Source of the DNA: a virus
Length of the DNA stretch: 64,000 nt
IMG/VR virus record: IMGVR_UViG_3300037247_001169
Coordinates: 8,881-72,880 of that record
Strand: one strand, 5' to 3'
The position numbers and the translations under genes are program-made. Positions within the stretch are counted from its first letter, which is position 1. Each line of letters begins with the position of its first letter. The notes under the pieces are model-generated. The model searched no databases and was not told where the DNA came from. It saw nothing but the letters and a program-made list of their open reading frames with translations. This document shows, in pieces, positions 1-64,000 of this stretch.

Positions 1-1157
1 GCTCCGGACTTGGACGTCTTTTCCAGCCGCGCCCTGACCTGCTCGTACATCTCCCTGAGTTTCCCCGGGTCGTTCACGGAATAGCACGCCCCGATATGCG
101 GCCAGTCCTGGCCGGCCGCCAGGCTCCATTGGTGAAGCAACTGATTGGCGTCGGGAGTATTGAGTTCCGCGAACACGGTCGTCAACCCACGTTGCAGCAC
201 GCCGACCGAAGCCGGATCGTCTGCGGGCGCCTCGGGTGCAGGTTCGGCCGGCGGGGGCGCCGCGGCCTTCGACTTCGAGCACCTGTCCGCGTGCTGGTAA
301 CCGCGTCCGTGCTTCTTGCCGCCGCACTCAGGGCAGGTTTCGACTTTGGCTGGCGGAGGTGGGGGCGGTTCGGGTTCCGGGGTCTCGGCTTGCGTTTGTG
401 GCGCGCCGTCGACGTCGGCAACGAACGTGCCACCGCCCGGATCGGGCATCGTCACGGTTTCCGGCTCCGGCGCCGCTTCCGGCTGCTTCGTGACCTTCGA
501 CGCGTCGAAGGGTTCGCGCGGGGCCTGGGTTTTGCCACTGAGGTCAAGGCCGTTGAGCACATCGTCAACCGCCATTTCCTCGCGGGAGTAGAGGCCCTTG
601 GTGATGTCGGGAAACGTATAACGCAATCCGAAGCTGCGGGCGCGTCGCAGGAGCATGTGCTTTGGGTACGATCGGTATGTCTGTTTATCCCATAGCTTCG
701 CTTTCTTGGCGTCGGCCACCGAGAACGTCTCTTTGCGCGGCTTCCCGCCGATGCGACCAACGATGCAGTAGGCTTCGAGTGTGTCGCCCTCGCCAGTCCA
801 TCCTTCCTCAAACACGGTTTGGTCGAAGAGCGACGTCTTGCGCATGCACAGGCCCAAAAGCATGTCGCCCCAGACCGTCGGCCGGCCATTGATGACGGCG
901 ATATTCTGAACGGACTGCACGGGATCGATGCCCAACTCGGCGCCGAACTGCATAGCGACAACAATCCCCTGCTGGTTCATCCCGTCTGGCGCCCAACCGG
1001 CCTTGCCGACGCAGGCGGCGAATCGCCAGTAGTCGTCCATCGTCTGCAATTGCATGCCGAGCTGCCCGCTTGGCGGCGGGGTGCTTGGTACTGTCGACCG
1101 CACTTGTTCGCGCGCTGCTGCCGCCGTCTGTTCCACTGCTGCTGTTGCCGTCGTCAT
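1..1157 (-). CDS. recT: RecT-like single-strand annealing recombinase, copy 1 (3' end runs off the window)
   Basis: ATG at 1157 (MTTATAAVEQ...). Nucleotide homology to 53987..55162, which has the G-ELG-dP-QA-QNIAVINGKP-VWGD and ML-RRARSFALR-FPD--KGLYS-EE motifs. Downstream of an exonuclease gene. Confidence 0.75.
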   Translation of the reverse strand, partial: MTTATAAVEQTAAAAREQVRSTVPSTPPPSGQLGMQLQTMDDYWRFAACVGKAGWAPDGMNQQGIVVAMQFGAELGIDPVQSVQNIAVINGRPTVWGDMLLGLCMRKTSLFDQTVFEEGWTGEGDTLEAYCIVGRIGGKPRKETFSVADAKKAKLWDKQTYRSYPKHMLLRRARSFGLRYTFPDITKGLYSREEMAVDDVLNGLDLSGKTQAPREPFDASKVTKQPEAAPEPETVTMPDPGGGTFVADVDGAPQTQAETPEPEPPPPPPAKVETCPECGGKKHGRGYQHADRCSKSKAAAPPPAEPAPEAPADDPASVGVLQRGLTTVFAELNTPDANQLLHQWSLAAGQDWPHIGACYSVNDPGKLREMYEQVRARLEKTSKSG

Positions 1158-1825
1158 TCTGTCCTCCCTGCTGTTCTCGTGTCCTTGTACACTTCGATTC
1201 CGCCGACTTGCTCTTCGGCCAGCTTGCCCATCGATGTCGCCGCCGCGTCGATGGCCTTCATGTTCGGCATCAGGTATGCCCGCTTGATTTGTGATGCGTT
1301 GACGATCCTAGCCTTCCATACCGTGCGATGCGAGATCCCCTTGACGTTCGGCACCTCGCTACGGATCACGGGGGGGGGCGGTGATGGCTCCGCGGCCACC
1401 ATCGCCTCAGCCGCCTCCGGCATGTCCGCCTGTCGCAATTCTTCGGCCTTGCGCGCTTGCTCTTGTGCGAGACGTTGCCGTTCGCGCTCGGCCGCCTCTT
1501 GCTCGCGGCGCACGCGGGCTTCTTCCTCGCTCTTGTATCTGCCCATCTTGCCGTCAAACAGATCTTGCGCCACCTTAAACGGCCCGAGACACGTGTTCTC
1601 AAGAGCGCAGATAGACTTGTGGGCCCTATTGGCATCAGCCTTCGCTTCCTGGAACAGTGCCTTCACTGCCTTGATCCGGGACCGACAGCTCAGCGTATGT
1701 TCGCCGGCTATCTTGTACGACGGCGCATCGGCCACCTCAAAAGCCGTGGCAAGCCGAACGAGGCTCGCACTTGCGGTGTCGAGATCTTTCGTGTCCGGCG
1801 CTGTGATCGTCGCCAGTTCAATCAT
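1154..1825 (-). CDS. Coiled-coil phage protein between exonuclease and recombinase, copy 1
   Basis: 223-aa ORF with ATGA-type overlap to recT; homologous to 55159..55830. Confidence 0.7.
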   Translation of the reverse strand: MIELATITAPDTKDLDTASASLVRLATAFEVADAPSYKIAGEHTLSCRSRIKAVKALFQEAKADANRAHKSICALENTCLGPFKVAQDLFDGKMGRYKSEEEARVRREQEAAERERQRLAQEQARKAEELRQADMPEAAEAMVAAEPSPPPPVIRSEVPNVKGISHRTVWKARIVNASQIKRAYLMPNMKAIDAAATSMGKLAEEQVGGIEVYKDTRTAGRTE

Positions 1826-2402
1826 CCTTTGCTCCCTTGTTTCCCCGGTAGTTGTAAGCGTTCAGGTAACTCAGCCACCCGGCGGCGTCCGCAGGGTCAT
1901 CGTGCTCTACCCACTTGGCTTTGCCATTACGACCGAGGTAGACGCAGCCTCGCACGTTAACGCCTATGCAACATTGCCTGTAGCCCTCGGTCTGCAACGG
2001 ATGCCACCACTCAGGGGCGCCGGTTTTGATGTCGAGGAGGACGGTTGCTAGTCCAAGGTTCAAGAACGAACCACGTCTATCAAGCGTCCCGGCATAGCCG
2101 AGCCTCGCGTTACCGACCATGACTTGCGTTAATGCAGGCACAAAGCGCGTTTCCGCCCGAAACGCGATCCACGCCTTCGCATACCCAATGTATTGCGGGC
2201 AGTAGATTTCGGCGGCTTCGATGTCCAGCTCGCCCTTGTCATGCAGCTCCGTCAGCGTATCGATTGCCTTGCCCCGTTCGCGCCCCTCTTCGGTGTACCA
2301 GCGGGTGTCCACGCAGTTCATCACCTTGAGGATATGCGTCACGCTCGGGACCGGGAGGCCGTTGATCTTGTACGTGTGAGTTGGCTCGTGGAATTCAATC
2401 AC
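1818..2402 (-). CDS. PD-(D/E)XK phage exonuclease, copy 1
   Basis: F-E-THTY...PSVT-IL, YAGTLD, LLDIKTG and Q---Y motifs. Confidence 0.8.
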   Translation of the reverse strand: MIEFHEPTHTYKINGLPVPSVTHILKVMNCVDTRWYTEEGRERGKAIDTLTELHDKGELDIEAAEIYCPQYIGYAKAWIAFRAETRFVPALTQVMVGNARLGYAGTLDRRGSFLNLGLATVLLDIKTGAPEWWHPLQTEGYRQCCIGVNVRGCVYLGRNGKAKWVEHDDPADAAGWLSYLNAYNYRGNKGAKDD

Positions 2403-2673
2403 TTACCGCCTCCGCGGGCAACTCGATGACGACTTCCGCGCGGGGCGGGGGTTTGGCCCCGGACTTGACAGCCAGCGCCTCATGGACCTTCGCAATGCAC
2501 CCTTCAAGGGTCGGGGCGGAATGCCAGCTAACCTCCTCGTGGTACAATTTAATCTCGCCAAGCCGGGGAGGGATGCCAACGTGACAGTTCATTTCTATCT
2601 GCAGCGCGGTGTAGGCAGCCGGCCATTCCGCTTGCAGCCGCTTTCCGATCTCGCTAGTTCGTAACGTTTCCAT
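2395..2673 (-). CDS. Hypothetical protein
   Basis: ORF with AGGAG RBS; overlaps exonuclease start. Confidence 0.55.
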   Translation of the reverse strand: METLRTSEIGKRLQAEWPAAYTALQIEMNCHVGIPPRLGEIKLYHEEVSWHSAPTLEGCIAKVHEALAVKSGAKPPPRAEVVIELPAEAVSD

Positions 2674-2731
2674 TATTCACTCCTGTTTCACTGCCGACTC
2701 CGCGGGTTGGTCGTGGGGGCGGGGGGGGTTG

Positions 2732-2965
2732 TCATTCTTCATCCAACGCAATGCGGCCCTGCGCGTCCCTTTGGAACCCGTGTCTCGCATCCAAGCTCAT
2801 AGTCCTGCACAAGCCGGCGGCGCAAAGGCGCAATATGCAACCGTCAGGCACGCATTTGCCCGCAGTATCGACTACACGCAGCTCGACCGTTCCATCCCCG
2901 ACGTTGAATACGTCGATCTGCCTAATCGTCTCGGCCCCCGTTTCGCACACTCGCACCTTCATCAT
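2732..2965 (-). CDS. Hypothetical protein
   Basis: ORF after GGAGAG RBS and a hairpin conserved in copy 2. Confidence 0.55.
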   Translation of the reverse strand: MMKVRVCETGAETIRQIDVFNVGDGTVELRVVDTAGKCVPDGCILRLCAAGLCRTMSLDARHGFQRDAQGRIALDEE

Positions 2966-3275
2966 TCACTCTCCAAAAGCTCGCCCCCGCCCCGACGTGT
3001 TGTAGCACGCGAGACGGGGACTCTCTCGCCAGTGGTTGCATTAGAAAAGAGAACCTCCGCCGACTCTCGCCGACGGAGGTCTCCGGAGGGAAAGAGGTTT
3101 CGGAAAAACCACAGCGGGAAAATCCCGCACGCACAGCAGGCGTACCAGAGCACGTCGGCCCCCGACCGCCCTTGTCCGCCAGCTACAATGTCTTCAGGAA
3201 TCCCGCTCATGGCGAACTCTCGCTCTGCCATCTCGTCAGCAATGGCATCGGCTTCCGCGAGTTCACGTTCGGAGT

Positions 3276-3619
3276 TCACGCCTTCGCCTCCGCGTCTTCG
3301 GATTTCGTTTCGGGTTTCGGCTCCTGTGCGAATGCTCTCCGTTTCACCATGACCGCGGCGCGTGCGTCCTGAAACAGCCTCACAGATTCTTCCCGCCTTA
3401 GCGGAATTGCACCGTTGTCGATCGCGTCTATCCGCTTCCCTTTGGTCAAGTCGTAGTGAGGCAGGAACCGGTGGTTCTGAAACCATGCCCGTTCAGGCCG
3501 ATACTCAGAGTGAACTCGTGCAGTTCGGCCAGCGTGTCGGCCGTCAGGTGGGCAACCCATCCGTAGGGCCAGGCTGAGGACTCCGGCCATTGGATTCCTC
3601 CGTCGACGTAGACGCTCAT
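3276..3619 (-). pseudogene. DUF4031-like protein, frameshifted (or a sequencing indel)
   Basis: MSVYVD...HLTADTLAELHEF--SIGL in one frame from 3619 and RAWFQNHRFLPHYDLT--KR--AI--GA in another; 1-nt shift near 3492. Confidence 0.7.
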
Positions 3620-3688
3620 CGGGTGGGCTCCTGTGGGCTTGAGGGGTCCAACCGCCCAACCCGGGCCGTGCAGCTCGCCGTGCGTGAG

Positions 3689-3910
3689 TTATGGGCTCGC
3701 AGGGGCATTCTGTGGCGGCTCCGGAGTTTCAATGGGATTGGCGATTCCCGTCACGGATTCGACAGCCCGTTGAGCACCAACGGCCGCTGCAGCCGTCTCG
3801 ATCGCCCAACGCACCCTGGAAATCGCCGTCGTGCAATAGGCCGGTGCTTTGCCTTCCAGCTTCGCTAGATCCTCATTTGGGACCTCCATCACCGTTACGC
3901 CCTGTGGCAT
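3689..3910 (-). CDS. Small ribbon-helix-helix-like regulator, first gene of early operon, copy 1
   Basis: AAAGGAG RBS; vPNE.lakL...vRWAIe pattern shared with 58338..58544. Confidence 0.5.
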   Translation of the reverse strand: MPQGVTVMEVPNEDLAKLEGKAPAYCTTAISRVRWAIETAAAAVGAQRAVESVTGIANPIETPEPPQNAPASP

Positions 3911-3935
3911 CGATTGTTCTCCTTTCGGCAGATCA

Positions 3936-3964
3936 AGTATAACCTACGCCTAGGCGGGATGCAA
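3936..3964 (-). promoter_or_regulatory. Sigma70-type early promoter
   Basis: TTGCAT-17 nt-TATACT on minus strand. Confidence 0.6.
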
Positions 3965-4044
3965 ATACAATTTAGGATTTTTCTGGATATGCCGCGTAAG
4001 CGGGCGCTAGGCAGCGACCTCGTCGACGCCATCTGGTCGGGCCG

Positions 4045-4236
4045 CTAGCCCTTGCCCTTGGCTTTCGCCGCGTCTGCCAGCGTTCGCACGGCCTCAAGCC
4101 GAAGCCAGCCCGCGAGGACGGTGAGGTTCGTGCCGGACATTCCGCCGATGAAATCCCGTAGCGTCTCCTCCGCCTCGACTACCGTCATTATGATGGGCTT
4201 GCCAACGTCTGAGTTTTTCAGTTCTTTCGGGTCCAT
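4045..4236 (-). CDS. Hypothetical protein after tail fibre
   Basis: 63-aa ORF with AGGAG RBS; not seen at the equivalent place in copy 2. Confidence 0.55.
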   Translation of the reverse strand: MDPKELKNSDVGKPIIMTVVEAEETLRDFIGGMSGTNLTVLAGWLRLEAVRTLADAAKAKGKG

Positions 4237-4253
4237 GCGTGCTCCTGTTCTGG

Positions 4254-4529
4254 CTACAAATCGTCTCCGCCGTGTTGGGTGGCCTGGCGATGCACGAGAT
4301 TGAAATCCTGTGCAACCCTCGCCGCGAGGAGTTGAAGGCGCGCCATTGATTCGGTTGGCGGCCCGCCCGGAACGTCGGACCGTGAATGCAGCTCGGTCAC
4401 GACCGTCGTGACAGATGCGTCAGGGACTTGGTCGCGAAGCGCACCTTCCGCATCATAGAACGGCACGACCGTCTCGATGCTCTGGTCACCCGGGACGCTC
4501 ACGGCTTTGAGAAAAAACTGGGTACCCAT
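4254..4529 (-). CDS. Tail-fibre-associated small protein, copy 1
   Basis: MGTQFFLKAV...; clearly homologous to 62279..62554; AGGAGA RBS. Confidence 0.7.
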   Translation of the reverse strand: MGTQFFLKAVSVPGDQSIETVVPFYDAEGALRDQVPDASVTTVVTELHSRSDVPGGPPTESMARLQLLAARVAQDFNLVHRQATQHGGDDL

Positions 4530-4537
4530 GATATCTC

Positions 4538-7192
4538 CTACGAAACGGTGGTAGTGTCGTTTATCAGGTTCAAAGCGCCTAGCGCGTCCAAACAACTCTT
4601 CAACGCCCCCTCGGGATTATCCCGAGCCCCGGATACAGTGGGCTTCACGATCGCCGTAGCCCCGCCGAAAAATACCATCTTGCTTGTGGCTTCTATGCGG
4701 ATCAACGTGTTGGTTCCGCTGTCCCTGATGTTGAACCGGCCCGCCGTCGCGTATTCTACGCTTCCTCTGGCCGACCCACTTGGCCCCCACTCGCAAACCG
4801 AAGCAGTGAACGCCATCGCCTGAACGGTATTGGCCTGGAAGAAATACCCATCCCCGGTCGGGACATTGAAAATCGTACCGGCAGCCGCGTCGTGCTTGAT
4901 GTAGCTGCCGGCAGCGGCCAACGTGATTTGCGAGCCGGGCGCTGACAGTACCACGTCACCGGCATTCACCACCAAATCGCCGGCTTCGACCGTAACATCG
5001 AGGTTGCTCTCGATTGTGAGTGCCAGATCATTCGTACCGGCGAAATACTGCATGTCGCAGGCGGTCGTACTCCTCATCGTGGCTTTCCATTGCCCTACCA
5101 GGGCGTAGGCGCCACCCTGGTAGGAATAGAATGAAAAGCCGAACAGCTTCGTGCCGCTTACCACGTTGGCCGGTCCTGCTTTGGCTCGCCGATAGGAATG
5201 GAAAATCGAGTTACCCGCCGTATCGCTCTCAACCGTCAGGTACAATCCCGCGCTGCCACCCTCATTGTAGATGTACACATTCTTGTTCGCCGCTCCCGGC
5301 GAGAGGGTCGCGTTGACGCACCAATTGCCGTTCTCGTCGACACGGCATTTCTCGGTGCCGGCGAGCTCGAACGTGATGGGGCCGGTGCCCGACGAGCCAA
5401 TGGTCAACGCCGCGTTCGCTTCGCCGGTCGCCGTTATCAGTGCGGGATCACCGGTCGCCGCGTTCTTAACCGTCACTTCGTTCACGGCGGAACCGACGGA
5501 GGCGAACTTGAGAATCTCGTTGACGCTGCTGTCGACGATGCCGTCTTGGAACTCGACGCCGCCCCCAAACACCCAGTGGGGCGCTGCACGCAGCCACGCG
5601 AGGCCGCCGGTGGCCGCGTCGTTTTTGCATTGGATGACGACATTGTCGGCCAGCGCGGCATGGCCAAATATGCCGAGGCCCGCGGCATCCCTCATCGTCC
5701 GATCCGCACCGGCAGACACCTGAACCGTATTTGCGGCGCCGGATGCAGCCGCGGCGGTTACGGCAAGGCCGAGATCCAGATCCGCGTCCGGTGCCGTGAT
5801 AGTGCGCGTATTCCCGGCGGTTATCGCTGAGAGCTGAAAATCCATCTCTTTGGTAACGTCGCCCTCGTCGAAGAGATGGAAGGCATTGTCGGCGAACTCC
5901 GTTGTAACACCGCTGGCGCCGCCGGCCGCCGTCAGCGGTGTAGCGCCCCGCAGATCCACGGTAGACACGTGCGCCCAGGTGCCGCCGATCAAACTCATAG
6001 TTACGCGGGCTATGAGGAATCCGGTTTGCGAATCGACATTGAATTCGCTGGGGATCCTAAACACATCGTAGCCGTTGATATCCCCTTCTGCCGATGCCTG
6101 CTTATTGTAACTCCCGGTCGACAAGTTCATCGCCAACGGAGAATACTCGCCGCCCTTGTTGGCAATCCCCCAGATTACCCAGTTGAAGTATTTCTTAACC
6201 GCTACACCGTTAGCATCATTCGTCAACGTCTCCAGGTCCGTCACGGGATCATACGCAGCGCCGTTCTGATTGATGATCAGAATTGCATCACCCGTCGCGG
6301 TATCCAGCGCAGGTGTTGTGTGCTTGTGCATCTGGCGAACGACGCCAGCCGTCACTGCGGCGTCGACCGTCGCCCCGCCACCGGCGACGGTCATCGTTAG
6401 GACAACCCCGGTTTTGTAGATCGCATGTCGCGACCGTATAGCATCGGTTATGTGAACTATGTGCCCCAGACCGCCGGTCCCCTGAGCATGCTCGTTAATG
6501 TTGTGATTGGCGTATACGCCCTTGGTCTGAACGTATCCCGCTGAAGGAACCAGGAAGTAGCCGATCTTGATGTGCGCGATTGGGTCCGCCGGCCAATCGC
6601 TTGTAGACTTCGTCAGCGCTTTCGTGCTCTGTAGTATGTAAATGAAATTACCTGTCGGGCTGGTGTCTGAACCCGCATCGAGAGGAATGGTGGCAGGGCT
6701 CGGCGTGCAATCCAATGTCGTCGCGCCGTCGGAGAAGAGCATCGTCAGATCGCCGCCCCCGGCCTGCTCGATCGACATCGTCACGACCGTACCGTTGCTC
6801 GTGACCAAGGCGTTGAAAGACTCGATGAACGTGCCATGGAAGAATGGGTGTATGTGTGCAGACGCAGCGGCGCCAATGTCGGTCAACACATTGGCAGGTG
6901 AGCGCCACTCGAGACCCTGGTCCTCGGAGTCCTTGACCCGGAGCATGTAGAGATCGGTCCCCGGCTGAAAGGCGGCGAAGTCGCTGTCTGAATCACTGAC
7001 CACGAACTGGCCGGGCGTACTCGCCTGAATGTTCCCGCCCTTGGCTTCCGCGCCCGTCGCCTGGGTGAACGTGACGGTAAACGGATTGCTCCCAGACAGA
7101 TAATTGATATCAGCGGAAAGGCGCTGTAGCGCAAGGCGCACTTCCTCGAACGACTTGACGTTGGAGCGCACTGGGACAATCGACCTTGGCAT
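4538..7192 (-). CDS. Tail fibre / receptor-binding protein, copy 1
   Basis: 884 aa, G/A/T/S-rich beta-type sequence at end of structural operon; mosaic relative to 62564..64000. Confidence 0.7.
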   Translation of the reverse strand: MPRSIVPVRSNVKSFEEVRLALQRLSADINYLSGSNPFTVTFTQATGAEAKGGNIQASTPGQFVVSDSDSDFAAFQPGTDLYMLRVKDSEDQGLEWRSPANVLTDIGAAASAHIHPFFHGTFIESFNALVTSNGTVVTMSIEQAGGGDLTMLFSDGATTLDCTPSPATIPLDAGSDTSPTGNFIYILQSTKALTKSTSDWPADPIAHIKIGYFLVPSAGYVQTKGVYANHNINEHAQGTGGLGHIVHITDAIRSRHAIYKTGVVLTMTVAGGGATVDAAVTAGVVRQMHKHTTPALDTATGDAILIINQNGAAYDPVTDLETLTNDANGVAVKKYFNWVIWGIANKGGEYSPLAMNLSTGSYNKQASAEGDINGYDVFRIPSEFNVDSQTGFLIARVTMSLIGGTWAHVSTVDLRGATPLTAAGGASGVTTEFADNAFHLFDEGDVTKEMDFQLSAITAGNTRTITAPDADLDLGLAVTAAAASGAANTVQVSAGADRTMRDAAGLGIFGHAALADNVVIQCKNDAATGGLAWLRAAPHWVFGGGVEFQDGIVDSSVNEILKFASVGSAVNEVTVKNAATGDPALITATGEANAALTIGSSGTGPITFELAGTEKCRVDENGNWCVNATLSPGAANKNVYIYNEGGSAGLYLTVESDTAGNSIFHSYRRAKAGPANVVSGTKLFGFSFYSYQGGAYALVGQWKATMRSTTACDMQYFAGTNDLALTIESNLDVTVEAGDLVVNAGDVVLSAPGSQITLAAAGSYIKHDAAAGTIFNVPTGDGYFFQANTVQAMAFTASVCEWGPSGSARGSVEYATAGRFNIRDSGTNTLIRIEATSKMVFFGGATAIVKPTVSGARDNPEGALKSCLDALGALNLINDTTTVS

Positions 7193-7194
7193 CG

Positions 7195-10100
7195 TCAGGG
7201 ACCCTCCCCACCCGGATACCGGTCGTGCAGCCGTCGTTGCCTGTCGCTTAGACTCCGGTTCAGTCTTCCGCTCTTGATGTCGAGCAGCTTATAGCCGCGT
7301 GCCCGCCACGCTTCGCGCAGTACATCGAAAACCTCTCGCTGGCTCATGCCCATCGCCTTGAAGAAACGGACGCTCGTTTCGTCCGGCTTCCTGTCCGTTA
7401 ATCTCAGAACTTCCGCCTTGATGAACGATTCCTCGTCGAACTCGTTTCTGAACAGCGAGTCTATCGTCTGGCCCGAAAGCCCCGCATCATCGAAGACCTT
7501 CCTGATCTCCTTTTCGATCATCCCCAGTTTCGTGGCGGCGGGTATTTCCCGCTGAAGCCCCGCGAACAGTCGCCGTTTGGATTCGACCATCTCCTCATGC
7601 TTTTGGCGCAGCAGATCGAGGCTCACATCGCCCTTGCTGCGAGCGTGCGTAGTCAGGATGTTCGTCGCCTCTGACCAGTTCCCCGAGAAGTTTCGGGCTT
7701 GCCGACCCAAGGCGGTTGGGATGTTGATCTGCATCGGACGCTGACCGGTCGCCGCCATCATTTCGTCGACCGGATCTCTGACCTGACCCCACGGCTCGAT
7801 GACGCCACGCATCCCCCGGTAGGCGCGACGAACCTGCGCGATCGTGCCCGGTTCGTAGGCCCCCAGAAGATGCACGAAGACATCCCGGACCTGAGAGTCC
7901 CAATCCGCCTGCTCATTATACACCGTCCCGCCGTACTCGGTCTTGTTGCGGGACACGTCGAGTATGCGCTGGACCAGCAGTTCTTCCGAAGTGAACGGGT
8001 CCAAAAACTTCTTTGCGGCAACCATCATCGCCGGCAAGATCCCCTCGTCCTGGTTTCTCAGGAAGCGCATGATCGGACTGCGCATATACACGTAGGGATC
8101 GACGTAGCTCATGTCGATCACGCGGAACGCGTGCGGCTTGTCGGGCACCGGCAGGTGGTAAAATTCCCCATCTACGGCGTAGTCCGGCAGGAACTCGCGC
8201 ATCGCATTTTCCTGCTCCCGGTCCATTCCACTGACAAGCATACGGCTTACGGCGGAGATCGCGGGGATGGTAATCGGCACCAGCAGCGTGCCAACAAGGC
8301 GCTCGGCGGCGATGCCCCGCATCTTGGGATCTTGAAACTCCGTGCCAATCCGCTTGAGGTTATTGCCGTAGGTGCGGAATATCTCATAGGGGAAGCTGGT
8401 GAACGGTGCCACCGGGGCGTTGCGCCCGATCGCCCGCCACAGTTCGGGGACCATCGAATACGTGGGCGCTGTGTCCCGCAGTTCGCGAGCCGCCATCTCT
8501 TCGAGTTCGATGTCAGTCGCATCGGGCAATGCCTTGCGGAGCCGCGCCTGCATCATCTTCCACATGATGTAGCGCGGCAGATCGTCGCCCGCACGGTACA
8601 GTTTCGTGGCGGCCTCGATGGTCTTTGCGGTGCCCTTCGTGCCCCCTCGCAATGCCTTCGCCGCCGCGCGACGGTGCCAGGGCCTCGCATTATCGTAAAG
8701 CGAGTCTGCGAAGGCAGCCTCGTCGCCCTTGACCGCACCTTCAAGCGCATGTTTCATTTCGCCGGACACGGCCCCGTCGTGAAGCACGCCTAACTCGATT
8801 CCACGAACAACCGCAGCCCTGCGTTCTTTATTCGGCGTTCGCCGGAAATCATCGACGATGGTCCTCGCCGCGCGCATGAACCCTCGCGGACCGAAGTGCC
8901 ATAAAAGACCGGTGTTAAGGAACATCTGATTCCACGAGAGGACGTTGCGCACTTGCGTCGTTTCCGACAGGACCGTTTTAGTGAGCTTCGCCCCGCCGAT
9001 CGCCTTCAGGTACATCCGATGGAAGTTCCCGACAGTATCGCTTTTCGTCGCTTGCTCGAATGCCTTGGCGACTTCCGGGTAGGTCTTGAGCCCGTTCAGC
9101 GGCCACATGGCCTCGCCGTTCTTTGCCGCGATTTCAGCCACGGCTTCCGGTGGGATGTTCGGGTCTTCAGCCTCGAACAAGAACCGCCCCAGCCCCTCTT
9201 GGCGGACCTGCGTCAGAAACTTGTGGGCGGCGATTACGTGAGCCTGCTTTTGCGCACTGCTCACGAAGTTGAAGCGCGGGTCTTTGACTTCGCCCAGGAA
9301 CGCCCGGTATATCTCCGGCAGATCCTTGCGCTTGATGAAGATCGACTGGTCCTTCTTGCCCAGCTTGGAGAAGAACCCTATTGGCGTACCCGCTTCCTTG
9401 GCTTTGAACAGCAGCTCGTTCATCTGCTGTTCGAGCTGGTTGTCGGTAAGCTCCATGCCGTCGGCCAGATACTCCTGTCGCAGCCAGCTCTTGAAGTCAT
9501 TGCGGATCGTGACCGGGACATTCTTCGACCACTTCGGATCGATGAATGCGCGGTACTGCCGGTGAAGCCAGAGACCCTTGTTCTTCTCGATGATCGCAGC
9601 CAGCCCACCTTCGACAACGCCGTCATTGATGAGCTGCGTGGACAGCTCGTCGATTTTCTGGCGCATCGCTCGCACGGGCTCTTGAAGCGGCTCGGGAAGA
9701 AAACTGACAATGGGCTTGCCCCCAAGAGCGGCGTTAACGGCCAAGACATCCTCGTCGCTCATCTTCCCCACACCGCCATACGCCTCTTTCGCTCCAGCCA
9801 TGAAATCGCGGTCCAAGTTCTCGATCTCTTTGAGCCGGGCGCGATACCACTGGTTGCTCTCGCGGGCACGCTCGAAAGCGCCCTCCGGGAGAACGCCAGC
9901 CGGCGTGAACAGACGACGCAGGAAAGCTGTTACGGGATTGGCGCCCTTTCGCCGAAACTTTGGGATCTCGTCGACCGGCAGTGCCTCGCGTGGCAGTTCG
10001 ACGGCCGGCTCGGCAGTTTCGGCCGCCTCTTCGCCTGGGGTGGGTGCGGGTTGCTGGAGCCGTACCTCCTGGGCCTGGCGGGCAACGGGCTCGGTTACAG

Positions 10101-11823
10101 CTTCATCCCGCGGCGCTTGGACCTGATGTTGCATCAGGGTTTGCTCGAGCTGCTCTTCGGATGTGGGCTGCGCCCTTTCCTCTACGGCGGCCCCAATCAT
10201 GTCGCGGAAGACATCCCGGCGCATTTGGGAGACTTGCTCGCCGCTTATCGCGTCTCCCGCCGCGTCCTTCAACTGCTTTCGGCTGACCTTGCCTTCGAGT
10301 CCAGCGATACGCTGACTGGCTTCGGGGTGCAGCTCAACGAACCCGCGGGCACGCTCCATCGTCGGACGGTCGCGCTTGAAACGGGCGGCCGTGCGGACAC
10401 CGGCAATGGGGATAGTGAAGGCGACGGCCTCTTGGGCGAGCTGTTCGAGTGTCGGGGCCTCCGCAGGAAGGTCCACGCCCGGAATGAGGCTGGCCACCTT
10501 GCGCAAGCCTTCGTTGAGGCGTTCCTCGGCCATCTCTCCCGTCACACTGCCGATGCCGAACTTGTCGAGAAAGGCCCTCGCGCCAACGCGAGCCGGTTTC
10601 ATACCGACGGCACGTCGCGCCTTACCACCGATGAGTCCAACAACCTTGTGAGTCTGCTCCGAGAAGATTTCAATGTAAACGCTGCCTATGGCATTCAGGG
10701 TGGCTTCCATGCCGCCTTCGCCTTCATCGAGGACCACGAACTCGAAGTCCTCTGCCCCGTCCGGGATGTATGCAGCGAATTCCGGCGTAGCTCTCTGGAA
10801 TGCCTCCGCGGTCACCCGGTGGCTGAACACGGGCAGCCTGAGAAGTGTCGTACCCGCAAGGCGCCCTACGTCCAACGCGGCCTTCTTCAACACTCCGCTG
10901 AGGGATTTCTTGATTGCCTTCTTGGCAACCTCTTTCCCGCCCTTTTTCAAAATAGCGGGTAGGCCACCAGACGCGAAGAAATCCGCCCAGAACGGCACGC
11001 TTCCCAAGGTGATACGCGCCACGCCACCACCGAACGTGCGTTCCCGAGCGTCCATCACCGACTGCTCCATGTGGGCGGCCAGCGTCTCCCAGTCCTCGGC
11101 AGTGCCCTTGTCGTCCTCGATGCGCTTTGCGGCTGCCTGGACGTTCCACAGCTTGGCTACCGTGAAAAAGCCGCCGCCAAGTGGAATGTCTTCCTCGCTC
11201 AGTTCCTTGGCCTGCTCGACAATCCCGACCTTCTCCGGCAGCTTGTCCGCCGGACCGAGACCATACTTCTCGCGGATCTTGTTGAATCGACCAAGCGCAT
11301 CCGGAGACCGCCCCAATGGACCATGCGCCAAAAGGGCACCCGAATCCGAACGGCGTTTCGCAAATGCATCAGCTTCAGCATTACTATCGAAGCCAGGGAA
11401 CTCCAACCCGGACTGAACGGCAAACCCAATGGCCTCTTGGTTGCTGACCTGTTTCCCACGAACGATAGTAGGAATGAGAGTAGGCTTGCCGGAATTCAAT
11501 TCCTGCACTTCTACCGATATCGTGCGCTCACTGGAAAACGTACCATCTGGATTACGAATCCCGGGGACAACTCCATACGCCTTGGCGATCTCCGGGGTAA
11601 ACGGCGCAAAATCGACGGCTGCTTGGATCTTCTTGTCTTGGCTGAAATCGAGTTCGGCCGCTCCGGCGGCAATCGTGCGTTGCGACGCTCGAATGCTGTC
11701 CTCGCTCGCATCCTCGGCCTGCTGGGGAGTCGGCTGTTGCTGCGCCTGCTGTGCGGGTTGCTGTTGTTGCAGTAGGGTCTGCAACCGTTGGAGCCGTTGT
11801 TGGTCTTCGGGCGTCGGTGGCAA
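7195..11823 (-). CDS. Large internal virion / DNA ejection protein
   Basis: 1542-aa helical protein at the podovirus ejectosome position. Confidence 0.65.
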   Translation of the reverse strand: MPPTPEDQQRLQRLQTLLQQQQPAQQAQQQPTPQQAEDASEDSIRASQRTIAAGAAELDFSQDKKIQAAVDFAPFTPEIAKAYGVVPGIRNPDGTFSSERTISVEVQELNSGKPTLIPTIVRGKQVSNQEAIGFAVQSGLEFPGFDSNAEADAFAKRRSDSGALLAHGPLGRSPDALGRFNKIREKYGLGPADKLPEKVGIVEQAKELSEEDIPLGGGFFTVAKLWNVQAAAKRIEDDKGTAEDWETLAAHMEQSVMDARERTFGGGVARITLGSVPFWADFFASGGLPAILKKGGKEVAKKAIKKSLSGVLKKAALDVGRLAGTTLLRLPVFSHRVTAEAFQRATPEFAAYIPDGAEDFEFVVLDEGEGGMEATLNAIGSVYIEIFSEQTHKVVGLIGGKARRAVGMKPARVGARAFLDKFGIGSVTGEMAEERLNEGLRKVASLIPGVDLPAEAPTLEQLAQEAVAFTIPIAGVRTAARFKRDRPTMERARGFVELHPEASQRIAGLEGKVSRKQLKDAAGDAISGEQVSQMRRDVFRDMIGAAVEERAQPTSEEQLEQTLMQHQVQAPRDEAVTEPVARQAQEVRLQQPAPTPGEEAAETAEPAVELPREALPVDEIPKFRRKGANPVTAFLRRLFTPAGVLPEGAFERARESNQWYRARLKEIENLDRDFMAGAKEAYGGVGKMSDEDVLAVNAALGGKPIVSFLPEPLQEPVRAMRQKIDELSTQLINDGVVEGGLAAIIEKNKGLWLHRQYRAFIDPKWSKNVPVTIRNDFKSWLRQEYLADGMELTDNQLEQQMNELLFKAKEAGTPIGFFSKLGKKDQSIFIKRKDLPEIYRAFLGEVKDPRFNFVSSAQKQAHVIAAHKFLTQVRQEGLGRFLFEAEDPNIPPEAVAEIAAKNGEAMWPLNGLKTYPEVAKAFEQATKSDTVGNFHRMYLKAIGGAKLTKTVLSETTQVRNVLSWNQMFLNTGLLWHFGPRGFMRAARTIVDDFRRTPNKERRAAVVRGIELGVLHDGAVSGEMKHALEGAVKGDEAAFADSLYDNARPWHRRAAAKALRGGTKGTAKTIEAATKLYRAGDDLPRYIMWKMMQARLRKALPDATDIELEEMAARELRDTAPTYSMVPELWRAIGRNAPVAPFTSFPYEIFRTYGNNLKRIGTEFQDPKMRGIAAERLVGTLLVPITIPAISAVSRMLVSGMDREQENAMREFLPDYAVDGEFYHLPVPDKPHAFRVIDMSYVDPYVYMRSPIMRFLRNQDEGILPAMMVAAKKFLDPFTSEELLVQRILDVSRNKTEYGGTVYNEQADWDSQVRDVFVHLLGAYEPGTIAQVRRAYRGMRGVIEPWGQVRDPVDEMMAATGQRPMQINIPTALGRQARNFSGNWSEATNILTTHARSKGDVSLDLLRQKHEEMVESKRRLFAGLQREIPAATKLGMIEKEIRKVFDDAGLSGQTIDSLFRNEFDEESFIKAEVLRLTDRKPDETSVRFFKAMGMSQREVFDVLREAWRARGYKLLDIKSGRLNRSLSDRQRRLHDRYPGGEGP

Positions 11824-11824
11824 G

Positions 11825-13288
11825 TCACTGCTCCAATATGCGCTTGGCGATTTCCAGTTCGCGCTGCTGCGTCTCGTCGAGTTGTCGTCCGCCTTCCAAT
11901 AGGCTCACATAGAAATCGAACACGACACGTGCTTCGTCGCGATGCTGCTCAATCTTTTCAGGCGGCCATGTTTCGATATTCGGCGACTTCTGCACCGCCG
12001 CTTTCAGCTTGGTGGCGGCTTCGTTTGCGGTCATCTCCTCGGGAAATTGCTGCCTCTCCATCTCCTCCTGGATCATCCGCTCCATATTTTCGGGAGAGGT
12101 CCCTAGTAGGCCTCTAACCGTAACCCTTTCAGCAGTCTCGTAGGCTTGCTGCATTTGCTCCCGGGTAGGAGTCATCGTCCCCAAAGTCGAGACGCCAAGG
12201 GCGTAGTTTTCGTTCAACCGATTAAGGTATTGTGCTCTCGGGATGCTCACGCCCAACGACGGAATCTCGATGTCCGTATCCCTGTCCGTCAGCGTATCGA
12301 CGCTGACCGTCATCTCCCCGTCCCGGCCGATCGACAGCCTTGGCTTGAATCCCGCCTTCATCCACGCTTCGAGGATTGGCTGCGCCTGCTTAACCTGTTC
12401 GGCTGCTGACGGCGGCTGCTTGCGAACGAGTTTCATGGGGAAGTTCGATGGGTCTTCGATGTCACCGGCGATACGGTTGAGGAGTTCGAGTCGTTGCCCC
12501 TGGGGCACATTAGGATCGCCCATCACCGCGTTGTAGTTACGCACGGCCTTGTGGGCTTCTTGTTCATCCGGGACCATATCGAAGTTGTTGAGAATCCCCG
12601 CTTTCTGAAGCGCGGCGTTCATCCGCGTTTGGGCGTCTGCCCGGCCCCTCTGCTGCCTCTCTTGCTCTCGCACGCCTCGAATGCGCTCGGCGCCCGCCTG
12701 GAAATCGCCTTGCCCGGCCTCGGTTATCACCTCACGCGAGGCGCCCAACTGCTGAGCCATCTGGCCCTCGAAAACGCTTTGGGCCCGTTGGGCGGCCTGC
12801 TGTTGAGCGACTTGCCCGGCGTACTGTTCGAGCGGAATACCCTCTGCCTTGGCCTGCGCGGTGAACGCTCGGGTAGTCGTTCCCAGGCTCGTGGCCAGTT
12901 TGGAAATCTCGCTACGATCGAGTTTCGTTGGTGCGAAGCCGAATTGCTGAATGTCCTCCTGCTTTTGAAGGAGTGTCCCAATGCCCTCGGCAGCCGTGGC
13001 TACGCCACCGGCGACGTCCCCGCCAACGATCTGGCTGCCCACCATGCCGCCCAAGCCCGCGCCCTGGGCCGCGCCCGCCAGAATCGTCGTCCCCCCGATA
13101 GCGGGTCCAAGAAAGGCGCCGCCAATGCCGCCAACCACTGCCCCACCGAGCGTTCCCACGAGCCGTTGCTGCCTCGCCACCCGTTCCGCATTGCGGATCT
13201 CGGATTGCAGTCGTTGATATTGCAAGACGCTGAAAAAATCGGCGACTGCCTGATACCGCGGGTCCCGGAACGTGTTGATTGTAGGCAT
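11825..13288 (-). CDS. Internal virion / ejection protein
   Basis: 487 aa, N-terminal glycine-zipper hydrophobic segment, helical remainder, synteny. Confidence 0.55.
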   Translation of the reverse strand: MPTINTFRDPRYQAVADFFSVLQYQRLQSEIRNAERVARQQRLVGTLGGAVVGGIGGAFLGPAIGGTTILAGAAQGAGLGGMVGSQIVGGDVAGGVATAAEGIGTLLQKQEDIQQFGFAPTKLDRSEISKLATSLGTTTRAFTAQAKAEGIPLEQYAGQVAQQQAAQRAQSVFEGQMAQQLGASREVITEAGQGDFQAGAERIRGVREQERQQRGRADAQTRMNAALQKAGILNNFDMVPDEQEAHKAVRNYNAVMGDPNVPQGQRLELLNRIAGDIEDPSNFPMKLVRKQPPSAAEQVKQAQPILEAWMKAGFKPRLSIGRDGEMTVSVDTLTDRDTDIEIPSLGVSIPRAQYLNRLNENYALGVSTLGTMTPTREQMQQAYETAERVTVRGLLGTSPENMERMIQEEMERQQFPEEMTANEAATKLKAAVQKSPNIETWPPEKIEQHRDEARVVFDFYVSLLEGGRQLDETQQRELEIAKRILEQ

Positions 13289-13300
13289 GGCCCGAATTTC

Positions 13301-14350
13301 CTAGCCGCCGCCGAACCCCGGCTGAATCTGAACATTCCGGAAACCGCCCGGTCCCAGGCGGTTGATCGAATTGATGAATCCCAACCCCTGTTCGAGCCCC
13401 TGCATTCCCATAGTCAGCGGCAGTTGCCCGAATCCCATCAGGTTGTTCATCTGGTCGACGCCGGCCTGCTGAAGCATGCCCATTTGGCCCATGCCGAATC
13501 CGCCCAGCTGGCCAAGCGACTGTAGCCCGACGTTGGCCCCGAGACCGGCACCGAACTGTCCGACGCCGAGCTGTTGGCCAAGGAGACCTTGTCCGAGGCC
13601 GGTTCCCATGCCCAGGAGCTGCTGCTGGGCGCCGAGCTGCTGGCCGGTCAGTCTCTCGTTTGCGGCCGCGGCCGCACCGCCGAACTGGCCGAGTATGCCG
13701 ACCTGCTCACGCCGCAAACGCTCTCCCAGGCCACCGAGTGCCTGGCCACGCTGCGCTTCGACGCCGCGCTGAATTGACGCGGCCCCGGTAGAAGCGGTAA
13801 ACCCGCGCTCCTGAAGGTTGGCCGCCTGCTGAGCACCAAACTGGTCGAATCGCCGGTTGATGTCCGCCTGCTCCTGTTGCCCGAGTCCGGCCGACATCTG
13901 CTGCGCCTGACGGAAGAGATCCTGGAATTGCCCGCCGACCTGACCGGTCCGTTGGCCGAAGTTGCGCATGAGGCTTTGGCCACCAAGGCCGAACTGTCGC
14001 TGCAGCGCAGATGCTCCGCCGGAAGCAAGCTGGTTGAGCCCGGCCGTCTGCTGGCCAACCTGGCCGGGAAGCCCCTGTAGGCTCTGCATGGTAGAGCCCA
14101 TGAATCGCTGGAAGTTCTGGTTCTGCGCGCCCTGGCTGAACAACTGGTTCCCGGCCTGCATGCCTTGGTTGGCGAGGCCCTGGGCTTGCCCGAAGAGTTG
14201 TCCGACATTCGGCGTCCCGCTGATGAGACCCATGCCGCGATCAATGTCGCCTTGCTGCGCCTCCATCACCTGTTGCTGGAGTTTGCGATCCTGTTCGCCG
14301 AAGAACAGATTCATTCCAAGGCCGAACAGCGGACTGCCGTGAAAAGGCAT
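13301..14350 (-). CDS. Gln/Gly-rich DNA pilot/ejection-like protein
   Basis: 349 aa Q/G-rich; GAGGTGA RBS; synteny. Confidence 0.55.
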   Translation of the reverse strand: MPFHGSPLFGLGMNLFFGEQDRKLQQQVMEAQQGDIDRGMGLISGTPNVGQLFGQAQGLANQGMQAGNQLFSQGAQNQNFQRFMGSTMQSLQGLPGQVGQQTAGLNQLASGGASALQRQFGLGGQSLMRNFGQRTGQVGGQFQDLFRQAQQMSAGLGQQEQADINRRFDQFGAQQAANLQERGFTASTGAASIQRGVEAQRGQALGGLGERLRREQVGILGQFGGAAAAANERLTGQQLGAQQQLLGMGTGLGQGLLGQQLGVGQFGAGLGANVGLQSLGQLGGFGMGQMGMLQQAGVDQMNNLMGFGQLPLTMGMQGLEQGLGFINSINRLGPGGFRNVQIQPGFGGG

Positions 14351-14364
14351 AACTCACCTCACTA

Positions 14365-15033
14365 CTAAAAAAAGCGTTGCTGGCCCCGAAACTGCTTACC
14401 GAACCCTTGACCGCCCATTCCCGGCACACCCTGCATGAACGACAACCCGCTCATGAGGTTCTGCATCATTCCCGGCATCTGACCGGCACCGGCGGCCCGA
14501 CTCCGCATCATGCCTTGAAGCAATGCCGGATCGACCTGTTGACCGGGAACGAGTCCCGGCTGCGCCATGCCCTGCTGACCGGCCTGTAGTGGGCCCTGGC
14601 GAATGGGAAGGGCGAATCCCTGCCCGCCTTGTTGTTGCCCAAACCCCGCCAACTGACGCCCTCGATTCTGTGCCACAGATTGCTGCTGAGCCGTTGGGCC
14701 GAAGAACTGTCCAAGTTGACCTTGCGACAACTGTTGGCCGGGCATGCCCGGCTGCTGGCCCGCCATCCCGGCTTGGCGCCGCATGAACATCTGAAGCATG
14801 TTACCCATCGGATTGCCCATCATTTCAGGTTGCCCGCCCGGCATGCCAAACGGAGACATTTGCTGTTGCGGCTGCCCGAACATGCCAAATGGCGACTGCT
14901 GCTGCCCGAACATCTGCTGCACCTGTCGCTGCATGGGCATGAACTGCTGTTGCCCTTGACGCATTCGCGCTTGCCCGCCCTGCCCCTGAAGCTGCGACAT
15001 CATGCCAAACATTGGATTGCTGAAAAGCGACAT
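14365..15033 (-). CDS. Gln/Met/Gly-rich low-complexity protein
   Basis: 222 aa; same 16-nt RBS leader as 13301..14350. Confidence 0.6.
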   Translation of the reverse strand: MSLFSNPMFGMMSQLQGQGGQARMRQGQQQFMPMQRQVQQMFGQQQSPFGMFGQPQQQMSPFGMPGGQPEMMGNPMGNMLQMFMRRQAGMAGQQPGMPGQQLSQGQLGQFFGPTAQQQSVAQNRGRQLAGFGQQQGGQGFALPIRQGPLQAGQQGMAQPGLVPGQQVDPALLQGMMRSRAAGAGQMPGMMQNLMSGLSFMQGVPGMGGQGFGKQFRGQQRFF

Positions 15034-15047
15034 AACTCACCTCACTT

Positions 15048-15419
15048 TCAACCGATGACCGCGTGCGGACGGCCGTCCCCCAATTCCGTCGGGTCCGTAT
15101 CCCAATCCCATGTAACACGCATGTCGTATCCACGGAACGCCGGATCGTAGAGCCCGTGCTCGAATGGCCAACCAATGACACCACCGGCCGCCTCCAGCGT
15201 CACCTCCAGAAGCATGTCGGTGAACGTCACCGGGGCCCTGCCATACGCGACCTCGATCCTCGTGTTGTCGAAAACGTGGTTGACCCAGTTATGGCCAAGC
15301 CACCAGAGCACGAGTAAATCGTCGTCATTCGCAGCTTCAACGAGGACTTTCGCGTGGGTGCCTTCCCCATCCCCGATGTAGCCTTTGGCCGCATATCGCG
15401 TATTGGGTAATCCAAACAT
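15048..15419 (-). CDS. Small virion protein (paralog of 15427..15774)
   Basis: MFGLP start and W.f.hGLYDP motif shared with neighbour. Confidence 0.65.
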   Translation of the reverse strand: MFGLPNTRYAAKGYIGDGEGTHAKVLVEAANDDDLLVLWWLGHNWVNHVFDNTRIEVAYGRAPVTFTDMLLEVTLEAAGGVIGWPFEHGLYDPAFRGYDMRVTWDWDTDPTELGDGRPHAVIG

Positions 15420-15426
15420 CGGCCAC

Positions 15427-15774
15427 CTACGAAATACCCGTACAACGCCCCGTAACATTCAGTTCCTTGTCAGTGCTGCCGTCTAACAAGGTTACAACGA
15501 TTGCAGTGCCGATCTCTTCCGGGTCATACAGCCCTTCCGGCCACGTCCAGTGGTAGGCGGTCGTGTCTATGATGTCTATGTCCAGTAGGGTCGTTGACCC
15601 CTGCACGATGGTAAGGTTCCCGGACACCGCCGTCGCATAACCAAATGTCACACTATACACCGCAGGAACCCCATCGGACGACGTGGCCAACGTGAGTACC
15701 GCGTCGGACCCGGTTGCGACCGTCCCCTTGGCCTTACCGTAAACGGCCGTCTTGGAATCGGGTAATCCGAACAT
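15427..15774 (-). CDS. Small virion protein
   Basis: MFGLP start, WTWPEGLYDP motif, AGGAG RBS. Confidence 0.65.
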   Translation of the reverse strand: MFGLPDSKTAVYGKAKGTVATGSDAVLTLATSSDGVPAVYSVTFGYATAVSGNLTIVQGSTTLLDIDIIDTTAYHWTWPEGLYDPEEIGTAIVVTLLDGSTDKELNVTGRCTGIS

Positions 15775-15784
15775 AACCAGTCTC

Positions 15785-18202
15785 CTATGCTCTCAGTCGT
15801 CCGCCGGGCTTAACTTCCGCTTCCATGAACTCTAGTGCCCAACGAACGTCACCGCTGTTCTGTATCCGCACGTAGGCGTCACGCCCACGCATTCGTGGCC
15901 GGAAACTGGGGTTCAGTCCGGCCGCCAAGCTGCGAGTGGCGAAATCCGCCGCGTTCTTGGCTGCTTGCGGCGTCTTGCCGCTGCGCACTTTCAACGTGCA
16001 AGCGCCGCTGTTTTCACCCAATGCCACATCGACACTGTCCAAGTAGCCGTCACGGCCGCGGCCGTCGAGACGGATCGGCCCGAATTCGGCGTAGGAGGTG
16101 AACGACGTTCCGTCATCGTCCGCGGCGCCGCGACTGTACTTGCGCACACGGCCGTCACGGCAACCGACGATGAGTCGGTTCGGCAGATCACCGATCACCC
16201 CACAAAAGGCGTCGTGGTCCTCCGCGTATCGATCGTGGAAAAACCCCTCCAGCCGCATGTCGTACCACCAGGCCTCCGAATCGCCGCTCGACAAAGAAGT
16301 GACCCGAATCCAGATGCCCAGATACTCCGGGTCGTACTCCAGGAACACGTGGTGGGTATCGGGGTCGATCTGCCGCAACTCGTCGGGAATGCGGTCGGGC
16401 GACACCCGCCGCGGTTCCACGAGGCCGCCGAGTTCGGTACGATGAATCCGGTAGAGCCCGTCAATCGACAGAAAGTAAATCTGGTCGTCGTCGGTAGGCG
16501 CCCAGGCGTCGAACGACAAGACCCCTACTCGACGGGATAGATGATCGAACGTACCGCCGACCGCGGGGTCGCCGCGCAACACCGAGCATTCGCCCTCGCC
16601 CGCGACCATCATCAGATCATCGAACACGGGAATGAGGCTGGTAACGGGCGCGCCGAGTCGGCCCAGACCACCCGCATCGAAGGCGAAGGCGTCCTGGACC
16701 GTTACGGTGGCCGGGCTGTAGTCGTAGTTCAACGGATCGCCCTGCTTGGACATGAACACGTCGCCCGGATTATTCGGGTCGCCGCTGAACACCAGTCGGT
16801 CGCGGTAGAGTTCCACGATCCGGCAGGCGTAGGGAGCCGTGCCGGCCCACGCCCCGGATACGATAGCAGCGCCGGTTGCCGTCATCAGCGTCACCGCATC
16901 GGTCGTTGCGTCGTAGATTTTGATGCCCGGAACAATGCGATAGGCGGTAGATGTAGAGTCGCCCGTAGGCGCGGCCGGCGTTGCGACCAACGTCTTGAGC
17001 ACGAGCGTATTCAGATCGGTGACGGTTCTCACTTCGTACCATCCGGTGGCAATCGTCCCGGTTACGTCGGTCAGCTCGATTACATCCCCGGTCGCGACAA
17101 CACCATCGGTAACAAAGTCTGCGTCCGAATCGATCAGCTCGCCGCTATTGTTGGCGATCGCAGCATTCGCCGATGTCGCCGTCCGCTCCCGTCGCGGCTC
17201 TGCCCAATCGGCGATATACAGCTTCGCGAACCGGGCAGCTACGCTCACCGGCGTGGACTCCACGTCCCGATCCACGAACGTCGGAGTGCCGGTAATCACG
17301 GTCAACGCACCGCTCGTCGTTTCGCTGTACAGTGTGCCGTTGGAACCGGCGACGATTTGACTCTGGGGTGGAAGGTTCTCGGCAGTGTAGGCTACGAGAA
17401 CCGCATCGATGACGCCCGGATTCACGTCCTGGGGCTCAATCTCCACCGCGATCGCATCACCGGAAGGGAACGACCCCAGGGGCAAAAACCCGCCTTGATC
17501 GTCCACGAACAGCCCGCCCTGATTCGCAGAGATGTACCTCACAAATCCGAAGGCTGTGTCGGCGCGGATGAGAAATTGAAGCGTGCCGGGAGTATCGAAC
17601 GGCTCGGGTATCCAGGAGACTTCCAGGATTGACACAATCACGTCGTTCTTTAGCAGACTCAGCGTAGTCGCCGATTGGCCGAACGCGATTTCGCAGCCGA
17701 TACTGGAAGACACATCGGGGGACGATTGATTCATCCGAGTGTAGATGCGGTACTTGTTAAAGACCTTCTCCAGGATGTTGAGCGTTATGGTGACCTCGGT
17801 ATTCCAGTCGATGTCCAGCGCCGAAGTCTTGTAAACGGCCCCGCGGTTACCGGCCGTTGTCGACCCGATAAGGGCCGTTCCCGATTGGGTCAGGTCCTCA
17901 TCGTCCCACGGCGCATTCGTCCAGTCATTCAAGTCGGTGAAATGATCCTGAAACGTCCGCGACGGAGTGACTACCGCCGTGCGGACCAAGGCCAGCAGAT
18001 TCACATAGGCGCCGGACCCGAGTTCTTCCGAGAACGCCTTGGCCAGACCCGGCCGACTCCCGCCGCGGGCGCGACTTTCGAGCACATCGTAGGGGCGCAC
18101 GTTCAGCGCATCCTGGGTGGTGAACGGGCGCACGTGTTGATGCGATGCGCTGCGGTCGATACCCGCAAGCGGGAACTCCAGATTGATTCGTCCCAGTGCC
18201 AC
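15785..18202 (-). CDS. Tail tubular/nozzle (DNA stabilisation) protein
   Basis: ~800 aa beta-propeller-like (YRDRLVFSG, S--GDP-NYD, YFLSIDGLY); NVRP..RGGSRPG N-terminus; podovirus synteny. Confidence 0.7.
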   Translation of the reverse strand: MALGRINLEFPLAGIDRSASHQHVRPFTTQDALNVRPYDVLESRARGGSRPGLAKAFSEELGSGAYVNLLALVRTAVVTPSRTFQDHFTDLNDWTNAPWDDEDLTQSGTALIGSTTAGNRGAVYKTSALDIDWNTEVTITLNILEKVFNKYRIYTRMNQSSPDVSSSIGCEIAFGQSATTLSLLKNDVIVSILEVSWIPEPFDTPGTLQFLIRADTAFGFVRYISANQGGLFVDDQGGFLPLGSFPSGDAIAVEIEPQDVNPGVIDAVLVAYTAENLPPQSQIVAGSNGTLYSETTSGALTVITGTPTFVDRDVESTPVSVAARFAKLYIADWAEPRRERTATSANAAIANNSGELIDSDADFVTDGVVATGDVIELTDVTGTIATGWYEVRTVTDLNTLVLKTLVATPAAPTGDSTSTAYRIVPGIKIYDATTDAVTLMTATGAAIVSGAWAGTAPYACRIVELYRDRLVFSGDPNNPGDVFMSKQGDPLNYDYSPATVTVQDAFAFDAGGLGRLGAPVTSLIPVFDDLMMVAGEGECSVLRGDPAVGGTFDHLSRRVGVLSFDAWAPTDDDQIYFLSIDGLYRIHRTELGGLVEPRRVSPDRIPDELRQIDPDTHHVFLEYDPEYLGIWIRVTSLSSGDSEAWWYDMRLEGFFHDRYAEDHDAFCGVIGDLPNRLIVGCRDGRVRKYSRGAADDDGTSFTSYAEFGPIRLDGRGRDGYLDSVDVALGENSGACTLKVRSGKTPQAAKNAADFATRSLAAGLNPSFRPRMRGRDAYVRIQNSGDVRWALEFMEAEVKPGGRLRA

Positions 18203-18215
18203 TGCGAGCCCCCGG

Positions 18216-19286
18216 TTAGGCCGCGGCTGTCCGCAGTTGCACACACTTGATGTAGTCGACCAGCATGGTCTCGACGCTACCGCCGGACTTGACGCCGAAA
18301 ATGAGGTTCATCGGCACCATTCCCGATCTGACGAAGCCCATCGTCGTGCCGTGGGCGGTCAGAGGGCCGGTGCCTCCGGCGACGTCGAAGTACGCCGTGA
18401 CTATGCCGGTAATATCTGTGGAACTGACGTGGAATCCCACACGGGTCCACGTGTTTGAAACGAACGTAGCCAAACCCGTTTCAACGTCCTGCGTACCGGC
18501 ATTGCTCGCCTCGGCATCGATGGCCATCGCCCCTTCGATCTTGTAGATGAGGGCGCCATCGTAGGTCGCCAACGGGCCGGCGCCGGCCGCTTGGAATCCA
18601 CCCGTCGTGTCGGACGTAGTCAGGCCGAACCACCAGCATGTTTCGTTCGTCGCGGCCTCGGTGATTTTGAACCTGGCCTCGAACCACAGTTCGTTTCTGC
18701 CGGCGAAGGCGAACGCCTGGGCGGTGCTCCGCCTGGCGTGGTAGTCGTCGTTCTGGGCGGTCGTTACGAGGTTCAACGACCCGCCGAGCTGGTCCCCGTG
18801 GGTAGCAGTACCGGTCCCACTGTCATCGAGCTGAACCCATTGCGTGCCGGCATCAATCCCGGTAACGAAGTCGTCGAAAATCGTGACGGCTTTGAACGGG
18901 TCGGGGTCGAGCGGCGAGGGCGCTCCACTCCACAGGCCGGTCGGCGGGCCGCTTTCCAGGTGCACGCCGTTATGTTCGATTTCGATGTCTTCACTGGTGC
19001 CGAATAGCATTCTTGCGGAATCCGGCAGGCGGAAAGTCTCGCCCGCTTTGATCTCGGAATCCGCCGTCCAGACGGCGGTTGTTTTTGTGCCCGTGTTCCG
19101 ATAGTGCCGAGTCCCGGCGCCGCCGTCCGAGTGGATGAACAGGGCATTCGGCGCCCAGTTCTCCCGGCCGTTGCCGGCCGTCGTACCCCAGCCGTGGACA
19201 TATCCCTCGGGCGTCTTGCCCGTCCGCCCCGACGTCGGGAAGTCCGCAGTTTCCAGGTCGTTGGCGATGTTGTGCGGTGCTGTCAT
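18216..19286 (-). CDS. Virion protein with lectin/jelly-roll-like C-terminal domain
   Basis: DDF...WFEARFKI...VDYIKCVQ; paralogous to 20564..21400. Confidence 0.6.
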   Translation of the reverse strand: MTAPHNIANDLETADFPTSGRTGKTPEGYVHGWGTTAGNGRENWAPNALFIHSDGGAGTRHYRNTGTKTTAVWTADSEIKAGETFRLPDSARMLFGTSEDIEIEHNGVHLESGPPTGLWSGAPSPLDPDPFKAVTIFDDFVTGIDAGTQWVQLDDSGTGTATHGDQLGGSLNLVTTAQNDDYHARRSTAQAFAFAGRNELWFEARFKITEAATNETCWWFGLTTSDTTGGFQAAGAGPLATYDGALIYKIEGAMAIDAEASNAGTQDVETGLATFVSNTWTRVGFHVSSTDITGIVTAYFDVAGGTGPLTAHGTTMGFVRSGMVPMNLIFGVKSGGSVETMLVDYIKCVQLRTAAA

Positions 19287-19296
19287 ATCTCTTCTC

Positions 19297-20496
19297 CTAT
19301 GGCAAAGTGCCGTCGACCGTCACCACGTGATTGATCCGCGTGAGGGCCGGATGAACCGGGCGACGGTCACTGTTGTCTGTCATCACACCCATGCGCTCGC
19401 TGCGATGGAGTCGGCGGTCGAGCTGCATGCTCTTTTGGAGCATTTGCCGATACCGCTCCCACTTCTCGCCGCGGCGATCGTTCTTGTCGTTCTCTGCGGC
19501 CGCCAGACAGGCGTACTTGATCGTGTCGCCGTGCAACATGCCGCCTACGGGAAACTCGTCACTGGTGATCTGGTCGATCAGCAGGATTTCCTGAAAGTAC
19601 GCCGTGTAGTTGCTGTCCGGTATGCGATAGACGAGCAGATCCCATCGCTGGCCGTCCGTAGCATCCGTTCCCGACACCGGCCGCTGGGCTGCAAGCGTCG
19701 GCCGGGCGGCGCTCGTACTCCGTTGAAGCAGCTCGGCCACCTGGCGTTCGCTGACCAAGTCGATCGGCGAATAAGATCCCGCATTGTTCTGGAAAGTGAT
19801 CGGTCCGACGATCCCGCCGAAGGCGTCGGGCATACGATAGACGCCGTCGGCCGTGACCGAAAAGAACTTCGCGGAAATCGTCGGGCTGGGCGTCGCCGAG
19901 AGCGTCACGACCGTCGAACTCGTGTACGCACTGATCGTGTACTCCCGGTAGACCTTGAACGTATCGCCGGCGTTGGATGTCGTGCTCGTCGCGTTCCCAC
20001 TGAGCTTGACAATCGTCGTGCTCGTCACGGATGCGATCGTGTACGTCTCTCCCGATGTATCGAAAACGAGCTTGGCCCCGACGTCGTCACTGCTCGTCGT
20101 GAAAATCGCAGATGTAGCCGTCAGGGTCGTTTCGCCCGTCGCGAACGCCGCCGCCCCGTCGTCCGTCCCCGACAACGCATTGATCTTGACCTTGCGGCCG
20201 ACCATCGTCGCGAAGAACGAAGCGGCGGTCGCGGTCAACGTCGCCGTGCTGCTCGACGCGGTAACCGTTGACTCGGCAACCGTCGCCCACAGAGTCACGT
20301 CGACCACCGGAGACAGAAACGACCAGTTGAAGGCCCCGAGGAAATCACGCATGCCCTCGCCGAAGTACGCATCTACGTCCGCACCTTCATCGGCGGTCAA
20401 TCCCGCCGTGGTGTCCGCTAGGCGCGTATACCCCAGGTAATGGGCGATCGCCTGGCGGATCGTGCTGAACTTCAGACTGAGTGTCGATTCAGCCAT
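19297..20496 (-). CDS. Head-tail adaptor / tail tubular protein A with Thr-rich insertion
   Basis: N-terminal helices plus W-FL motif, Y-MP-aFGGI--P, C-terminal helices; follows capsid genes. Confidence 0.6.
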   Translation of the reverse strand: MAESTLSLKFSTIRQAIAHYLGYTRLADTTAGLTADEGADVDAYFGEGMRDFLGAFNWSFLSPVVDVTLWATVAESTVTASSSTATLTATAASFFATMVGRKVKINALSGTDDGAAAFATGETTLTATSAIFTTSSDDVGAKLVFDTSGETYTIASVTSTTIVKLSGNATSTTSNAGDTFKVYREYTISAYTSSTVVTLSATPSPTISAKFFSVTADGVYRMPDAFGGIVGPITFQNNAGSYSPIDLVSERQVAELLQRSTSAARPTLAAQRPVSGTDATDGQRWDLLVYRIPDSNYTAYFQEILLIDQITSDEFPVGGMLHGDTIKYACLAAAENDKNDRRGEKWERYRQMLQKSMQLDRRLHRSERMGVMTDNSDRRPVHPALTRINHVVTVDGTLP

Positions 20497-20507
20497 GTCG
20501 GTCAATC

Positions 20508-20554
20508 AAAAAACGGCGGGGGCGGGCGCGGACAAACACGTCCGCACCCCGCCG
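20508..20554 (-). terminator. Intrinsic terminator after capsid genes
   Basis: CGGCGGGG-TGCGGAC...GTCCGCG...CCCCGCCG followed by TTTTTT. Confidence 0.75.
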
Positions 20555-20563
20555 CACTAGCGC

Positions 20564-21400
20564 CTACGTTATGGGCATCGCGATAACCTTCACCCAATCG
20601 ACAAACAAATTGCCGGGAGTCGCGCCCGCCTCATTACACAGAAGCACGCCCAATTCCTGGTCGCCCGGGAAGTTGGTCGTGTCGGTGATGGTGTTGGCCT
20701 TGCTTCCGACCGTGTTGTAATCCTCCTGGGTCTCCTTCGCACCATCGAAAAAGATTTCCAGGAAGCGGTCCTGACGATTCGTCGGGTCCCACAAGAACCC
20801 GGTCTTGACATACTGGTCGGCAACCAGGGTCTTCGCGTCAACTTCCATGACAACGTCGGTGCCGTTCTCCTTGTTGAAGATCGGCTCACACTGATCACCG
20901 TCGGCCTCCAAACGCGAGAAGCCGATGTAGTCCACGTTTTGCATGGTTCCATCGGCAGCTATGATGCCTTCGTCCTTGACGAGACCCTCTTCGGTGAGGC
21001 CCACGAACACACCGAACGTCGTGTTCGCGATCGTGTTGACCTTCCACCGTGCCTCGAACCAGACCCGATGATCCGCGTCCAACTTGACGAAGCTGCCGGC
21101 GTTTCCGTCCGTCCCGATGACCGCAGTCTCGTCGGCCGTATCGGCACTGATTTGCATCACACCGCCGACGGCTGTTGCAATCGTGTTCAGGGTCCCGCCC
21201 GAATCGGCCGCCCCCGCCCACTTATGCAGAACGGTATCGGCCGCCCCCAAAACCGGGAAGTTGATGAAGTCCTCCCAGAAATACCAGCCGCGGATTCGAC
21301 TTGCAAGTATGGCTTCGATCGGACACAAGTGCCACAGTTCCGGCGTTGGAGCCGCAGCGGCCGAGCCGGTCGTAACACCATAAGGTAATACGCCTCTCAT
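20564..21400 (-). CDS. Capsid decoration / minor capsid protein
   Basis: Directly after major capsid gene; AGGAGG RBS; WFEARWKV motif. Confidence 0.6.
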   Translation of the reverse strand: MRGVLPYGVTTGSAAAAPTPELWHLCPIEAILASRIRGWYFWEDFINFPVLGAADTVLHKWAGAADSGGTLNTIATAVGGVMQISADTADETAVIGTDGNAGSFVKLDADHRVWFEARWKVNTIANTTFGVFVGLTEEGLVKDEGIIAADGTMQNVDYIGFSRLEADGDQCEPIFNKENGTDVVMEVDAKTLVADQYVKTGFLWDPTNRQDRFLEIFFDGAKETQEDYNTVGSKANTITDTTNFPGDQELGVLLCNEAGATPGNLFVDWVKVIAMPIT

Positions 21401-21415
21401 CACTGCACCTCCTTT

Positions 21416-22459
21416 CTATTCGCCGAACGGGGCTGCCTTCGCACCCACGAAGTGGGCACGGAACAGCTCGTTGGCAAAGTTCCAAGAATGGTCCAAGTGT
21501 TTCTCGACCACGTTGTGCTGCTTCGGCGCCTCACGCGGACCGGTCTCGCGCATGTTGTTGTTGCGCAAGATGCCGATGTAGAAGTGCGTGAGGTTGATCC
21601 CGTAGAACGGGTTGCTGCTGGCAGCCGCTCCGTCATCGAGGTAAGGAACCCAAGTAATCGGAATGCGTTTGAACGACGTCGCGTCCATCGTCACGGCCAC
21701 ATCGAAGCCGATGTTGTCGTTTCGCTGGCGGGCCATCGCTTCGATGGCCTTGAGGGTCGTCTCGTCCGTGAAGAAGGCGTAGTTCTGGATATTCACGCCC
21801 TCGACGCGCGGAGGTGGACGGAATCTCACCTTTCGGAACGCCGTCGAAGTCAGCGAATACCAGTCGTCTTCGCTGACGAGCGTGTACGTGTACGCCCAAT
21901 TCTTCTGGTTGGGCTCGGCCGCCGGATCGATGCCGTACTTGTCCGTATGACCCGACGCGAGACTGCCGGTGAAGCCGTCCGTGCCGTTCCAGATGACCGA
22001 ATACGGAATGCCGTGGGGCATGAGCACATCGGAAGCGCCGGGCACCTGCCAGGCGCCGGTCTCGATGTCCTCGGCCACGTCGACGAACAATCCGTCGTCC
22101 TGGACTGCGACGAGATCCACGATCTCTTCCGCGGGGCTCGCCATGTCTAGTTCGCGAATGTCGATACCCCAACTGCGATTGATATGCCGCCACTGAACTT
22201 CGCCGGCCGTAATGTGCTTCCCTCGATCGACGTTGTCCTCCTCGTACAACTGGACATAACCGCTCCCGCCTTGGGTGCGGTTCATCACGTTGAACTTGAA
22301 GGACTTCCCGCCCTTGGTCCTAGACCGACCTCCGTCCAGCAACATGCGGACGATCGGATAGTCCTGGTAGGCCTGGGCCACCTGGACCCAGTTCCCTCGA
22401 TCGAGGTCTGAAAGCACGCCGGCGGCCAGATCGGCGATCTGACTCGGCGTAAAAGGCAT
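21416..22459 (-). CDS. Major capsid protein
   Basis: 347 aa after portal and scaffold; AGAGGAG RBS; pattern consistent with HK97-fold capsid proteins. Confidence 0.8.
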   Translation of the reverse strand: MPFTPSQIADLAAGVLSDLDRGNWVQVAQAYQDYPIVRMLLDGGRSRTKGGKSFKFNVMNRTQGGSGYVQLYEEDNVDRGKHITAGEVQWRHINRSWGIDIRELDMASPAEEIVDLVAVQDDGLFVDVAEDIETGAWQVPGASDVLMPHGIPYSVIWNGTDGFTGSLASGHTDKYGIDPAAEPNQKNWAYTYTLVSEDDWYSLTSTAFRKVRFRPPPRVEGVNIQNYAFFTDETTLKAIEAMARQRNDNIGFDVAVTMDATSFKRIPITWVPYLDDGAAASSNPFYGINLTHFYIGILRNNNMRETGPREAPKQHNVVEKHLDHSWNFANELFRAHFVGAKAAPFGE

Positions 22460-22471
22460 TGGTTATCTCCT

Positions 22472-23314
22472 CTAGGGAGCCGTGCCCATTTCGGCCATCT
22501 GCAGCCTTCGCACACTTTGTGTGGCTTTCTCGCGGCCGCTCTGGGCGGGCTCTTCTTCTCGGGACCTCGGACGTTCCGAAGTCCGGTCCACGCCCCGTTG
22601 GACTCTGCCACCGAGGGCCTTCCGTTCCATCTCGGCCAAGCGCGAGAAGTACAAACTCCCCAGCGCCCGCTGGAACGCTTCGCCGTAGTCGGCGGTCCCG
22701 AGCTGCTGCATGGCACCAACGTGCTGGCGCAGCCTGTCGAGTTCCTTGGCATTCCGGGCGTTCGGAGGCCCGAGCACGGGATGCCAGTCTTCGCCAAGCG
22801 CGTTGACCTGCTCGTTGAATGTCATGCGCCCGACGGTATCGTTCATCCCCGTAATCCGGTTCACCAGCTCGCCGATCGCGGTCATCATCTGGACCGACTG
22901 ATTGGCATAATGGCTGTTGATCCCGTTCAGGGCGTTGATCACGTTTTCGTCCACATCATCCTTGTTCAACTCCAGCGCGGCCGCGAACTGCATCGGGTCG
23001 ATCTGGCCGGCCTGCTGTTGGTCGGCACCGACTTGTTGCTGTTGCTGGCCCGGGATACCGGCCGTGGCCGCCCGATCGGCGGCGCGCAAGACCATCGAGA
23101 GATTGGCCGGGCCGAGCGCGTCGATCTCGCCCTGGTCGAAGCCGAGCGATTGGGCGCGGCTAAGGGCCGCAGGGTCGAACTGCGGCGCGGCATCGGTTCG
23201 CTCGCCGGTTTGCGTATCCTGGGTAATGACATCCGCCGCCACTCCCGTCTGCTGGTCTGCGTTGTCGACGTTCGTTGCTTGATCTGGTTCCGGCACGATT
23301 GTCTCCCTATCCAA
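22472..23314 (-). CDS. Scaffolding protein
   Basis: Acidic/disordered N-terminus, helical, directly upstream of capsid gene. Confidence 0.6.
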   Translation of the reverse strand: MDRETIVPEPDQATNVDNADQQTGVAADVITQDTQTGERTDAAPQFDPAALSRAQSLGFDQGEIDALGPANLSMVLRAADRAATAGIPGQQQQQVGADQQQAGQIDPMQFAAALELNKDDVDENVINALNGINSHYANQSVQMMTAIGELVNRITGMNDTVGRMTFNEQVNALGEDWHPVLGPPNARNAKELDRLRQHVGAMQQLGTADYGEAFQRALGSLYFSRLAEMERKALGGRVQRGVDRTSERPRSREEEPAQSGREKATQSVRRLQMAEMGTAP

Positions 23315-23663
23315 AATAACTGTCTTTGTTATGGGCCTTCATGTACTTGTTGAACTTCCGCTGGTGCGCCATGTCTCTCATCAGCGGATTCCCGTCCTTG
23401 TTGAACGTAGTCGGCACACCATGCGCCGCCGCGTCTTTCATCGCCGTAAACCGATCGTCGGGATGCACGCCCATGGAGTACGATTCGATGGGCCAGCCCC
23501 TCGTAACGCCACGAAGTTCCTTTGGGCGCGACAACCATTCGGCAGGTATACACCGCTGACCCATCTCTCCGTCGTCGAAGCGGACGGCCATGGGCGCCGT
23601 GCCTATCGGGAAGTCCTTCGTCCTGACTTCACCCGACGACAACTTGAAGCAATAGGTGCTCAT
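23307..23663 (-). CDS. Small protein between portal and scaffold
   Basis: ATG overlapping portal stop (MSTYCFK...; WPIES-SMGVHP). Confidence 0.6.
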   Translation of the reverse strand: MSTYCFKLSSGEVRTKDFPIGTAPMAVRFDDGEMGQRCIPAEWLSRPKELRGVTRGWPIESYSMGVHPDDRFTAMKDAAAHGVPTTFNKDGNPLMRDMAHQRKFNKYMKAHNKDSYFG

Positions 23664-25426
23664 TGTGCACCCCCGACCGTATTGGCCTGCCCGGCACCCG
23701 ATAGAAGCCGAGACATAAGCTGGGTCTCGTCGAGATCCCCTCCCTGCTGACGACCGTCGGCGGCGCCACCCGCTTGTTGGCCGAACGGTTGGGGCCGACC
23801 CGCGGCCGGCGCGGGCGTCGGGGCGCCCTGAAGATCCATCTCGGACGGCTTGAACCGGACCATCTGTCGCAGCTCGGGGAAGTTCGCCAGGCGAGAGACC
23901 CCGTCGTAGAAGCCGTTGAAATCGGGGGCTATGTTCTGGGCGGCGAGCATCGGCGCCGCCTGCATCGTCCGGTCCCACATCGCGAACATCAGTTGGAGCT
24001 TGTCGGCCGGGGTCTGCCGCCGCATGCTGAACGGCTCGACCGTGATGTCATACTCCACCAAGTCGCCTTCGCGCGTCTCCGGGCTCCACAGCTCGCTGGT
24101 ATAGAAGTCCGTATCTGCGATCCGCCGATAGACGACATCCTCGCGCAACTCCTCCGTCCACTCGTACCAGGCGCATGCCTGAACGATGTCCTGTGTGAAT
24201 TCGGCGAACCGATCCTGCATGGCGCCCACCCGTTCGTCCGACGAACCCTTGACGATTTTTTCCTGGGTCGCCGTATCCGTGATCTGACCGAAGCCGGCGA
24301 TTACGTCCGTCCCCGACCGCCGCTTGAACAGGCCGTGTGCGTGGATCGCCATGGCAATGGTTTGCCCTGACGCCCCGCCGACTTTGATGCGCTGGACCGG
24401 GTCTTGGACATCGCTGCGTATCGAGTCGCCATCGACAGCATCGAGAACGCGCCGGAACGTGTCTTCCGCTTCGCCCTGATAGGTGAAAACCTCTTTCTCG
24501 CGCTCGCCCTGGCGGAATATCTTCCGGTAGATGCGGTTCACGAAGTCGTCCAGGTCCCACAACGTGTAAGCCGGGGCCAACGGCCAGAGTTGGCCGGGCA
24601 CATCCTGGAACGACAAGACGCGATAGGGGCCGCCTTCCGGCCCGTCGAACGGCACGATCCGTAGCGGTTTCTCGGCATTGAGCGACATCGTGACGACGAG
24701 ATTGCTCTCCGGAAGCCAGACGTGATAGACATCCACCCGCTGGCGGAAGCGCTCTTCGTATTGGCCCTTCCCCAAACTCAAGGTCTGTTCGCGCTCGATG
24801 TTGGTATCGTCTTTCGAGCCGAACGTCCCGCTTCTAAGCTGGTCCACCGCGTCCTGGTCGTAGAGCGGGTTGTCCTGGAAGTGTTCCAACGGGCGACGGA
24901 ACTTGTCGCCCATGAAATCCATCAGCTCCCGCTCGTCGGGCGACATATCCCAAACCAGGTTGGCATGATGGATGTTGTCGACGAACGGCTGACCGACGTT
25001 ATGCATGTAACCGCCGATGCGATTGCGCCGATCCGCCTCGACCCCGATCCGGACAACGCCCGGGCCGAACACCGCGTTCACGATGGCGCCGCGCAATGTC
25101 GCCGCCAGGTTGATCTCCTGGATCAGCTTGTTGAGTCGCCGCTCGAATGTCTGGGCTTGCGGCAGCAGCCCCTCGATGAACGTGCTGACCAGGACCTGCG
25201 GATTCCGGGCGGCGATGGCCATGCTGAGCACGCTGGCCAATTCTTCCATCCCGTTGACCGGGACGCGGTCGTGCTCGTTCTTGGACGTGTGACCGTAGTG
25301 CGGGCCGACCATCTGCCGTTTCGCCATCATCGCGAACTCGATAAACGGCTTCATCTGCTTGCGGGCGTACTTGACCGAATTCTTCAGCCGGTCAAAGTCT
25401 TTTTCGTTGTCAGGATCGAACGGCAC
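23660..25426 (-). CDS. Portal protein
   Basis: 588 aa after terminase; G-GVVRIG, EGGPY--L-F--VPGQ-WP, TATQE motifs; Q-rich tail. Confidence 0.8.
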   Translation of the reverse strand: MPFDPDNEKDFDRLKNSVKYARKQMKPFIEFAMMAKRQMVGPHYGHTSKNEHDRVPVNGMEELASVLSMAIAARNPQVLVSTFIEGLLPQAQTFERRLNKLIQEINLAATLRGAIVNAVFGPGVVRIGVEADRRNRIGGYMHNVGQPFVDNIHHANLVWDMSPDERELMDFMGDKFRRPLEHFQDNPLYDQDAVDQLRSGTFGSKDDTNIEREQTLSLGKGQYEERFRQRVDVYHVWLPESNLVVTMSLNAEKPLRIVPFDGPEGGPYRVLSFQDVPGQLWPLAPAYTLWDLDDFVNRIYRKIFRQGEREKEVFTYQGEAEDTFRRVLDAVDGDSIRSDVQDPVQRIKVGGASGQTIAMAIHAHGLFKRRSGTDVIAGFGQITDTATQEKIVKGSSDERVGAMQDRFAEFTQDIVQACAWYEWTEELREDVVYRRIADTDFYTSELWSPETREGDLVEYDITVEPFSMRRQTPADKLQLMFAMWDRTMQAAPMLAAQNIAPDFNGFYDGVSRLANFPELRQMVRFKPSEMDLQGAPTPAPAAGRPQPFGQQAGGAADGRQQGGDLDETQLMSRLLSGAGQANTVGGAQ

Positions 25427-25685
25427 GCTGTTTCAATCTCTCTACTAGGGCTGCAACCTCATCCACGACCTTGTCGTCCGGATCGAAGCACACCGCCCCG
25501 AAATAGGTCACCTCGCTGACCTCGGGATCGTCTCGCAGGCTGATGCGGCAATGTCCGTCATCGCCTTCGAGTTTGACCACGAACTCCTTGAGCATGCGCA
25601 ACCCCGCCAGGATGCCACATACCCATTCCCTCGCAGCGCGATTTACGGCCTCTCGTGCTTCCATGTAGCCTTCCAGCGCAAACAA
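25410..25685 (-). CDS. Hypothetical protein
   Basis: ORF between terminase and portal, overlapping portal start. Confidence 0.45.
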   Translation of the reverse strand: MFALEGYMEAREAVNRAAREWVCGILAGLRMLKEFVVKLEGDDGHCRISLRDDPEVSEVTYFGAVCFDPDDKVVDEVAALVERLKQRAVRS

Positions 25686-25722
25686 AAAGGGCAGTACAGT
25701 GGTACGGCACCGTACTACCCTT
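25684..25722 (-). terminator. Terminator-like hairpin downstream of terminase
   Basis: AAGGGTAGTACGGTG-loop-CACTGTACTGCCCTT followed by a T-run. Confidence 0.6.
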
Positions 25723-25779
25723 CAGTTTGCCAACTGTTGCCCGGCTCAGGAGCGACCCTTGCCGAGGGAATCCCTCAAT

Positions 25780-27666
25780 TCACCAAAGCGCCTTACTCCG
25801 CTCCGCTTTCTCCCGTTCCTTTATCCTCCCACCCACGCTATCCGTCGGGATCTGCGCCGGCCGTTGCTCGGCGGCCAAAAGTTTAGCCTGTTTTTCGAGT
25901 GGCTTCAAGAGCATCCAGGCTCCGGCATCGGCGATCACCAGGTCACCGTGGTTTTTCTTCTTGCCGGACGCACTGACCTCTCCCAAGGCCGTGGAATGCT
26001 CGACCGTCCCGCGGTCCGTCCATTTGTACTCTACACACTCGCGGACCGCCTCTTCGTCTCGGTTAGTGATCCGCCCACTGCCCAGGGCTCCGTTATAACT
26101 CAATAGCATGCGCTGCTTAGCATCGCCGCCAGACGGCCACCCGTCCTTTCCCGATTCCTTCCCCCGCTTGTCGCGGTATTTGTAGAATCGGGAATATCCC
26201 AATTCGTGAATTTCGTCCGAGAAAGAGTCCCCCACGCCCTGCATTTCAAACCACAACTTCGGATTGTGGAACCACCGCAGAATCGGGAAGCAATACCTGG
26301 CGAACTTAGCCGGGCTCATTACGTTAGTTTTCACACGAGCGACCTTCTCCATCTTGTCGCTCCAAATGGACAAACAACTATCAGACGCACCCGTTCCGGC
26401 TGACACGTCAACGGCCGCAACGTACTCTTGATCGGACTGCGGTCTTCCTCCCAGCAGGTTCAGCCATAGCAACAGGTTGCCGCCGGGGCTTTCGATGAAC
26501 TCGTCGAACGCGAAATCGTGTTCATCGTAGCTGAGTTCACCTTGCCAGAACGGTTTCCGACAATCTCGTTTGACCACCGCCTCAATCTCCTCCGGCTCGA
26601 AAAAAGGGTCGCCCGACCTGAGGAAGTCGATGTCCATTTCCTGGGCGATGAGCGATTCGACGCCCAGCTTCAGACATCCGTTGTCGTAGTACGGACTGCG
26701 GACCGCCGATTTGCCGAGGCCGTTGACACCCCACGGATAGTGGTCCCGCGCCAGATCGTCGTCATCACCCCCGATTGTGATCTCGCCGAACCGCTCTTTG
26801 ATGTAACGGACCTTCGCCTTCGCCCAGAACGACTCGTCAATGAACCTCGGGTCGCCCTTGGCCATCCGATAGGCGCCCTGGTAGTGCTCGGGATGATCCG
26901 TCCAGTGGAGCTGGAGGATATTGCGATTCTTGTCGTGGGCCAGCCGGTAGAACTCGCCGCCGATACCGTTCGGCGTGCTCGGGACGATAGCGCAGTTCGT
27001 GTTGCCTACGATCGACGCCCAAGCCTTACGCGAATCGAGCGGATCGATGAACGCGAATTCGTCGGAAACGACAGCCGTCTTACGCCCGCCGCGGCCCATG
27101 TTGCCGGTCGTCGACGTTCCCATGATGTTGCTGCCCGTCGCCCAATTGACATAGCTGAGCTTGGCGCGTCCCAGACCGCCGGTCATCCACTCGGGAAGAT
27201 GGTCGTGAACGAAGTCCAGCTTGGCGAACAGGCAATCCGGGTCGCCCTTCTTGTCCACCATGTCCTCGGTACGGCTGACCAACAGGAACGTCTGCAAGCG
27301 GCGAAACAAGAACCGGCGATCGATCGGCAACAGGACCATCCACGTCGCACCGATATACCGGCTCTTGGGGAGGATGACGTTGCGCCGCCCGATCGACGCA
27401 TCGATCTCCAGCAGCGCCTTCTCCTGAAACGGGTAGGCGATAAACGGACGGAGCGGATGATCGGCATGTTCCCGGGGATTGAACGTCCAGACGAACGTGT
27501 CGATCCAGAAGAGCAGGTCCCGGCTACAGCAGTCGATCACCGTCTGGCGGTTCGACTCCGATTGCAACGCCCACTTCTCCATGTGGAGGCGCCAACGGAG
27601 GTTCGCCCTGAAGTCACGAGGGACGGCCTGGGCCGGTTCAGCAGTTTCCAACTCCGACAGCAACAT
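25780..27666 (-). CDS. terL: Terminase large subunit
   Basis: YPFQ adenine motif, KSRYIGATW Walker A, GRGGR...SDEFA Walker B, STPNG motif III, RNase H-like VDVSAG..D and HGDLVIA. Confidence 0.92.
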   Translation of the reverse strand: MLLSELETAEPAQAVPRDFRANLRWRLHMEKWALQSESNRQTVIDCCSRDLLFWIDTFVWTFNPREHADHPLRPFIAYPFQEKALLEIDASIGRRNVILPKSRYIGATWMVLLPIDRRFLFRRLQTFLLVSRTEDMVDKKGDPDCLFAKLDFVHDHLPEWMTGGLGRAKLSYVNWATGSNIMGTSTTGNMGRGGRKTAVVSDEFAFIDPLDSRKAWASIVGNTNCAIVPSTPNGIGGEFYRLAHDKNRNILQLHWTDHPEHYQGAYRMAKGDPRFIDESFWAKAKVRYIKERFGEITIGGDDDDLARDHYPWGVNGLGKSAVRSPYYDNGCLKLGVESLIAQEMDIDFLRSGDPFFEPEEIEAVVKRDCRKPFWQGELSYDEHDFAFDEFIESPGGNLLLWLNLLGGRPQSDQEYVAAVDVSAGTGASDSCLSIWSDKMEKVARVKTNVMSPAKFARYCFPILRWFHNPKLWFEMQGVGDSFSDEIHELGYSRFYKYRDKRGKESGKDGWPSGGDAKQRMLLSYNGALGSGRITNRDEEAVRECVEYKWTDRGTVEHSTALGEVSASGKKKNHGDLVIADAGAWMLLKPLEKQAKLLAAEQRPAQIPTDSVGGRIKEREKAERSKALW

Positions 27667-28336
27667 CAGCAGTTCCCATCATTGCATCCAAAACATCCCG
27701 TTCGGCAAACAGTTCTCTCGTCACCTCCACGTGACTCCGGCCGCTGTCCGATAACGACGTGCGCCCCCTGGCCTTGCGCTCCTCATGCTTGTCATAGTCG
27801 TCCCAGAACTTGGCCTGGTCGCCCTTCGCCCACTCCAGCATGTTGAGGGCGGTTCGCGACGGGATATCGGCGGGATCCAAAGCAAGAATGTCAACTTCCG
27901 CGAAAAGGTGCTCTGCAACCCACTCTATGCCCGGCACGGAACCCTTCTTGCCCGCCAGTTCCCTGTGAAGTTCAATCCGCGACATGCCCTCGACGGCAGC
28001 ACAGTCGCGCTTGGCCTTGCGCTTTTTCCGAACGGCACGTTGGCGCTCGCTCTTGGTGTATTCGCCTGTTTCCCTAAGTGTTTTACGGCTCGGAACCTGA
28101 TCTGCAACTTCGACGATCGCCCGACGCCATGCTTCCCGAACACTCAATCCGCCGCGCTTCAGTGCGTCGCGCTTGCGAGTGAAACCCGTCCAGAAATCGA
28201 CGCCCAACCTCATGCCGAGCCTCGCGGCCTCGCGCTTGTCCTCTTTGCAATCGAACTCGAGGTGCTTCTGGTCGAGCCAGCGATCTCGGCTGGTGGGCTC
28301 GTAGTTTTCGTCGTTGTGTGTCTGGAGGTCAGGCAT
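27638..28336 (-). CDS. Putative terminase small subunit
   Basis: Immediately upstream of and overlapping terL; positional inference only. Confidence 0.45.
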   Translation of the reverse strand: MPDLQTHNDENYEPTSRDRWLDQKHLEFDCKEDKREAARLGMRLGVDFWTGFTRKRDALKRGGLSVREAWRRAIVEVADQVPSRKTLRETGEYTKSERQRAVRKKRKAKRDCAAVEGMSRIELHRELAGKKGSVPGIEWVAEHLFAEVDILALDPADIPSRTALNMLEWAKGDQAKFWDDYDKHEERKARGRTSLSDSGRSHVEVTRELFAERDVLDAMMGTADVAVGVGNC

Positions 28337-28817
28337 GTTCCAAATACTTCTCTGCCGCGCTCATGGCCATCGCAGCCGATTCGGAGGACACTGACATGTT
28401 CACAATGTAACGGCCGCGGCCGCCATAATCGCGCCAGATGGCCGGCCAGACAATGAGGGCCAATCGAACAAGCTCTGCCGGGTGTCCTCGAGCCTTGATG
28501 AGAAAACAGTCGGCGGCTTCCTGCGCGTCTTTCGCCGCATTCGCAAACCGTTCGTCGCCGATTCTGTACCGACCGCCCGCACGCTCCATAGTGCACGGCC
28601 AAATGTGCTCGACGATCGCCTGCCGGCTCGGGAGCCCGGGATCTTTACAATCGTCCTCGGCTTCCGCCTTCTGGTTCTTGACGATCCCGTAGACGTACTG
28701 GATCGCACACCCGGCCTCCTTGGCTGCCTCAGATGGGCTTTTGCCCATCGCCAGGGCCGCTAGAACCACATCCTTCTTGGACGATGACTGAACCTGCCCC
28801 GTCGCCACTTCGTTCAT
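28329..28817 (-). CDS. Helix-turn-helix protein
   Basis: LAMGKSPSEAAKEAGCAIQYVY HTH pattern. Confidence 0.65.
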   Translation of the reverse strand: MNEVATGQVQSSSKKDVVLAALAMGKSPSEAAKEAGCAIQYVYGIVKNQKAEAEDDCKDPGLPSRQAIVEHIWPCTMERAGGRYRIGDERFANAAKDAQEAADCFLIKARGHPAELVRLALIVWPAIWRDYGGRGRYIVNMSVSSESAAMAMSAAEKYLEHA

Positions 28818-29100
28818 CGAATCGCTCCTGTAACTGGATCACCGCCGCATTGAGGGTCAGGCATTGCCTGGACAGGAAAAACACTGCGTCCTCGAGGTAA
28901 AGCACGAGTTCCGGCGTGACCGGCACGCCTGGCCGTAGAGATGGTTTCCCCGGAACACGGATCTGCTTTTGGGCTGCGAGCGCCGCTACGTGCTTGGCCT
29001 CCACCAATTGCGTGTGGACCGTGTGGATCCGCCCGTACATCTGCTTCTCGGGCGAAGCGCCCTTGCCATTCCCGTCAGACGGCCTTTCGTTCAGCCTCAT
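28729..29100 (-). CDS. Hypothetical protein
   Basis: ORF in packaging operon. Confidence 0.45.
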   Translation of the reverse strand: MRLNERPSDGNGKGASPEKQMYGRIHTVHTQLVEAKHVAALAAQKQIRVPGKPSLRPGVPVTPELVLYLEDAVFFLSRQCLTLNAAVIQLQERFDERSGDGAGSVIVQEGCGSSGPGDGQKPI

Positions 29101-29341
29101 ACGTTCGCTCGCATTCGTCGGGGTCTCCGTGGACGTAAAGCACCAGCTTCCCGTAGTTGACGGGGATCAACGGCAGACCGCACCGATGGCACAGCGGCCG
29201 TTCCACCTCTGGGTCGGTCAAGATGTCATCTACCAGCGTTTCCATTCCGGTCATCCACGGGCGCGGGCTCCTGCCCAAGTGGCGCCCCAGGTTACACGGG
29301 CAAGGCAGTGCAACCGACCCCGACCTGGGAGCAATCCGCAA

Positions 29342-29398
29342 TGTATCCTATGGATACACATTCAAGCAAAGTGTATCCTATGGATACACTTTCGTCAA
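29342..29398 (-). promoter_or_regulatory. Promoter overlapped by two palindromic operators
   Basis: TTGACG-17-TACACT; TGTATCCTATGGATACA at 29342 and 29372. Confidence 0.7.
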
Positions 29399-29430
29399 GC
29401 CGAGTGTTTCATGTGCGTGGAATCACGCAG

Positions 29431-29694
29431 TTACGTGGTCGGATGTGGGACAGGCAGGCCCAGAGTAGAATACTCCCTGGGGGTGAGCACAACGGGGTTC
29501 CCGTCGAAGAAAAGCATGGGCTCTCCGTCCACGACCCCATAGGTCATAAAAAAGCCAGGCCAGCACACCGGCCACCGAGGATTTACCACGGGCTCCAGCG
29601 CCCGCAAGCAAGACGGGGCGTAGACGGCGGCTATCGTGCCGAAAACAGCAGCTACGGCGACGGAAAGGCGGTTGAGGAAGGTTCGGCGGGTCAT
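29431..29694 (-). CDS. Small protein with Tat-like signal (MTRRTFL)
   Basis: Twin-arginine motif followed by hydrophobic stretch. Confidence 0.5.
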   Translation of the reverse strand: MTRRTFLNRLSVAVAAVFGTIAAVYAPSCLRALEPVVNPRWPVCWPGFFMTYGVVDGEPMLFFDGNPVVLTPREYSTLGLPVPHPTT

Positions 29695-29873
29695 TTGCTC
29701 AGCACCGACGTTACGCCCAAGATGAAAAGTAGGGGCCCGCCTACCAGGCACGCGATCGTCATCTCCACGTCCTTCGAGAAAAATCCTTCAACCGGCGCCC
29801 AGATAACAAGAAGCTGAGAGGTGATCACGAAAGCGGCGATCAACAAAGCGTAAAGGAAGGTTCGGCGGGTCAT
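29691..29873 (-). CDS. Small membrane protein with Tat-like start (MTRRTFL)
   Basis: Twin-arginine motif, two hydrophobic helices, ATGA overlap with next gene. Confidence 0.5.
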   Translation of the reverse strand: MTRRTFLYALLIAAFVITSQLLVIWAPVEGFFSKDVEMTIACLVGGPLLFILGVTSVLSK

Positions 29874-30385
29874 CATCGCTGGGCCCCCCGCCACCAGTAA
29901 ATCAGGCCAATCCTACCCAACAACAGCACCATGGCCCCGCTTTCGACTTTCGCCACCCAACTCCATCGGCACAAACGAAACAGGTCAAACCACCGGCAGG
30001 CTATCCTGTAACGGTTGACCCGCCAATACAGATACGGTCGACGAGCAATCACACCACGTACTCCAAACGGGGGCCGGGGACTACGGGCACGTCGAACACT
30101 TCGGCCCGCAGGTGACCATCCCACTTCCAATCCACTTTCCGGTCAAACGATCGAAGCTATAGTCCCGACCGCCGATGTGGATGTACGTTCCGAACCGAGT
30201 AACTCGAATGTGGATATGGAAGCCCGTCACCAAATCGTCCACTTCGTAATCGCGGACAAACCCCGGCAACCCCAAACGGTGTACGAGGCCGCACAGGGCC
30301 CTCCGTGAGCGACTTCGCCAAATCTGCCAACGAGTCGCGCCTGCATCCGCCGGACCACAACCCGGGAAGGGGAAAATGCCGCCCA

Positions 30386-30592
30386 TCACATCGCCACCCA
30401 CGAGAGGGGGACGGGGCTGGAAAACACGCAACGAGCGTCCTCGCGAATGCGAAGAACCCGCCCCCGCATATCAGGATTCCGACCCACGAGCACAGACACC
30501 ATGTATGACGACTCCGATCCAGTGCGTGGCACAAACGTGGGATCAGTGTCCCACATTCGCCGCAACTCGGCCTTACGCTCGGGGGTTAGCAT
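30386..30592 (-). CDS. Hypothetical protein
   Basis: TGATG coupling with upstream ORF. Confidence 0.45.
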   Translation of the reverse strand: MLTPERKAELRRMWDTDPTFVPRTGSESSYMVSVLVGRNPDMRGRVLRIREDARCVFSSPVPLSWVAM

Positions 30593-30831
30593 CAGTAAAT
30601 CTTCGTCAAGTCAGCGGCCTTGACGGATTCGGTCTCAACGAAAATCGTCTGCTCGGCCCGATCCGCCGTGTCGTGCATTCCAGACACCTCAATGATCTTA
30701 GGTGCCGTTGCGGGCTCCAGCTTCGCCTGTTTCAACTCCCCGTAAGCGGCGCGAAGCACGTCTTCGGAGCCATGAACCTTCCAGCCGGTGCCGTTGTCAA
30801 TCAGAATTTCCAGGCGCCAAATGCCGTCCAT
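30592..30831 (-). CDS. Hypothetical protein
   Basis: GGAGG RBS, TAATG coupling. Confidence 0.55.
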   Translation of the reverse strand: MDGIWRLEILIDNGTGWKVHGSEDVLRAAYGELKQAKLEPATAPKIIEVSGMHDTADRAEQTIFVETESVKAADLTKIY

Positions 30832-31556
30832 TAGAACAAACCTCCCAACGCCCAGAGCGTGCTGGCGAGGGCCAGGTAGGCGGCGATCCAGTTGACGGGG
30901 CCGAAGGCGGCGCGGCGGTGTTTGGGCTCCGCAGGCCTATGCCGCACCAACGACCGCCATGCCCGTCCACGCATCAAGCGAGCGAGTGCCTGGTCTCCAT
31001 AACGCTTCGCCAGCGCCTGGTCGATCTCGGCGGGGGCAACCTGAAAATCTGTCTGCTTGTCATGATGTCGAACTGTAATCCAATCCCCGCGAGGATCCGT
31101 AAAGGCACCCCAGCCAGACGGCAAACAAGGAGCTAGTCGCTTTATCGCAGCCTGAGCTGGTTCGTCGTTCAAGAGGTTGGCCTTGGGTTGCTCCTGCGTG
31201 GGGGCACCCATCATGCCGAGTGCCTGACCCCGAAGGGCTTCCGCCATGCCCAACTGGTGAGCGGCGGAATCCTGCGGAATCCCCAGCCGGGCCAGAGATT
31301 GCTGAGCCCCCATCGGGCCAAGCCTCATGTTCTGAGCCTGAACCTCCGGCGGGAGGTGGGAACCGGCACGGAGAGCCTGCATCTGCTGGACGATCCTGCC
31401 CTCTTTGGCTTCGCATGCGACGACTTGACGCTGGTGCAACTCCTCCGGGGTCACACCATGCATGTTGCAGGCGCCACCCAGCAACCCAGCATCCAACGGT
31501 CCGAATGGGCCGGGAAAGCCGTGTTGGGGGTTGTTGAAGTCCTCAAAGCCCGTCAA
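30831..31556 (-). CDS. Hypothetical protein with C-terminal transmembrane segment
   Basis: 241-aa ORF coupled to the next gene. Confidence 0.45.
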   Translation of the reverse strand: MTGFEDFNNPQHGFPGPFGPLDAGLLGGACNMHGVTPEELHQRQVVACEAKEGRIVQQMQALRAGSHLPPEVQAQNMRLGPMGAQQSLARLGIPQDSAAHQLGMAEALRGQALGMMGAPTQEQPKANLLNDEPAQAAIKRLAPCLPSGWGAFTDPRGDWITVRHHDKQTDFQVAPAEIDQALAKRYGDQALARLMRGRAWRSLVRHRPAEPKHRRAAFGPVNWIAAYLALASTLWALGGLF

Positions 31557-31692
31557 CGGAGGCTCGCAATCGCCATCAGCTACTCCCAGACCGGCCCATT
31601 TACAGTCCTCTGACCTTGAGACACCAGTCGACCAAGTCGAGAATCGGTTGGGCGCTGCCTACCGGAACCTCGCCCGTGCCATGGCAAAGCTT

Positions 31693-32190
31693 TCATGTCG
31701 ACCATTGCTCGCATTTCGGAACATCCGCAGATTCTCCTGGACCTATCGCCGCACGCAGATCCTTGCGGTGCCTCATCTGCCACTTAATCCACTCGTCGTG
31801 CTCAACTTCGCCCTTGCCGCCACATCTCGAGCACTTAAACAGCATGGAAGAATCCGAAGCCTTGCCCTTCACCATATCGGCCTCCTCAAAAAGAGATTCC
31901 ACAGCGTCGCGGATCAAGCTGACATCTAGACACATTCGATCATCGTAACAGGCTACCTCCGCATTCCAGCGCTGAGGGTTCCTTTTGAGGCGGATAATGA
32001 CCGGAAGACGCTCGTCTTCGCTGTCGCCGATTACCTGGAAATGCTCCAGGACGCCGAGGCCGGCAAGAACGCCATAAACGCATTCCTTGCCGGTTGTCAA
32101 CCATAGACCCCTCGGGGCGTCGTGATCCCGGGGAGAGGCAATCCAGTCAAACTCGCTGTCAGCCTTGCGCTTGCGGGGCGTGGCCATCAC
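31693..32190 (-). CDS. Hypothetical protein with CxxC motifs
   Basis: 165-aa ORF. Confidence 0.45.
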   Translation of the reverse strand: MMATPRKRKADSEFDWIASPRDHDAPRGLWLTTGKECVYGVLAGLGVLEHFQVIGDSEDERLPVIIRLKRNPQRWNAEVACYDDRMCLDVSLIRDAVESLFEEADMVKGKASDSSMLFKCSRCGGKGEVEHDEWIKWQMRHRKDLRAAIGPGESADVPKCEQWST

Positions 32191-32527
32191 CGAAAGCTTA
32201 CACCAATTCGTGAAACAGGCAAGGAGTCCCTAGAAGTCGTAGATTGGGAATTGGTGGGCGGGGGGTAAGTACAGGGGGGTAGCGCCTCGCGCGATGGGGG
32301 GTGTACTTTGGTTTTCGCTGGCGGGCTTGGAGTCCCATCGACTTTTGGCGCTTGTTATCAGCCCGACCGTCGATATTGGCCTGGAATCGATGATCCTGCG
32401 CCAATACTACGTCCCATAAGGCATAATACGTCACATTCGATTATCTGGACGTGACCGGGTGGCGATTGTGCCCACGGCGAAGTGGTTGGGTCGCATTGAA
32501 CATAGCTCTCCATGCCCCTGCCTCCGA

Positions 32528-32716
32528 TGCGCCCTTCATGCGCCCTTCATAGCAGACTGTCCTGCGTCCAAGCGCGCCCATGCTCGCCATTGCCACACTG
32601 TAGACTGATGGGGAACGGGGTGGAAACGTCCAGCTTTGTCCAGCTTCACCCACATCCAGGCTGTATCCAGGGTACTTTTGGTCATCCGTTGTCCAGCTTT
32701 GTCCAACTGCGCCCAC
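32528..32716. repeat. Cluster of 10-11-bp tandem/phased repeats in a long apparently non-coding region
   Basis: ATGCGCCCTTC x2; GTCCAGCTTTGTCCA at 32628 and 32691 plus further TCCAG units. Confidence 0.6.
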
Positions 32717-33146
32717 CTGGATGATTCGACTTGTGCTTCGTTACGTGCGCACCCGTTCCCAGGGCCAGTGTCCATTATCGACACACACTGGCATGTCGCG
32801 GGGCGACCGGCTTTCGCCGGGCTGGAGTTGTTACGGTAAGCGCACTCCAGGTGCCATGTTCCGATAACGCTCCTAAATTACGCCGGAGCGTCTAGGCTGG
32901 GCGTGCTCGGTTGCGTGGGATCGGTGCGGGCTTCCAGGCTCAACAGCTATGGGCCTTGCGGCGCTCCGCTGCCTGTTGCCTGGTTACTCATAGACCGTCC
33001 TGCATCCGCCATTGTGGCCCGTTCGAGCTGGGCCGATTAACTACCAGGTGGCGGGCTTCGTCCCGGCCACAACAGGGCTATCCGGGCCTTCGCCTGCCCT
33101 GCATTCGTCCTACCCACAACCCGCCTGGTAGGCCTACGCCTGCGCA

Positions 33147-33274
33147 ATGAAAAGCCCCGCGAAGCATGGTCAGTGGTCTGCGGGGCTGAAGTAGTGGCAA
33201 TGCCACCACGTTCAAGGCTAGATTGTAGCCACTGACCATGCCTCAAGCCTACACCACGATGTGACGTTTGTCAA
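33147..33274 (-). promoter_or_regulatory. Promoter plus attenuator-like leader 1
   Basis: TTGACA-17-TAGGCT; transcript 5' end ATGGTCAGTGG is complementary to the loop of the GCCCCGC/GCGGGGC-TTTT terminator. Confidence 0.6.
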
Positions 33275-33337
33275 ATCAGTGTTATCCTGGCGCCCCGATC
33301 ATGGGTTTCGTGTGCTTTAACACCGATTAACGGTCAA

Positions 33338-33408
33338 TTCCACATTTTTATGGGAATCCACTTGACCTGAGTAACAAGTGTTGTATACTTCATTTGTGAG
33401 TAACGAGT
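33338..33408 (+). promoter_or_regulatory. Cassette-1 promoter with direct-repeat operators
   Basis: TTGACC-16-TATACT; TGAGTAAC(A/G)AGT at 33368 and 33397. Confidence 0.65.
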
Positions 33409-33426
33409 CTTTTAGGAGTTGTGACG

Positions 33427-33609
33427 ATGACAGCAAAGCTAATCGACGTCGTGTATTCTCCGGAACACTGGAATCAGAACTGTGGTTCCATGATCCCCGA
33501 GGCGTGGGAGGCGCTCGTTGACACTGGCGACGGTGTGTGTCGCGTGTTTGGGCATACCCGCGATGAAGCACTGACGAGCGCCGGAACGGAATTCCCTGAG
33601 ATCCAATGA
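33427..33609 (+). CDS. Small acidic hypothetical protein
   Basis: AGGAG RBS after promoter. Confidence 0.55.
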   Translation: MTAKLIDVVYSPEHWNQNCGSMIPEAWEALVDTGDGVCRVFGHTRDEALTSAGTEFPEIQ

Positions 33610-33681
33610 ACAAACGTAGTGGCCCGCGACGGCGTGACGTCCGGGCCGTGGCCAGTACCAAACTGTGAGGAGATACTGACA

Positions 33682-33975
33682 ATGGCAAGTCTACTTCAAA
33701 CAGCCGACGGTCGCATGGTCAAAGTCGGCGACAAGGTCTATTTCTACTGGGGTGGCGTGGACGCTCGCACCCAGAAAGCACGGGTTACACATGGGGTGGT
33801 CGAGGCCGTCACCCAACGGTCGCTCATGCTGATTATCCGACGCCACACCGGCAAGTGCAGTTCTCGGCACGCTTGGCACGTCTTTACGACGCGCGAAGTA
33901 TTGGAAGCTGACCGCAAAAATACTCCGTTCGAGCGCGTCAAGCGGTCCCGTGTCACCGGAAAGTCGGTGTCGTGA
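33682..33975 (+). CDS. Hypothetical protein (SH3-like beta pattern)
   Basis: GAGGAG RBS; VKVGDKVYF. Confidence 0.55.
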   Translation: MASLLQTADGRMVKVGDKVYFYWGGVDARTQKARVTHGVVEAVTQRSLMLIIRRHTGKCSSRHAWHVFTTREVLEADRKNTPFERVKRSRVTGKSVS

Positions 33976-34310
33976 TGACGCTCAAGCGACGAACCAGATG
34001 GAAGCGTGTCATCCGTTTACCATTGCTCACATGGAAACTCTACCAAATCGAACACCTCAGCCTGTGGATGGCGTTCCGGTTTGCATGGCTGACGTTGAAA
34101 TAGAATCACTGCCCGCGCGCCGCACGAACGGCCGCGGGTGGAATATCGTTCGCGGGTGCTCCTGTCGCGAGCTTCGAGCGTGACGATGTGGTACGAATGC
34201 TGAAGCTCGCAGTCGAACGAGAAGGCACGGCGCGCCAACGATACCAAGACCTCGTGAGTAAGTTTTAGGGGCCAATCAGCCGCCCCGGCGGCGATTTACG
34301 GAGGAGTATT

Positions 34311-34565
34311 GTGAGACGCAACCAACGCTACTACATGGCCAACGGATTCCACCACACCGAGACCTACGTGGTCGCCAAGCGCGGCCGCGTGTCGACTGCG
34401 GCCATGATTGCAGCGGAGAAGCGGCTGTGCAAACAGGACGATTGCAAGTGCGGCATGAGTGAGGCCAGTAATCCAACCGACGGCCAGCGTCACGGGATAC
34501 AGGGCGAGCCAGAGCTGTGTCTGGTGAATGATGGCGGCGGGTACTGGCGATTGGAACGACGTTAG
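34311..34565 (+). CDS. Conserved cassette protein (MRRNQRYYMANG)
   Basis: Near-identical homolog at 61440..61694; GGAGGAG RBS. Confidence 0.75.
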   Translation: MRRNQRYYMANGFHHTETYVVAKRGRVSTAAMIAAEKRLCKQDDCKCGMSEASNPTDGQRHGIQGEPELCLVNDGGGYWRLERR

Positions 34566-34601
34566 GACCAGCCGCACGGCGGCGATTTACGGAGGAACGA
34601 T

Positions 34602-34973
34602 GTGATGACGACAGAAGCAGAGAAACCGATTGAAGTCCTGCGGCAAAAACGCAACCTGGAATCCGGCGAAACGGTGCTACTACGCACGGGAATCGAAGAA
34701 GTGAAGCCGCTCGTGAAGATTACGATGGTTATCCTAAAGCGGCTGTACGAAGAGAAGCCGATCGTCCTCTACGAGCTTGCCCAGCTCTGCCGTGACCGTG
34801 ACCACGAACCATGGGGCAAGTGCGGCGATGATCTCGTCGAGAGAAAACTGATTCAGAAAACAGAAAACGGCTATCATGTCCACGACTCCATTCGCAACAT
34901 CGTCTTGGCTGCGATCGACGGCGAAGGTGTGGATATGGTACTCCGCTCACCGTTGGCGCCGAAAGACCCCTAA
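34602..34973 (+). CDS. Hypothetical protein
   Basis: GGAGGA RBS inside repeated linker. Confidence 0.65.
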   Translation: MMTTEAEKPIEVLRQKRNLESGETVLLRTGIEEVKPLVKITMVILKRLYEEKPIVLYELAQLCRDRDHEPWGKCGDDLVERKLIQKTENGYHVHDSIRNIVLAAIDGEGVDMVLRSPLAPKDP

Positions 34974-35137
34974 CCAGCCGCCCCGCGGCAAGGAGACGAA
35001 TCATGGATTGGAACTTCGGAAGATGGGTATCGAGCATGACCTGGCCGGGCATTGTCGCCTGGCTGTCGATGGTCATGCATACGTACCAGCAGCACGGCCC
35101 GCCGTGGGACGTGTTCAACTTCATCGGGGGAGGACCA

Positions 35138-35415
35138 TGAACGAAGCAACAATCAAAGTGACGTCACTCTGCGGCTGTGCGTGGGAAGCACGGGTCGACC
35201 CCGATACCCTGCTCGACACTACCGTCCGGGTTGACCTTGTGTGCCCCACGCACGGCAAGCTCGGGGTGAGACTCGAGCTGACGAGCCCAGCCAACGTTGA
35301 CCTGCTGACTGCGTGCAAGGTCGCGCGAGAATGTCTGTTGAATGGCAGTCCGCCCGGGGTGCCGCTATTGGCCACCGAAGCCGCCATCGCCAAGGCCGAA
35401 GGAGGAACGCCATGA
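35138..35415 (+). CDS. Hypothetical protein with DLL-ACK...AAIAKAE C-terminal module
   Basis: GGAGG RBS; module shared with 35412..35621 and 61728..62113. Confidence 0.6.
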
Positions 35416-35621
35416 GCAAGCAAACTTTCCCGCACACGAACTACGATTGCGGCTGTCAATTTGTCCCGCGTGACGACGGTTGGGCGATTTGGACTATGTG
35501 CCCGCTGCACGAGGCCGCCCCCGACCTGCTGGCAGCGTGCAAGGCGTTCATGTCCGGCCCACCAGCGGGCGTAGTCGGAAAGATGCGGGCCGCCATCGCC
35601 AAGGCCGAGCCCGACGCATGA
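35412..35621 (+). CDS. Hypothetical protein with APDLLAACK...AAIAKAE module
   Basis: AGGAGG RBS, ATGA overlap. Confidence 0.6.
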   Translation: MSKQTFPHTNYDCGCQFVPRDDGWAIWTMCPLHEAAPDLLAACKAFMSGPPAGVVGKMRAAIAKAEPDA

Positions 35622-35872
35622 CCGGCAACCCCCACAAGAAAATGGGTCCGGCCCCGATCGAAGGGGAATACCTCACCAAACAGCAGATGATTCGGTTAGA
35701 CCCGACGCTCGAGGAGGCGATTGTCAATCGCGCAGGACAACGGTCGTTCGCCGCATGGATCAGGTGGGCGGCAAGACGGGCGCTGGGTCTACCCGAACGC
35801 CAGCCGGAGCCCCGCGCCGACAGCAGCGAGGATGGCGGCCGCAAAGACCCCTCGGAGCCAACGGCGGTTTGA
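35618..35872 (+). CDS. RHH-like DNA-binding protein ending cassette 1
   Basis: QMIRLDPTLEEAI-NRAGQRSFAAWIRWAARRAL beta-helix-helix pattern. Confidence 0.55.
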   Translation: MTGNPHKKMGPAPIEGEYLTKQQMIRLDPTLEEAIVNRAGQRSFAAWIRWAARRALGLPERQPEPRADSSEDGGRKDPSEPTAV

Positions 35873-36112
35873 CGTCTGGTCCACTTCGTGCTCGTCGCGC
35901 GACTCCTCGAGGCTGGCTGTCCGCGCCATCAGGCCGAGTTTGTCATTGTACCCGCGAATCGCCTTGTCGATCCGGTGGACCGTGGCCTTAATCTCCTCCG
36001 TGTCCTTTGTCAACGTCCCGATACCAGCTTCCAACATCGAGATCCGGCGGATGTGGTCCATGACCTGGTCACTGCTCGCGCCACAGCTCGGCGTTGATGG
36101 TGCTTTCGCCAT
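35789..36112 (-). CDS. Coiled-coil plus C-terminal TM protein (XhlA/holin-like)
   Basis: 107 aa; promoter TTGACC-17-TAGGCT lies 6 nt upstream of the ATG. Confidence 0.5.
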   Translation of the reverse strand: MAKAPSTPSCGASSDQVMDHIRRISMLEAGIGTLTKDTEEIKATVHRIDKAIRGYNDKLGLMARTASLEESRDEHEVDQTSNRRWLRGVFAAAILAAVGAGLRLAFG

Positions 36113-36162
36113 GCCTCAAGCCTACCTCATGTACGGATTCGGGTCAAGTTGGGCTGGAACCG

Positions 36163-36785
36163 AAACCCGCTCGTACCTTTTGGTTGCCTCGCTGAGAGTG
36201 GCACACTCGAGCCTTTTGGTTGGCTTCCGGTTTTTGACTCGCTTCCGCCAGATGGTTGACTCCGGCATTCTGGCTCGCTCGGGATCAGTGGGTGCCTGAT
36301 GAAGCGTGGCTCGCTCCGCGGCTCTGGTTGCCTAAGTCCTCTGTGGCACGCTTGACTCGTGTGGGTCCCTTCTGAATCATGGCTCGCTTACGCAGCTTGG
36401 GTGTCTACTGGCGAATGGCTCGCTCGGCTCGCCCTGGTTGCCTTGTACAGCGTGGCTCGCTCCGAGATTGTGGGCGCCTTCGTCTATCTGGCTCGCTTGT
36501 ATTCGATGGTCGCCTTGCTTATTCTGGCTCGCTCCGATCTTCTGGTTGCCTCTCAACGTTTGGCTCGCTCTCACCGAATGGGTGGCTGTTTCGGCCTGGC
36601 TCGCTTACGCTCTGTGGTTGCCTGAGTCATCATGGCTCGCTCCCGCGTCCTGGTGGTCTCGGAAAAACTGGCTCGCTCCCGCGCGTTGGTTGTCTCAATC
36701 CGCTTGGCTCGCTTACTGTACCTGGTTGTCTGTGCTGCACTGGCTCGCTCGTCACAAATGGTCGCCTTTCGCGCCATGGCTACGC
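36163..36785 (-). ncRNA. TIGR-like dual-repeat guide array downstream of tas (~16-17 units of 36 nt)
   Basis: Minus-strand AGCGAGCCA-N9-AG(G/A)CAACCA-N9 periodicity; edge repeats at + coordinates 36199, 36235, 36271 ... 36741, 36777; spacers differ between units. Confidence 0.9.
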
Positions 36786-37823
36786 AACGTGAACCTTGCC
36801 CAGCTTAGCCTCCGAGTACGGCGGGGCAACCTCCAGACCCTCAATCTCCCGCCATGCCTTGTACAGATCGATCAGGAACATCTTGATCATGTACCGGATG
36901 GCCATGTTGTGGCGCCTCAGCTTGGACGTCACAATGTGGCCGTCCTCATCCTTTTTCTTGTCGTTGTGGATGCCGTACTTCGTGTGAGACTCCATCCGGT
37001 GCTTGTAGTCGTAGTAGACCTTCGCGTAGGGCGAATCGCCAGCACGAAGGAACGACGCCCCGAGCACTCCCACGAGCTTCGTTTTCAAGAACGGGTTGAA
37101 CGTGATGCCCATGCGGGTCGCGGGCTTCCCGTCCTTGTCCTTGTATTCGACCTCGCGCAAGTGCTCCTTTTTCTTCGATCGGCCGCTGCTCGCCGCCTGG
37201 TAGCGAGCTACCGACAGATCGTCAACGATCAGCAGAAACCCGTTGCCATGCTCAGACATCTTGGCGTTGGGCGGTGGGCCGATGAAGGCCCTTGGGACCG
37301 TCACGTCTTCCGTGAACGTCTCCACAAGAGTCCAGTAGGTTACGCAATCAAGCCCAGCGTAGGCCCACATGCTCGACGGATACCGCGCCTTGTGGATGTC
37401 GAACTCGCTGACGATGACACCGGCCATTGCCGGGCCGACTCCCTTGACCTTCAACAGGAACTCATTCCAGATTGCGAATTCCGTCAGAATCCTGCCTAAC
37501 CTGGAGAAATGGTCCGTCTCGGCTTTCTCCAGGCCGACGTATTGGGCCAGCAGACACAACTCCGTGTACGTGCTGATCACCTCGTCGCCCTTGAACGTCG
37601 CTTGCCTCGGGAACGTCGTCACGCCGTCCGTCAGCTTCTTGTACCGCATACGAAGATCGGCGAGTACCGCTTTGGCGTCCTCTTCGATCTCCTCTTCTTT
37701 CTCGCCCGGCTTCTGGCCGAGCTTCGCCTTGAAGTTTCCTACGATCCGATTGCCCATCTGGATTCTGAGCTTTTGGATGTCGTAGGCTCCGCGGACTACG
37801 GTCCGCAATTGTTCACGTTGCAT
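36780..37823 (-). CDS. tasA: TIGR-associated Nop-domain protein without a visible nuclease domain (TasA-like; IS110-related)
   Basis: YDIQKLRIQMGNR coiled-coil start, L-VKGVGP--AG, SS-WAYAGL, FNPFLKT-L, Y---Y-DYK-R, H--A-RYMIK-FL-DLY--WR--EGL; no N-terminal DEDD/RuvC domain; flanked by 36-nt arrays. Confidence 0.85.
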   Translation of the reverse strand: MQREQLRTVVRGAYDIQKLRIQMGNRIVGNFKAKLGQKPGEKEEEIEEDAKAVLADLRMRYKKLTDGVTTFPRQATFKGDEVISTYTELCLLAQYVGLEKAETDHFSRLGRILTEFAIWNEFLLKVKGVGPAMAGVIVSEFDIHKARYPSSMWAYAGLDCVTYWTLVETFTEDVTVPRAFIGPPPNAKMSEHGNGFLLIVDDLSVARYQAASSGRSKKKEHLREVEYKDKDGKPATRMGITFNPFLKTKLVGVLGASFLRAGDSPYAKVYYDYKHRMESHTKYGIHNDKKKDEDGHIVTSKLRRHNMAIRYMIKMFLIDLYKAWREIEGLEVAPPYSEAKLGKVHVA

Positions 37824-37840
37824 TCCGTTGCTCCTGAAAA

Positions 37841-38351
37841 GGGTTCGCTTTGCCGTTTTGGGTGTCTAGTTTGTGGTGGCTCGCTAATCCGCACTGGGCT
37901 CCTCGTGGACTTTGGCACGCTCATTACTTCCGGTTTCCTCCCAGCACTTGGCTCGCTTAACGCTCATGGCTGTCTTTTAGCTCTTGGCTCGCTCTTGGCT
38001 TCTGGTTGCCTCTCAACGTTTGGCTCGCTTGTCACGCGTGGGTGACTGCAACACTCTGGCTCGCTTCGTACACACGGGCGTCTTGCCTCCAATGGCTCGC
38101 TTTCACGCTCTGGTTGTCTACGATGACATGGCTCGCTCGTGCTCACTGGGTGCCTTAAGCCAGCTGGCACGCTCTTTTCGGTTGGTTGACTGTACTCGCT
38201 TGGCTCGCTCGTGTTCTGTGGTAGCCTCACGCGCGCTGGCCCACTTGGTCACCTGGTCGCCTTTGCAATTCGGTACGCTTGATGTTCATGGTTGCCTTTC
38301 AGATCCTGGCTCGCTAAGTAGCCTTGGGCGACTCCGAACCTATGGCTCGCT
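37841..38351 (-). ncRNA. TIGR-like dual-repeat guide array upstream of tas (14 units)
   Basis: Same repeats; edge repeats at 37841, 37877 ... 38237, 38271, 38307, 38343; one 34-nt unit. Confidence 0.9.
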
Positions 38352-38393
38352 CACCCGTGCCCCTTCTCCGTCATCCACAGGACCGCCACACCG

Positions 38394-38582
38394 TCAGTCG
38401 TCCTCAGCCTCACGCCCCGCTTGTTCAAGACGCGCTTGGATATATTCGTCCTCGCAGCACGCCATCGCGCCCCAGTCGGGATTCGCCGAGCCGCCAACCG
38501 GTTCACGCGTCTTCGTGTCCATCGTGTACAACGTGCCGCACTCAGGACAAATCCAAATCTCAGTTGGCGCTTGCCAGATCAT
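38394..38582 (-). CDS. Small Cys-rich protein
   Basis: CPECG...CC; ORF directly upstream of the array. Confidence 0.5.
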   Translation of the reverse strand: MIWQAPTEIWICPECGTLYTMDTKTREPVGGSANPDWGAMACCEDEYIQARLEQAGREAEDD

Positions 38583-38585
38583 AGT

Positions 38586-38981
38586 CTACGTCATCCCGCC
38601 GTCAGGCGCCGGATTCTCCGCCCGCACATACGTCCCATCGTTCGTCGGCGCCCGGCGGCGCGCTATCGTCATGTCCCCGGGTCGGCGCTTGACGGCGGGC
38701 GCGGGGTTCTCGGGGATTAACGCCCAGATTTCGGCCGCATTACATGGGGCGTAGTTGCCAGTACCGTACACGTGCGTGCGCCGGTGGCGGTCACCACTAA
38801 CTGCGTATCCATCGCGACACCACGTGCACACCGCCTTCGCCGCCGCTTCGAGGGCGTTGCGTTGGATGTCGCGGAATTCCTCCAGTGCCACATAGCCGGG
38901 GGCAACCCGACGGCCTGCAATCCATCGCCCTCTGGAGAATTTGCTACTCCACTCCTTCGCCGTTACCAGCCCGGTCGTCAT
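38586..38981 (-). CDS. Hypothetical protein (RDIQRNA...LIP.nPAPA family)
   Basis: ATGA overlap; motifs shared with 38978..39301. Confidence 0.55.
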   Translation of the reverse strand: MTTGLVTAKEWSSKFSRGRWIAGRRVAPGYVALEEFRDIQRNALEAAAKAVCTWCRDGYAVSGDRHRRTHVYGTGNYAPCNAAEIWALIPENPAPAVKRRPGDMTIARRRAPTNDGTYVRAENPAPDGGMT

Positions 38982-39301
38982 GGTTTCACCTCGCCTGCGG
39001 GCGCCGGGTCTTTCGGTATCAGCTTGCGAATCGCATCAGCGCAACTATGCCGCGTTAGCTTCGCTGCCTGAATAGTCACACGGTTTTCCACGATCACGAT
39101 GTCCTCAACCGCCTCCGCCGCCCTCTCGAGCCAGTGCTGCGCGACGTTGCGTTGGATGTCGCGGACCGTCGTCAGCATCCGCGCACGCCACTCGTGGGCT
39201 GCCGGCGAGTCTTTGCCGACCCCCCACGTCATCGGCGAGAAGCCGGACTCTTCCAGGTCCTCGACGATGTCTTCCGCCGTTATCAGATCGGTCTCGGTCA
39301 T
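38978..39301 (-). CDS. Hypothetical protein (RDIQRNV...LIPKDPAPA)
   Basis: AGGAG RBS; motifs shared with neighbour. Confidence 0.55.
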   Translation of the reverse strand: MTETDLITAEDIVEDLEESGFSPMTWGVGKDSPAAHEWRARMLTTVRDIQRNVAQHWLERAAEAVEDIVIVENRVTIQAAKLTRHSCADAIRKLIPKDPAPAGEVKP

Positions 39302-39310
39302 CGCTCGCTC

Positions 39311-39688
39311 CTACGCCCGCTGGGTGGGTAGTGCCTTCTCGATTCGCCGGACAAGCGATTCACTCGCCAAGCTGAACATCTGGTCCAGCACGGCAAACTC
39401 ACGATCCGAGACGAGTTGTTGCACGGCCGCACGATACGTTTCCATCTCTGCGGCGAACGTATGCAGCAACTCATGTCGTACCGATGCGAGCACATCCGCC
39501 TCGTCTTCATGCTCTCCCGGATCAAAAGTCAATGCGGCGCGCTGGTAACCCGGCTTGGCTTCGCACTTGGCCCGTCCCTCGTCGAGGCGGCCGCACTGCG
39601 CCTCGATTATCCAATCGCGAATCCCGAGCGTCGCGCAAATAGCCGGCACCGCGTCACTGATGATTCGTTCAACGTCCTCTGTCGTCAT
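39311..39688 (-). CDS. HExxH zinc metallopeptidase-like protein
   Basis: LGIRDW-I...VRHELLH; AGGAG RBS. Confidence 0.65.
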   Translation of the reverse strand: MTTEDVERIISDAVPAICATLGIRDWIIEAQCGRLDEGRAKCEAKPGYQRAALTFDPGEHEDEADVLASVRHELLHTFAAEMETYRAAVQQLVSDREFAVLDQMFSLASESLVRRIEKALPTQRA

Positions 39689-39975
39689 GCTCTTCTCCTA
39701 CGCCCGATAACGGCGTAATGCGTAACGTGTCTGCTAGGACGTTGCCTCAATCATCGCGTTCGCCAAATCCTCCAACGACAGTATCCACCGTGTGCCATCG
39801 GGCAGCCGCATAATCAACGCGGTCGGTGGTATCGTCGTATTGAATTGCCACTCTTTGCCGTCAGCGCCGCCCATCACAAACAGCCCTCGGTGCAAGTACA
39901 AAGCCCGCGCGTGAACAGGCTTCATGTTCACTCGGACTTCCTTTTTCGGCTCATCCGTTGGAGGATACGGAACAC

Positions 39976-40303
39976 CCATCACGTCTCCCTTCGTTCGTCG
40001 GTCACGTCTTTCGGGGCTTGCGTGTCGTCCCGGACCTTGTTCAATCCCAATTGTGCCTGCGCCCAGATATGGGATCAGCCACGATTTCCGGTCGCCTGCC
40101 GAACATGACAACGACCGAACCCCAATGCAGTTCCGCCAATGAACTCATTGGAGCCTGAGACAAATAGGGACGCCAGCGCCAATCTGCGCGCAGCGCAACG
40201 CAGCGCACTTTGTAGCGACGTATCCTGAAGTCCCGCCCGACAATCCACTTCGCCATCACGTCTCCCTTCGTTCGTCGGTCACGTCTTTCGGGGCTTGCGT
40301 GTC
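39976..40303. repeat. 51-bp exact direct repeat (39976-40026 and 40253-40303) bracketing one small gene
   Basis: CCATCACGTCTCCCTTCGTTCGTCGGTCACGTCTTTCGGGGCTTGCGTGTC occurs twice. Confidence 0.9.
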
Positions 40304-40716
40304 TTCGTCTTCGCCGCGGGGCGGGCGGCCTCTTCCACCAACTTGACGCCCTCCGGTAGGCACATCCCTCGAAGGCCCGTAAGCGGAACCGGCGTGTTCG
40401 CCTCAATGCACCGCCGAGCAACTTCTTGCACGCTGCGCCCATTCTTCAAGTGCGGTCCTGCCAGTTCGCGCCACCGGCGCCATTCCCTACCCGTGTAAGC
40501 ATAAGCGCCGAGCCGGAGCCTTCGCTTACGCCCCCTCCACCGACAGCCCTCCGGCCGGTAGCGCCGTACTTGATCCACGGACGGCCGCACGCCGTTCATT
40601 CTTGGCGCATCGCAGGCAGCGTCGATGAACGGCGTTCCCTCTATCCACAACCGCTGGTCGTTCTCTCGCAGCCACGTCCGAAGTTTCTCCCGTTGCTCCG
40701 CATCTAGCTTTGGCAT
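40279..40716 (-). CDS. Basic hypothetical protein
   Basis: GGGAGA RBS, 145 aa. Confidence 0.55.
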   Translation of the reverse strand: MPKLDAEQREKLRTWLRENDQRLWIEGTPFIDAACDAPRMNGVRPSVDQVRRYRPEGCRWRGRKRRLRLGAYAYTGREWRRWRELAGPHLKNGRSVQEVARRCIEANTPVPLTGLRGMCLPEGVKLVEEAARPAAKTKTRKPRKT

Positions 40717-41109
40717 TGCGTATCTCCCGCTCTCCCTGCGTCCTTCATCGCCGCCCGGTACACCGCCAGCAGACCGTAATCCGCGATCCGCCCCTTTAGT
40801 ATCCGGCAGCGCAGCTTACCGAATTGACGCACCTGCCACTTGCGGGCCTCGTCAAGTTCCCGGTCTACGCCCGTCAGCGTGCGGGTCTGGGCAGGGCAGC
40901 CCTTGTAGCTGTGCGACGGCTTGCGTTGTTTCTTAGCCATACATCACACCCACTCCGGCGTAAGACCCATGCGTTTCGCCCGGGCGTCGCCGGAACGGCG
41001 AGCGTCACCTTCTATCGCCCAAACGGGCTCCATCCATATCTTCCCCAAATGGGCTTGCCAATACTTCCCGCAAACATCGGTCCGCATCCTCACCGTCTTC
41101 CGTTTCTTC

Positions 41110-41469
41110 TTAGCCATCCTCAAACTCCGCTTGATAAGCCTCGCACGCTGCCCGCGCATACTCCCAACCCGCGGGGTCAACAAACGCACAGTGGCCGCCG
41201 CGCAACTGCTCGCCATTCGGCAACGTGACGGGCGCGACAATCCCCGTGCGGACCTGGTAGCTGCCCGCCAGCTCTTTGAGCACGGCGCGAATGCTGTCCG
41301 TGGTCATGTGGAAATCTTTCGCTAGGCTCACGATCGACACGCCACGCTGCCACGTTATGCGTCCGTTGTAATTGCCGTGGCCACCACCGCACGGCAGCGT
41401 GCAGAGGATTTCCATGTGTAGGCTGCGAGTCTCCAGCGCGATTCCCGTCGCTACGTCATCCATGGGCAT
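41110..41469 (-). CDS. Hypothetical protein
   Basis: GAGGAG RBS, 119 aa. Confidence 0.55.
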   Translation of the reverse strand: MPMDDVATGIALETRSLHMEILCTLPCGGGHGNYNGRITWQRGVSIVSLAKDFHMTTDSIRAVLKELAGSYQVRTGIVAPVTLPNGEQLRGGHCAFVDPAGWEYARAACEAYQAEFEDG

Positions 41470-41684
41470 TGGCGGTTACTCCTCGGGTGCCGGCACGGCA
41501 CATACCTCGACGATAGCCAGCTCCCTCAGTCCGCCATGGTCATCTCGCACCATGTAGCCGCCCATGACGCCCGCCGCGGTTTCTGTCAGCACGCGAGCGG
41601 TAATCACACGCTTGATCCCCGAGTCGCGCACCATCACTTGCTCACCAACCTGCCACGGACAATAGAGGTTGAACGCCGCTCCCA

Positions 41685-42665
41685 CTACGACTTCCGCTGG
41701 TTGCTCTGGCATTCCGTGTCTCCTATTCGTTGCCTTTGGTCACCTTCGAGATTCACATCATCCTGGCGCCTGAATTCCATCGTCTCCTGGCCGTTGCTCA
41801 CGCTAGGGCTCGGCGGTTCGACCGTGACGGCACCGCCCTGGCCCACACACTTGTCACGTGTGCCGCCCGGCAGGAACGACTGCGTGATCGTCCCGACCAT
41901 ATTCGGTTCGCCCAACTCTTCGCCTTCGACGGCCGTACCGGCTTCCCGCGCAAGCGCCTTGCGCCGAACCGCTGCCCCCTCGACAGTGCCGTGCAAGATG
42001 CAAAGCTCCTTCTCGCTCTGCGCCAGTATCCCCTTGCCCACGTCGCCCCGCTCTAATTCTCTGCGCAGCGCCGCGAACGATTCCGTATGCCGCGGGTGCT
42101 CGATGGGCTCATCGGGGCGCATCAAAAACTCCGGCACCGGCCACCCGGCGTCGCGGTGGTAGTCTCGCCAGCGTTCGGTAATCTGCCTGATCTTCATGGC
42201 AGCTCGCCAGTTCAGCAGCCCGTGCGGATCCGGTATCGACTTCAGGTAATGCGTGTTGCGAAGATCGTTGGGCCCCTTGGTCGTGCCGTGCCACGTGAAC
42301 AAGATCGGCGCGGTCTGCGCCCGCAGGTGTTCGTTAAACAAATCTTCCGGGGTATAGTCGCGGGCCTCAGTCCAACCGGCCTTGATCTTGTGCTCCCGAA
42401 TTTGGTCGAGCAGCACAAGAAGGTCGTTGCGGCCGCTGCTATAGGTCTGCTTCATGTCGCCAAGCACGACCTTCCACTTTGGCCCACGGGCGTCGGGTTC
42501 GTCGCCACGATGATGCTGCAGCGCCGACGCGATGTCCTCAACGTCCCGGTGTCGGAGACATCGCTTCCACACGCCCTCTCGAAATTCAACGGCCGATGTG
42601 ACGTACCGCGGCCACAATTTGGTCACCAGCTCGTAGACCTGCCGTTCACGCTCCTCCTCGGTCAT
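41685..42665 (-). CDS. Protein downstream of replication initiator (possible helicase loader/inhibitor-like)
   Basis: ATGA overlap with initiator; positional inference. Confidence 0.4.
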   Translation of the reverse strand: MTEEERERQVYELVTKLWPRYVTSAVEFREGVWKRCLRHRDVEDIASALQHHRGDEPDARGPKWKVVLGDMKQTYSSGRNDLLVLLDQIREHKIKAGWTEARDYTPEDLFNEHLRAQTAPILFTWHGTTKGPNDLRNTHYLKSIPDPHGLLNWRAAMKIRQITERWRDYHRDAGWPVPEFLMRPDEPIEHPRHTESFAALRRELERGDVGKGILAQSEKELCILHGTVEGAAVRRKALAREAGTAVEGEELGEPNMVGTITQSFLPGGTRDKCVGQGGAVTVEPPSPSVSNGQETMEFRRQDDVNLEGDQRQRIGDTECQSNQRKS

Positions 42666-43471
42666 GGCTTGCTCCAGGGATCGTTGCCCTTAACGTAGTC
42701 AAGCAGCTCGTTCGCCTGGGCGCTATCGCCGCGGCCGCCCGGTGCGTCCCGCCAGCGTTCTTCACAGAACCACGTTTTGGCCGTGGGCACGAATTCCCAA
42801 TCCGGCGTGCCCCGTTTGTCCGTCTGGTCCGCCTCGAACACCTGTACCCGCTCGAGCAGCGCGGCGGCCGTGATGTCACCCGACTGCAGCGCCTCGGCAA
42901 TTGCAGCCTTGGCGGGCTTTGAACCGATCGGTTTCGGGTGTGCTTCGAAGATGCGGTCGACTTCGGCTTGGCTGGCGCCCGATCCCGCCCCCCCCTCACA
43001 CTCCCCCTTACCTAATATAGATACAGAAGACAGAGGACAGAGGGGTGTTACCCCCTTTGCTATCTCTTTTGCTATAGGTGGTGCCATAGGCTTTGCTTTA
43101 GCACCCCACCTGATGGCCGCGCCAGCCCTACCAGCACGTGATTTCGTCTCACGTTGTTTGATATCGCGCACGACCCGACGCGAAAAAAGGGCACCGTCGT
43201 CGTCACGGTGCAGCACCTTTTCCTCAAGCAGCTCTCCTAGGGCCGTGTCGAATTCTTCACGGGTCCAACCAGCGAGCTTCTTGAAGATCCGTTCGTCGGG
43301 TATGGATCCTTTGGCAGTCTTTAGGGCGCCGGTTGCCGGCTCCATCGAATACATCGTGCAGATCAGATCCACATGCAGGGAACGCGCGAGGGCAGAACAA
43401 CCTCGAAGTTCCTGGTCGGTGAGCCAATCCTTGTGGAAGAATGGGAACCAAGGCCAATCGGCAATCGACAT
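42662..43471 (-). CDS. Phage replication initiator (YdaU/DUF1376-like N-terminus)
   Basis: PWFPFF-KDWL-D--L--CS--AR---DL-C-M, FSRRVVRD, AGRAG---RW, C-terminal HPK..K..A and P-AKTWF-EERW. Confidence 0.8.
   Translation of the reverse strand: MSIADWPWFPFFHKDWLTDQELRGCSALARSLHVDLICTMYSMEPATGALKTAKGSIPDERIFKKLAGWTREEFDTALGELLEEKVLHRDDDGALFSRRVVRDIKQRETKSRAGRAGAAIRWGAKAKPMAPPIAKEIAKGVTPLCPLSSVSILGKGECEGGAGSGASQAEVDRIFEAHPKPIGSKPAKAAIAEALQSGDITAAALLERVQVFEADQTDKRGTPDWEFVPTAKTWFCEERWRDAPGGRGDSAQANELLDYVKGNDPWSKP
43023..43100. repeat. Iteron-like 12-bp periodic repeats inside initiator gene (putative origin)
   Basis: TTTGCTAT at 43056 and 43068, degenerate at 43080 and 43092; ACAGAGG tandem nearby. 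Confidence 0.5.
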
Positions 43472-43569
43472 CCCTGTCCTCTCAATTCGCCGCCGGGCGA
43501 GCGTTGTATGTCATGTTTCCGTGCCCACTGCTCCGCAGAGCCCGGTCCCGTGGGCGGGGGCGGTATTAT

Positions 43570-44136
43570 TTATTCTGCCGATAGGACGACACCAACACGG
43601 TTCTTGGCATTGCTCAATTCGTCCCAGTCGACAAACAGAAATTCGTTTCCATCTGTCGGGTTTTTGCGACTATGGCGTCTGATCCATGCACCGTCGCCGA
43701 GATGCGCCCCGACGAACTCGTACAGATCCTTCGTGTAGCATATTCCGGCAGCCAAAAAGGCTCCCCGCCGGCGCGGTTCTGCGACGTATGCGTGTACTGT
43801 CAGCGTAGGATATAACCATCCAGAACGGATGGCGTCTATTCGCTTTCGCAGCTCCGTCTCGGCGCCCGTCGTCCGCTTTGACCGTATCGTGAACGTATAC
43901 CACGGCTCACCCCATTGCACGCGACTCGCCAAGCCCCTCATACGGCCATTCGCTTGCTGGATATGCCATCCGTCTATGCCGGCCAGCGTATCCAAGCATT
44001 GGCTCAAACTCTTCTCCGTCACGCTTTCAACCGCCACCAAAGTTCCATCTCCGCATTTGCCCTTGATCGCGGGCCACACAACCCGCTCGAAATCGTAGGC
44101 ACTATCGCTAAGGTCGCATGCAATGTCACTCCGCAT
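43570..44136 (-). CDS. Hypothetical protein coupled to methylase (possible nuclease fold)
   Basis: LD-LAGID-W...G-ASRVQW...FTIR..R.TG..TE; overlaps methylase stop. Confidence 0.55.
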   Translation of the reverse strand: MRSDIACDLSDSAYDFERVVWPAIKGKCGDGTLVAVESVTEKSLSQCLDTLAGIDGWHIQQANGRMRGLASRVQWGEPWYTFTIRSKRTTGAETELRKRIDAIRSGWLYPTLTVHAYVAEPRRRGAFLAAGICYTKDLYEFVGAHLGDGAWIRRHSRKNPTDGNEFLFVDWDELSNAKNRVGVVLSAE

Positions 44137-45310
44137 GCACGTCCACTCCGCGCTCTTCTGCGATATCGCACATCTCACGCGAGCTATCGCATCCGAGCCC
44201 GATGCGACCTAGCTTTTTCGCTGCGAGCAAGAACGTCCCCGTCCCGGCAAATGGGTCTACGATGACCCCACCCTCGGACGTGCTGTGACGTATGAACCGC
44301 TCGGCCAGCACGTCTGGCTTCTGCCATTCGTGAAAGCGGTCGCCCTGACGACCGTCCGGGGCACGAACGTCCTGCACGCTCCAACGTTCGTTGTGGATCG
44401 GACAGTTCAGGTCTGGCGCATCCCCCCCGACGAAGTAGAGGACCGCTTGCCAGTTGGCCTTGTAGGCGCCCTTCAGTGACGGACCCAGCGTATTGCGGTA
44501 TGTCCACACCAGGACCTGGGCGAGCGACACGTCAGCACATCGTTGGGCCGCCCCAAAATAGGCGTGAAGCTCCACCGGATAGGCGCCGATGCAGACGAAT
44601 GCTCGGCCGGTTGGCTTGACGTGCTTGATCGCTTCGGGCAACCAGGCGTTGGCGAAAGCCTCGATGTCCGGTATGTCCGTAGCGTAGGGCGGGTCCGTCA
44701 ACAGCAGGTCGCATTCGGGCTGCTCGCCGAGCCAGTCCTCCCAGCCAGCAAGATGCAATTCGGCCTTGCCTTTGGCGGTCCCCGCCGCCTGCTTTTGAAG
44801 GTACAGAACGTCGGCCTGAGCCAGCGTCGTACACTTGCCGTCCTTGACGGCCTTGAAGATGGCCTTCTGTCGCTTCCGGTCATCGTTCAGGCGAGCGAGA
44901 CGATACACGTCGCCGGTCTTCAGTACCCGTCCGGTGGCGGATGCTAGGTCTATCCAGCCCTCGCGTAGCTCCCCGAGGACGTGTACGCCCTGCCAGCGAG
45001 ATGATTGCTTATGGTTGATGCCTAGATCTAAAAGTGGGCTGCCTTCTTGGCAGTCCACTTTTTTGCCTACCCCGCGGGCACCATGCTGCTTAGGTATATC
45101 CTCCAGCAGCTCGCCAGCTCGGCCCTCAGCCCGTATCCTGAGCTTGCAGACCTCATCTTGAACCTCGCGGGTTTCGCCGATCTCGCGGGCGTAGGTTTGC
45201 AGCGCCTTCGACTTGTCGATGATGACCTTCACCTCTGGGATCGTGGTCGCCTGCGACAACGCCGACCGCATCGCGTCGTAAGCTACTATGTTTGTGTCTG
45301 CTTTAGCCAT
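44126..45310 (-). CDS. DNA methyltransferase (N6-adenine/N4-cytosine, beta class) with N-terminal extension
   Basis: DLLLTDPPY, H-WQKP, DPFAGTGT motifs. Confidence 0.88.
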   Translation of the reverse strand: MAKADTNIVAYDAMRSALSQATTIPEVKVIIDKSKALQTYAREIGETREVQDEVCKLRIRAEGRAGELLEDIPKQHGARGVGKKVDCQEGSPLLDLGINHKQSSRWQGVHVLGELREGWIDLASATGRVLKTGDVYRLARLNDDRKRQKAIFKAVKDGKCTTLAQADVLYLQKQAAGTAKGKAELHLAGWEDWLGEQPECDLLLTDPPYATDIPDIEAFANAWLPEAIKHVKPTGRAFVCIGAYPVELHAYFGAAQRCADVSLAQVLVWTYRNTLGPSLKGAYKANWQAVLYFVGGDAPDLNCPIHNERWSVQDVRAPDGRQGDRFHEWQKPDVLAERFIRHSTSEGGVIVDPFAGTGTFLLAAKKLGRIGLGCDSSREMCDIAEERGVDVHAE

Positions 45311-45344
45311 CCCTGACTCTCGTTTCACCCTATAGGAAAACAAC

Positions 45345-45544
45345 AAACGCCCCGGCCGAACGCTGGCCGGGGCGCCGTGAAGGATCGACCCGCCGCACGC
45401 ACGGCGGGATCGTTCACAAATGAAAAGCCGCCGCTGGGCTTGAGCTGATTGGCACCAGAGTCACCCGAGACGGCGGCGTCGAAACCTAATTGTACCAACT
45501 CTAGTGCCATAATTCTAGCCTACTACATTCTCGGACGTTTGCAA
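45345..45544 (-). promoter_or_regulatory. Promoter plus attenuator-like leader 2 upstream of methylase/replication genes
   Basis: TTGCAA-16-TAGGCT; 5' TGGCACTAGAGT complementary to ACTCTGGTGCCA inside GCCGCCG/CGGCGGC-TTTT terminator; two more hairpins follow. Confidence 0.6.
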
Positions 45545-46426
45545 GCTGTGCCGAATGCGGACACAACTCGCCGCCGGGCGAGCGCTTTATGTCACGTCGC
45601 GGTCCGCCTCCAGCCACTGCTCAACCGTTATTCTCAGATCGAGCAAACAGGAATCGCACAGGTCGATGTGCAGATTCTTTTCATCAACGGCGTTCCGGCT
45701 GGCGATTGTTGCCGCCATTTGGCAGCCGCACCCCGCCAAGTCACGCTTACATCTGTCACAGATAGTCATCGTCTCATCCCTTCGCTGTGTCTCCAGGCCA
45801 CCGAATCCGAATCCGGCAGCCGCACGTCCGCACGATATCCTTGCCGGCCGTAGGCTTTGGCCGCGACATTGCACCGCAATTCGCGCACTTCGAGGATGGG
45901 GTCACCAGCTCCACGTTGTCCGCACACGCCTGGGCGGCCGTCATTCCTCGGCGGTGGCACATCGCGTGGTCGCACTTACGGCACGCTCGGCCGACGCTCC
46001 AGGTTGCCTCGTAGCACTCCGCGCCTTTCGTCGGGACGCTCAGAAACGGGCCACACAGTATAGCGTTCAGTTCACCGGTCATCCGCCACCTCGCCGCCGT
46101 ATGCGTTTCCACAGCCATTTCCCAATCGGGGGGCCGTCGATAATTCCGTCCCAAATGAAATGGAACCCCGCCAGGGCAAACATGACAATAAAGCACCACA
46201 CGAAGAGTTCACCCATCGTTCGCCTCGTCGTCCTCGTACTCTTCTGCCATCGCCTCGGCACCGTCCGCCAGGCGTTTCGCGTTGTCCTGTTTCCGTAGCT
46301 CATCGCGACGATTCCGAAGGATATCTAAGTGCCGTTCGTAAATCGCCGCCAATTCTCTTTCGCCCTTCGCCTTTGCCAGTTGCAGATGAGACTGCGTTTC
46401 TAGGATCGCTTTGGCTACGTCTTCGC

Positions 46427-47338
46427 TCATGCTCGGTCTCCCTTACTCCCACCCGCCGCGTCGGCGTCCACATCGCACACATACCGCCCCTTGAAATCCA
46501 CCTCGTAGAGCTTGGTCCATTCGGGCTCCGGCGGAACAACGACGTCGTCATTATCAGAGGCGCTGTCGGCTACGCGAGCCGACCATTCTCCGGCTTCTCG
46601 CTGTTGCTCGTCGGTCCACGCCGCAATGACTTCAAGCGGAATGGGTCGCGCCACCAGGAGTAGGCCATTTTGCACGATCTCCGGCGTCAGCTCCGTCCGC
46701 TCGGGGGCGCCGTCTCGCATTCGGCGAATCCTGACTTCAGGCAACTCGTCAATGACCGGCTTGTAAGCGCCGCAGGCTTGCTTGTAGTCGTCGGTCATCT
46801 CCGTCCGCTCGTTGGCGAGGAGGTTCTCGGCGCGCTGGCACAAAGCCTCAAACTGTCTCGCAAGAGCAGTACACTCCGGAGCTTCCGAAGCGTCCACATT
46901 CGGTTCTTCGCCGGTGAACTCGACGAGGTTGTTGTCGATGAACCCCATAAGCTCCCTCAGCGCCTCGAGCGCCGTGGGCTCCGTCTGCTCGGGTGCGGGT
47001 GCGTCGGTGAGGAGGGCCTCGGCAGCAGGAACAGGGCAAGAAGGGTTATGTGTTATCACGCCGTCGGCAGTTCGGCTCGCCACACACAACGCGCAGGCCG
47101 CATTGCGGTTCTTTGCCAACTCGACAAGTATTCTCAGCACCTCCAGCGGCTCGGCGTTGGCGTCGGCCTGGATATTGCAGACCACCCCAAACAAGTAATG
47201 CTGATTCGGAACACGTGCTAGGGCGTTGTCTTTAAGCCATTCTTCCGCCGTCTTCATCGCTCGGTCTCCCATATCCGCAGCCAACGTTTCGGTGCCAGGC
47301 GACGGCATTTCTCGCAGGTGACGTTTTTCCACCACCAA
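46427..47338 (-). CDS. Mosaic hypothetical protein (start uncertain, possibly 47257)
   Basis: Long ORF in small-gene region. Confidence 0.5.
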   Translation of the reverse strand: MVVEKRHLREMPSPGTETLAADMGDRAMKTAEEWLKDNALARVPNQHYLFGVVCNIQADANAEPLEVLRILVELAKNRNAACALCVASRTADGVITHNPSCPVPAAEALLTDAPAPEQTEPTALEALRELMGFIDNNLVEFTGEEPNVDASEAPECTALARQFEALCQRAENLLANERTEMTDDYKQACGAYKPVIDELPEVRIRRMRDGAPERTELTPEIVQNGLLLVARPIPLEVIAAWTDEQQREAGEWSARVADSASDNDDVVVPPEPEWTKLYEVDFKGRYVCDVDADAAGGSKGDRA

Positions 47339-47564
47339 CTAGTAGATGCCCGTTTCTCCGCAGTTCCAACACATAGGACAAACACCCCTGCCGTTGAGAG
47401 CGCTGTCGTATCCTGGAATATCCGCTTATGCGTCACCGCCATCGGCAGCCTCCGACTTGCGACCACTCGACAGAATCAGCCACACAGCCACCGGCTGCAC
47501 AACGAACACAACGAATGCAACTACTAGTTTCCATGTAGTGGCAGACCACCCGAAAAGTAATCCG

Positions 47565-48017
47565 CTATCCATCGGCAGCCTCCCGTCCAATCCCCAAACT
47601 CTCACGGGCTTCTCGCCGCCGTTTGTGGGCGTTCCAGGCGTACCAGCCACACGCGGTCACCGCCCAATAACATCGGCGCATTCGATGGGTTTCCATTCCG
47701 GCCTCGCCCATGATTCGCCGGAACAGCCCATCTCCCTGATAGCGAGAAAACTCATGCCCACCACACGCCTCGGCAGCGCCGTTGTTGTAGTAAATCCAGT
47801 CGTGTACCACGCCCGCCGCACAGATTCGGCCCCCGAGACGAACGCCCGCCATGGTCCAGAATATTCGCGGAATCGACGCGCCGTCGCAGACGAATCCCTT
47901 CGGCACCGTAATCGTCCAGTCCGTCCCGACTGGATACACATAGGGTGTGAGCAGCCGAAACATCTTCGAGCCGTAAATCGCTCGCAAGTCCGGCTGCTGT
48001 TCGGCGTCAATCTTCAT
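47565..48017 (-). CDS. DUF1353 family protein
   Basis: ITVPKGF-CDGASIPR-FW...AAGVVHDW-Y...D-LF---M...Y-AV---GW. Confidence 0.85.
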   Translation of the reverse strand: MKIDAEQQPDLRAIYGSKMFRLLTPYVYPVGTDWTITVPKGFVCDGASIPRIFWTMAGVRLGGRICAAGVVHDWIYYNNGAAEACGGHEFSRYQGDGLFRRIMGEAGMETHRMRRCYWAVTACGWYAWNAHKRRREARESLGIGREAADG

Positions 48018-48033
48018 CGGGAATGTCTCCTGT

Positions 48034-48303
48034 CTAGGTGTCGGCCACCATTTTGGTTCTGCCCAGGTCCGTAAGCTCGTATCCCCGGGTGGTCCAGCGG
48101 GCCAAACCGCCCTTCACGAGTTTCCCGAGAACGCCCCCCGCGCATAGGGCCATGTTATTGCCGCCCTGCCCATGGCCGGCCCGGTGGCATCGGTGCGGCT
48201 TGTCTGGCCATGCCCGTTGCGCGAACTCGGCAGGCGAGACGGGGCCTAACTGGTAAATGACGAGCAAGTTTCCCACGGTTGCCTTACTGAGTTTCTTCGC
48301 CAT
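48034..48303 (-). CDS. Winged-helix-like small protein
   Basis: LGKLVKGGL-RW---GYELTDLGR wing pattern. Confidence 0.45.
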   Translation of the reverse strand: MAKKLSKATVGNLLVIYQLGPVSPAEFAQRAWPDKPHRCHRAGHGQGGNNMALCAGGVLGKLVKGGLARWTTRGYELTDLGRTKMVADT

Positions 48304-48460
48304 CGTCCTCGACCTCCTCGGGTGCGGGTTCGTTCGGCCTCAACACCTCGACCACTGTCACGACCGCCCGTACCGCGACGTAGCCGATTTTCAGGGCGGT
48401 CAGCGGGGCCATGCAGCCGCCGAGCAACAGTAGCGCGAGTAGGGGTAGGGTGCGTTTCAT
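48284..48460 (-). CDS. Small lipoprotein
   Basis: MKRTLPLLALLLLGGC lipobox. Confidence 0.55.
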   Translation of the reverse strand: MKRTLPLLALLLLGGCMAPLTALKIGYVAVRAVVTVVEVLRPNEPAPEEVEDDGEETQ

Positions 48461-48880
48461 TCGGGGTCCCCCAGTGGGCCAGCCCGCAGAGCAGCAGCCG
48501 CCGTCTCTAAAAGGTGCGCACACTGCGTCCGGTCGCCGCGGAATACGCAATAGCTGATGTCCGCACCGGGTACGCCACCACCCACACTGATACGTACAAT
48601 CTTCTGTTCATCCTCTGGGCGCTCGACGATGCTCAGCGTCTTGTAGCGCCACTCCGCAAGCACGGATTCGTCCGGCAGCCCGCCTGCGATACCGGACATG
48701 TCTCCGCGCATAGCCCGATCCGCACGTCCCTTCAGGCGGGACCAGAAGTGGGGCGGTAATACGCTTTCCGCGTCTCTATCAACGTGGCTCTGCATCACTC
48801 TCTCCTTGCCCGCCGAATGGCGGGCGGGGTCATATTCGCTCAAGGTGGTCCTGCTTGTCCTGGACAGCACGCATCAGGCA

Positions 48881-49708
48881 TCACCCCCTTACCCTCGGTA
48901 TGAGACCAGCGTCGATCAGAATCCGGGAAATCTCCCGTGCGGCCTCTGGCCAGCGCTCAAGCCCCGGATACAGAATCGCCGGACCATCCTCGACGTACTC
49001 CAACGCCTCGGGCAAATCTTCATCCTGCCACCAGCCCTTTGTTGGTCCGTAGCAGTAGAGCATGGGGATGGGAGGGTTGTAGGCAAATGGGAGATAACCC
49101 ATAGCTCGCACATTGGCATCCCACGTCAGCGACTTAGGCCCCGAGAACGTGGCGCTGTCCAGGAACACTACGTTCCTGAGGCTGGCCTGGACCGTGCGAC
49201 AAACCGAGGCGGCGATACCCTGTTCGTCTTCGCTCCACGCTCCGATGGACGGATACCACCAATAAGTCACGTTCGTCGGGAAGTGCGCCCCTTGAATCGA
49301 CGCGCGAAGGCGATTCAGGTCACACTCCTGCTTACCCTCCCACACCGGGCGCATGGCGCTTTCCATCTCGAAGACAAACACGTGCGTGCGCGTCCGCCAG
49401 ATGGCGTCCACGACCTCCCGCTGGATGGCTTTCCAACCCTCCGGCGAGGCGAAATCGTCCTCGAGGAATCCGTCCGTCTTGAGCCCGGGGTAGATGCGCA
49501 TGCGCGGCACCCGCTGGCAGATGTCGCTGTACAACCTCGCGAAGTTGTGCGTCGTGGTCACGATCGCGGTGTCCGTACTGGACAGCCAACCCCGAAGGCC
49601 GTCGACCGTGGCCTCTACGTGATCCGGTCCATTGCATTCGACCCACGGGATGATCTTCAAGTGGGTCTTCGGCAACTCTCCGAGTACCCGCAGATTGTTC
49701 GCCGACAT
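48881..49708 (-). CDS. Hypothetical alpha/beta-barrel-like protein
   Basis: 275-aa ORF with RBS; fold guess only. Confidence 0.5.
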   Translation of the reverse strand: MSANNLRVLGELPKTHLKIIPWVECNGPDHVEATVDGLRGWLSSTDTAIVTTTHNFARLYSDICQRVPRMRIYPGLKTDGFLEDDFASPEGWKAIQREVVDAIWRTRTHVFVFEMESAMRPVWEGKQECDLNRLRASIQGAHFPTNVTYWWYPSIGAWSEDEQGIAASVCRTVQASLRNVVFLDSATFSGPKSLTWDANVRAMGYLPFAYNPPIPMLYCYGPTKGWWQDEDLPEALEYVEDGPAILYPGLERWPEAAREISRILIDAGLIPRVRG

Positions 49709-49734
49709 AAGGTTTCTCCGGTTGTTACGTAACC

Positions 49735-50292
49735 CTAGCTCGCCATCGCTACCGTGCGCCCGTCACGCTCAAAGTGGAAGACCGTGTCCAAATCCCATAG
49801 TAACCCAATAGCCCCGCCCGCGGCTTGGCACTTGAGCACTTCCTCGTTCACCGCGTTATAGAACCGTGGCCCACTGTTTCCCGCATTCAGGAGTTCTACC
49901 TGCGATGCGTAGACCGTGAACGGATCACCACCAATGAAACCATACCGCCGTGGTGACGGCTCAGACGTCAAGTCGATCGCCTCACGAATTGCGTCTTTGA
50001 CGCCGGCGCTTGTCAGTTTCGTGATCGTCTCGCTCCCATCGGCACCCATCAGCTCTTGCACCGGGAATCCGTCGTGAGATACAAAACGGATGTCATTGAA
50101 TGCAATGAAGTTCGCGCGACGCCCCGGCCGGATCAACTCGATACCATCGCGCTCTGCGAGCGTCCTGAGCTTCCCCCAGTGGAACTCGTCATCGACGTCG
50201 ATCGCAATGACATCATGGCCATCCTTGAAGCACTTACGCCACAAGGCCCACCCGTCAGTCCAAACCTGTTTTGATTCCTTGGTCTGTGTCAT
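49735..50292 (-). CDS. Hypothetical protein
   Basis: AAGGAG RBS, 185 aa. Confidence 0.6.
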   Translation of the reverse strand: MTQTKESKQVWTDGWALWRKCFKDGHDVIAIDVDDEFHWGKLRTLAERDGIELIRPGRRANFIAFNDIRFVSHDGFPVQELMGADGSETITKLTSAGVKDAIREAIDLTSEPSPRRYGFIGGDPFTVYASQVELLNAGNSGPRFYNAVNEEVLKCQAAGGAIGLLWDLDTVFHFERDGRTVAMAS

Positions 50293-50543
50293 GCACTTCT
50301 CCTTCGTCCGCTATTCGACTGTTAGCGTCATTCACTTACCACTTCGCGCTAAGCGACAGCATTCCCAGAAACAGAATTACGGCGAGCGAGAACGGGGGCA
50401 CTACCCGGATTAGCCAGGTAATGACCCCGTCCTCAAACGCCGTCAAAGGGTAGATAATCACCCCTCGTCTCCGATGCTGATTAGGCCGAACCGGCCCTCA
50501 ATCCAACTGTACAACCACTCGATAAACGGCATGTCGATTCTCC

Positions 50544-50819
50544 TTAGTGTTTCTGGACGCACGTGTAATCGAGACAAATCCAATATTCGATGTCTTCGCA
50601 ATCGTCGCATTGTTGCGGATATTCCTGGCAAAAGTCGTAACAACGATCGGCCGCGCAGGCCCAACAGCACGGGGTGCATTCGCTGCCCGGCTGGCAGATG
50701 TCGCACGGACTGATGGCCCAGTTGGCCACCGGTTTAACGATAGCATCGGTTCCGTCAAGTGAGGAACATCCACACAGCAATCCGCAACATGCCAAGCTCG
50801 CCAAGAGTCTCGCAATCAT
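50544..50819 (-). CDS. Cys-rich lipoprotein-like protein
   Basis: MIARLLASLACCGLLCGC signal followed by many Cys. Confidence 0.55.
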   Translation of the reverse strand: MIARLLASLACCGLLCGCSSLDGTDAIVKPVANWAISPCDICQPGSECTPCCWACAADRCYDFCQEYPQQCDDCEDIEYWICLDYTCVQKH

Positions 50820-51302
50820 TTTTTCACCTTTCTCCAAAGTGCCCGCGGCGCCGGTGGTACTTGCAGCGGAGACCGCTACCCGGCACCGCGAGCGTTCAAT
50901 GCGGCCCTCGGCTGTCGCTCTCGCGACGCGATACATTGGGCCGCGTATCGCCAATCAAAGACGAGAGGCCGGAGTCTAACCGACACGAGAAAAACTACGC
51001 TCGCCTGAACGTCGCTCCCGCCCGCAGTCTGTTGCAAACCCTTGCCGTGTAATCGATCTTGGTCTGCGTGCAAGCCGCAATCATCATCCAAACACCTTTC
51101 TCCAAATTTTCTCCAGGCATTCCATCTGCTTCGGTGACGGAGCCCAGGCGAACTTGGCCTGAGCCGCCCGTCGATTGAGCTTGTCGACGAACCGAAACTC
51201 CCATCCCGTGAGCTTGCCGCTCTTTGAGGTCGCCAAGTCGGAGAGCCGGGTTTCCCACGCTTTGTCGAACGTTCCCATACTGACCAACCACTAAACCGCC
51301 GA

Positions 51303-51375
51303 GGGCCGGTGCGGGATTTGAACCCGCGTCTTAGGCTCTCCAGGCCCACGTTGTGCCAGACTCAACCAACCGGCA
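51303..51375 (-). tRNA. tRNA-like gene with GGA (Ser) anticodon and short variable loop
   Basis: TGCCGGT-TG-GTTG/CAAC D stem-TGGGC CT GGA GA GCCTA-AGAC-GCGGG TTCAAAT CCCGC-ACCGGCC; no encoded CCA. Confidence 0.75.
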
Positions 51376-51663
51376 ATCCTCGACAGCGTTTCATTCAAGG
51401 CCCGCGGCCGGATTCCTCAGTCCGGCTCCGGCGTCTCGGATAGGATAATGGCAGTCACGCACACCGAGCACGTCTCCCCAATCTCTCCAGGCGCTGCCAT
51501 ACCTCGCGGGCCCGGTAAGGCACGGTCCTCACGGCTCTCGCGAGCCGAGTGCTTGCAGGCAGGACCGGCCTCAAGTTCTCCTACGACTGCACCCACGCCG
51601 TGAGCCAATCTAACCATCCCATTGCCCACGCAAGCCACGCCAACAGAAGCGATACAAGTCCGG

Positions 51664-52701
51664 TCATTTGCCAATCTCCTCAAAGGTAAGTTGTCCGTCT
51701 ACGTCTGCTATCACCGGCAACGGCTCGGGGTTGGATACCCGATGCCGCGCCTCTTCCACTCGTCTGTGCATAAGCTCCGCTTGCGATTTGCGGAGGTCGA
51801 TACCGATTGAGTTGCGTCCTGCGAGAATCGCCGCCGCAAGCGTCGTTCCGGATCCGCCGAACGGGTCAAGCACTACACCGTCTGGCGGGCAGAAGCTGCG
51901 GATCCAAAAGTCTGCCAGGGACTCGGGAAACGGTGCTTCGTTTTCGTGAGCTAAGTCGGAGCCCATGTGCCCCTTGCCCACCGTGCAGGGAATGAAGTCC
52001 ATCGCCTCGAATGGAATGACGTTGCCGGGGTTTGCTTTGGACGGCGGATCGTAACCCGTCGCATGGCAGCCGTCCGGTCGGCGGCTCTTATTGCGTACCC
52101 GGCCTGCCTCTGTGACAACGTGCGACGGCCGCTTGTGAGTGTCGCGTGTACCGTCCACCTTGCGATGCCCCACCGCGCCTTCGCATCCGCCCCACTGATT
52201 GCGGCGGGTGCCATCCGTAAGCCGATGACTCATCGCGCCGCCCGGCGCCCACCTCGGAGGATGTCCCGCCGCCGTGTTGTCTGACCAGGGCAGTTTCCCG
52301 CGCTTCCGCGTCGCACACACGATGAACTCGTAGTCATTGCGAAGCCAATCGGGACCGCCGCTGCCAGGGATTCCGACACGATGGAATGCGGACGGCTTAC
52401 GCAGGAACATGCCGCACTTCTGGAGTTTTACGGCCAGGTGAAGAGGTGTAGCAGAGTACGAGTAATTCTTGGTCCGCCCCTCGACCACCCACGCTACAAG
52501 CCCCTTGCACACGCGCAGGCACTCGCGGAAGCGCACGAAGGCCCACTCGACCCATTCCGAACCCTCAAGTTTGAAATCGACCCCGTAGGTCCGCGCTGCC
52601 TCATAGGGCGGCGAACCGAAGACCAGGTCTACGGAATCCGTCTTCATCGCCCGCATCTCTTCCAGAGAATCACCGATTAGGATGGTCGTCTCAGCGGTCA
52701 T
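51664..52701 (-). CDS. DNA methyltransferase (N4-cytosine/N6-adenine, beta class)
   Basis: SVDLVFGSPPY, APFPESL, VLDPFGGSGTT motifs. Confidence 0.9.
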   Translation of the reverse strand: MTAETTILIGDSLEEMRAMKTDSVDLVFGSPPYEAARTYGVDFKLEGSEWVEWAFVRFRECLRVCKGLVAWVVEGRTKNYSYSATPLHLAVKLQKCGMFLRKPSAFHRVGIPGSGGPDWLRNDYEFIVCATRKRGKLPWSDNTAAGHPPRWAPGGAMSHRLTDGTRRNQWGGCEGAVGHRKVDGTRDTHKRPSHVVTEAGRVRNKSRRPDGCHATGYDPPSKANPGNVIPFEAMDFIPCTVGKGHMGSDLAHENEAPFPESLADFWIRSFCPPDGVVLDPFGGSGTTLAAAILAGRNSIGIDLRKSQAELMHRRVEEARHRVSNPEPLPVIADVDGQLTFEEIGK

Positions 52702-52979
52702 GCCTTCACCGTCAACACGCATTCCAGCGGGCCGCCGCCGGGCCTAAGCGTCATGCCAGCCTTGCGCAAGTAGCGAGGTCCCAGTTCTACGCACAGCGAC
52801 GTGACGAAATCGCAACCCGACGGTTCAATCCACTCCGTACTATCGCGAGCACCACGTATGGGTTTAGTGCCGATGTATACTTCATAGCGGCAATCCTTCG
52901 CCGTCGACCGAGCCCAGTTCTTGGATCGCCGCGTTAACCACAGCGTCATCGTTTCCGGCTTTGCTTTCTTCTTACTCAT
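52698..52979 (-). CDS. Hypothetical protein
   Basis: GAGG RBS, ATGA coupling. Confidence 0.5.
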   Translation of the reverse strand: MSKKKAKPETMTLWLTRRSKNWARSTAKDCRYEVYIGTKPIRGARDSTEWIEPSGCDFVTSLCVELGPRYLRKAGMTLRPGGGPLECVLTVKA

Positions 52980-53189
52980 GTTTCCTCAGCTCCTCGATGG
53001 CCCAGCGCACGACCTCGTAATCGCGCATGAGGGAAAGCCGGCGCGCCTTGTCACCATCGCCACTGGTTGGTGTAATCGCCGCTATTTTCATATCCAATTC
53101 CCAGCGCAGCTGTTCTAACCGTTCCATCATCCGTTCAAACTCACCCCCGCGGGCCGGGTCTCGACACCTTTGGCCCGCGGGGGTTGCGA

Positions 53190-53663
53190 TCACACTACCG
53201 ATTTTAACCGACTTATCCACAGCGAAGCTCCGGGCTGGCCGTATACTTTAGCGACCTTGCCATCGACCACTTGCGCATCGTCGCGATACACGATGCCCGC
53301 CAGAGCATCCTCGATGCACCGTAGCAGCTTGCCTCGGTCGGGCCTCCCAGTCGGGAATGCGGGCGCGTCGTGCTTCAGAACGCCCCGCTCGCGGTTGCCA
53401 CCCGTGTAGTGGGACATCGGGCGCTGAAACGCGAACTCGGCTTCGAGGTAGATTGGTCCAGTCCAAGGCGGGTCGCCATGATCCGCATCTCGTCCAAAAT
53501 GCTCGTCGCATAGTTCCAGCGCAAACTGGCTAACCCGACCATTCCACGCCTCAAGCGGTTCGTTCTTGACGGGCACGGACTTCCCAGTGGACTTGCTCGT
53601 AACCCACTTCGCCGAGCCCTTCGCACGCGGCTTGCCGGGAATGAATATGTGGAGTTCAGCCAC
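53190..53663 (-). CDS. rusA: RusA-like Holliday junction resolvase
   Basis: IPGKP-AKGS, F-FQRP-SH, RPD-GKL-R-IEDAL-GIVY-DDAQVV...K-YG. Confidence 0.9.
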   Translation of the reverse strand: MAELHIFIPGKPRAKGSAKWVTSKSTGKSVPVKNEPLEAWNGRVSQFALELCDEHFGRDADHGDPPWTGPIYLEAEFAFQRPMSHYTGGNRERGVLKHDAPAFPTGRPDRGKLLRCIEDALAGIVYRDDAQVVDGKVAKVYGQPGASLWISRLKSVV

Positions 53664-53997
53664 CCTTCGTCTCCATCGCGGCGCGGGCGATGCGGTTCAT
53701 TGCCTCCGTTTCGTCACGGATAGTGTCCAGGGCGTTGCCCGGCGTTGCACGGCCACCCAAACGATAGGCAGTCAAGAGCTTGTCCTTCGCGTCGATAATC
53801 CTGCGCTGACATTCCAGAATCTCCCCCAGCGGCTCCACGTCGGCCTGGCCGACGGCTGTAGCGGCATTGAGTAATGCCAGAAGACGGCCATGCTCCTCCG
53901 CGTTGTGGCTCGAAGCCATCAACTCGGTCACCGCGTTAACGATGGCCGCGTCCCGCTCTTTCACCTTCGCCAGATATGTCTCGGTGTCACTGGGCAT
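53656..53997 (-). CDS. Hypothetical protein
   Basis: Overlap-coupled between recT and rusA. Confidence 0.55.
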   Translation of the reverse strand: MPSDTETYLAKVKERDAAIVNAVTELMASSHNAEEHGRLLALLNAATAVGQADVEPLGEILECQRRIIDAKDKLLTAYRLGGRATPGNALDTIRDETEAMNRIARAAMETKGG

Positions 53998-55162
53998 CGG
54001 GGGCTCCGGACTTGGACGTCTTTGCCAGCCGCGCCCTGACCTGCTCATACATCTCCCTGAGTGTCACCGGGTCGTTCACGGAATAGCACGCCCCGATATT
54101 CGGCCAGTCCTTGCCGGCCGCGAGGCCCCACTGGTGAAGGAACTGATTGGCGGCGGGAGCATCAAGTTGGTCGAACGCAGCCATCAGGCCCCGTCGAAGC
54201 ACGCCGATCGAAGCCGGATCGTCTGTGGGCGGCGTCTCAGACGCAGGTTCGGCCGGGGGAGGCGCCGCCGTCACTTTCGACTTCGAGCATCCCGGGCTGT
54301 GCTTGAATGCTCGCCCGCTCCTGCCCCTACCGCATTCTGGGCATCCCTTGACGGCCGGGGCTTCCGGGGCGGCTGGCTCTGGTTCTGGGGCCAGCGGATC
54401 GGCTAGCGGATGTTGGTCCTCGCCCGGCGGGACTTCACTGCCGTCGTCCATCTGGAGTTCCGGCTGCTTCGTGACCTTCGACGCGTCGAAGGGTTCGCGC
54501 GGGGCCTGGGTCTCACCACTGAGATCAAGGGCATCCAGCACATCGTCAACTGCCATTTCCTCGCGGGAGTAGAGACCCTTCGTCACGTCGGGGAACGTAT
54601 AACGCAGCGCAAAACTACGGGCGCGCCGTAGCAACATGTGCCGTAGGTACGATTGGTATGTTTGCTTACTCCACAGCGATACCAGCTTGCCCTTTTCCCA
54701 GACCATCGCTTTCTTAGTGTCGGCCACCGAGAAGGTCTCGCGTCGCGGTTTCCCGCCGATGCGGCCGACGATGCAGTAGGCTTCGAGCGTGTCGCCATCG
54801 CCCGTCCATCCCTCTTCAAAGACGGACTGATCGAAGAGCGCCGTCTTGCGCATGCAGAGGGCCAAAAGCATGTCGCCCCATACCGTTGGCTTGCCATTGA
54901 TGACCGCGATATTCTGAATTGCCTGCACGGGGTCGATGCCCAACTCGGCTCCGAACTGCATGCCTATTACGATCGCCGACTGGTTCATATCCTTCGGCGC
55001 CCAGCCGGCGTCTAAGACGCACTTGGCGAACCGCCAAAAGTCCTCCATCGTCTGCAATTGCATGCCGAGCTGCCTACTTGGCGGCGGGATGCCTGGTACT
55101 GTCGCTCGCACTTGTTCGCGCGCTGCCGCCGTCTGTTCCACTGCTGCCGTTGCCGTTGTCAT
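53987..55162 (-). CDS. recT: RecT-like recombinase, copy 2
   Basis: Conserved RecT-like motifs; Pro-rich linker with CPECG...H-P-C zinc motif. Confidence 0.78.
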   Translation of the reverse strand: MTTATAAVEQTAAAREQVRATVPGIPPPSRQLGMQLQTMEDFWRFAKCVLDAGWAPKDMNQSAIVIGMQFGAELGIDPVQAIQNIAVINGKPTVWGDMLLALCMRKTALFDQSVFEEGWTGDGDTLEAYCIVGRIGGKPRRETFSVADTKKAMVWEKGKLVSLWSKQTYQSYLRHMLLRRARSFALRYTFPDVTKGLYSREEMAVDDVLDALDLSGETQAPREPFDASKVTKQPELQMDDGSEVPPGEDQHPLADPLAPEPEPAAPEAPAVKGCPECGRGRSGRAFKHSPGCSKSKVTAAPPPAEPASETPPTDDPASIGVLRRGLMAAFDQLDAPAANQFLHQWGLAAGKDWPNIGACYSVNDPVTLREMYEQVRARLAKTSKSGAPDAQ

Positions 55163-55830
55163 CCTGTCCTCCCTGCCATTGTTGTTTTTGGAAATACTTC
55201 GATTCCGCCGACTTGCCCCTCAGCAAGTGGGCCGATGCGGTCGACGAGCCCCCTGATGGCTCCCTCGTTCACCGTTAAGAACGCGCGGTCGATCATGGTC
55301 GCGTCGACTATCTTGTAACCCCACCCCTTGCGCGCCGAGATCCCCTTGACCACTGGCACTTCGGTACGGACCACCGGGGCGGGGGCGGGCGGCGTATCAG
55401 CAATCATCGCCTCGGCCGCTTCGGGCAGATCCGCCTTGCGTAGCTCCTCGGCTTTGCGCGCCTGCTCTTCCGCCAGACGTCGCCGTTCGCGATCTTCCGC
55501 CTCTTGCTCGCGGCGGACACGGGCTTCTTCCTCGCTCTTGTATCTGCCCATCTTGCCGTCAAACAGATCTTGCGCCACCTTGAACGGCCCGAGACACGTG
55601 TTCTCAAGAGCGCAGATAGACTTGTGGGCCCTGTTGGCATCAGCCTTCGCTTCCTGGAACAGTGCCTTCACTGCCTTGATCCGGGATCGACAGCTCAGCG
55701 TATGTTCGCCGGCTATCTTGTACGACGGCGCATCGGCCACCTCAAAAGCCGTGGCAAGCCGAACGAGGCTCGCACTTGCGGTGTCGATATCTTTCGTGTC
55801 CGGCGCTGTGATCGTCGCCAGTTCAATCAT
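55159..55830 (-). CDS. Coiled-coil phage protein, copy 2
   Basis: First ~120 aa nearly identical to 1154..1825; C-terminus diverged. Confidence 0.7.
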   Translation of the reverse strand: MIELATITAPDTKDIDTASASLVRLATAFEVADAPSYKIAGEHTLSCRSRIKAVKALFQEAKADANRAHKSICALENTCLGPFKVAQDLFDGKMGRYKSEEEARVRREQEAEDRERRRLAEEQARKAEELRKADLPEAAEAMIADTPPAPAPVVRTEVPVVKGISARKGWGYKIVDATMIDRAFLTVNEGAIRGLVDRIGPLAEGQVGGIEVFPKTTMAGRTG

Positions 55831-56407
55831 CCTTTGCTCCCTTGTTTTTGCGGTAGTTGTAAGCGTTCAGGTAAGTCAGCCACCCGGCGGGGTCCGCGGG
55901 GTCATCGTGTTCTACCCACTTAAACCGCCCATTCCGACCGAGATATACGCAGCCTCGCACTTCAACGCCTGTGCAACATTGCCTATATCCCTCGGTCTGG
56001 AGAGGGTGCCACCACTCGCGGGCGCCGGTTTTGATGTCAAGGAGGACGGTTGCTAGTCCAAGGTTCAAGAACGAACCACGTCTATCAAGCGTCCCGGCAT
56101 AGCCGAGCGTCGCGTTGCCGACGATGACTTGTGCGCTTGCGGACACAAAGCCCGTTTCTTTCCGAAACTCAATCCACGCCTTCGCATACCCAATGTATTG
56201 CGGGCAGTAGACTTCCGCGGCGTCGATGGCCAGCTCGCCGCCGTCATGCAGCTCCGTCAGCGTATCGATCGCCTTCCCCCGCTCACGCCCCTCGTCGGTG
56301 TACCAACGAGTGTTTACGCAGTTCATTGCCTTGAGGATCTGCGTTACGCTCGGGACCGGGCGGCCGTCGATCTTGTACGTGTGAGTTGGCTCGTGGAATT
56401 CAATCAC
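55823..56407 (-). CDS. PD-(D/E)XK phage exonuclease, copy 2
   Basis: Same motifs as 1818..2402. Confidence 0.8.
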   Translation of the reverse strand: MIEFHEPTHTYKIDGRPVPSVTQILKAMNCVNTRWYTDEGRERGKAIDTLTELHDGGELAIDAAEVYCPQYIGYAKAWIEFRKETGFVSASAQVIVGNATLGYAGTLDRRGSFLNLGLATVLLDIKTGAREWWHPLQTEGYRQCCTGVEVRGCVYLGRNGRFKWVEHDDPADPAGWLTYLNAYNYRKNKGAKDD

Positions 56408-56836
56408 CTACCGCCTCCGCGGGCGGGTCACGGCTTTCAATCTTGCCCTTGCTCGCGTGATGCGAGCCCTTGTTGTGCCGCTCCACGCTTCGCCGAATCT
56501 TGAAGCCACACTTCGGACACCTCTTGCCGACTTCTTGGGCCATCATTCACTCTCCAAAAGCTCGCCCCCGCCCCGACGTGTGGCACGCGAGACGGGGGTC
56601 GTAGCCAACGGCTCAAAAGAAAGAAAGCACCCGGACAAACCGGAGTCTGCCGGGTGCCTTCCGGAGGGGAAAGAAGTCAATATAACAAGGGCGGCGAGCG
56701 TCATCGCCGCCCCGACCGTGAAGGCACACCAGGACACGTCGGCCCCCGACCGCCATTGGTTGCCTCGCACAATGTCTTCAGGAATCCCGCTCATGGCGCA
56801 CTCCGTTGCACAGGCCGTTAGCCACAAGCGGGCTTT

Positions 56837-57166
56837 CGCCTTCCTGACCGCGTCTTCGGATTTCGTTTCGGGTGTCGGGGCCAGGGCTAATTGGATTGTG
56901 GTCTGGCAACCCTCAAGGATATCGCGTCGGCGGACACTGTCGCCAGTCTGACACGCTAACGTGATGCTCGCGTATACCGACGCCATGCGCTCCCGCAGCT
57001 TATCCCGCTTGGTCTGGCATTCGCTGAGCTGCTTGTGGATATCGGCGAAGTCTCGCTCTGCCATCTCGTCAGCAATGGCATCGGCTTCCGCTAGCTCACG
57101 TTCGGAATTCACGCCCCCGCCTTCCTGACCGCGTCTTCGGATTTCGTTTCGGGTGTCGGGGCCAGG
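56837..57166. repeat. 49-bp exact direct repeat (56837-56885 and 57118-57166) encoding LAPTPETKSEDAVRKA
   Basis: Identical block twice; partial third copy at 3290-3315. Confidence 0.85.
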
Positions 57167-57486
57167 ACGGCTTTGATGTTTTTTGCCATGGCCCGATAGT
57201 TTCTCGCATCCCGCCTGTTGGATTCTTGGAGACTCGGGAACCGGTCGCTACGTTCCGCTCGTATGTCAGCGTTGTCTGCAAGTCGTAGCAACCACGCCAT
57301 GACCTTCTCGCATTTCGCCCGCAGCTTGTCCCGCTCGACCTCGGCTAGCACGCACCGCCGTTCGAGTCTGAAATTTCGCTCGAGGGCGTCGTCCCGATCG
57401 ACCCGGCACGCGGCGAGCTGGCGTTCCAGCTCGGCGGTCGCTGCCTTGTGAGCAGAGAGCATGCGCTGTTCGGTCTCAGTTGGCAT
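57109..57486 (-). CDS. Coiled-coil hypothetical protein
   Basis: Overlap-coupled ORF; DKLR and PETKSEDA modules. Confidence 0.55.
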   Translation of the reverse strand: MPTETEQRMLSAHKAATAELERQLAACRVDRDDALERNFRLERRCVLAEVERDKLRAKCEKVMAWLLRLADNADIRAERSDRFPSLQESNRRDARNYRAMAKNIKAVLAPTPETKSEDAVRKAGA

Positions 57487-58337
57487 CGGTCGGCTCCAGG
57501 GCGGCCTTAATCCGGTCCAAGCTCTCGCGCGTCACGACACATACGCTGCCTGCCGTGTTGGTGTAATCGATAGTCGTGAGGATGCTCAAGCACGGCTCCC
57601 GCAGCTTGTCCCCTTCGGCCTGGCACACAGCAAGTTTCCTTGCGAGCTGGCCAGCGTGGGCCGCATGTTTGGTCGCCGTGTGTTCGTATTCCGCCAGTTC
57701 CGTCCGTAGATGCCGGATGCACGCCTGCGGGTCGTTCGCGTCCTGTGTCGGAGCGAGCGTGTCATTCATGGGGTGGGCTCCGTGGCTGGCGGGGGTTCCA
57801 TGTGCCATTCGCGCCGCAGACATTCGGCAAAATTTTTGAGGGCTTGCCGCTGAGCGGCGTAATTATCAGCGAGATAACGCTGCTGAATGCGCAGTTCTAA
57901 GAGTTCAAACACCTGCCGCTCTATATCCTCCGTTCCCCGTTTGTACTCGCTCGGCCCGCTCGGCGTCTCGTTTGGGGCGTCGATGGCGGCTTTGAGTTCT
58001 CCAAGCGAGGCCTTATCCCACTGGCGGTTCGCCCACAGCACGTCAATTTCCGCCTTGCACCGCTCCCGCTCGGCCTGCACCGCAGCGCGGGCGGGGTCGG
58101 GCTTCAGGTCAAACCAGACCGTATAACCGATCTCGGTCGAAACCCTGGCTTTCCAGCGACCGTGCGTCCCGTCCGGCACAATTGACATGTCCAGGGCGAT
58201 TGAAACGTCATCGTAAGTGAGCCGCACCGTCCTCGCCGTGGGGCCGATTGGGATTTCGAGTTCAGGCATTCTGGGGCTCCTGTGGGTTTGAGGGGTCCAA
58301 CCGCCCAACCCGGGCCGTGCGGCTCGCTGTACGTGAG

Positions 58338-58544
58338 TTATGGGCTCGCAAGGGCATCCTGTGGCGGCTCCGGGGTTGGAGGTGGATTATTCGCCGCTCG
58401 AACTCGACCGCCCGCCTCTTCGCTCCGTATCCAGCCATCGATCGCCCACCGAGCGGCCTCGCTAACGGTTTTGGCCCAGGGCGCTACGCCACGAAGCCGA
58501 GCTACGAGTTCGTTCGGAAGATTGATTCCTGTTTCATCCGCCAT
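58338..58544 (-). CDS. RHH-like regulator, copy 2
   Basis: GINLPNELVARL...SEAARWAIDGWI; AAAGGAG RBS; promoter TTGACA-16-TATCCT at 58596-58569. Confidence 0.6.
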   Translation of the reverse strand: MADETGINLPNELVARLRGVAPWAKTVSEAARWAIDGWIRSEEAGGRVRAANNPPPTPEPPQDALASP

Positions 58545-58648
58545 GTTCGGCGTCTCCTTTCACCTTGAAGGATACGACATATTCCGGGATTGTCAAGGAT
58601 TCGGCAAGATTTCTTGACAATGGCCGCCAGATGTGCGATAATGGGGCG

Positions 58649-59683
58649 ATGGATGAGTCCGGCGTGGTCACGTTCAATGGCCGTTGCCGCGATTGCGGAA
58701 CGGAATTCAGCTATAGCAGGCAACGGCCAGCCACAGGGCGGCGGCGGCTTTGGTGTGAATCCTGCCGCGATTCTCGCTCGGTACGCGTCGAGGCGTCTGG
58801 CCAATGTACGGAATGCGGAAGATGGTTCACGTATCGACGCCAGGCGGGCCAGGGCCACGTTCGCCATCGATGCGACTTTTGCCGCCTAGGCCCATCTGTG
58901 TGTATCGATTGCGGGCATGATTTTACCTACCGCAAAGGTACCAGTGTTCCATCTCGCCGCCTTTGTAGGCCGTGCCAAACCAAGCGGGATCGAAAATGCG
59001 AAGTGGAATCGCGCCGAAGGAGGAAACGAATCAGGCGGGCGCTCGGGCTATGTCATGGATGCGGGACGAAGATCGCAAAAAGCGAAAAGATCTGCGATAC
59101 GTGCGGCCAGAGGACGCGTGACGCTGCCGCCAGACAGAGACGATTGCATTCCAGCAGACTGGCGCCGAGAGCCTGTGAGCAGTGCGGGTGTGGGCTCCCG
59201 CGGGGCGGATGTCAGCCGTGCGTGGGTTGCCGATTCTGGAAACGTATCCGGAAGCTCGGGCCGGATGACTGCTGGGAATGGACAGGGCCGACTCCCGGAC
59301 CTGGGTATGGCAAAATAAGCGTTACGCCTGAAGGCGGCGTGAGCGAACAGTGGTATACACACCGTTATGCCTGGCTGCTCAAACACGGCCCGCCGGCTCT
59401 CGGCCTTTTCGTGTTGCACAAATGCGACAACAAGCTATGTTGCAATCCCGCGCATCTCTACCTTGGCACGCAGGTTGACAATGTCCGGGACCGTGACACG
59501 CGAGGCCGAACCGCGCATGGCGAACGCTCAGGCACAGCCAAGCTCAATTGCCAGGCTGTACGGGTGATACGGTGGGCTTGGGGCCGAGGCGTGAAACAAG
59601 CCCGGCTCGCAGCCTTGTACCATGTCGATCCGTGCCAAATATGGATGATCGTTCACCGGCGCTCATGGAAGCACGTCCCGTGA
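58649..59683 (+). CDS. HNH homing-type endonuclease with multiple N-terminal CxxC zinc-finger repeats
   Basis: FW-RI...CWEWTG...GYG...HR-AW...VLHKCDN-LCCNPAHL-LGT--DN--D...GE..G-AKL; TTGACA-17-GATAAT lies 6 nt before ATG 58649. Confidence 0.88.
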   Translation: MDESGVVTFNGRCRDCGTEFSYSRQRPATGRRRLWCESCRDSRSVRVEASGQCTECGRWFTYRRQAGQGHVRHRCDFCRLGPSVCIDCGHDFTYRKGTSVPSRRLCRPCQTKRDRKCEVESRRRRKRIRRALGLCHGCGTKIAKSEKICDTCGQRTRDAAARQRRLHSSRLAPRACEQCGCGLPRGGCQPCVGCRFWKRIRKLGPDDCWEWTGPTPGPGYGKISVTPEGGVSEQWYTHRYAWLLKHGPPALGLFVLHKCDNKLCCNPAHLYLGTQVDNVRDRDTRGRTAHGERSGTAKLNCQAVRVIRWAWGRGVKQARLAALYHVDPCQIWMIVHRRSWKHVP

Positions 59684-59829
59684 TGTCAGCGATAGAACGC
59701 TACCAGCGATATGCCGCGTAAGCGGGCCCTAGGCAGCTGCGCCCCGTCCCACTTCCGCCCACTAAAATATCCCACATTTATTCGGCATTCCACTTGACAG
59801 GACCGGGTTAATGGCGTACTATTAAGGTG

Positions 59830-60102
59830 ATGAGTACGACAAAGGACAACCAAAACGGGAGCAAGACGATGAACGGAACCAAGAAACTCGCAGAAATGAC
59901 CCGCGACCAGGCGTGCGACATCGCAAGCGTGCGATTCCACAAGTCCTGCCCTGGCAGTCAAACCGGCCGGAGAATCCAGCTCCAGGACGGGCGCCGGGCT
60001 ACGGTGATAGAGTCCTATTGCTGTGTGGCAGGCCGGTACAGCGGCCACGTGCATCTGGATGGCACGCCAGCCGACGAGTTGGTTGTCGCAAATTGGGTAT
60101 GA
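59830..60102 (+). CDS. Hypothetical protein
   Basis: First ORF after cassette promoter. Confidence 0.5.
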   Translation: MSTTKDNQNGSKTMNGTKKLAEMTRDQACDIASVRFHKSCPGSQTGRRIQLQDGRRATVIESYCCVAGRYSGHVHLDGTPADELVVANWV

Positions 60103-60152
60103 CGCTTACCCCAACCCGCCACCGGCCTTCCGGGGGCTTGAGGAGCAAGAGG

Positions 60153-60419
60153 ATGAAAATTCAGCGAATCGATGACGGCCGCTTCGAGGTCCAGTCCGAT
60201 AGCGGCGCAACCTACCACATCACCTATGCCGGATCCGGTGATGGAGATCCTGAGTATATCGCGCTTTGGGAGTGCTCGTGTCCGGCTGGCCAGCACGGCC
60301 GGGACTGCAAGCACTTGAAGCATTTTCTCGAGTCTAGGCTCACGGAAACCGAGGACGGCGCCGATGGCGACGCCGTAGAAATCACGGGCGGCCAGTATCA
60401 CTGGTTGCCAGCCGACTAA
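60153..60419 (+). CDS. SWIM zinc-finger protein
   Basis: F-V-S-SG-TY...WECSCPAG----DCKH. Confidence 0.75.
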   Translation: MKIQRIDDGRFEVQSDSGATYHITYAGSGDGDPEYIALWECSCPAGQHGRDCKHLKHFLESRLTETEDGADGDAVEITGGQYHWLPAD

Positions 60420-60461
60420 CCTGAAACGGTCTCCGGCCTTCCGGGGGCATGGCGGCGAGCG

Positions 60462-60683
60462 ATGACAGAAACCCGAAACAATTACAAATGGAAAGTTCGG
60501 CAGGAACTCGTGAGGCACTTACGATACACGATGCCCACCCGCCCGGTCGATGACGATCGCCTCGTGGAACGCCTGACCGATCTAAGCCGCTCTGGTTCAT
60601 GGCTGGCCAGCGAAGCTAGGGCGGCAATACACGAAACAACGGACGCACAGTGGCGCCGACTACGAAAGGATGTTGACCGATGA
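60462..60683 (+). CDS. Hypothetical protein
   Basis: Follows repeated CCGGCCTTCCGGGGGC linker. Confidence 0.5.
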   Translation: MTETRNNYKWKVRQELVRHLRYTMPTRPVDDDRLVERLTDLSRSGSWLASEARAAIHETTDAQWRRLRKDVDR

Positions 60684-60904
60684 AGGTTACGATAACGAAC
60701 GATGATGGCACCGTAGTCGATACGCACGAGGCACCCGGATGGGTTGCTACGCGGGCGCAAGCGAGTGCGGCCATCGACACGATGCTGTCGGAGTCATTCC
60801 GCTTCACGCAGTGCGACACGTGCTCACGGTGGTTTACCGGCGATGGGATCGCCATCGCCGATGACGTAGACGACGCCGCGTTGTGCAATGAGTGCAATCG
60901 ATAG
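60680..60904 (+). CDS. Small acidic CxxC protein
   Basis: ATGA overlap; CDTC...CNEC. Confidence 0.55.
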   Translation: MKVTITNDDGTVVDTHEAPGWVATRAQASAAIDTMLSESFRFTQCDTCSRWFTGDGIAIADDVDDAALCNECNR

Positions 60905-61213
60905 CATCTGCCCGCCTGGCGATGGGCACTGACGAGGGAGCCAACAGGAGAAATGACGAGATGACTGACGAACAAGAACGAATGGCCCGCGAGATCAGGA
61001 TCGCAACTGAGTTAGCGCGGGATCTGAGAACGGCCCTACTGCTGGCCGCAGGCGTCTGGGTATTTTTCGTGGCAATAGCCGCAGCGATCCTGGCACTCCT
61101 GGCCAACATGAGGAGCGCCCCGTGATCCGCCACGACCTAAAACACCTAGCCGTCTCGGCCCTGGCGTATGGTTGCGTCCTGGCCGCGGCGGCGCTGATTG
61201 GAGGAGTGATGTG

Positions 61214-61402
61214 ATGGAGACATTAAACGGTGAGCTCGCCCAGTACGAGATTCGCCATGCCGATGGTTCCGAAATCGACGACGAATTCGGGCGTGATGGA
61301 CAATTGTGCGCGACCTACGAGGAGGCAGAGAAACTAGCGCGATTACATCGTGAGGCCGGCAGCGACGTGCAGATTGTCGAACTGGACGACGATTCAGAGT
61401 AA
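61214..61402 (+). CDS. Small highly acidic protein
   Basis: GGAGGAG RBS; D/E-rich. Confidence 0.6.
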   Translation: METLNGELAQYEIRHADGSEIDDEFGRDGQLCATYEEAEKLARLHREAGSDVQIVELDDDSE

Positions 61403-61439
61403 CCCGCCCCGCAACGGCGGCGATTTACGGAGGACTGAT

Positions 61440-61694
61440 GTGAGACGGAACCAACGCTACTACATGGCCAACGGATACCACGAAACCGAAACCTATGTGG
61501 TCGTCAGGCGCGGTCGAGTGTCAACCGCCGTCATGATTGCAGCGGACAAGCGGCTGTGCAAACAGGGCGATTGCAAGTGCAGCATGAGCGAGGCGAGCAG
61601 CCCCAACGAGGGCCAACGCCACGGGATACAGGGCGAGCCGGAACTATGCCTCGTGAATGACGGAGGCGGATACTGGCGATTGGAACGGCGTTAG
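61440..61694 (+). CDS. Conserved cassette protein (homolog of 34311..34565)
   Basis: GTG start after the shared 20-bp linker. Confidence 0.75.
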   Translation: MRRNQRYYMANGYHETETYVVVRRGRVSTAVMIAADKRLCKQGDCKCSMSEASSPNEGQRHGIQGEPELCLVNDGGGYWRLERR

Positions 61695-61727
61695 AACCAG
61701 CCGCAGTGCGGCAAGGAGACGAGACGA

Positions 61728-62113
61728 TGAAGGTTATCGTAGGCAAAGGCCACGCAAACGAAGAAGGCCAACGGTGGTTTGCCGTCGTCCCGGACGATGC
61801 GACCAGTTCGCAGGACCCGCGGCGGACCCACGTGCTAGCCCCCGAGTGTTTGGACCAAGACCAGCAGGGAATGTGGATCGAAGGTTACGCGAACGCGGTT
61901 AAGAGATTCGCTGCTTTCGATGATCTGCTGGCAGCGTGCAAGGCGATCAGGAACGATGGCGCCCTCACGGAGATATGGACACGGCCAATTTCGCCCGACA
62001 ATCTTCCGGCATGCGTGGAACTGATTCGGGCATACTTGAAGCGGCTGACGGAGAAAGCCGAAGCCGCCATCGCGAAGGCCGAAGGAGGTACAAATGCCCC
62101 GACCCCGAGTTGA
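61728..62113 (+). CDS. Hypothetical protein with DLLAACK...AAIAKAEGG module
   Basis: AAGGAG RBS in linker type B. Confidence 0.6.
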
Positions 62114-62258
62114 CCCCGAGAAGCAGCTCAGCGAGAAGGTGAATGTCAAGTTGACGCCACCCCAGCTCGAAGCACTACACCGCGCCCGCAACGGTCGCCC
62201 CGTGAGCGAGTGGATACGCGAGAAGATCCTACCGCTCCTGCGCGCGTGGCTCAGGTAG
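62094..62258 (+). CDS. RHH-like DNA-binding protein ending cassette 2 (54 aa, not in ORF track)
   Basis: MPRPRVDPEKQLSEKVNVKLTPPQLEALHRARNGRPVSEWIREKIL; AGGAGG RBS. Confidence 0.65.
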   Translation: MPRPRVDPEKQLSEKVNVKLTPPQLEALHRARNGRPVSEWIREKILPLLRAWLR

Positions 62259-62278
62259 CCGCGGCGGCCTTGCCCTGG

Positions 62279-62554
62279 TTACACGCCGTCTCCGCCGTGT
62301 TTAGTGGCCTGTCGATGCACCAAATTCCAATCCTGCGCAACCCTCTTGGCCAGCAGCTCGAGGCGCCCCATCGCATCGGTTGGCGGACCGGCCGGGTTAT
62401 CCCCGCGTGAGTGCAACTCGGTCACGACGGTCGTAACAGATGCGTCAGGGAGTTGGTCGCGCAGATTGCCGTCTCCGTCATAGAACGGGATGACCGTCTC
62501 GATGGACTGCTCACCCGGCACGGCAACGGCTTTGAGGTAAAACTGAGTACCCAT
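62279..62554 (-). CDS. Tail-fibre-associated small protein, copy 2
   Basis: Homolog of 4254..4529. Confidence 0.7.
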   Translation of the reverse strand: MGTQFYLKAVAVPGEQSIETVIPFYDGDGNLRDQLPDASVTTVVTELHSRGDNPAGPPTDAMGRLELLAKRVAQDWNLVHRQATKHGGDGV

Positions 62555-62563
62555 GATCTCTCC

Positions 62564-64000
62564 CTAATGCGCCGCGAGCCCAACGCCCGCCGTCGCGCCG
62601 ACTATTGCTCGGAGTTCCGCTACCTCTATTTGCAATCGCTTGACGACAGCCAATAGTGTGTTGCCTTCGTCCTTCGTTGCAAACCCGAAATTTGCGCCCG
62701 CGCTGGAATCTACCAGATCCTGTAGTGCGTAGTCCGGCGTGCCCGGCGCCGTGTGTGTGATGTTCGTGAGGCCCACCGTCATCGCCGCCGCTTGTGCGAC
62801 AGCCGTACCGCCGTAGAACGAGAGCTTGCTTGCGCTTTCTATGCGGATTAACGTGTTGCTAGAACTGTCCCTGATCTGGAGCCGGCCCAATGTTGCGTAT
62901 TCCACGTTCCCTCGAGCCGTCCCGCTAGGCCCCCACTCGCAAAGCGAAGCGTTGACCGCCATCGCATTGATAGCATTGGCCTTGACGATGAACGAATCCC
63001 CGGACGGCAGGTGGACAATCATTCCGGCTGCGGCGTCGTGCTTGATGTAGTTATCGGTGCCCAACGTGATTTGCGAGCCGGGCGCTGACAGCACCACGTC
63101 ACCGGCTGTTACCACCAAATCGCCGGCTTCGACCGTAACATCGAGGTTGCTCTCGATTGTCAGTGCCAGATCATTCGTCCCGGCGAAGTACTGCATGTCA
63201 CAAGCCGTCGCGCTCCTCATTGTAGACTTCCATTGCCCTACCAAGGCGTAGGCGCCGCCTTGGTAGGAGTAAAGTGAAAAGCCGAACAGCTTGATGCCGC
63301 TTGCCACGTTGGCCGGCCCCGCTTTGGCTCGCCGATAGGAATGGAAAATCGAGTTGCCCGCCGTATCGCTTTCTACCGTAAGGTACAGTCCCGCGCTGCC
63401 GCCTTCGTTGTAGATGTATGCATTCTTGTTCGTCGCGCCCGGCGAGACGGTGGCGTTGATGCACAAGTTGTCGTTCACGTCGAACTGGGCAATCTGCGAG
63501 CCGCCGTGCTCGAAGAGAAGTGCGCCGGACTGTGCGTTGATCGCGTTGCCTTGCGTGTCGAGCACGCCGCCGAGCTGGGGCGACGTATCCGCGACGATGT
63601 TCGCTAGGTAGCTCCCCGTGTCCGGCGTCAGGTCGATGTCCTGATCGGCCATCGTGATCGTGCGGGTGTTGCCCGTCGTTATCGCCGATAGCTGAAAATC
63701 CAATTCTTTTGTACTGTCACTCTCGTCGAATAAATGGAAAGCGTTGTCGGCGAAATGCGTCGTCACACCGCCGACGCCCCCGGTCGCGGACTGCGGGTTA
63801 GTTCCACGGAGATCAACGGTAGACACGTGGGCCCAGGTGCCGCCGATCTTGCTCATGGTTACGCGAGCTATGAGAAACCCAGTTGCGGACTCAACATCAT
63901 ACTCACTGGGCAGCCCGAAAACATCGTAGCCGTCCACATCCGTTTCAGCGGATTGTTGTTTATTATAGCTACCGGTCGGCAGATTCATTATCAAGGGCGA
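62564..64000 (-). CDS. Tail fibre, copy 2 (5' part outside window)
   Basis: Blocks homologous to 4538..7192 with a swapped internal segment and different C-terminus. Confidence 0.75.
   Translation of the reverse strand, partial: SPLIMNLPTGSYNKQQSAETDVDGYDVFGLPSEYDVESATGFLIARVTMSKIGGTWAHVSTVDLRGTNPQSATGGVGGVTTHFADNAFHLFDESDSTKELDFQLSAITTGNTRTITMADQDIDLTPDTGSYLANIVADTSPQLGGVLDTQGNAINAQSGALLFEHGGSQIAQFDVNDNLCINATVSPGATNKNAYIYNEGGSAGLYLTVESDTAGNSIFHSYRRAKAGPANVASGIKLFGFSLYSYQGGAYALVGQWKSTMRSATACDMQYFAGTNDLALTIESNLDVTVEAGDLVVTAGDVVLSAPGSQITLGTDNYIKHDAAAGMIVHLPSGDSFIVKANAINAMAVNASLCEWGPSGTARGNVEYATLGRLQIRDSSSNTLIRIESASKLSFYGGTAVAQAAAMTVGLTNITHTAPGTPDYALQDLVDSSAGANFGFATKDEGNTLLAVVKRLQIEVAELRAIVGATAGVGLAAH

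Follow-up and report, generated by a model that had tools for sequence, protein, structure and literature searches.

Two plus-strand cassettes of small ORFan genes share a regulatory frame and end in predicted or weakly ribbon-helix-helix-like genes in an uncultured phage

The stretch of DNA analysed here (the window, 64,000 nucleotides of a 72,880-bp contig) is coded mostly on the minus strand. On a GC3-based gene map, minus-strand genes take up 47.8 kb and plus-strand genes 6.6 kb, the latter being clustered at 33.4-35.9 kb and 58.6-62.3 kb, which bears out the plus-strand islands described in an earlier note on this DNA. Within these clusters lie two plus-strand operons, cassette 1 (33340-35872) and cassette 2 (59772-62258), which on recounting contain 9-10 and 10 ORFs, respectively, rather than the 8-9 per cassette first proposed. 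The phage that carries both operons is novel and uncultured. These two cassettes, as well as two others found in the relative G001, are antisense to their neighbours and abut a convergent gene (4 of 4), and neither cassette 1 nor cassette 2 has a predicted terminator at its end.

Cassette 1 opens with c1g1 (33427-33609), a 60-aa ORFan of pI 4.3 with an AGGAG ribosome-binding site, followed by c1g2 (33682-33975; 97 aa, pI 10.9), which has a weak match to phrog_2251 (E 0.0029), and by c1g3, whose gene model is uncertain and is either 33950-34183 (77 aa with 5 Cys) or 33975-34103 (42 aa). A junction sequence that includes a Shine-Dalgarno sequence, J1 (ACGGCGGCGATTTACGGAGGA..., 34286-34315), precedes c1g4 (34335-34565), an ORF shared with cassette 2 that encodes 76 aa with 4 Cys if read from ATG, or 84 aa from a GTG at 34311. 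A second J1 copy (34576-34605) precedes c1g5 (34605-34973; 122 aa), an extra gene between J1 and a further junction, J2, whose likeness to winged-helix proteins is a weak lead only. J2 (34972-34999) includes the ribosome-binding site for the next gene, the 45-aa c1g6 (35003-35140), and this conserved site supports the call of c1g6. Two paralogous PF27050-like genes follow, c1g7 (35137-35415; 92 aa, DLLTACK...AAIAKAEGG) and c1g8 (35412-35621; 69 aa, with CGC...CPLH and DLLAACK...AAIAKAE), and the operon closes with c1g9 (35618-35872; 84 aa), which is weakly RHH-like, with a coil-helix-helix order and then an acidic tail, and which at its 3' end runs 84 nt into the convergent gene 35789-36112(-).

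In cassette 2 the first gene, c2g1 (59869-60102; 77 aa), has an alternative start at 59830, and the start at 59869 is preferred because of a conserved RBS/start box, GGGAGCAAGACGATGAA. It is followed by c2g2 (60153-60419; 88 aa, pI 4.6), whose similarity to the SWIM zinc finger (18.7 bits, just below the Pfam cut-off of 19.6) is the nearest match of any cargo gene, and then by the ORFan c2g3 (60462-60683; 73 aa, pI 10.1), c2g4 (60680-60904; 74 aa, pI 4.1, 4 Cys), the hydrophobic peptides c2g5 and c2g6 (54 and 30 aa; 60961-61214) and c2g7 (61214-61402; 62 aa, pI 4.1). J1 (61414-61443) again precedes the shared ORF, here c2g8 (61464-61694), and J2 (61695-61722) lies before the 128-aa PF27050-like c2g9 (61727-62113; DLLAACK...AAIAKAEGG). 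The terminal gene c2g10 (62094-62258; 54 aa), a predicted RHH dimer, stops 21 nt short of 62279-62554(-), a convergent gene. Upstream of the cassette, also on the plus strand, lies an HNH endonuclease gene (58631-59683) that has a promoter of its own (TTGACA-17-GATAAT at 58614) and is without counterpart in G001 and in copy 1, the other version of this region in the contig (see below). Divergent from it is a leftward operon, with a promoter at 58596 (TTGACA-16-TATCCT), whose first gene (58338-58544, minus strand) looks RHH-like by eye only and is just 41% identical to its copy 1 counterpart (3689-3910).

Both cassettes begin with the same 27-nt element, CCACATTT-N9-TCCACTTGAC, which ends in the -35 (33340-33366 and 59772-59798). 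The common start motif noted earlier, with TTGAC as the -35, holds up well, as CCACATTTNTNNGGNANTCCACTTGAC has just two occurrences in the whole 72,880-bp contig, at 33340 and 59772, and no match was obtained in any of 100 shuffles. A promoter scan places sigma70-like promoters at 33362-33389 (TTGACC-16-TATACT) and 59794-59822 (TTGACA-17-TACTAT), which are two of only four sites in the 64-kb window with a score of 10/12 or more; across the whole contig there are five such sites compared with 2.06 +/- 1.12 (maximum 4) in 50 resamples, a count only modestly above chance. Operator-like repeats had also been said to overlap each promoter, and this too is borne out. In cassette 1 they are direct repeats of 18 nt that are 83% alike (33368-33414, starts at 33368 and 33397), the pattern TGAGTAAC(A/G)AGT giving two matches where 0.22 are expected, and a palindrome with the centre GTATAC lies at the -10. 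In cassette 2 they form an inverted repeat, TGGCGTACT / AGTACGACA (59812-59841), that overlaps the -10 and +1 region, with the core CGTACT-N12-AGTACG at 59815-59838; the spacing is 12 nt, and a version with N14 had no match. Repeats lie over the -10 in 4 of 4 cassettes when those of G001 are included. The promoter sequences suggest that the cassettes may be expressed early.

A single shared ORF had been reported for the two cassettes; that ORF is real (85.5% protein identity between c1g4 and c2g8, and 86% DNA identity across 291 nt for the ORF together with J1), and they have more than this in common. J1 is present three times in the window, with the second cassette 1 copy matching that of cassette 2 at 28/30 positions, and it stands before three different genes, namely the shared ORF, c1g5 and an ORF of G001. 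The J2 copies match at 25/28 positions, and the PF27050-like DLLAACK/AAIAKAEGG family is represented in both cassettes, its LLAACK and AAIAKAEGG boxes agreeing at 21/21 and 30/31 positions, as is the terminal small gene. These shared blocks are short, with unrelated genes between them.

A terminal RHH-like gene had been proposed for both cassettes, and structure prediction supports this for cassette 2, while the case for cassette 1 is weak and neither c1g9 nor c2g10 has a sequence match to an RHH family in Pfam or the PDB, even as a profile. The AlphaFold monomer of c2g10 (pLDDT 68.5) has a coil at residues 12-21 and helices at 22-32 and 37-53. As a homodimer it scored 0.60 (best control 0.00), a score reached by 20 of 30 proteins whose solved structures are pairs of one chain and by 1 of 23 whose solved structures are single chains, benchmark counts that are only roughly valid because a custom alignment was used. 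Contacts agreed in 100% across the dimer runs, with a partner pLDDT of at least 81, and those at residues 14-20 are predicted to be antiparallel, like an RHH ribbon; since RHH dimers have already been solved, this pass indicates likeness and is not proof. In a wide VIA-align search RHH proteins align across residues 14-54 (Z 2.1-3.0, all scores being at most 3.0), and at least 15 of the 50 listed rows are proteins that we take to be RHH (TacA, NikR, the PutA RHH domain, ParD2, AmrZ, DinJ, SvtR and others); Foldseek found nothing with the same model. For c1g9 the RHH assignment is only weakly supported, as its model is poor (pLDDT 60.6), a structural search with it gave no RHH match, and its hhalign comparison with c2g10 gave E 3.2e-4 at 39% probability over 35 columns.

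Many of the cargo products are acidic or Cys-rich. Among the 20 cargo and terminal ORFs none had a significant match in Pfam or PHROGs, nothing relevant was found for 10 ORFs (including the HNH gene) in PADLOC or for 10 ORFs in NCBIfam, and the cargo matched no characterised family, whether anti-defence, defence or other, in these four libraries. These searches lend no support to the anti-defence or host-takeover function put forward earlier; for the cargo, an anti-defence role is a plausible one.

The contig wraps around to 1.3 genome lengths, with ends that are 72-96% identical versions of one region, and what had been called copy 1 and copy 2 are two haplotypes joined in one contig. Co-residence of cassettes 1 and 2 in one molecule is therefore putative. 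As had been reported, copy 1 is without a cassette at the site where copy 2 has one: cassette 2 (59738-62274) is replaced by 4016-4249, which contains a 63-aa minus-strand ORF (4045-4236), and this amounts to a precise promoter-to-stop indel between the haplotypes, with no recombinase, target-site duplication or terminal repeats at its borders. The survey of relatives that had been suggested yielded a single relative genome, the mosaic relative G001, which has a cassette at the same locus and another at a further locus, with homologous promoter and RBS, both on one contig without wrap-around. Cassette A occupies the locus of cassette 2 with different cargo, has as its promoter the best site in G001 (11/12), and encodes a peptide 73% identical to c2g6. 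Cassette B consists of two genes inside the connector genes, between Neck1 (phrog_5) and Hc1 (phrog_25). Its RBS/start box matches at 19/21 positions (a score reached by 0/500 shuffles) and its core promoter resembles that of cassette A (1/500), with no similarity to that of cassette 1 (204/500); its RHH-like terminal ORF is linked by only 17 hhalign columns (E 3.5e-4) and is not significant by BLASTP. The indel, the recargoed cassette A and the placement of cassette B lend support to the idea of a relocatable module, and overall the earlier observation is confirmed and is stronger than first stated.

Several known systems resemble these cassettes in part. A classic lambdoid moron is a single gene flanked by a promoter and a terminator and is generally encoded on the strand of its neighbours; morons can sit inside late operons, as cassette B does. 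Like them, the cassettes are additional DNA that carries a promoter of its own and is present or absent between the same flanks in relatives; unlike them, they are multi-gene, antisense, without a predicted terminator, and carry their own predicted regulator. In the P22 immI region (arc, ant, mnt), small RHH repressors control a strong promoter in an accessory region beside tail genes, and a small, here predicted, RHH-type repressor gene with a strong promoter in an accessory region is common to both; the RHH gene is last, not first, in the window cassettes, the cargo is different, and no antirepressor homologue was found among the cargo and terminal ORFs in Pfam and PHROGs.

The acr-aca-like architecture recognised earlier is well founded, with a strong sigma70-like promoter, small ORFans, a terminal regulator-like gene and repeats at the -10. 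The RHH regulator Aca14 is described as binding an inverted repeat that overlaps the -10 and as repressing two operons (PMC13551039). Those operons likewise place small genes between a strong promoter and a closing small gene of RHH type, with an inverted repeat across the -10 and with related regulatory sites in more than one operon per genome; compared with them, the window cassettes are larger (9-10 genes, 2.5 kb), have no known Acr or anti-defence gene among their cargo, and each have their own divergent predicted RHH protein and repeats, which in cassette 1 are direct (PMC13551039). A family common to c1g9 and Aca14 is not within reach, as an exhaustive phmmer search with c1g9 gave only 3 relatives. 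In archaeal viruses a conserved early regulatory sequence is reported upstream of anti-defence genes, a very similar promoter-bearing sequence preceding otherwise unrelated small early genes with a small regulator proposed as the shut-off, as here; that account describes TATA/BRE promoters, single genes and a wHTH regulator (Aca8), as opposed to the bacterial-type -35/-10 promoters, polycistronic layout and RHH-like regulator of the window cassettes (PMC11065993). The PeSLs described in T4-type phages, which pair a sigma70-like promoter with a stem-loop terminator and separate single genes of one strand, also place repeated sigma70-like promoter motifs among small nonessential ORFans, and recombination at them is described as explaining insertions, deletions and replacements between close relatives; the repeated units here are instead a promoter frame and the Shine-Dalgarno-bearing junctions J1 and J2 (PMC2839356).

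The reading that we favour, at a probability of about 55%, is that the cassettes are portable, probably self-repressed accessory operons with host-type promoters, an acr-aca (Aca14-type) or moron-like layout and shuffled ORFan cargo. It is rather unlikely that they are instead morons or immunity-type modules expressed in lysogeny, transcribed from a prophage antisense to silent lytic genes, with products serving superinfection exclusion, as membrane peptides or in antirepressor-type control, and with an RHH protein like Arc or Mnt of P22 immI. The antisense orientation, own promoter and presence or absence between haplotypes agree with this, as do the classic-moron-like position of cassette B amid late connector genes, the small hydrophobic c2g5 and c2g6, the latter conserved in G001, and the divergent promoter pair and variable RHH-like early gene that cassette 2 adjoins; against it, the proteins that were scanned yielded no integrase, CI-type repressor or antirepressor, the sole candidate recombinase being an IS110-like protein, and the window cassettes end without a predicted terminator. 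Somewhat less probable still is one old duplication, now fixed, that left ordinary paralogous operons without mobility or a special regulatory role for the terminal gene, their shared promoter, junctions and 3' genes being leftover ancestry. Unrelated genes between short conserved blocks, J1 before three unrelated genes, the promoter-to-stop indel, the third locus type in G001 and the several variants together in one sample (with further variant joints in run X1 at depths of 6.96 and 4.8) speak against such a duplication, even though the shared pieces are 81-100% identical, similar to the 86% of the shared ORF, cassette A and cassette 2 share a locus, and the indel borders are free of signs of a mobile element such as a recombinase.

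Toxin-antitoxin or addiction-like modules, with the terminal RHH protein as antitoxin for a small upstream toxin, are very improbable. RHH antitoxins (TacA, MazE, ParD, DinJ, VapB) are numerous among the weak structural neighbours of c2g10, which reflects the general fold, and c1g9 has a long acidic tail beyond its predicted helices; but the 54-aa c2g10 is without an extension past the RHH core, the gene directly upstream is PF27050-like, a family common in phages, and a toxin family was found in no ORF with Pfam, PHROGs, PADLOC or NCBIfam. Equally little weight is given to a partial assembly artefact, in which a chimeric contig would have joined cassettes from different strains that were never in one genome. 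The 1.3-genome-length contig with its differing ends would fit this, as would the unequal depths of the Logan contigs of cassette 1 (17.9) and cassette 2 (12.4). Yet the depths of the backbone contigs adjoining cassette 1 (14.9-17.9) differ little from 12.4 and greatly from those of the minor variants (4-7), the two cassettes of G001 are on one contig, and the cassette family itself would remain.

Under the favoured reading of portable accessory operons, both islands would belong to one operon family that keeps its regulatory frame and exchanges its cargo of 1-8 unrelated small ORFan genes. The frame consists of a promoter of the host-sigma70 type, whose -35 flank is conserved, a repeat pair across the -10/+1, a 5'UTR and ribosome-binding site that are likewise conserved, the short intergenic junctions J1 and J2 and, usually, a PF27050-like gene before the putative RHH-type small gene at the end. 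On phage entry, host RNA polymerase would fire the promoter and the cargo would be made at once, for which counter-defence or host takeover would be the most likely class of role. As the terminal RHH dimer builds up, it may bind the -10 repeats and shut its own promoter; such autorepression would cap the dose of cargo and keep antisense transcription from running on into the adjacent genes. The turnover of cargo and its spread between loci may be driven by recombination at the conserved parts of the frame, namely the promoter, J1, J2 and the 3' sequences.

The two plus-strand islands that the earlier note described in this mainly minus-strand genome (47.8 kb of coding sequence on the minus strand versus 6.6 kb on the plus strand) are both present as described, and gene calling from ribosome-binding sites and codon-position GC gives 9-10 genes for cassette 1 (33340-35872) and 10 for cassette 2 (59772-62258). 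Each cassette opens with the 27-nt element CCACATTTNTNNGGNANTCCACTTGAC, which is found in the whole contig at 33340 and 59772 only (0/100 shuffles had a match) and whose end forms the -35 of a plus-strand promoter, TTGACC-16-TATACT at 33362 in cassette 1 and TTGACA-17-TACTAT at 59794 in cassette 2, both scoring 10/12. A strong promoter directly 5' of a run of small genes, as in the acr-aca layout, is therefore seen in both cassettes. Against the sigma70 consensus, four sites in the 64-kb window reach at least 10/12; two are the cassette promoters, and the other two form a back-to-back pair at 58569-58642 that faces rightward into an HNH gene and leftward into a minus-strand ribbon-helix-helix (RHH)-like gene. 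The whole contig has five such sites versus 2.06 +/- 1.12 in resamples, so that the count alone is only modest evidence and the placement is the telling part.

The operator-like repeats claimed for each promoter were also confirmed, as direct repeats in cassette 1 and inverted repeats in cassette 2. In cassette 1 the -10 is flanked by two 18-nt repeats with 83% likeness, of which the first starts at 33368, between the -35 and -10, and the second at 33397, just past the start site; a palindrome on GTATAC also falls at the -10, and the 12-mer TGAGTAACRAGT occurs twice versus 0.22 expected. The cassette 2 repeat, TGGCGTACT / AGTACGACA (59812-59820 and 59833-59841), lies over the -10 and +1 and is unique in the window; N14 spacing was tried for it and gave no match. 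The repeats thus overlap the core promoter, as an operator would, and inverted repeats are found in both cassettes of the relative G001 too. On the minus strand, ~100 nt 5' of the promoter of cassette 1, is a strongly structured element (33140-33260; MFE -57.8 kcal/mol, z = -4.98) that folds better than all shuffles (0/200 fold as well), ends in the intrinsic terminator-like GCGGGGCTTTT and is preceded on the same strand by what we read as a promoter, TTGACA-17-TAGGCT. It has no Rfam match and could be a small RNA or a leader/terminator control point of the late operon.

While the cassettes were said to share one ORF, and c1g4 and c2g8 are indeed counterparts, "one" understates what is common to them, as junctions, boxes and the terminal gene are shared as well. 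The shared ORF and the short conserved intergenic junction upstream of it (J1) are 86% identical over 291 nt between the cassettes, and a second copy of J1 (28/30) stands before c1g5, so that c1g5 is an extra gene placed between J1 and the next conserved junction, J2. J2 matches at 25/28 positions between the cassettes, and the gene after it has its ribosome-binding site there. A scan of the internal repeats J1 and J2, which bear Shine-Dalgarno sequences, detected no promoter hexamers; the promoter frame is confined to the 5' ends of the cassettes. Two coding boxes are also conserved between the cassettes, one for LLAACKA (21/21) and one for AAIAKAEGG (30/31), the latter with a GAAGGAGG that is the Shine-Dalgarno of the following gene too. 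AAIAKAEGG is encoded by GCCAAGGCCGAAGGAGG at 35375-35405, 35589-35608 and 62058-62088, and since this sequence doubles as the Shine-Dalgarno of the next gene, its conservation may partly be at the RNA level.

These boxes fall in a family of cassette proteins that includes the paralogues c1g7 and c1g8 (E 6.7e-5). A profile built from c1g7, c1g8 and c2g9 matched 21 proteins, 12 of them carrying Pfam PF27050.1 (Phage_P22_Y8K6), and DLLAACK and AIAKAE vary little or not at all in a 14-sequence alignment; an Atlas lead for a PF27050-like protein scored 0.87. Direct hmmscan of the three proteins listed no PF27050 match, so their membership of PF27050, a family without assigned function, is probable by sequence but not proven. 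The other cargo is varied, with isoelectric points across the cassette ORFs from 4.1 to 12 and at least four Cys in seven of them. Pfam and PHROGs returned only sub-threshold or chance-level rows for the 20 cassette ORFs, namely SWIM (18.7 versus 19.6 bits), phrog_2251 (E 0.0029) and phrog_2855 (E 0.0055). When ten ORFs were scanned with each of two further libraries, NCBIfam recognised 0/10 and PADLOC recognised the HNH gene alone, as a homing endonuclease. Atlas look-alikes of c1g5 were weak (TM ~0.5 on a model of pLDDT 0.47), named no family and were set aside. No known Acr or anti-defence gene was thus found in the cargo by Pfam and PHROGs (20 ORFs), NCBIfam (10) or PADLOC (10), nor was a toxin family found in any ORF by these scans, which speaks against a type II toxin-antitoxin system.

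The terminal proteins, c1g9 and c2g10, were taken by the earlier note to be small and RHH-like, a claim that holds better for the second than for the first. BLASTP finds 29% identity between the two over 31 residues (E 0.19), and by profile they align weakly over 35 columns (hhalign E 3.2e-4, probability 39%). Sequence libraries lent the claim no support: no RHH family was found for either in PHROGs or in Pfam at E up to 10, where the terminal and PF27050-like proteins gave only DUF6415 (E 0.12), and neither phmmer nor profiles found an RHH chain in the PDB. Both proteins are rare, c2g10 belonging to 5 clusters among 5.8 billion and c1g9 having 3 representatives in 1.84 billion. The AlphaFold monomer of c2g10 (pLDDT 68.5, 6-row alignment) has coil at 12-21 and helices at 22-32 and 37-53. 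Its two-copy prediction scored 0.60 versus 0.00 for the best control. Among proteins of solved structure, 20 of 30 that pair with a second copy of their chain and 1 of 23 that occur as single chains attain this mark, counts that hold only roughly because the alignment used was our own. Contacts were 100% concordant between the dimer runs, with a partner pLDDT of at least 81, and the least-error contacts (18-16, 20-14, 17-17 and 15-20) describe a predicted antiparallel ribbon over residues 14-20. Solved structures include many RHH dimers, so this pass indicates likeness rather than proof and may reflect memory of those dimers. Foldseek with the c2g10 model returned nothing at E 0.001 or better, and VIA-align gave Z of at most 3.0 in all 50 rows listed, of which at least 15 are, as we take them to be, RHH proteins aligned over residues 14-54. 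The c1g9 model is poor (pLDDT 60.6), with coil at 21-28, helices at 29-38 and 44-56 and then a disordered acidic tail; VIA-align gave it two unrelated rows and no RHH protein. A strand-helix-helix order is predicted in both. Given the dimer and structure predictions for c2g10 versus the poor c1g9 model, c2g10 is therefore a probable RHH protein and c1g9 a possible one.

Another genome with such cassettes was reached through P0015, a fusion-like PF27050 protein encoded on G001, an IMG/VR contig of 31,189 bp (CheckV completeness 71%) that carries the loci L019 and L023. G001 is a mosaic with respect to the window, in that 3/37 window backbone proteins, an early gene and two tail-fibre proteins, were matched at 1e-5. 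Its cassette A (L019 ~2340-3978) occupies the same locus as cassette 2 of the window, with a minus-strand RHH-like gene on one side and the tail fibre on the other, and lacks the HNH gene. The cassette A promoter, TTGACA-17-TATACT, is the best site of G001 (11/12) and has the inverted repeat TGTCGT / ACGACA around its -10; downstream are a c2g6-like peptide (73% identical), J1 followed by a new acidic ORF, a J2-like sequence, P0015 and lastly an RHH 68% identical to c2g10. Just 5' of this promoter is a small Zn-ribbon-like ORF (MSAIERYQRYSDRKRARGLCTRCG..., L019 ~2111-2311), of which the window retains only the first 10 codons after the HNH gene (59686-59724) and copy 1 the adjacent 30-nt island only. 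Cassette B (L023 ~3650-4432) is flanked by the genes for tail completion/Neck1 (phrog_5, E 6e-7) and for head closure Hc1 (phrog_25, E 3.2e-17), and has the promoter CCCGCTTGACG-17-TACACT with a perfect inverted repeat, GTACGGCA / TGCCGTAC, that extends into the -10. Its ribosome-binding site/start box matches window cassette 2 at 19/21 (a score reached by 0/500 shuffles), and its core promoter resembles that of cassette A (1/500) but not that of window cassette 1 (204/500). Cassette B encodes one 184-aa ORFan and a 53-aa terminal ORF, whose RSLSSWVRFALDRA segment can be aligned over 17 columns with the c1g9 family (E 3.5e-4), BLASTP not being significant.

With the cassettes of the window and G001 taken together, the frame is found at three kinds of locus in two genomes, and cassette 2 is an indel between haplotypes, which lends support to the proposed relocatability. 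In the survey of related phages for the promoter motif, which had been suggested as its check, viral_contigs searches with the 27-nt motif, the shared ORF and the c2g10 family each found none, and motif matches at 11 loci in metagenome_contigs and 5 in genome_contigs were discarded as chance, since 0/16 had DNA or protein similarity to the window. A J1 search matched G001 only, and tblastn of a PF27050 member against phages found none. The flank of the -35 is alike within each genome, TCCACTTGAC (CCAC) twice in the window and CCGCTTGAC (CCGC) twice in G001; as there are two genomes only, this is no more than a hint of homogenisation or of a genome-specific factor.

The indel is seen because the record, a single 72,880-bp virus contig of which the window is bases 8881-72880, holds two versions of one region. 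Contig 1-15010 is a mosaic of 50004-72868 (72-96% identical), which in window terms is 1-6130 (copy 1) versus 54003-63988 (copy 2), and the contig is therefore ~1.3 genome lengths with an overlap from two haplotypes, the unit genome being roughly 50-58 kb. A wrap-around assembly over two co-occurring haplotypes is most likely, rather than one molecule, and co-residence of both window cassettes in one molecule depends on that joining. As previously noted for copy 1, it lacks the cassette at the copy 2 site: homology between the haplotypes stops just left of the 27-nt motif and resumes 16 nt past the c2g10 stop, and 59738-62274 is replaced by 234 nt (4016-4249) with a 63-aa minus-strand ORF. No target duplication was seen at the indel borders. 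The HNH endonuclease (phrog_1872, E 9.7e-29) is in copy 2 and not in copy 1 or G001, so it represents a separate indel adjoining cassette 2, with a 30-nt island (29/30) between the two. This gene (58631-59683) is free-standing and encodes Cys-rich repeats at the N terminus; its own promoter scores 11/12 and may give a leaderless or near-leaderless start. The small first gene of the leftward early operon (3689-3910, 58338-58544 and L019 1803-2033, all minus strand) is RHH-like by eye and has no family match; it is 41% identical between haplotypes, with its last ~15 residues conserved, G001 included, and differing promoter regions, and by sequence it resembles heteroimmune regulatory alleles.

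Among the sequencing runs listed, one DNA run and no RNA run carried the region, this being X1, labelled marine sediment metagenome and possibly the source. Contigs of X1 mapped along 30000-40000 included the cassette 1 form (depth 17.9) and the cassette 2 form (12.4). Other joints, at depths 6.96 and 4.8, connect the J1 region with the LLAACK region and are hints only, as they were found at 80% likeness with short sides. Short contigs carry four extra c2g10 variants (72-85% identical) and one shared-ORF variant (89%), which these joints fit.

The lineage is barely sampled: megablast of 30000-40000 against phage records found no match, the best IMG/VR relatives of the terminase are only 24-28% identical, and for most backbone proteins scanned, Pfam and PHROGs name no family. 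The late genes, among them the terminase (25780-27666) and a capsid-like gene (21416-22459), occupy ~32.7 kb to 4.3 kb in leftward orientation; the early/replication-type genes, also leftward, extend from 58.5 kb to 36.8 kb and include RusA, a RecT-like gene and two DNA methyltransferases. In a scan of ~40 backbone proteins, neither an integrase nor a CI-like repressor was seen. The early region also holds a minus-strand tRNA-Ser(GGA) gene (51303-51375) and a 54-nt direct repeat (39976-40029 and 40253-40306, 98% identical, 277 nt apart). Directly downstream of cassette 1, two arrays (36271-36741 and 37877-38343) contain all 23 window copies of the 9-mer TGGCTCGCT. The copies share the plus strand and recur in an 18/36-nt phase with TGGTTGCCT-like half-sites; Tandem Repeats Finder missed these arrays. 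They lie on either side of a minus-strand gene (36780-37823) for a 347-aa protein similar to phrog_4285 "transposase" (E 1.5e-34) and, weakly, to the IS110-type Transposase_20/HhH, and may be iteron-, centromere- or origin-like arrays around a DEDD-type recombinase homologue.

The anatomy of the cassettes is real and non-random, and the best reading is a family of portable accessory operons whose layout is acr-aca-like and of the RHH type. All four cassettes are antisense to their neighbours, and each terminal gene runs up to or into a convergent gene, with an 84-nt overlap in window cassette 1, a 21-nt gap in window cassette 2, an 8-nt overlap in cassette A and a gap of a few nt in cassette B. 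A strong promoter of host type would carry a cost if it went on firing into the 3' ends of phage genes, and its shut-off would therefore be an obvious job for the terminal regulator, by which the cassettes are probably self-repressed. The same rationale has been given for Aca proteins, as phage fitness can suffer from unregulated acr expression (PMC13551039; PMC9410906), and Aca14, described in 2026, is an RHH protein at the aca position that binds an inverted repeat over the -10 and represses both the operon that encodes it and a neighbouring one (PMC13551039). A second parallel is seen in archaeal viruses, where a conserved promoter-bearing sequence is described before early anti-defence genes (PMC11065993), and a third in the PeSL model, where shuffling occurs by recombination between repeated regulatory motifs (PMC2839356). 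PeSLs place a promoter and stem-loop terminator between ORFans, whereas the internal repeats of the cassettes are without promoter hexamers. Cassette 2 is moron-like as extra DNA between conserved flanks that is absent in a close relative (59738-62274 versus 4016-4249); like a moron, the cassettes have their own promoter, but, unlike in a moron, no terminator-like site is predicted at either window cassette end. As for the anti-defence or host-takeover function proposed earlier, it found no backing in the Pfam, PHROGs, PADLOC and NCBIfam scans, in which no cargo ORF has a recognisable function, and an anti-defence role is a reasoned guess.

A more far-reaching version of the portable-operon reading, which we consider unlikely, would make the cassettes a phage counterpart of the gene-cassette platform. 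Here a self-silencing frame of promoter, operator, 5'UTR, Shine-Dalgarno-bearing junctions and RHH could be dropped antisense into almost any genome gap and, because it represses itself, would pick up, exchange and spread ORFan counter-defence genes among unrelated phages via recombination at the conserved junctions, while the -35 flank would be read by a genome-specific factor coupling the cassettes of one phage. Apart from this version, if the frame is as it looks, it would give a concrete reason for a built-in repressor, namely antisense, terminator-less insertion against essential genes. The ~25 unrelated ORFans in the four cassettes of these two mosaic phages, whose lineage is barely sampled, would then become candidate early accessory or counter-defence genes, and the promoter frame, J1, J2 and RHH offer a sequence handle for finding new cassettes without cargo homology, a search that would extend regulatory-sequence and Aca-guided approaches to discovery.

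Follow-up and report, generated by a model that had tools for sequence, protein, structure and literature searches.

A probable dual-repeat TIGR-TasA system with 31 units in a tailed phage from marine sediment

A virus record of 72,880 bp from marine sediment (IMGVR_UViG_3300037247_001169) carries one gene enclosed on both sides by arrays of short repeats, and the locus raises the question of what the protein and the arrays do together and on which DNA they act. The analysis concerned the window, i.e., the whole stretch of 64,000 nt that extends from position 8,881 to position 72,880 of the record; the positions below are those of the window. The original prediction read the locus as TIGR arrays with a nuclease-less TasA, and all testable elements of that interpretation hold, with the dual-repeat architecture corresponding to the one described in the text of PMC12045711. 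The best explanation, to which we assign a probability of roughly 0.85, is a dual-repeat TIGR-TasA system of a tailed phage, including the mechanism proposed below and targets located elsewhere. The features of the locus, in the order in which they are read on the minus strand, are as follows:

37841..38351, minus strand: upstream TIGR array, 14 units (register parse)
37824..37840, minus strand: gap of 17 nt between array and the ATG of tasA, with AGGAG inside (read from the sequence)
36780..37823, minus strand: tasA, 347 aa, coiled coil and Nop domain without nuclease domain (HMM, phmmer, AF2, VIA)
37185..37346, minus strand: beta-rich, lineage-variable insertion in the Nop domain, residues 160-213 (homolog alignment and AF2)
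36789..36818, minus strand: codons Y336 to H345, C-terminal loop with a candidate Tyr/His dyad for pre-tigRNA processing
36163..36785, minus strand: downstream TIGR array, 17 units, D1-D17 (register parse)

On both flanks of the gene, the TIGR unit of the minus strand consists of an edge repeat AGCGAGCCA, 9 nt, a loop repeat AG(G/A)CAACCA and a further 9 nt. The parse gave a total of 31 dual-spacer units, of which 28 measure exactly 36 nt; 14 upstream and about 16-17 downstream units (~30 guides) had been predicted. The 36-nt periodicity reported on both sides of 36780..37823 proved correct to the base, and the predicted array ends, 36163 and 38351, were both matched. The upstream array begins with an edge repeat at 38343-38351, ends with a degenerate one at 37841-37849 and contains 10 exact edge repeats out of 14. 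The first edge of the downstream array (36777-36785, GCGTAGCCA) is degenerate and includes the tasA stop codon TAG (36780-36782), as expected from the predicted overlap, and the terminal edge (36163-36171) is truncated at its 3' end; the next minus-strand ORF begins at 36112. The distance of about 17 nt foreseen between the upstream array and the ATG was measured as 17 nt, and the AGGAG inside it is likely the ribosome-binding site of tasA.

The edge 9-mer is present in 23 exact copies in the window, all of them within 36100-38400 and on one strand, and its reverse complement has zero exact copies in the same 64 kb. Likewise, seven of the eight exact copies of the loop 9-mer in the window are located within 36100-38400. 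Among the 28 units of exactly 36 nt, the information content of the repeat positions is 1.3-2.0 bits, except at three central positions of the loop repeat (0.3-0.8 bits), whereas the spacers have 0.0-0.2 bits at 17 of 18 positions and 0.7 at the remaining one, the final position of spacer B, in agreement with the predicted variable spacers and conserved repeats. In both repeats the first letters are AG, where box D is located, and the last are CCA (box C), each of these positions having 1.6-2.0 bits; moreover, an additional C3-G6 pair can form within the edge repeat, and the centre of the loop repeat is rich in A. The three units of other lengths are U3 (34 nt, with two 8-nt spacers) and D10 and D13 (37 nt, with 10-nt spacers), and U1, U8 and U13 deviate by 3-4 mismatches in the loop repeat. 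As several units are degenerate, fewer than 31 guides may work. The arrays were absent from the output of Tandem Repeats Finder, which is no surprise for units that are half random sequence. A promoter and terminator scan of the minus strand around the arrays revealed nothing convincing, and a search of 35500-39000 against Rfam gave no family match at E ≤ 1, snoRNA families included.

Judged by its sequence and its predicted structure, the product of tasA is a Tas-family protein composed of a coiled coil and a Nop domain, without a nuclease domain. The NCBIfam equivalog NF052498.1 (TIGR_Tas_endo) matched residues 6-325 over profile positions 1-215 of 215 with 116.3 bits (E 1.8e-33; cutoff 100), and phmmer aligned the protein with SpTasH (E 6.6e-9) and with the TasR chain 9mty (E 4.3e-6). 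When the AF2 model (pLDDT 84.8, pTM 0.76) was used as a Foldseek query, ranks 1-10 were all occupied by TasH and TasR chains with a probability of 1.00 each, and IS621 came next. The VIA comparison gave Z values of 19.8, 19.1 and 18.7 to TasH/TasR structures and at most 3.9 to unrelated chains; the highest belongs to TasH (rmsd 3.1 Å, 217 residues aligned) and the lowest of the three to TasR (rmsd 2.0 Å, 193 aligned). In the structural alignments, TasA residue 1 corresponds to TasH residue 66 and TasA residue 3 to TasR residue 111, so the model begins just past the nuclease domains of both proteins, which fits the nuclease-free TasA type. The Pfam search of TasA revealed no nuclease family at E ≤ 1, just sub-threshold matches to Transposase_20 and HhH. 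The comparison by HMM and structure proposed with the original prediction therefore placed TasH and TasR first and IS110 proteins lower, with no match to Pfam Nop (PF01798) at E ≤ 1; the predicted Nop/coiled-coil protein is supported by the curated HMM, the TasH/TasR sequence matches and the fold, and the predicted lack of HNH and RuvC by alignments that start past the nuclease domains and by the Pfam result. The coiled coil, whose fold matches those of TasR and TasH, probably dimerises as they do. TasA also conforms to the alignment of 47 homologs at each of its 48 invariant columns.

Two of the invariant residues, Y336 and H345 (47/47 sequences), are located in the C-terminal loop. Y336 is aligned by phmmer with Y289 of SpTasH, and H345 lies two residues past the position aligned with H296. 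The catalytic residues of SpTasH are reported to be Y289 and H296 (PMC13421893), and a C-terminal Tyr/His processing loop is described in dual-repeat Tas proteins and not in stem-loop ones (bioRxiv 10.64898/2026.09.09.750476; PMC13421893). By analogy, Y336 and H345 may have a catalytic role in guide processing.

The only extra module of TasA is the insertion at residues 160-213, which matched no family or fold in the searches. It comprises 54 residues; insertions of 54-95 residues are present in 18 of the 47 aligned homologs, TasA among them, and the other 29 have 5-6 residues at this place. AF2 predicted strands in it, with a pLDDT of about 90 for the block. With residues 156-244 as query, the ESM Atlas search by features yielded no match of 0.9 or more, and the search by structure reached a TM of at most 0.39; among the matches listed by VIA for 601 Foldseek-ranked chains, only 4gc1_A, a lectin-type bacteriocin (Z 2.6), was confined to the insertion. 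An insertion hot-spot in the Nop domain that recurs in dual-repeat TasA (18/47) appears to go slightly beyond what the text of the cited papers describes.

TIGR-Tas is a published family that was described in 2025 and, by the published account, comprises about 20,000 loci. [quoted passage not shown] The same text gives UG as the box D consensus, notes that the motifs may diverge if both repeats covary, and reports for TasR the extra C3-G6 pair in the edge repeat and the A-rich centre of the loop repeat. Going by its description, the system closest in layout is FpTIGR/FpTasA of Flavonifractor plautii (Faure et al. 2025, PMC12045711), which shares the solo Nop protein, the two short repeats, the 9-nt spacers and the 36-nt unit; systems of this type also have in common a phage carrier, CCA as box C and arrays that may flank the gene on one side or on both. 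The locus studied here differs from the published description of that type in having AG instead of UG as box D in both repeats, 31 units and a Nop domain with the 54-aa beta insertion. MbTasA (Xu et al. 2026) is likewise described as a nuclease-free TasA with guide-dependent repression, an activity that the phage protein may share by analogy; it differs in its source, a Minisyncoccota bacterium, and in the stem-loop arrays on which that paper focused.

Two related proteins have nucleases at the N-terminus. SpTasH of Salicola phage CGphi29 (PDB 9vzx, 9w03, 9w04, 21kl) has the coiled coil and Nop fold, 24% identity over 217 residues, dual-repeat arrays and a C-terminal Y...KLG..H loop that aligns with that of TasA, but it has an N-terminal HNH nuclease (residues 1-65, unmatched), cuts DNA and has about 20 residues where the phage TasA has about 90. 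TaTasR (PDB 9mty) shares the Nop domain, the dimerising coiled coil, the 36-nt tigRNA and the CCA box C, but begins with its own RuvC nuclease (residues 1-110, unmatched).

By analogy with the TasA, TasH and TasR papers, long precursors would be transcribed from the arrays along with the early/replication gene block of the minus strand. A TasA dimer would then cut the precursor inside the edge repeat by means of the Tyr336/His345 loop, and about 31 tigRNAs of 36 nt would be released; FpTasA is reported to bind 36-nt RNAs (PMC12045711). The DNA site would consist of the spacer A sequence and then the reverse complement of spacer B, and the complex, having no nuclease, would stay on the DNA and block transcription or replication. 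A block rather than cutting is proposed because the nuclease is absent, and MbTasA is reported to bind target DNA and to repress both a reporter and genes on the chromosome while leaving the DNA uncut (bioRxiv 10.64898/2026.09.09.750476). The least certain step is the identity of the targets, which most likely lie outside the phage's own record, on the chromosome of the host or on competing mobile elements.

The 18-mer search suggested with the original prediction was based on this target model (spacer A plus the reverse complement of spacer B), with two geometries and two decoy arrangements. For the 31 guides against the 72,880-bp record, in both geometries and with gaps of 0-2, no match was found at ≤ 1 mismatch, and there were 13 at 2-3 mismatches (two and 11, respectively) versus 16 in the decoys (0 and 16); the search ran to 4 mismatches with an outcome no better than that of the decoys. 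The 103 related loci (523 kb) also gave 0 matches at ≤ 1 mismatch, and matches with 2 mismatches were equally frequent in decoys. Exact scans of IMG/VR with guides U10, D7 and D5 returned one match for the U10 18-mer, 0 for D7 and, with a gap of 2 nt, one for D5. The background, measured with a 16-fold degenerate pattern that had 13 matches, is about 0.8 per 18-mer, which places the results for the three guides at chance level. In all three datasets, with three guides in the case of IMG/VR, the search thus yielded nothing above the decoy or chance level.

These results bear on the possibility that the same TIGR-TasA system acts as a switch of the life cycle by regulating genes of the phage itself. 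Such a role is among those proposed in the discussion of bioRxiv 10.64898/2026.09.09.750476, and the tasA locus does have replication/recombination genes on one side and structural genes on the other; the lack of self-matches by any of the 31 guides at ≤ 1 mismatch and the decoy-level counts at 2-3 mismatches speak against it, and we consider it improbable. Slightly less probable still is a decaying, non-functional remnant in which the gene and arrays persist unused. Several repeats are degenerate, three units are not 36 nt long, and no targets were found in the phage record, the related loci or, with three guides, IMG/VR; yet tasA is intact with its 48 invariant columns, Y336 and H345 included, 23 edge repeats are exact, and degenerate units near the ends of TIGR arrays are described as normal in the same preprint.

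That the protein could be a complete or partial RNA-guided transposase of the IS110 type with bridge-RNA-like repeats is suggested by homologs labelled 'transposase' in PHROGs and GenBank (phrog_4285, E 1.5e-34), by 18.5 bits to Pfam Transposase_20 (PF02371) and by the fold: IS621 (PDB 8wt9) and ISCro4 (PDB 9t56) share the RNA-binding coiled-coil/Nop-like domain with Z 13.3-13.5, the IS621 value being 13.3. However, the match to IS621 is limited to its residues 126-315, and the phage TasA has neither the DEDD/RuvC catalytic domain nor the serine-containing C-terminal domain of IS110 recombinases. The Transposase_20 score is below the cutoff of 21.3, PF01548 gave no match, NCBIfam NF033542 reached 18.9 bits against a cutoff of 140 over profile positions 119-264 only, and the match to TasH/TasR is much stronger. 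IS110 elements have a single bridge RNA each and no array, compared with 31 units at this locus. A transposase is therefore very unlikely.

One homolog annotated as a transposase, ORF034 of Ralstonia phage phiRSL1 (NC_010811.2, 13180-14217), was the sole match among the 50,697 GenBank phage records searched, with 36% identity over 98% of the protein. The roughly 1.3 kb of unannotated DNA after this gene contains a 36-nt periodic array on the gene strand. It differs from the arrays described here in its 8-nt repeats (AG....CC), spacers of about 10 nt and single downstream position, with no clear array upstream; as its repeats are shorter and more degenerate, the spacer boundaries are ambiguous.

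The idea that the arrays encode proteins of 12-residue repeats, named with the original prediction as the case against it, draws on 36 nt being 12 codons, on mechanical ORFs of up to 137 aa inside the arrays with longer ones running out of them, and on N-terminal extensions of some database homologs that are translated array sequence, but it is next to impossible, since each array has 3-9 stop codons in each of the six frames and is thus not coding, the 34- and 37-nt units break any reading frame, and the spacers have no three-base pattern (17/18 positions at 0.0-0.2 bits). Two further candidates were rejected. Proteins of the box C/D snoRNP type (Nop5/Nop56/58) match the Pfam Nop profile and work with fibrillarin, L7Ae and K-turn guide RNAs; here no match was found to PF01798 (E ≤ 1) or, over 35500-39000, to Rfam, and the 20 flanking ORFs compared with Pfam give only one family, a DNA methylase. 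CRISPR-Cas systems have a single repeat of about 25-36 nt, spacers of like length and cas genes; the repeats here are two alternating 9-mers with 9-nt spacers, and Pfam revealed no Cas family in the 20 neighbouring ORFs.

Returning to the dual-repeat TIGR-TasA system, the association of the protein with arrays is not confined to this phage. Arrays of 36 nt were detected at 95 of the 103 related loci. At least three double matches of box C-N9-box D were found on the gene strand at 43 of the 103 homolog loci versus one on the opposite strand, and in the other 59 the commonest 7-mer spacing was 36 nt in 48 and 72 or 37 nt in four more. The same two repeats are present on 20 further IMG/VR contigs. 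TasA relatives of 84-88% identity occur on short metagenome contigs, relatives of 54-59% identity are among the matches listed in the metagenome scan, and homologs are present in MAGs of many phyla, which gives no host signal. The spacers of the window had none in common with the 463 units of 51 other loci.

The guides of one locus can be related to each other. U10 and D7, which lie on opposite sides of tasA, are identical in 14 of 18 spacer letters, and a comparison of 40 loci that share these repeats gave 11 pairs of units from one locus with at most 5 differences in 18 positions, against an expectation of 0.43. From these sequences, the related pairs suggest duplication of units followed by divergence, and the statistical excess appears to go slightly beyond the text of the cited papers. 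Taken further, the 31 guides might serve the multiplex, nuclease-free silencing of the host or of rival phages, with arrays that grow by copying units within and between arrays and mutating them and not by capture of foreign DNA; we put this forward as a tentative proposal that we hold to be possible and less likely than its opposite. If it is true, 'spacer acquisition', which is listed as unknown in the field, would amount to internal duplication and divergence.

Genome engineering currently takes an interest in TIGR-Tas systems, which bind DNA under RNA guidance, are compact and need no PAM. By published accounts, the dual-repeat TasA of phages is the commonest form, and repression by TasA has already been demonstrated (bioRxiv 10.64898/2026.09.09.750476). 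The locus is a typical TIGR-TasA locus and does not by itself reveal a new mechanism. The natural targets and the origin of spacers are stated as open questions in PMC12045711 and bioRxiv 10.64898/2026.09.09.750476, and a clean, intact and unusually long (31-unit) TasA locus in a near-complete phage genome would lend itself reasonably well to a target search when the host or co-occurring phages are known.

The record itself is a tailed-phage genome and near-complete, with PHROG matches to terminase, major head and tail proteins, RecT, exonucleases and a primosomal protein; these structural and replication genes in a virus record agree with the predicted phage origin of the locus. It looks like about 1.3 genome lengths in which two strain variants are joined, so the assembly is imperfect; the TIGR-TasA locus is located within the single-copy part. 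Among the sequencing runs listed as containing this stretch, one is a DNA run and none is an RNA run. The better of two IMG/VR matches to the terminase was 28% identical, and no close relative was found there. Among the flanking ORFs, 20 were compared with Pfam (27.6-47.3 kb) and the nearest 10 also with PHROGs; no ParB-like or adaptation gene was found, and a DNA methylase (44126-45346) was the only one named. The phage carries one tRNA, Ser-GGA.

The locus at 36163-38351 is a real and intact dual-repeat TIGR-TasA of a phage, a kind of system that is already established. The original prediction placed 36-nt dual-spacer units on both sides of 36780-37823, 14 upstream and about 16-17 downstream, and both the repeat copies and a register-tolerant parse of the following features bore this out.

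36163-36785, minus strand, downstream TIGR array, 17 units (D1-D17)
36780-37823, minus strand, tasA, the single long gene in the ORF listing, 347 aa
37841-38351, minus strand, upstream TIGR array, 14 units (U1-U14)

Read on the minus strand, the units on both gene flanks have the form AGCGAGCCA - N9 - AG(G/A)CAACCA - N9, in which an edge and a loop repeat alternate with spacers A and B. The edge 9-mer has 23 exact copies in the 64-kb window, all within 36163-38351 and on a single strand, and seven of the eight exact copies of the loop 9-mer lie in the same region. The length is exactly 36 nt in 28 of the 31 units; both spacers of U3 are 8 nt long, and D10 and D13 carry one 10-nt spacer each. 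The expected conservation of repeats and variability of spacers was reflected in the information content, which was 1.3-2.0 bits in the repeats, except for three central loop positions (0.3-0.8 bits), versus 0.0-0.2 bits at 17 of the 18 spacer positions (0.7 bits at the last position of spacer B). As predicted, the TAG stop codon of tasA lies inside the first downstream edge repeat, itself degenerate, and the upstream array ends exactly 17 nt before the ATG, with AGGAG within this interval. Two spacers resemble copies of the edge repeat: spacer B of D10 (window 36425-36434), which contains GCGAGCC, and spacer A of U5 (window 38192-38200), which starts with AGCGAG. Slipped or duplicated repeats may thus be the source of some spacers.

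The array layout fits the definition of Faure et al. 2025 (PMC12045711), according to which two alternating 8-12-nt repeats and 9-nt spacers lie on one or both sides of a Nop-domain tas gene and are processed to 36-nt tigRNAs. In that description, TasA is the commonest effector and phages are the commonest carriers; each spacer is preceded by box C (CCA) and followed by box D (UG), and the box motifs are free to diverge as long as edge and loop change together. The repeats of this locus both end with CCA, as published, and both begin with AG instead of UG, a box D variant that covaries between the two. Two features described for TasR (PMC12045711) recur here: one extra C-G pair is possible in the edge repeat, and the loop repeat has an A-rich centre. 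Xu et al. [quoted passage not shown] They also showed a TasA to bind its target DNA and repress transcription with no cleavage involved.

The alternative that the arrays are translated 12-aa repeats fails, as each of the six reading frames of either array contains 3-9 stop codons and the frame is broken by 34-nt and 37-nt units. No three-base pattern was found in spacer variability and no Rfam match in 35500-39000; both arrays are non-coding. Among the database homologs, proteins P0034 and P0050 begin with about 100 extra residues that have a period of about 12; these are translated TIGR array read as coding by gene callers.

The prediction of a Nop-domain protein lacking a nuclease also held. 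TasA passed the curated equivalog NCBIfam model NF052498 ('TIGR-Tas system RNA-guided endonuclease') with 116.3 bits (cutoff 100), while the NCBIfam IS110 model gave 18.9 bits (cutoff 140). Pfam returned Transposase_20 and helix-hairpin-helix alone, both sub-threshold, and the PHROGs label of the family is 'transposase'. Among PDB sequences, phmmer matched TasA to SpTasH, the solved TasH (E 6.6e-9), and to the TasR entry 9mty (E 4.3e-6). The AlphaFold2 model, built on 47 homologs (pLDDT 84.8, pTM 0.76), had TasH or TasR chains as all of its best ten Foldseek matches in the PDB. VIA aligned it with TasH (Z 19.8, rmsd 3.1 Å, 217 residues) and TasR (Z 18.7, rmsd 2.0 Å, 193 residues); IS621 and ISCro4 reached Z 13.3-13.5 and all other chains at most 3.9. 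Because the first aligned residues are 66 in TasH and 111 in TasR, past the HNH and RuvC domains, the 347-aa protein is, on the predicted fold, a TasA consisting of coiled coil and Nop domain alone.

The C-terminal loop of TasA (...PPYSEAKLGKVH) aligned to the SpTasH loop bearing Y289 and H296, the pair reported to catalyse pre-tigRNA processing independently of metal (PMC13421893). All 47 aligned homologs retain Y336 and H345, the latter lying two residues past the H296-aligned position. In the account of Xu et al. (bioRxiv 10.64898/2026.09.09.750476), the Nop core of dual-repeat proteins is compact and varies minimally. The TasA of this phage carries a 54-aa, beta-rich and confidently predicted (AlphaFold2) insertion at residues 160-213, beside a family-conserved hairpin. 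This site is 54-95 residues long in 18 of the 47 homologs and 5-6 in the other 29. No family or fold match for the insertion was found with VIA against Foldseek-ranked chains or in the ESM Atlas.

The TasA family comprised 2,277 proteins at E <= 0.001 among 4,058 candidates, and 103 homolog loci were fetched from IMG/VR, MAGs, metagenomes and GenBank. At least three double box C-N9-box D matches were present on the gene strand in 43 of them and on the opposite strand in one. In the remaining 59, the commonest 7-mer spacing was 36 nt in 48 and 72 or 37 nt in four, so that an array by either test was absent in eight loci (seven without a leading 36/72/37-nt spacing, one with opposite-strand motifs only). 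The identical two repeats occur on 20 further IMG/VR contigs, including L116, L120 and L121, already within the fetched loci, whose TasA is 52-57% identical to that of the window. One homolog (36% identity) is ORF034 of Ralstonia phage phiRSL1, annotated as 'transposase', in the locus at NC_010811.2, 13180-15640 (L003 and L141). The gene is followed by about 1.3 kb of unannotated DNA that forms an array of AG....CC repeats with a 36-nt period, and the small ORFs 031-033 lie immediately upstream. Faure et al. 2025 (PMC12045711) do not mention phiRSL1 in their main text.

For the guides, a target layout in which spacer A comes first and the reverse complement of spacer B second was derived from TasR, which leaves 8-nt 3' overhangs and follows the 'C - 5' rule; target gaps of 1-2 bp are tolerated (PMC12045711). 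No match with at most one mismatch was found in the 72,880-bp phage record or in 523 kb of related loci; counts at 2-4 mismatches in the record equalled those of decoy arrangements, and more-mismatched counts in the related loci were at decoy level. Exact IMG/VR scans with guides U10, D7 and D5 remained at chance level, measured as ~0.8 matches per 18-mer. Self-regulation of the phage through well-matched sites is therefore unlikely, and the guides may instead be directed at the host or at rival elements.

Units U10 (37994-38029) and D7 (36534-36569), from different arrays, share an identical spacer A and 5/9 letters of spacer B, a similarity reached in one of 1,000 column shuffles. A set of 40 non-redundant loci sharing these repeats contained 2,126 intra-locus unit pairs, of which 11 were related (at most 5/18 positions differing), while 500 within-locus shuffles gave a mean of 0.43 and a maximum of 4; between loci, the count was 9 of 50,902. 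The 11 pairs are spread over nine loci (the present locus, L062, L094, L107, L109, L115, L117, L119 and L120), and the related units lie 2-15 units apart. The pairs suggest that TIGR units were duplicated, in blocks, and then diverged, or else that several guides are aimed at variant alleles of one site. A full-text literature search, supplements aside, found no report of related guide pairs in TIGR arrays.

The parent virus record of 72,880 bp is rated 100% complete and linear. Its positions 1-14251 are collinear with 50004-72394 (window 41124-63514) at 75-97% identity and offsets of 50-58 kb, and it looks like ~1.3 genome lengths of two joined strain variants; RecT and exonuclease genes therefore appear twice in the record. 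PHROG matches on the minus strand, most of them weak, included the large terminase subunit, major head, tail and virion proteins; a RecT-like protein, two exonucleases and a primosomal protein were also matched there. The replication/recombination block is located upstream of the TIGR locus, and the structural block downstream of it. The flanking ORFs tested contained no adaptation gene or ParB homolog, and nothing named but the first of the following features.

44126-45346, minus strand, DNA methyltransferase, N6/N4-type (PHROG, Pfam)
51303-51375, minus strand, tRNA-Ser, anticodon GGA
51664-52722, minus strand, DNA methyltransferase, N6/N4-type (PHROG)

The methyltransferase at 44126-45346 has an N-terminal region of about 200 aa that is unassigned apart from a weak match to phrog_33995. 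The tRNA-Ser (GGA) is the sole tRNA of the phage and a possible clue to its host.
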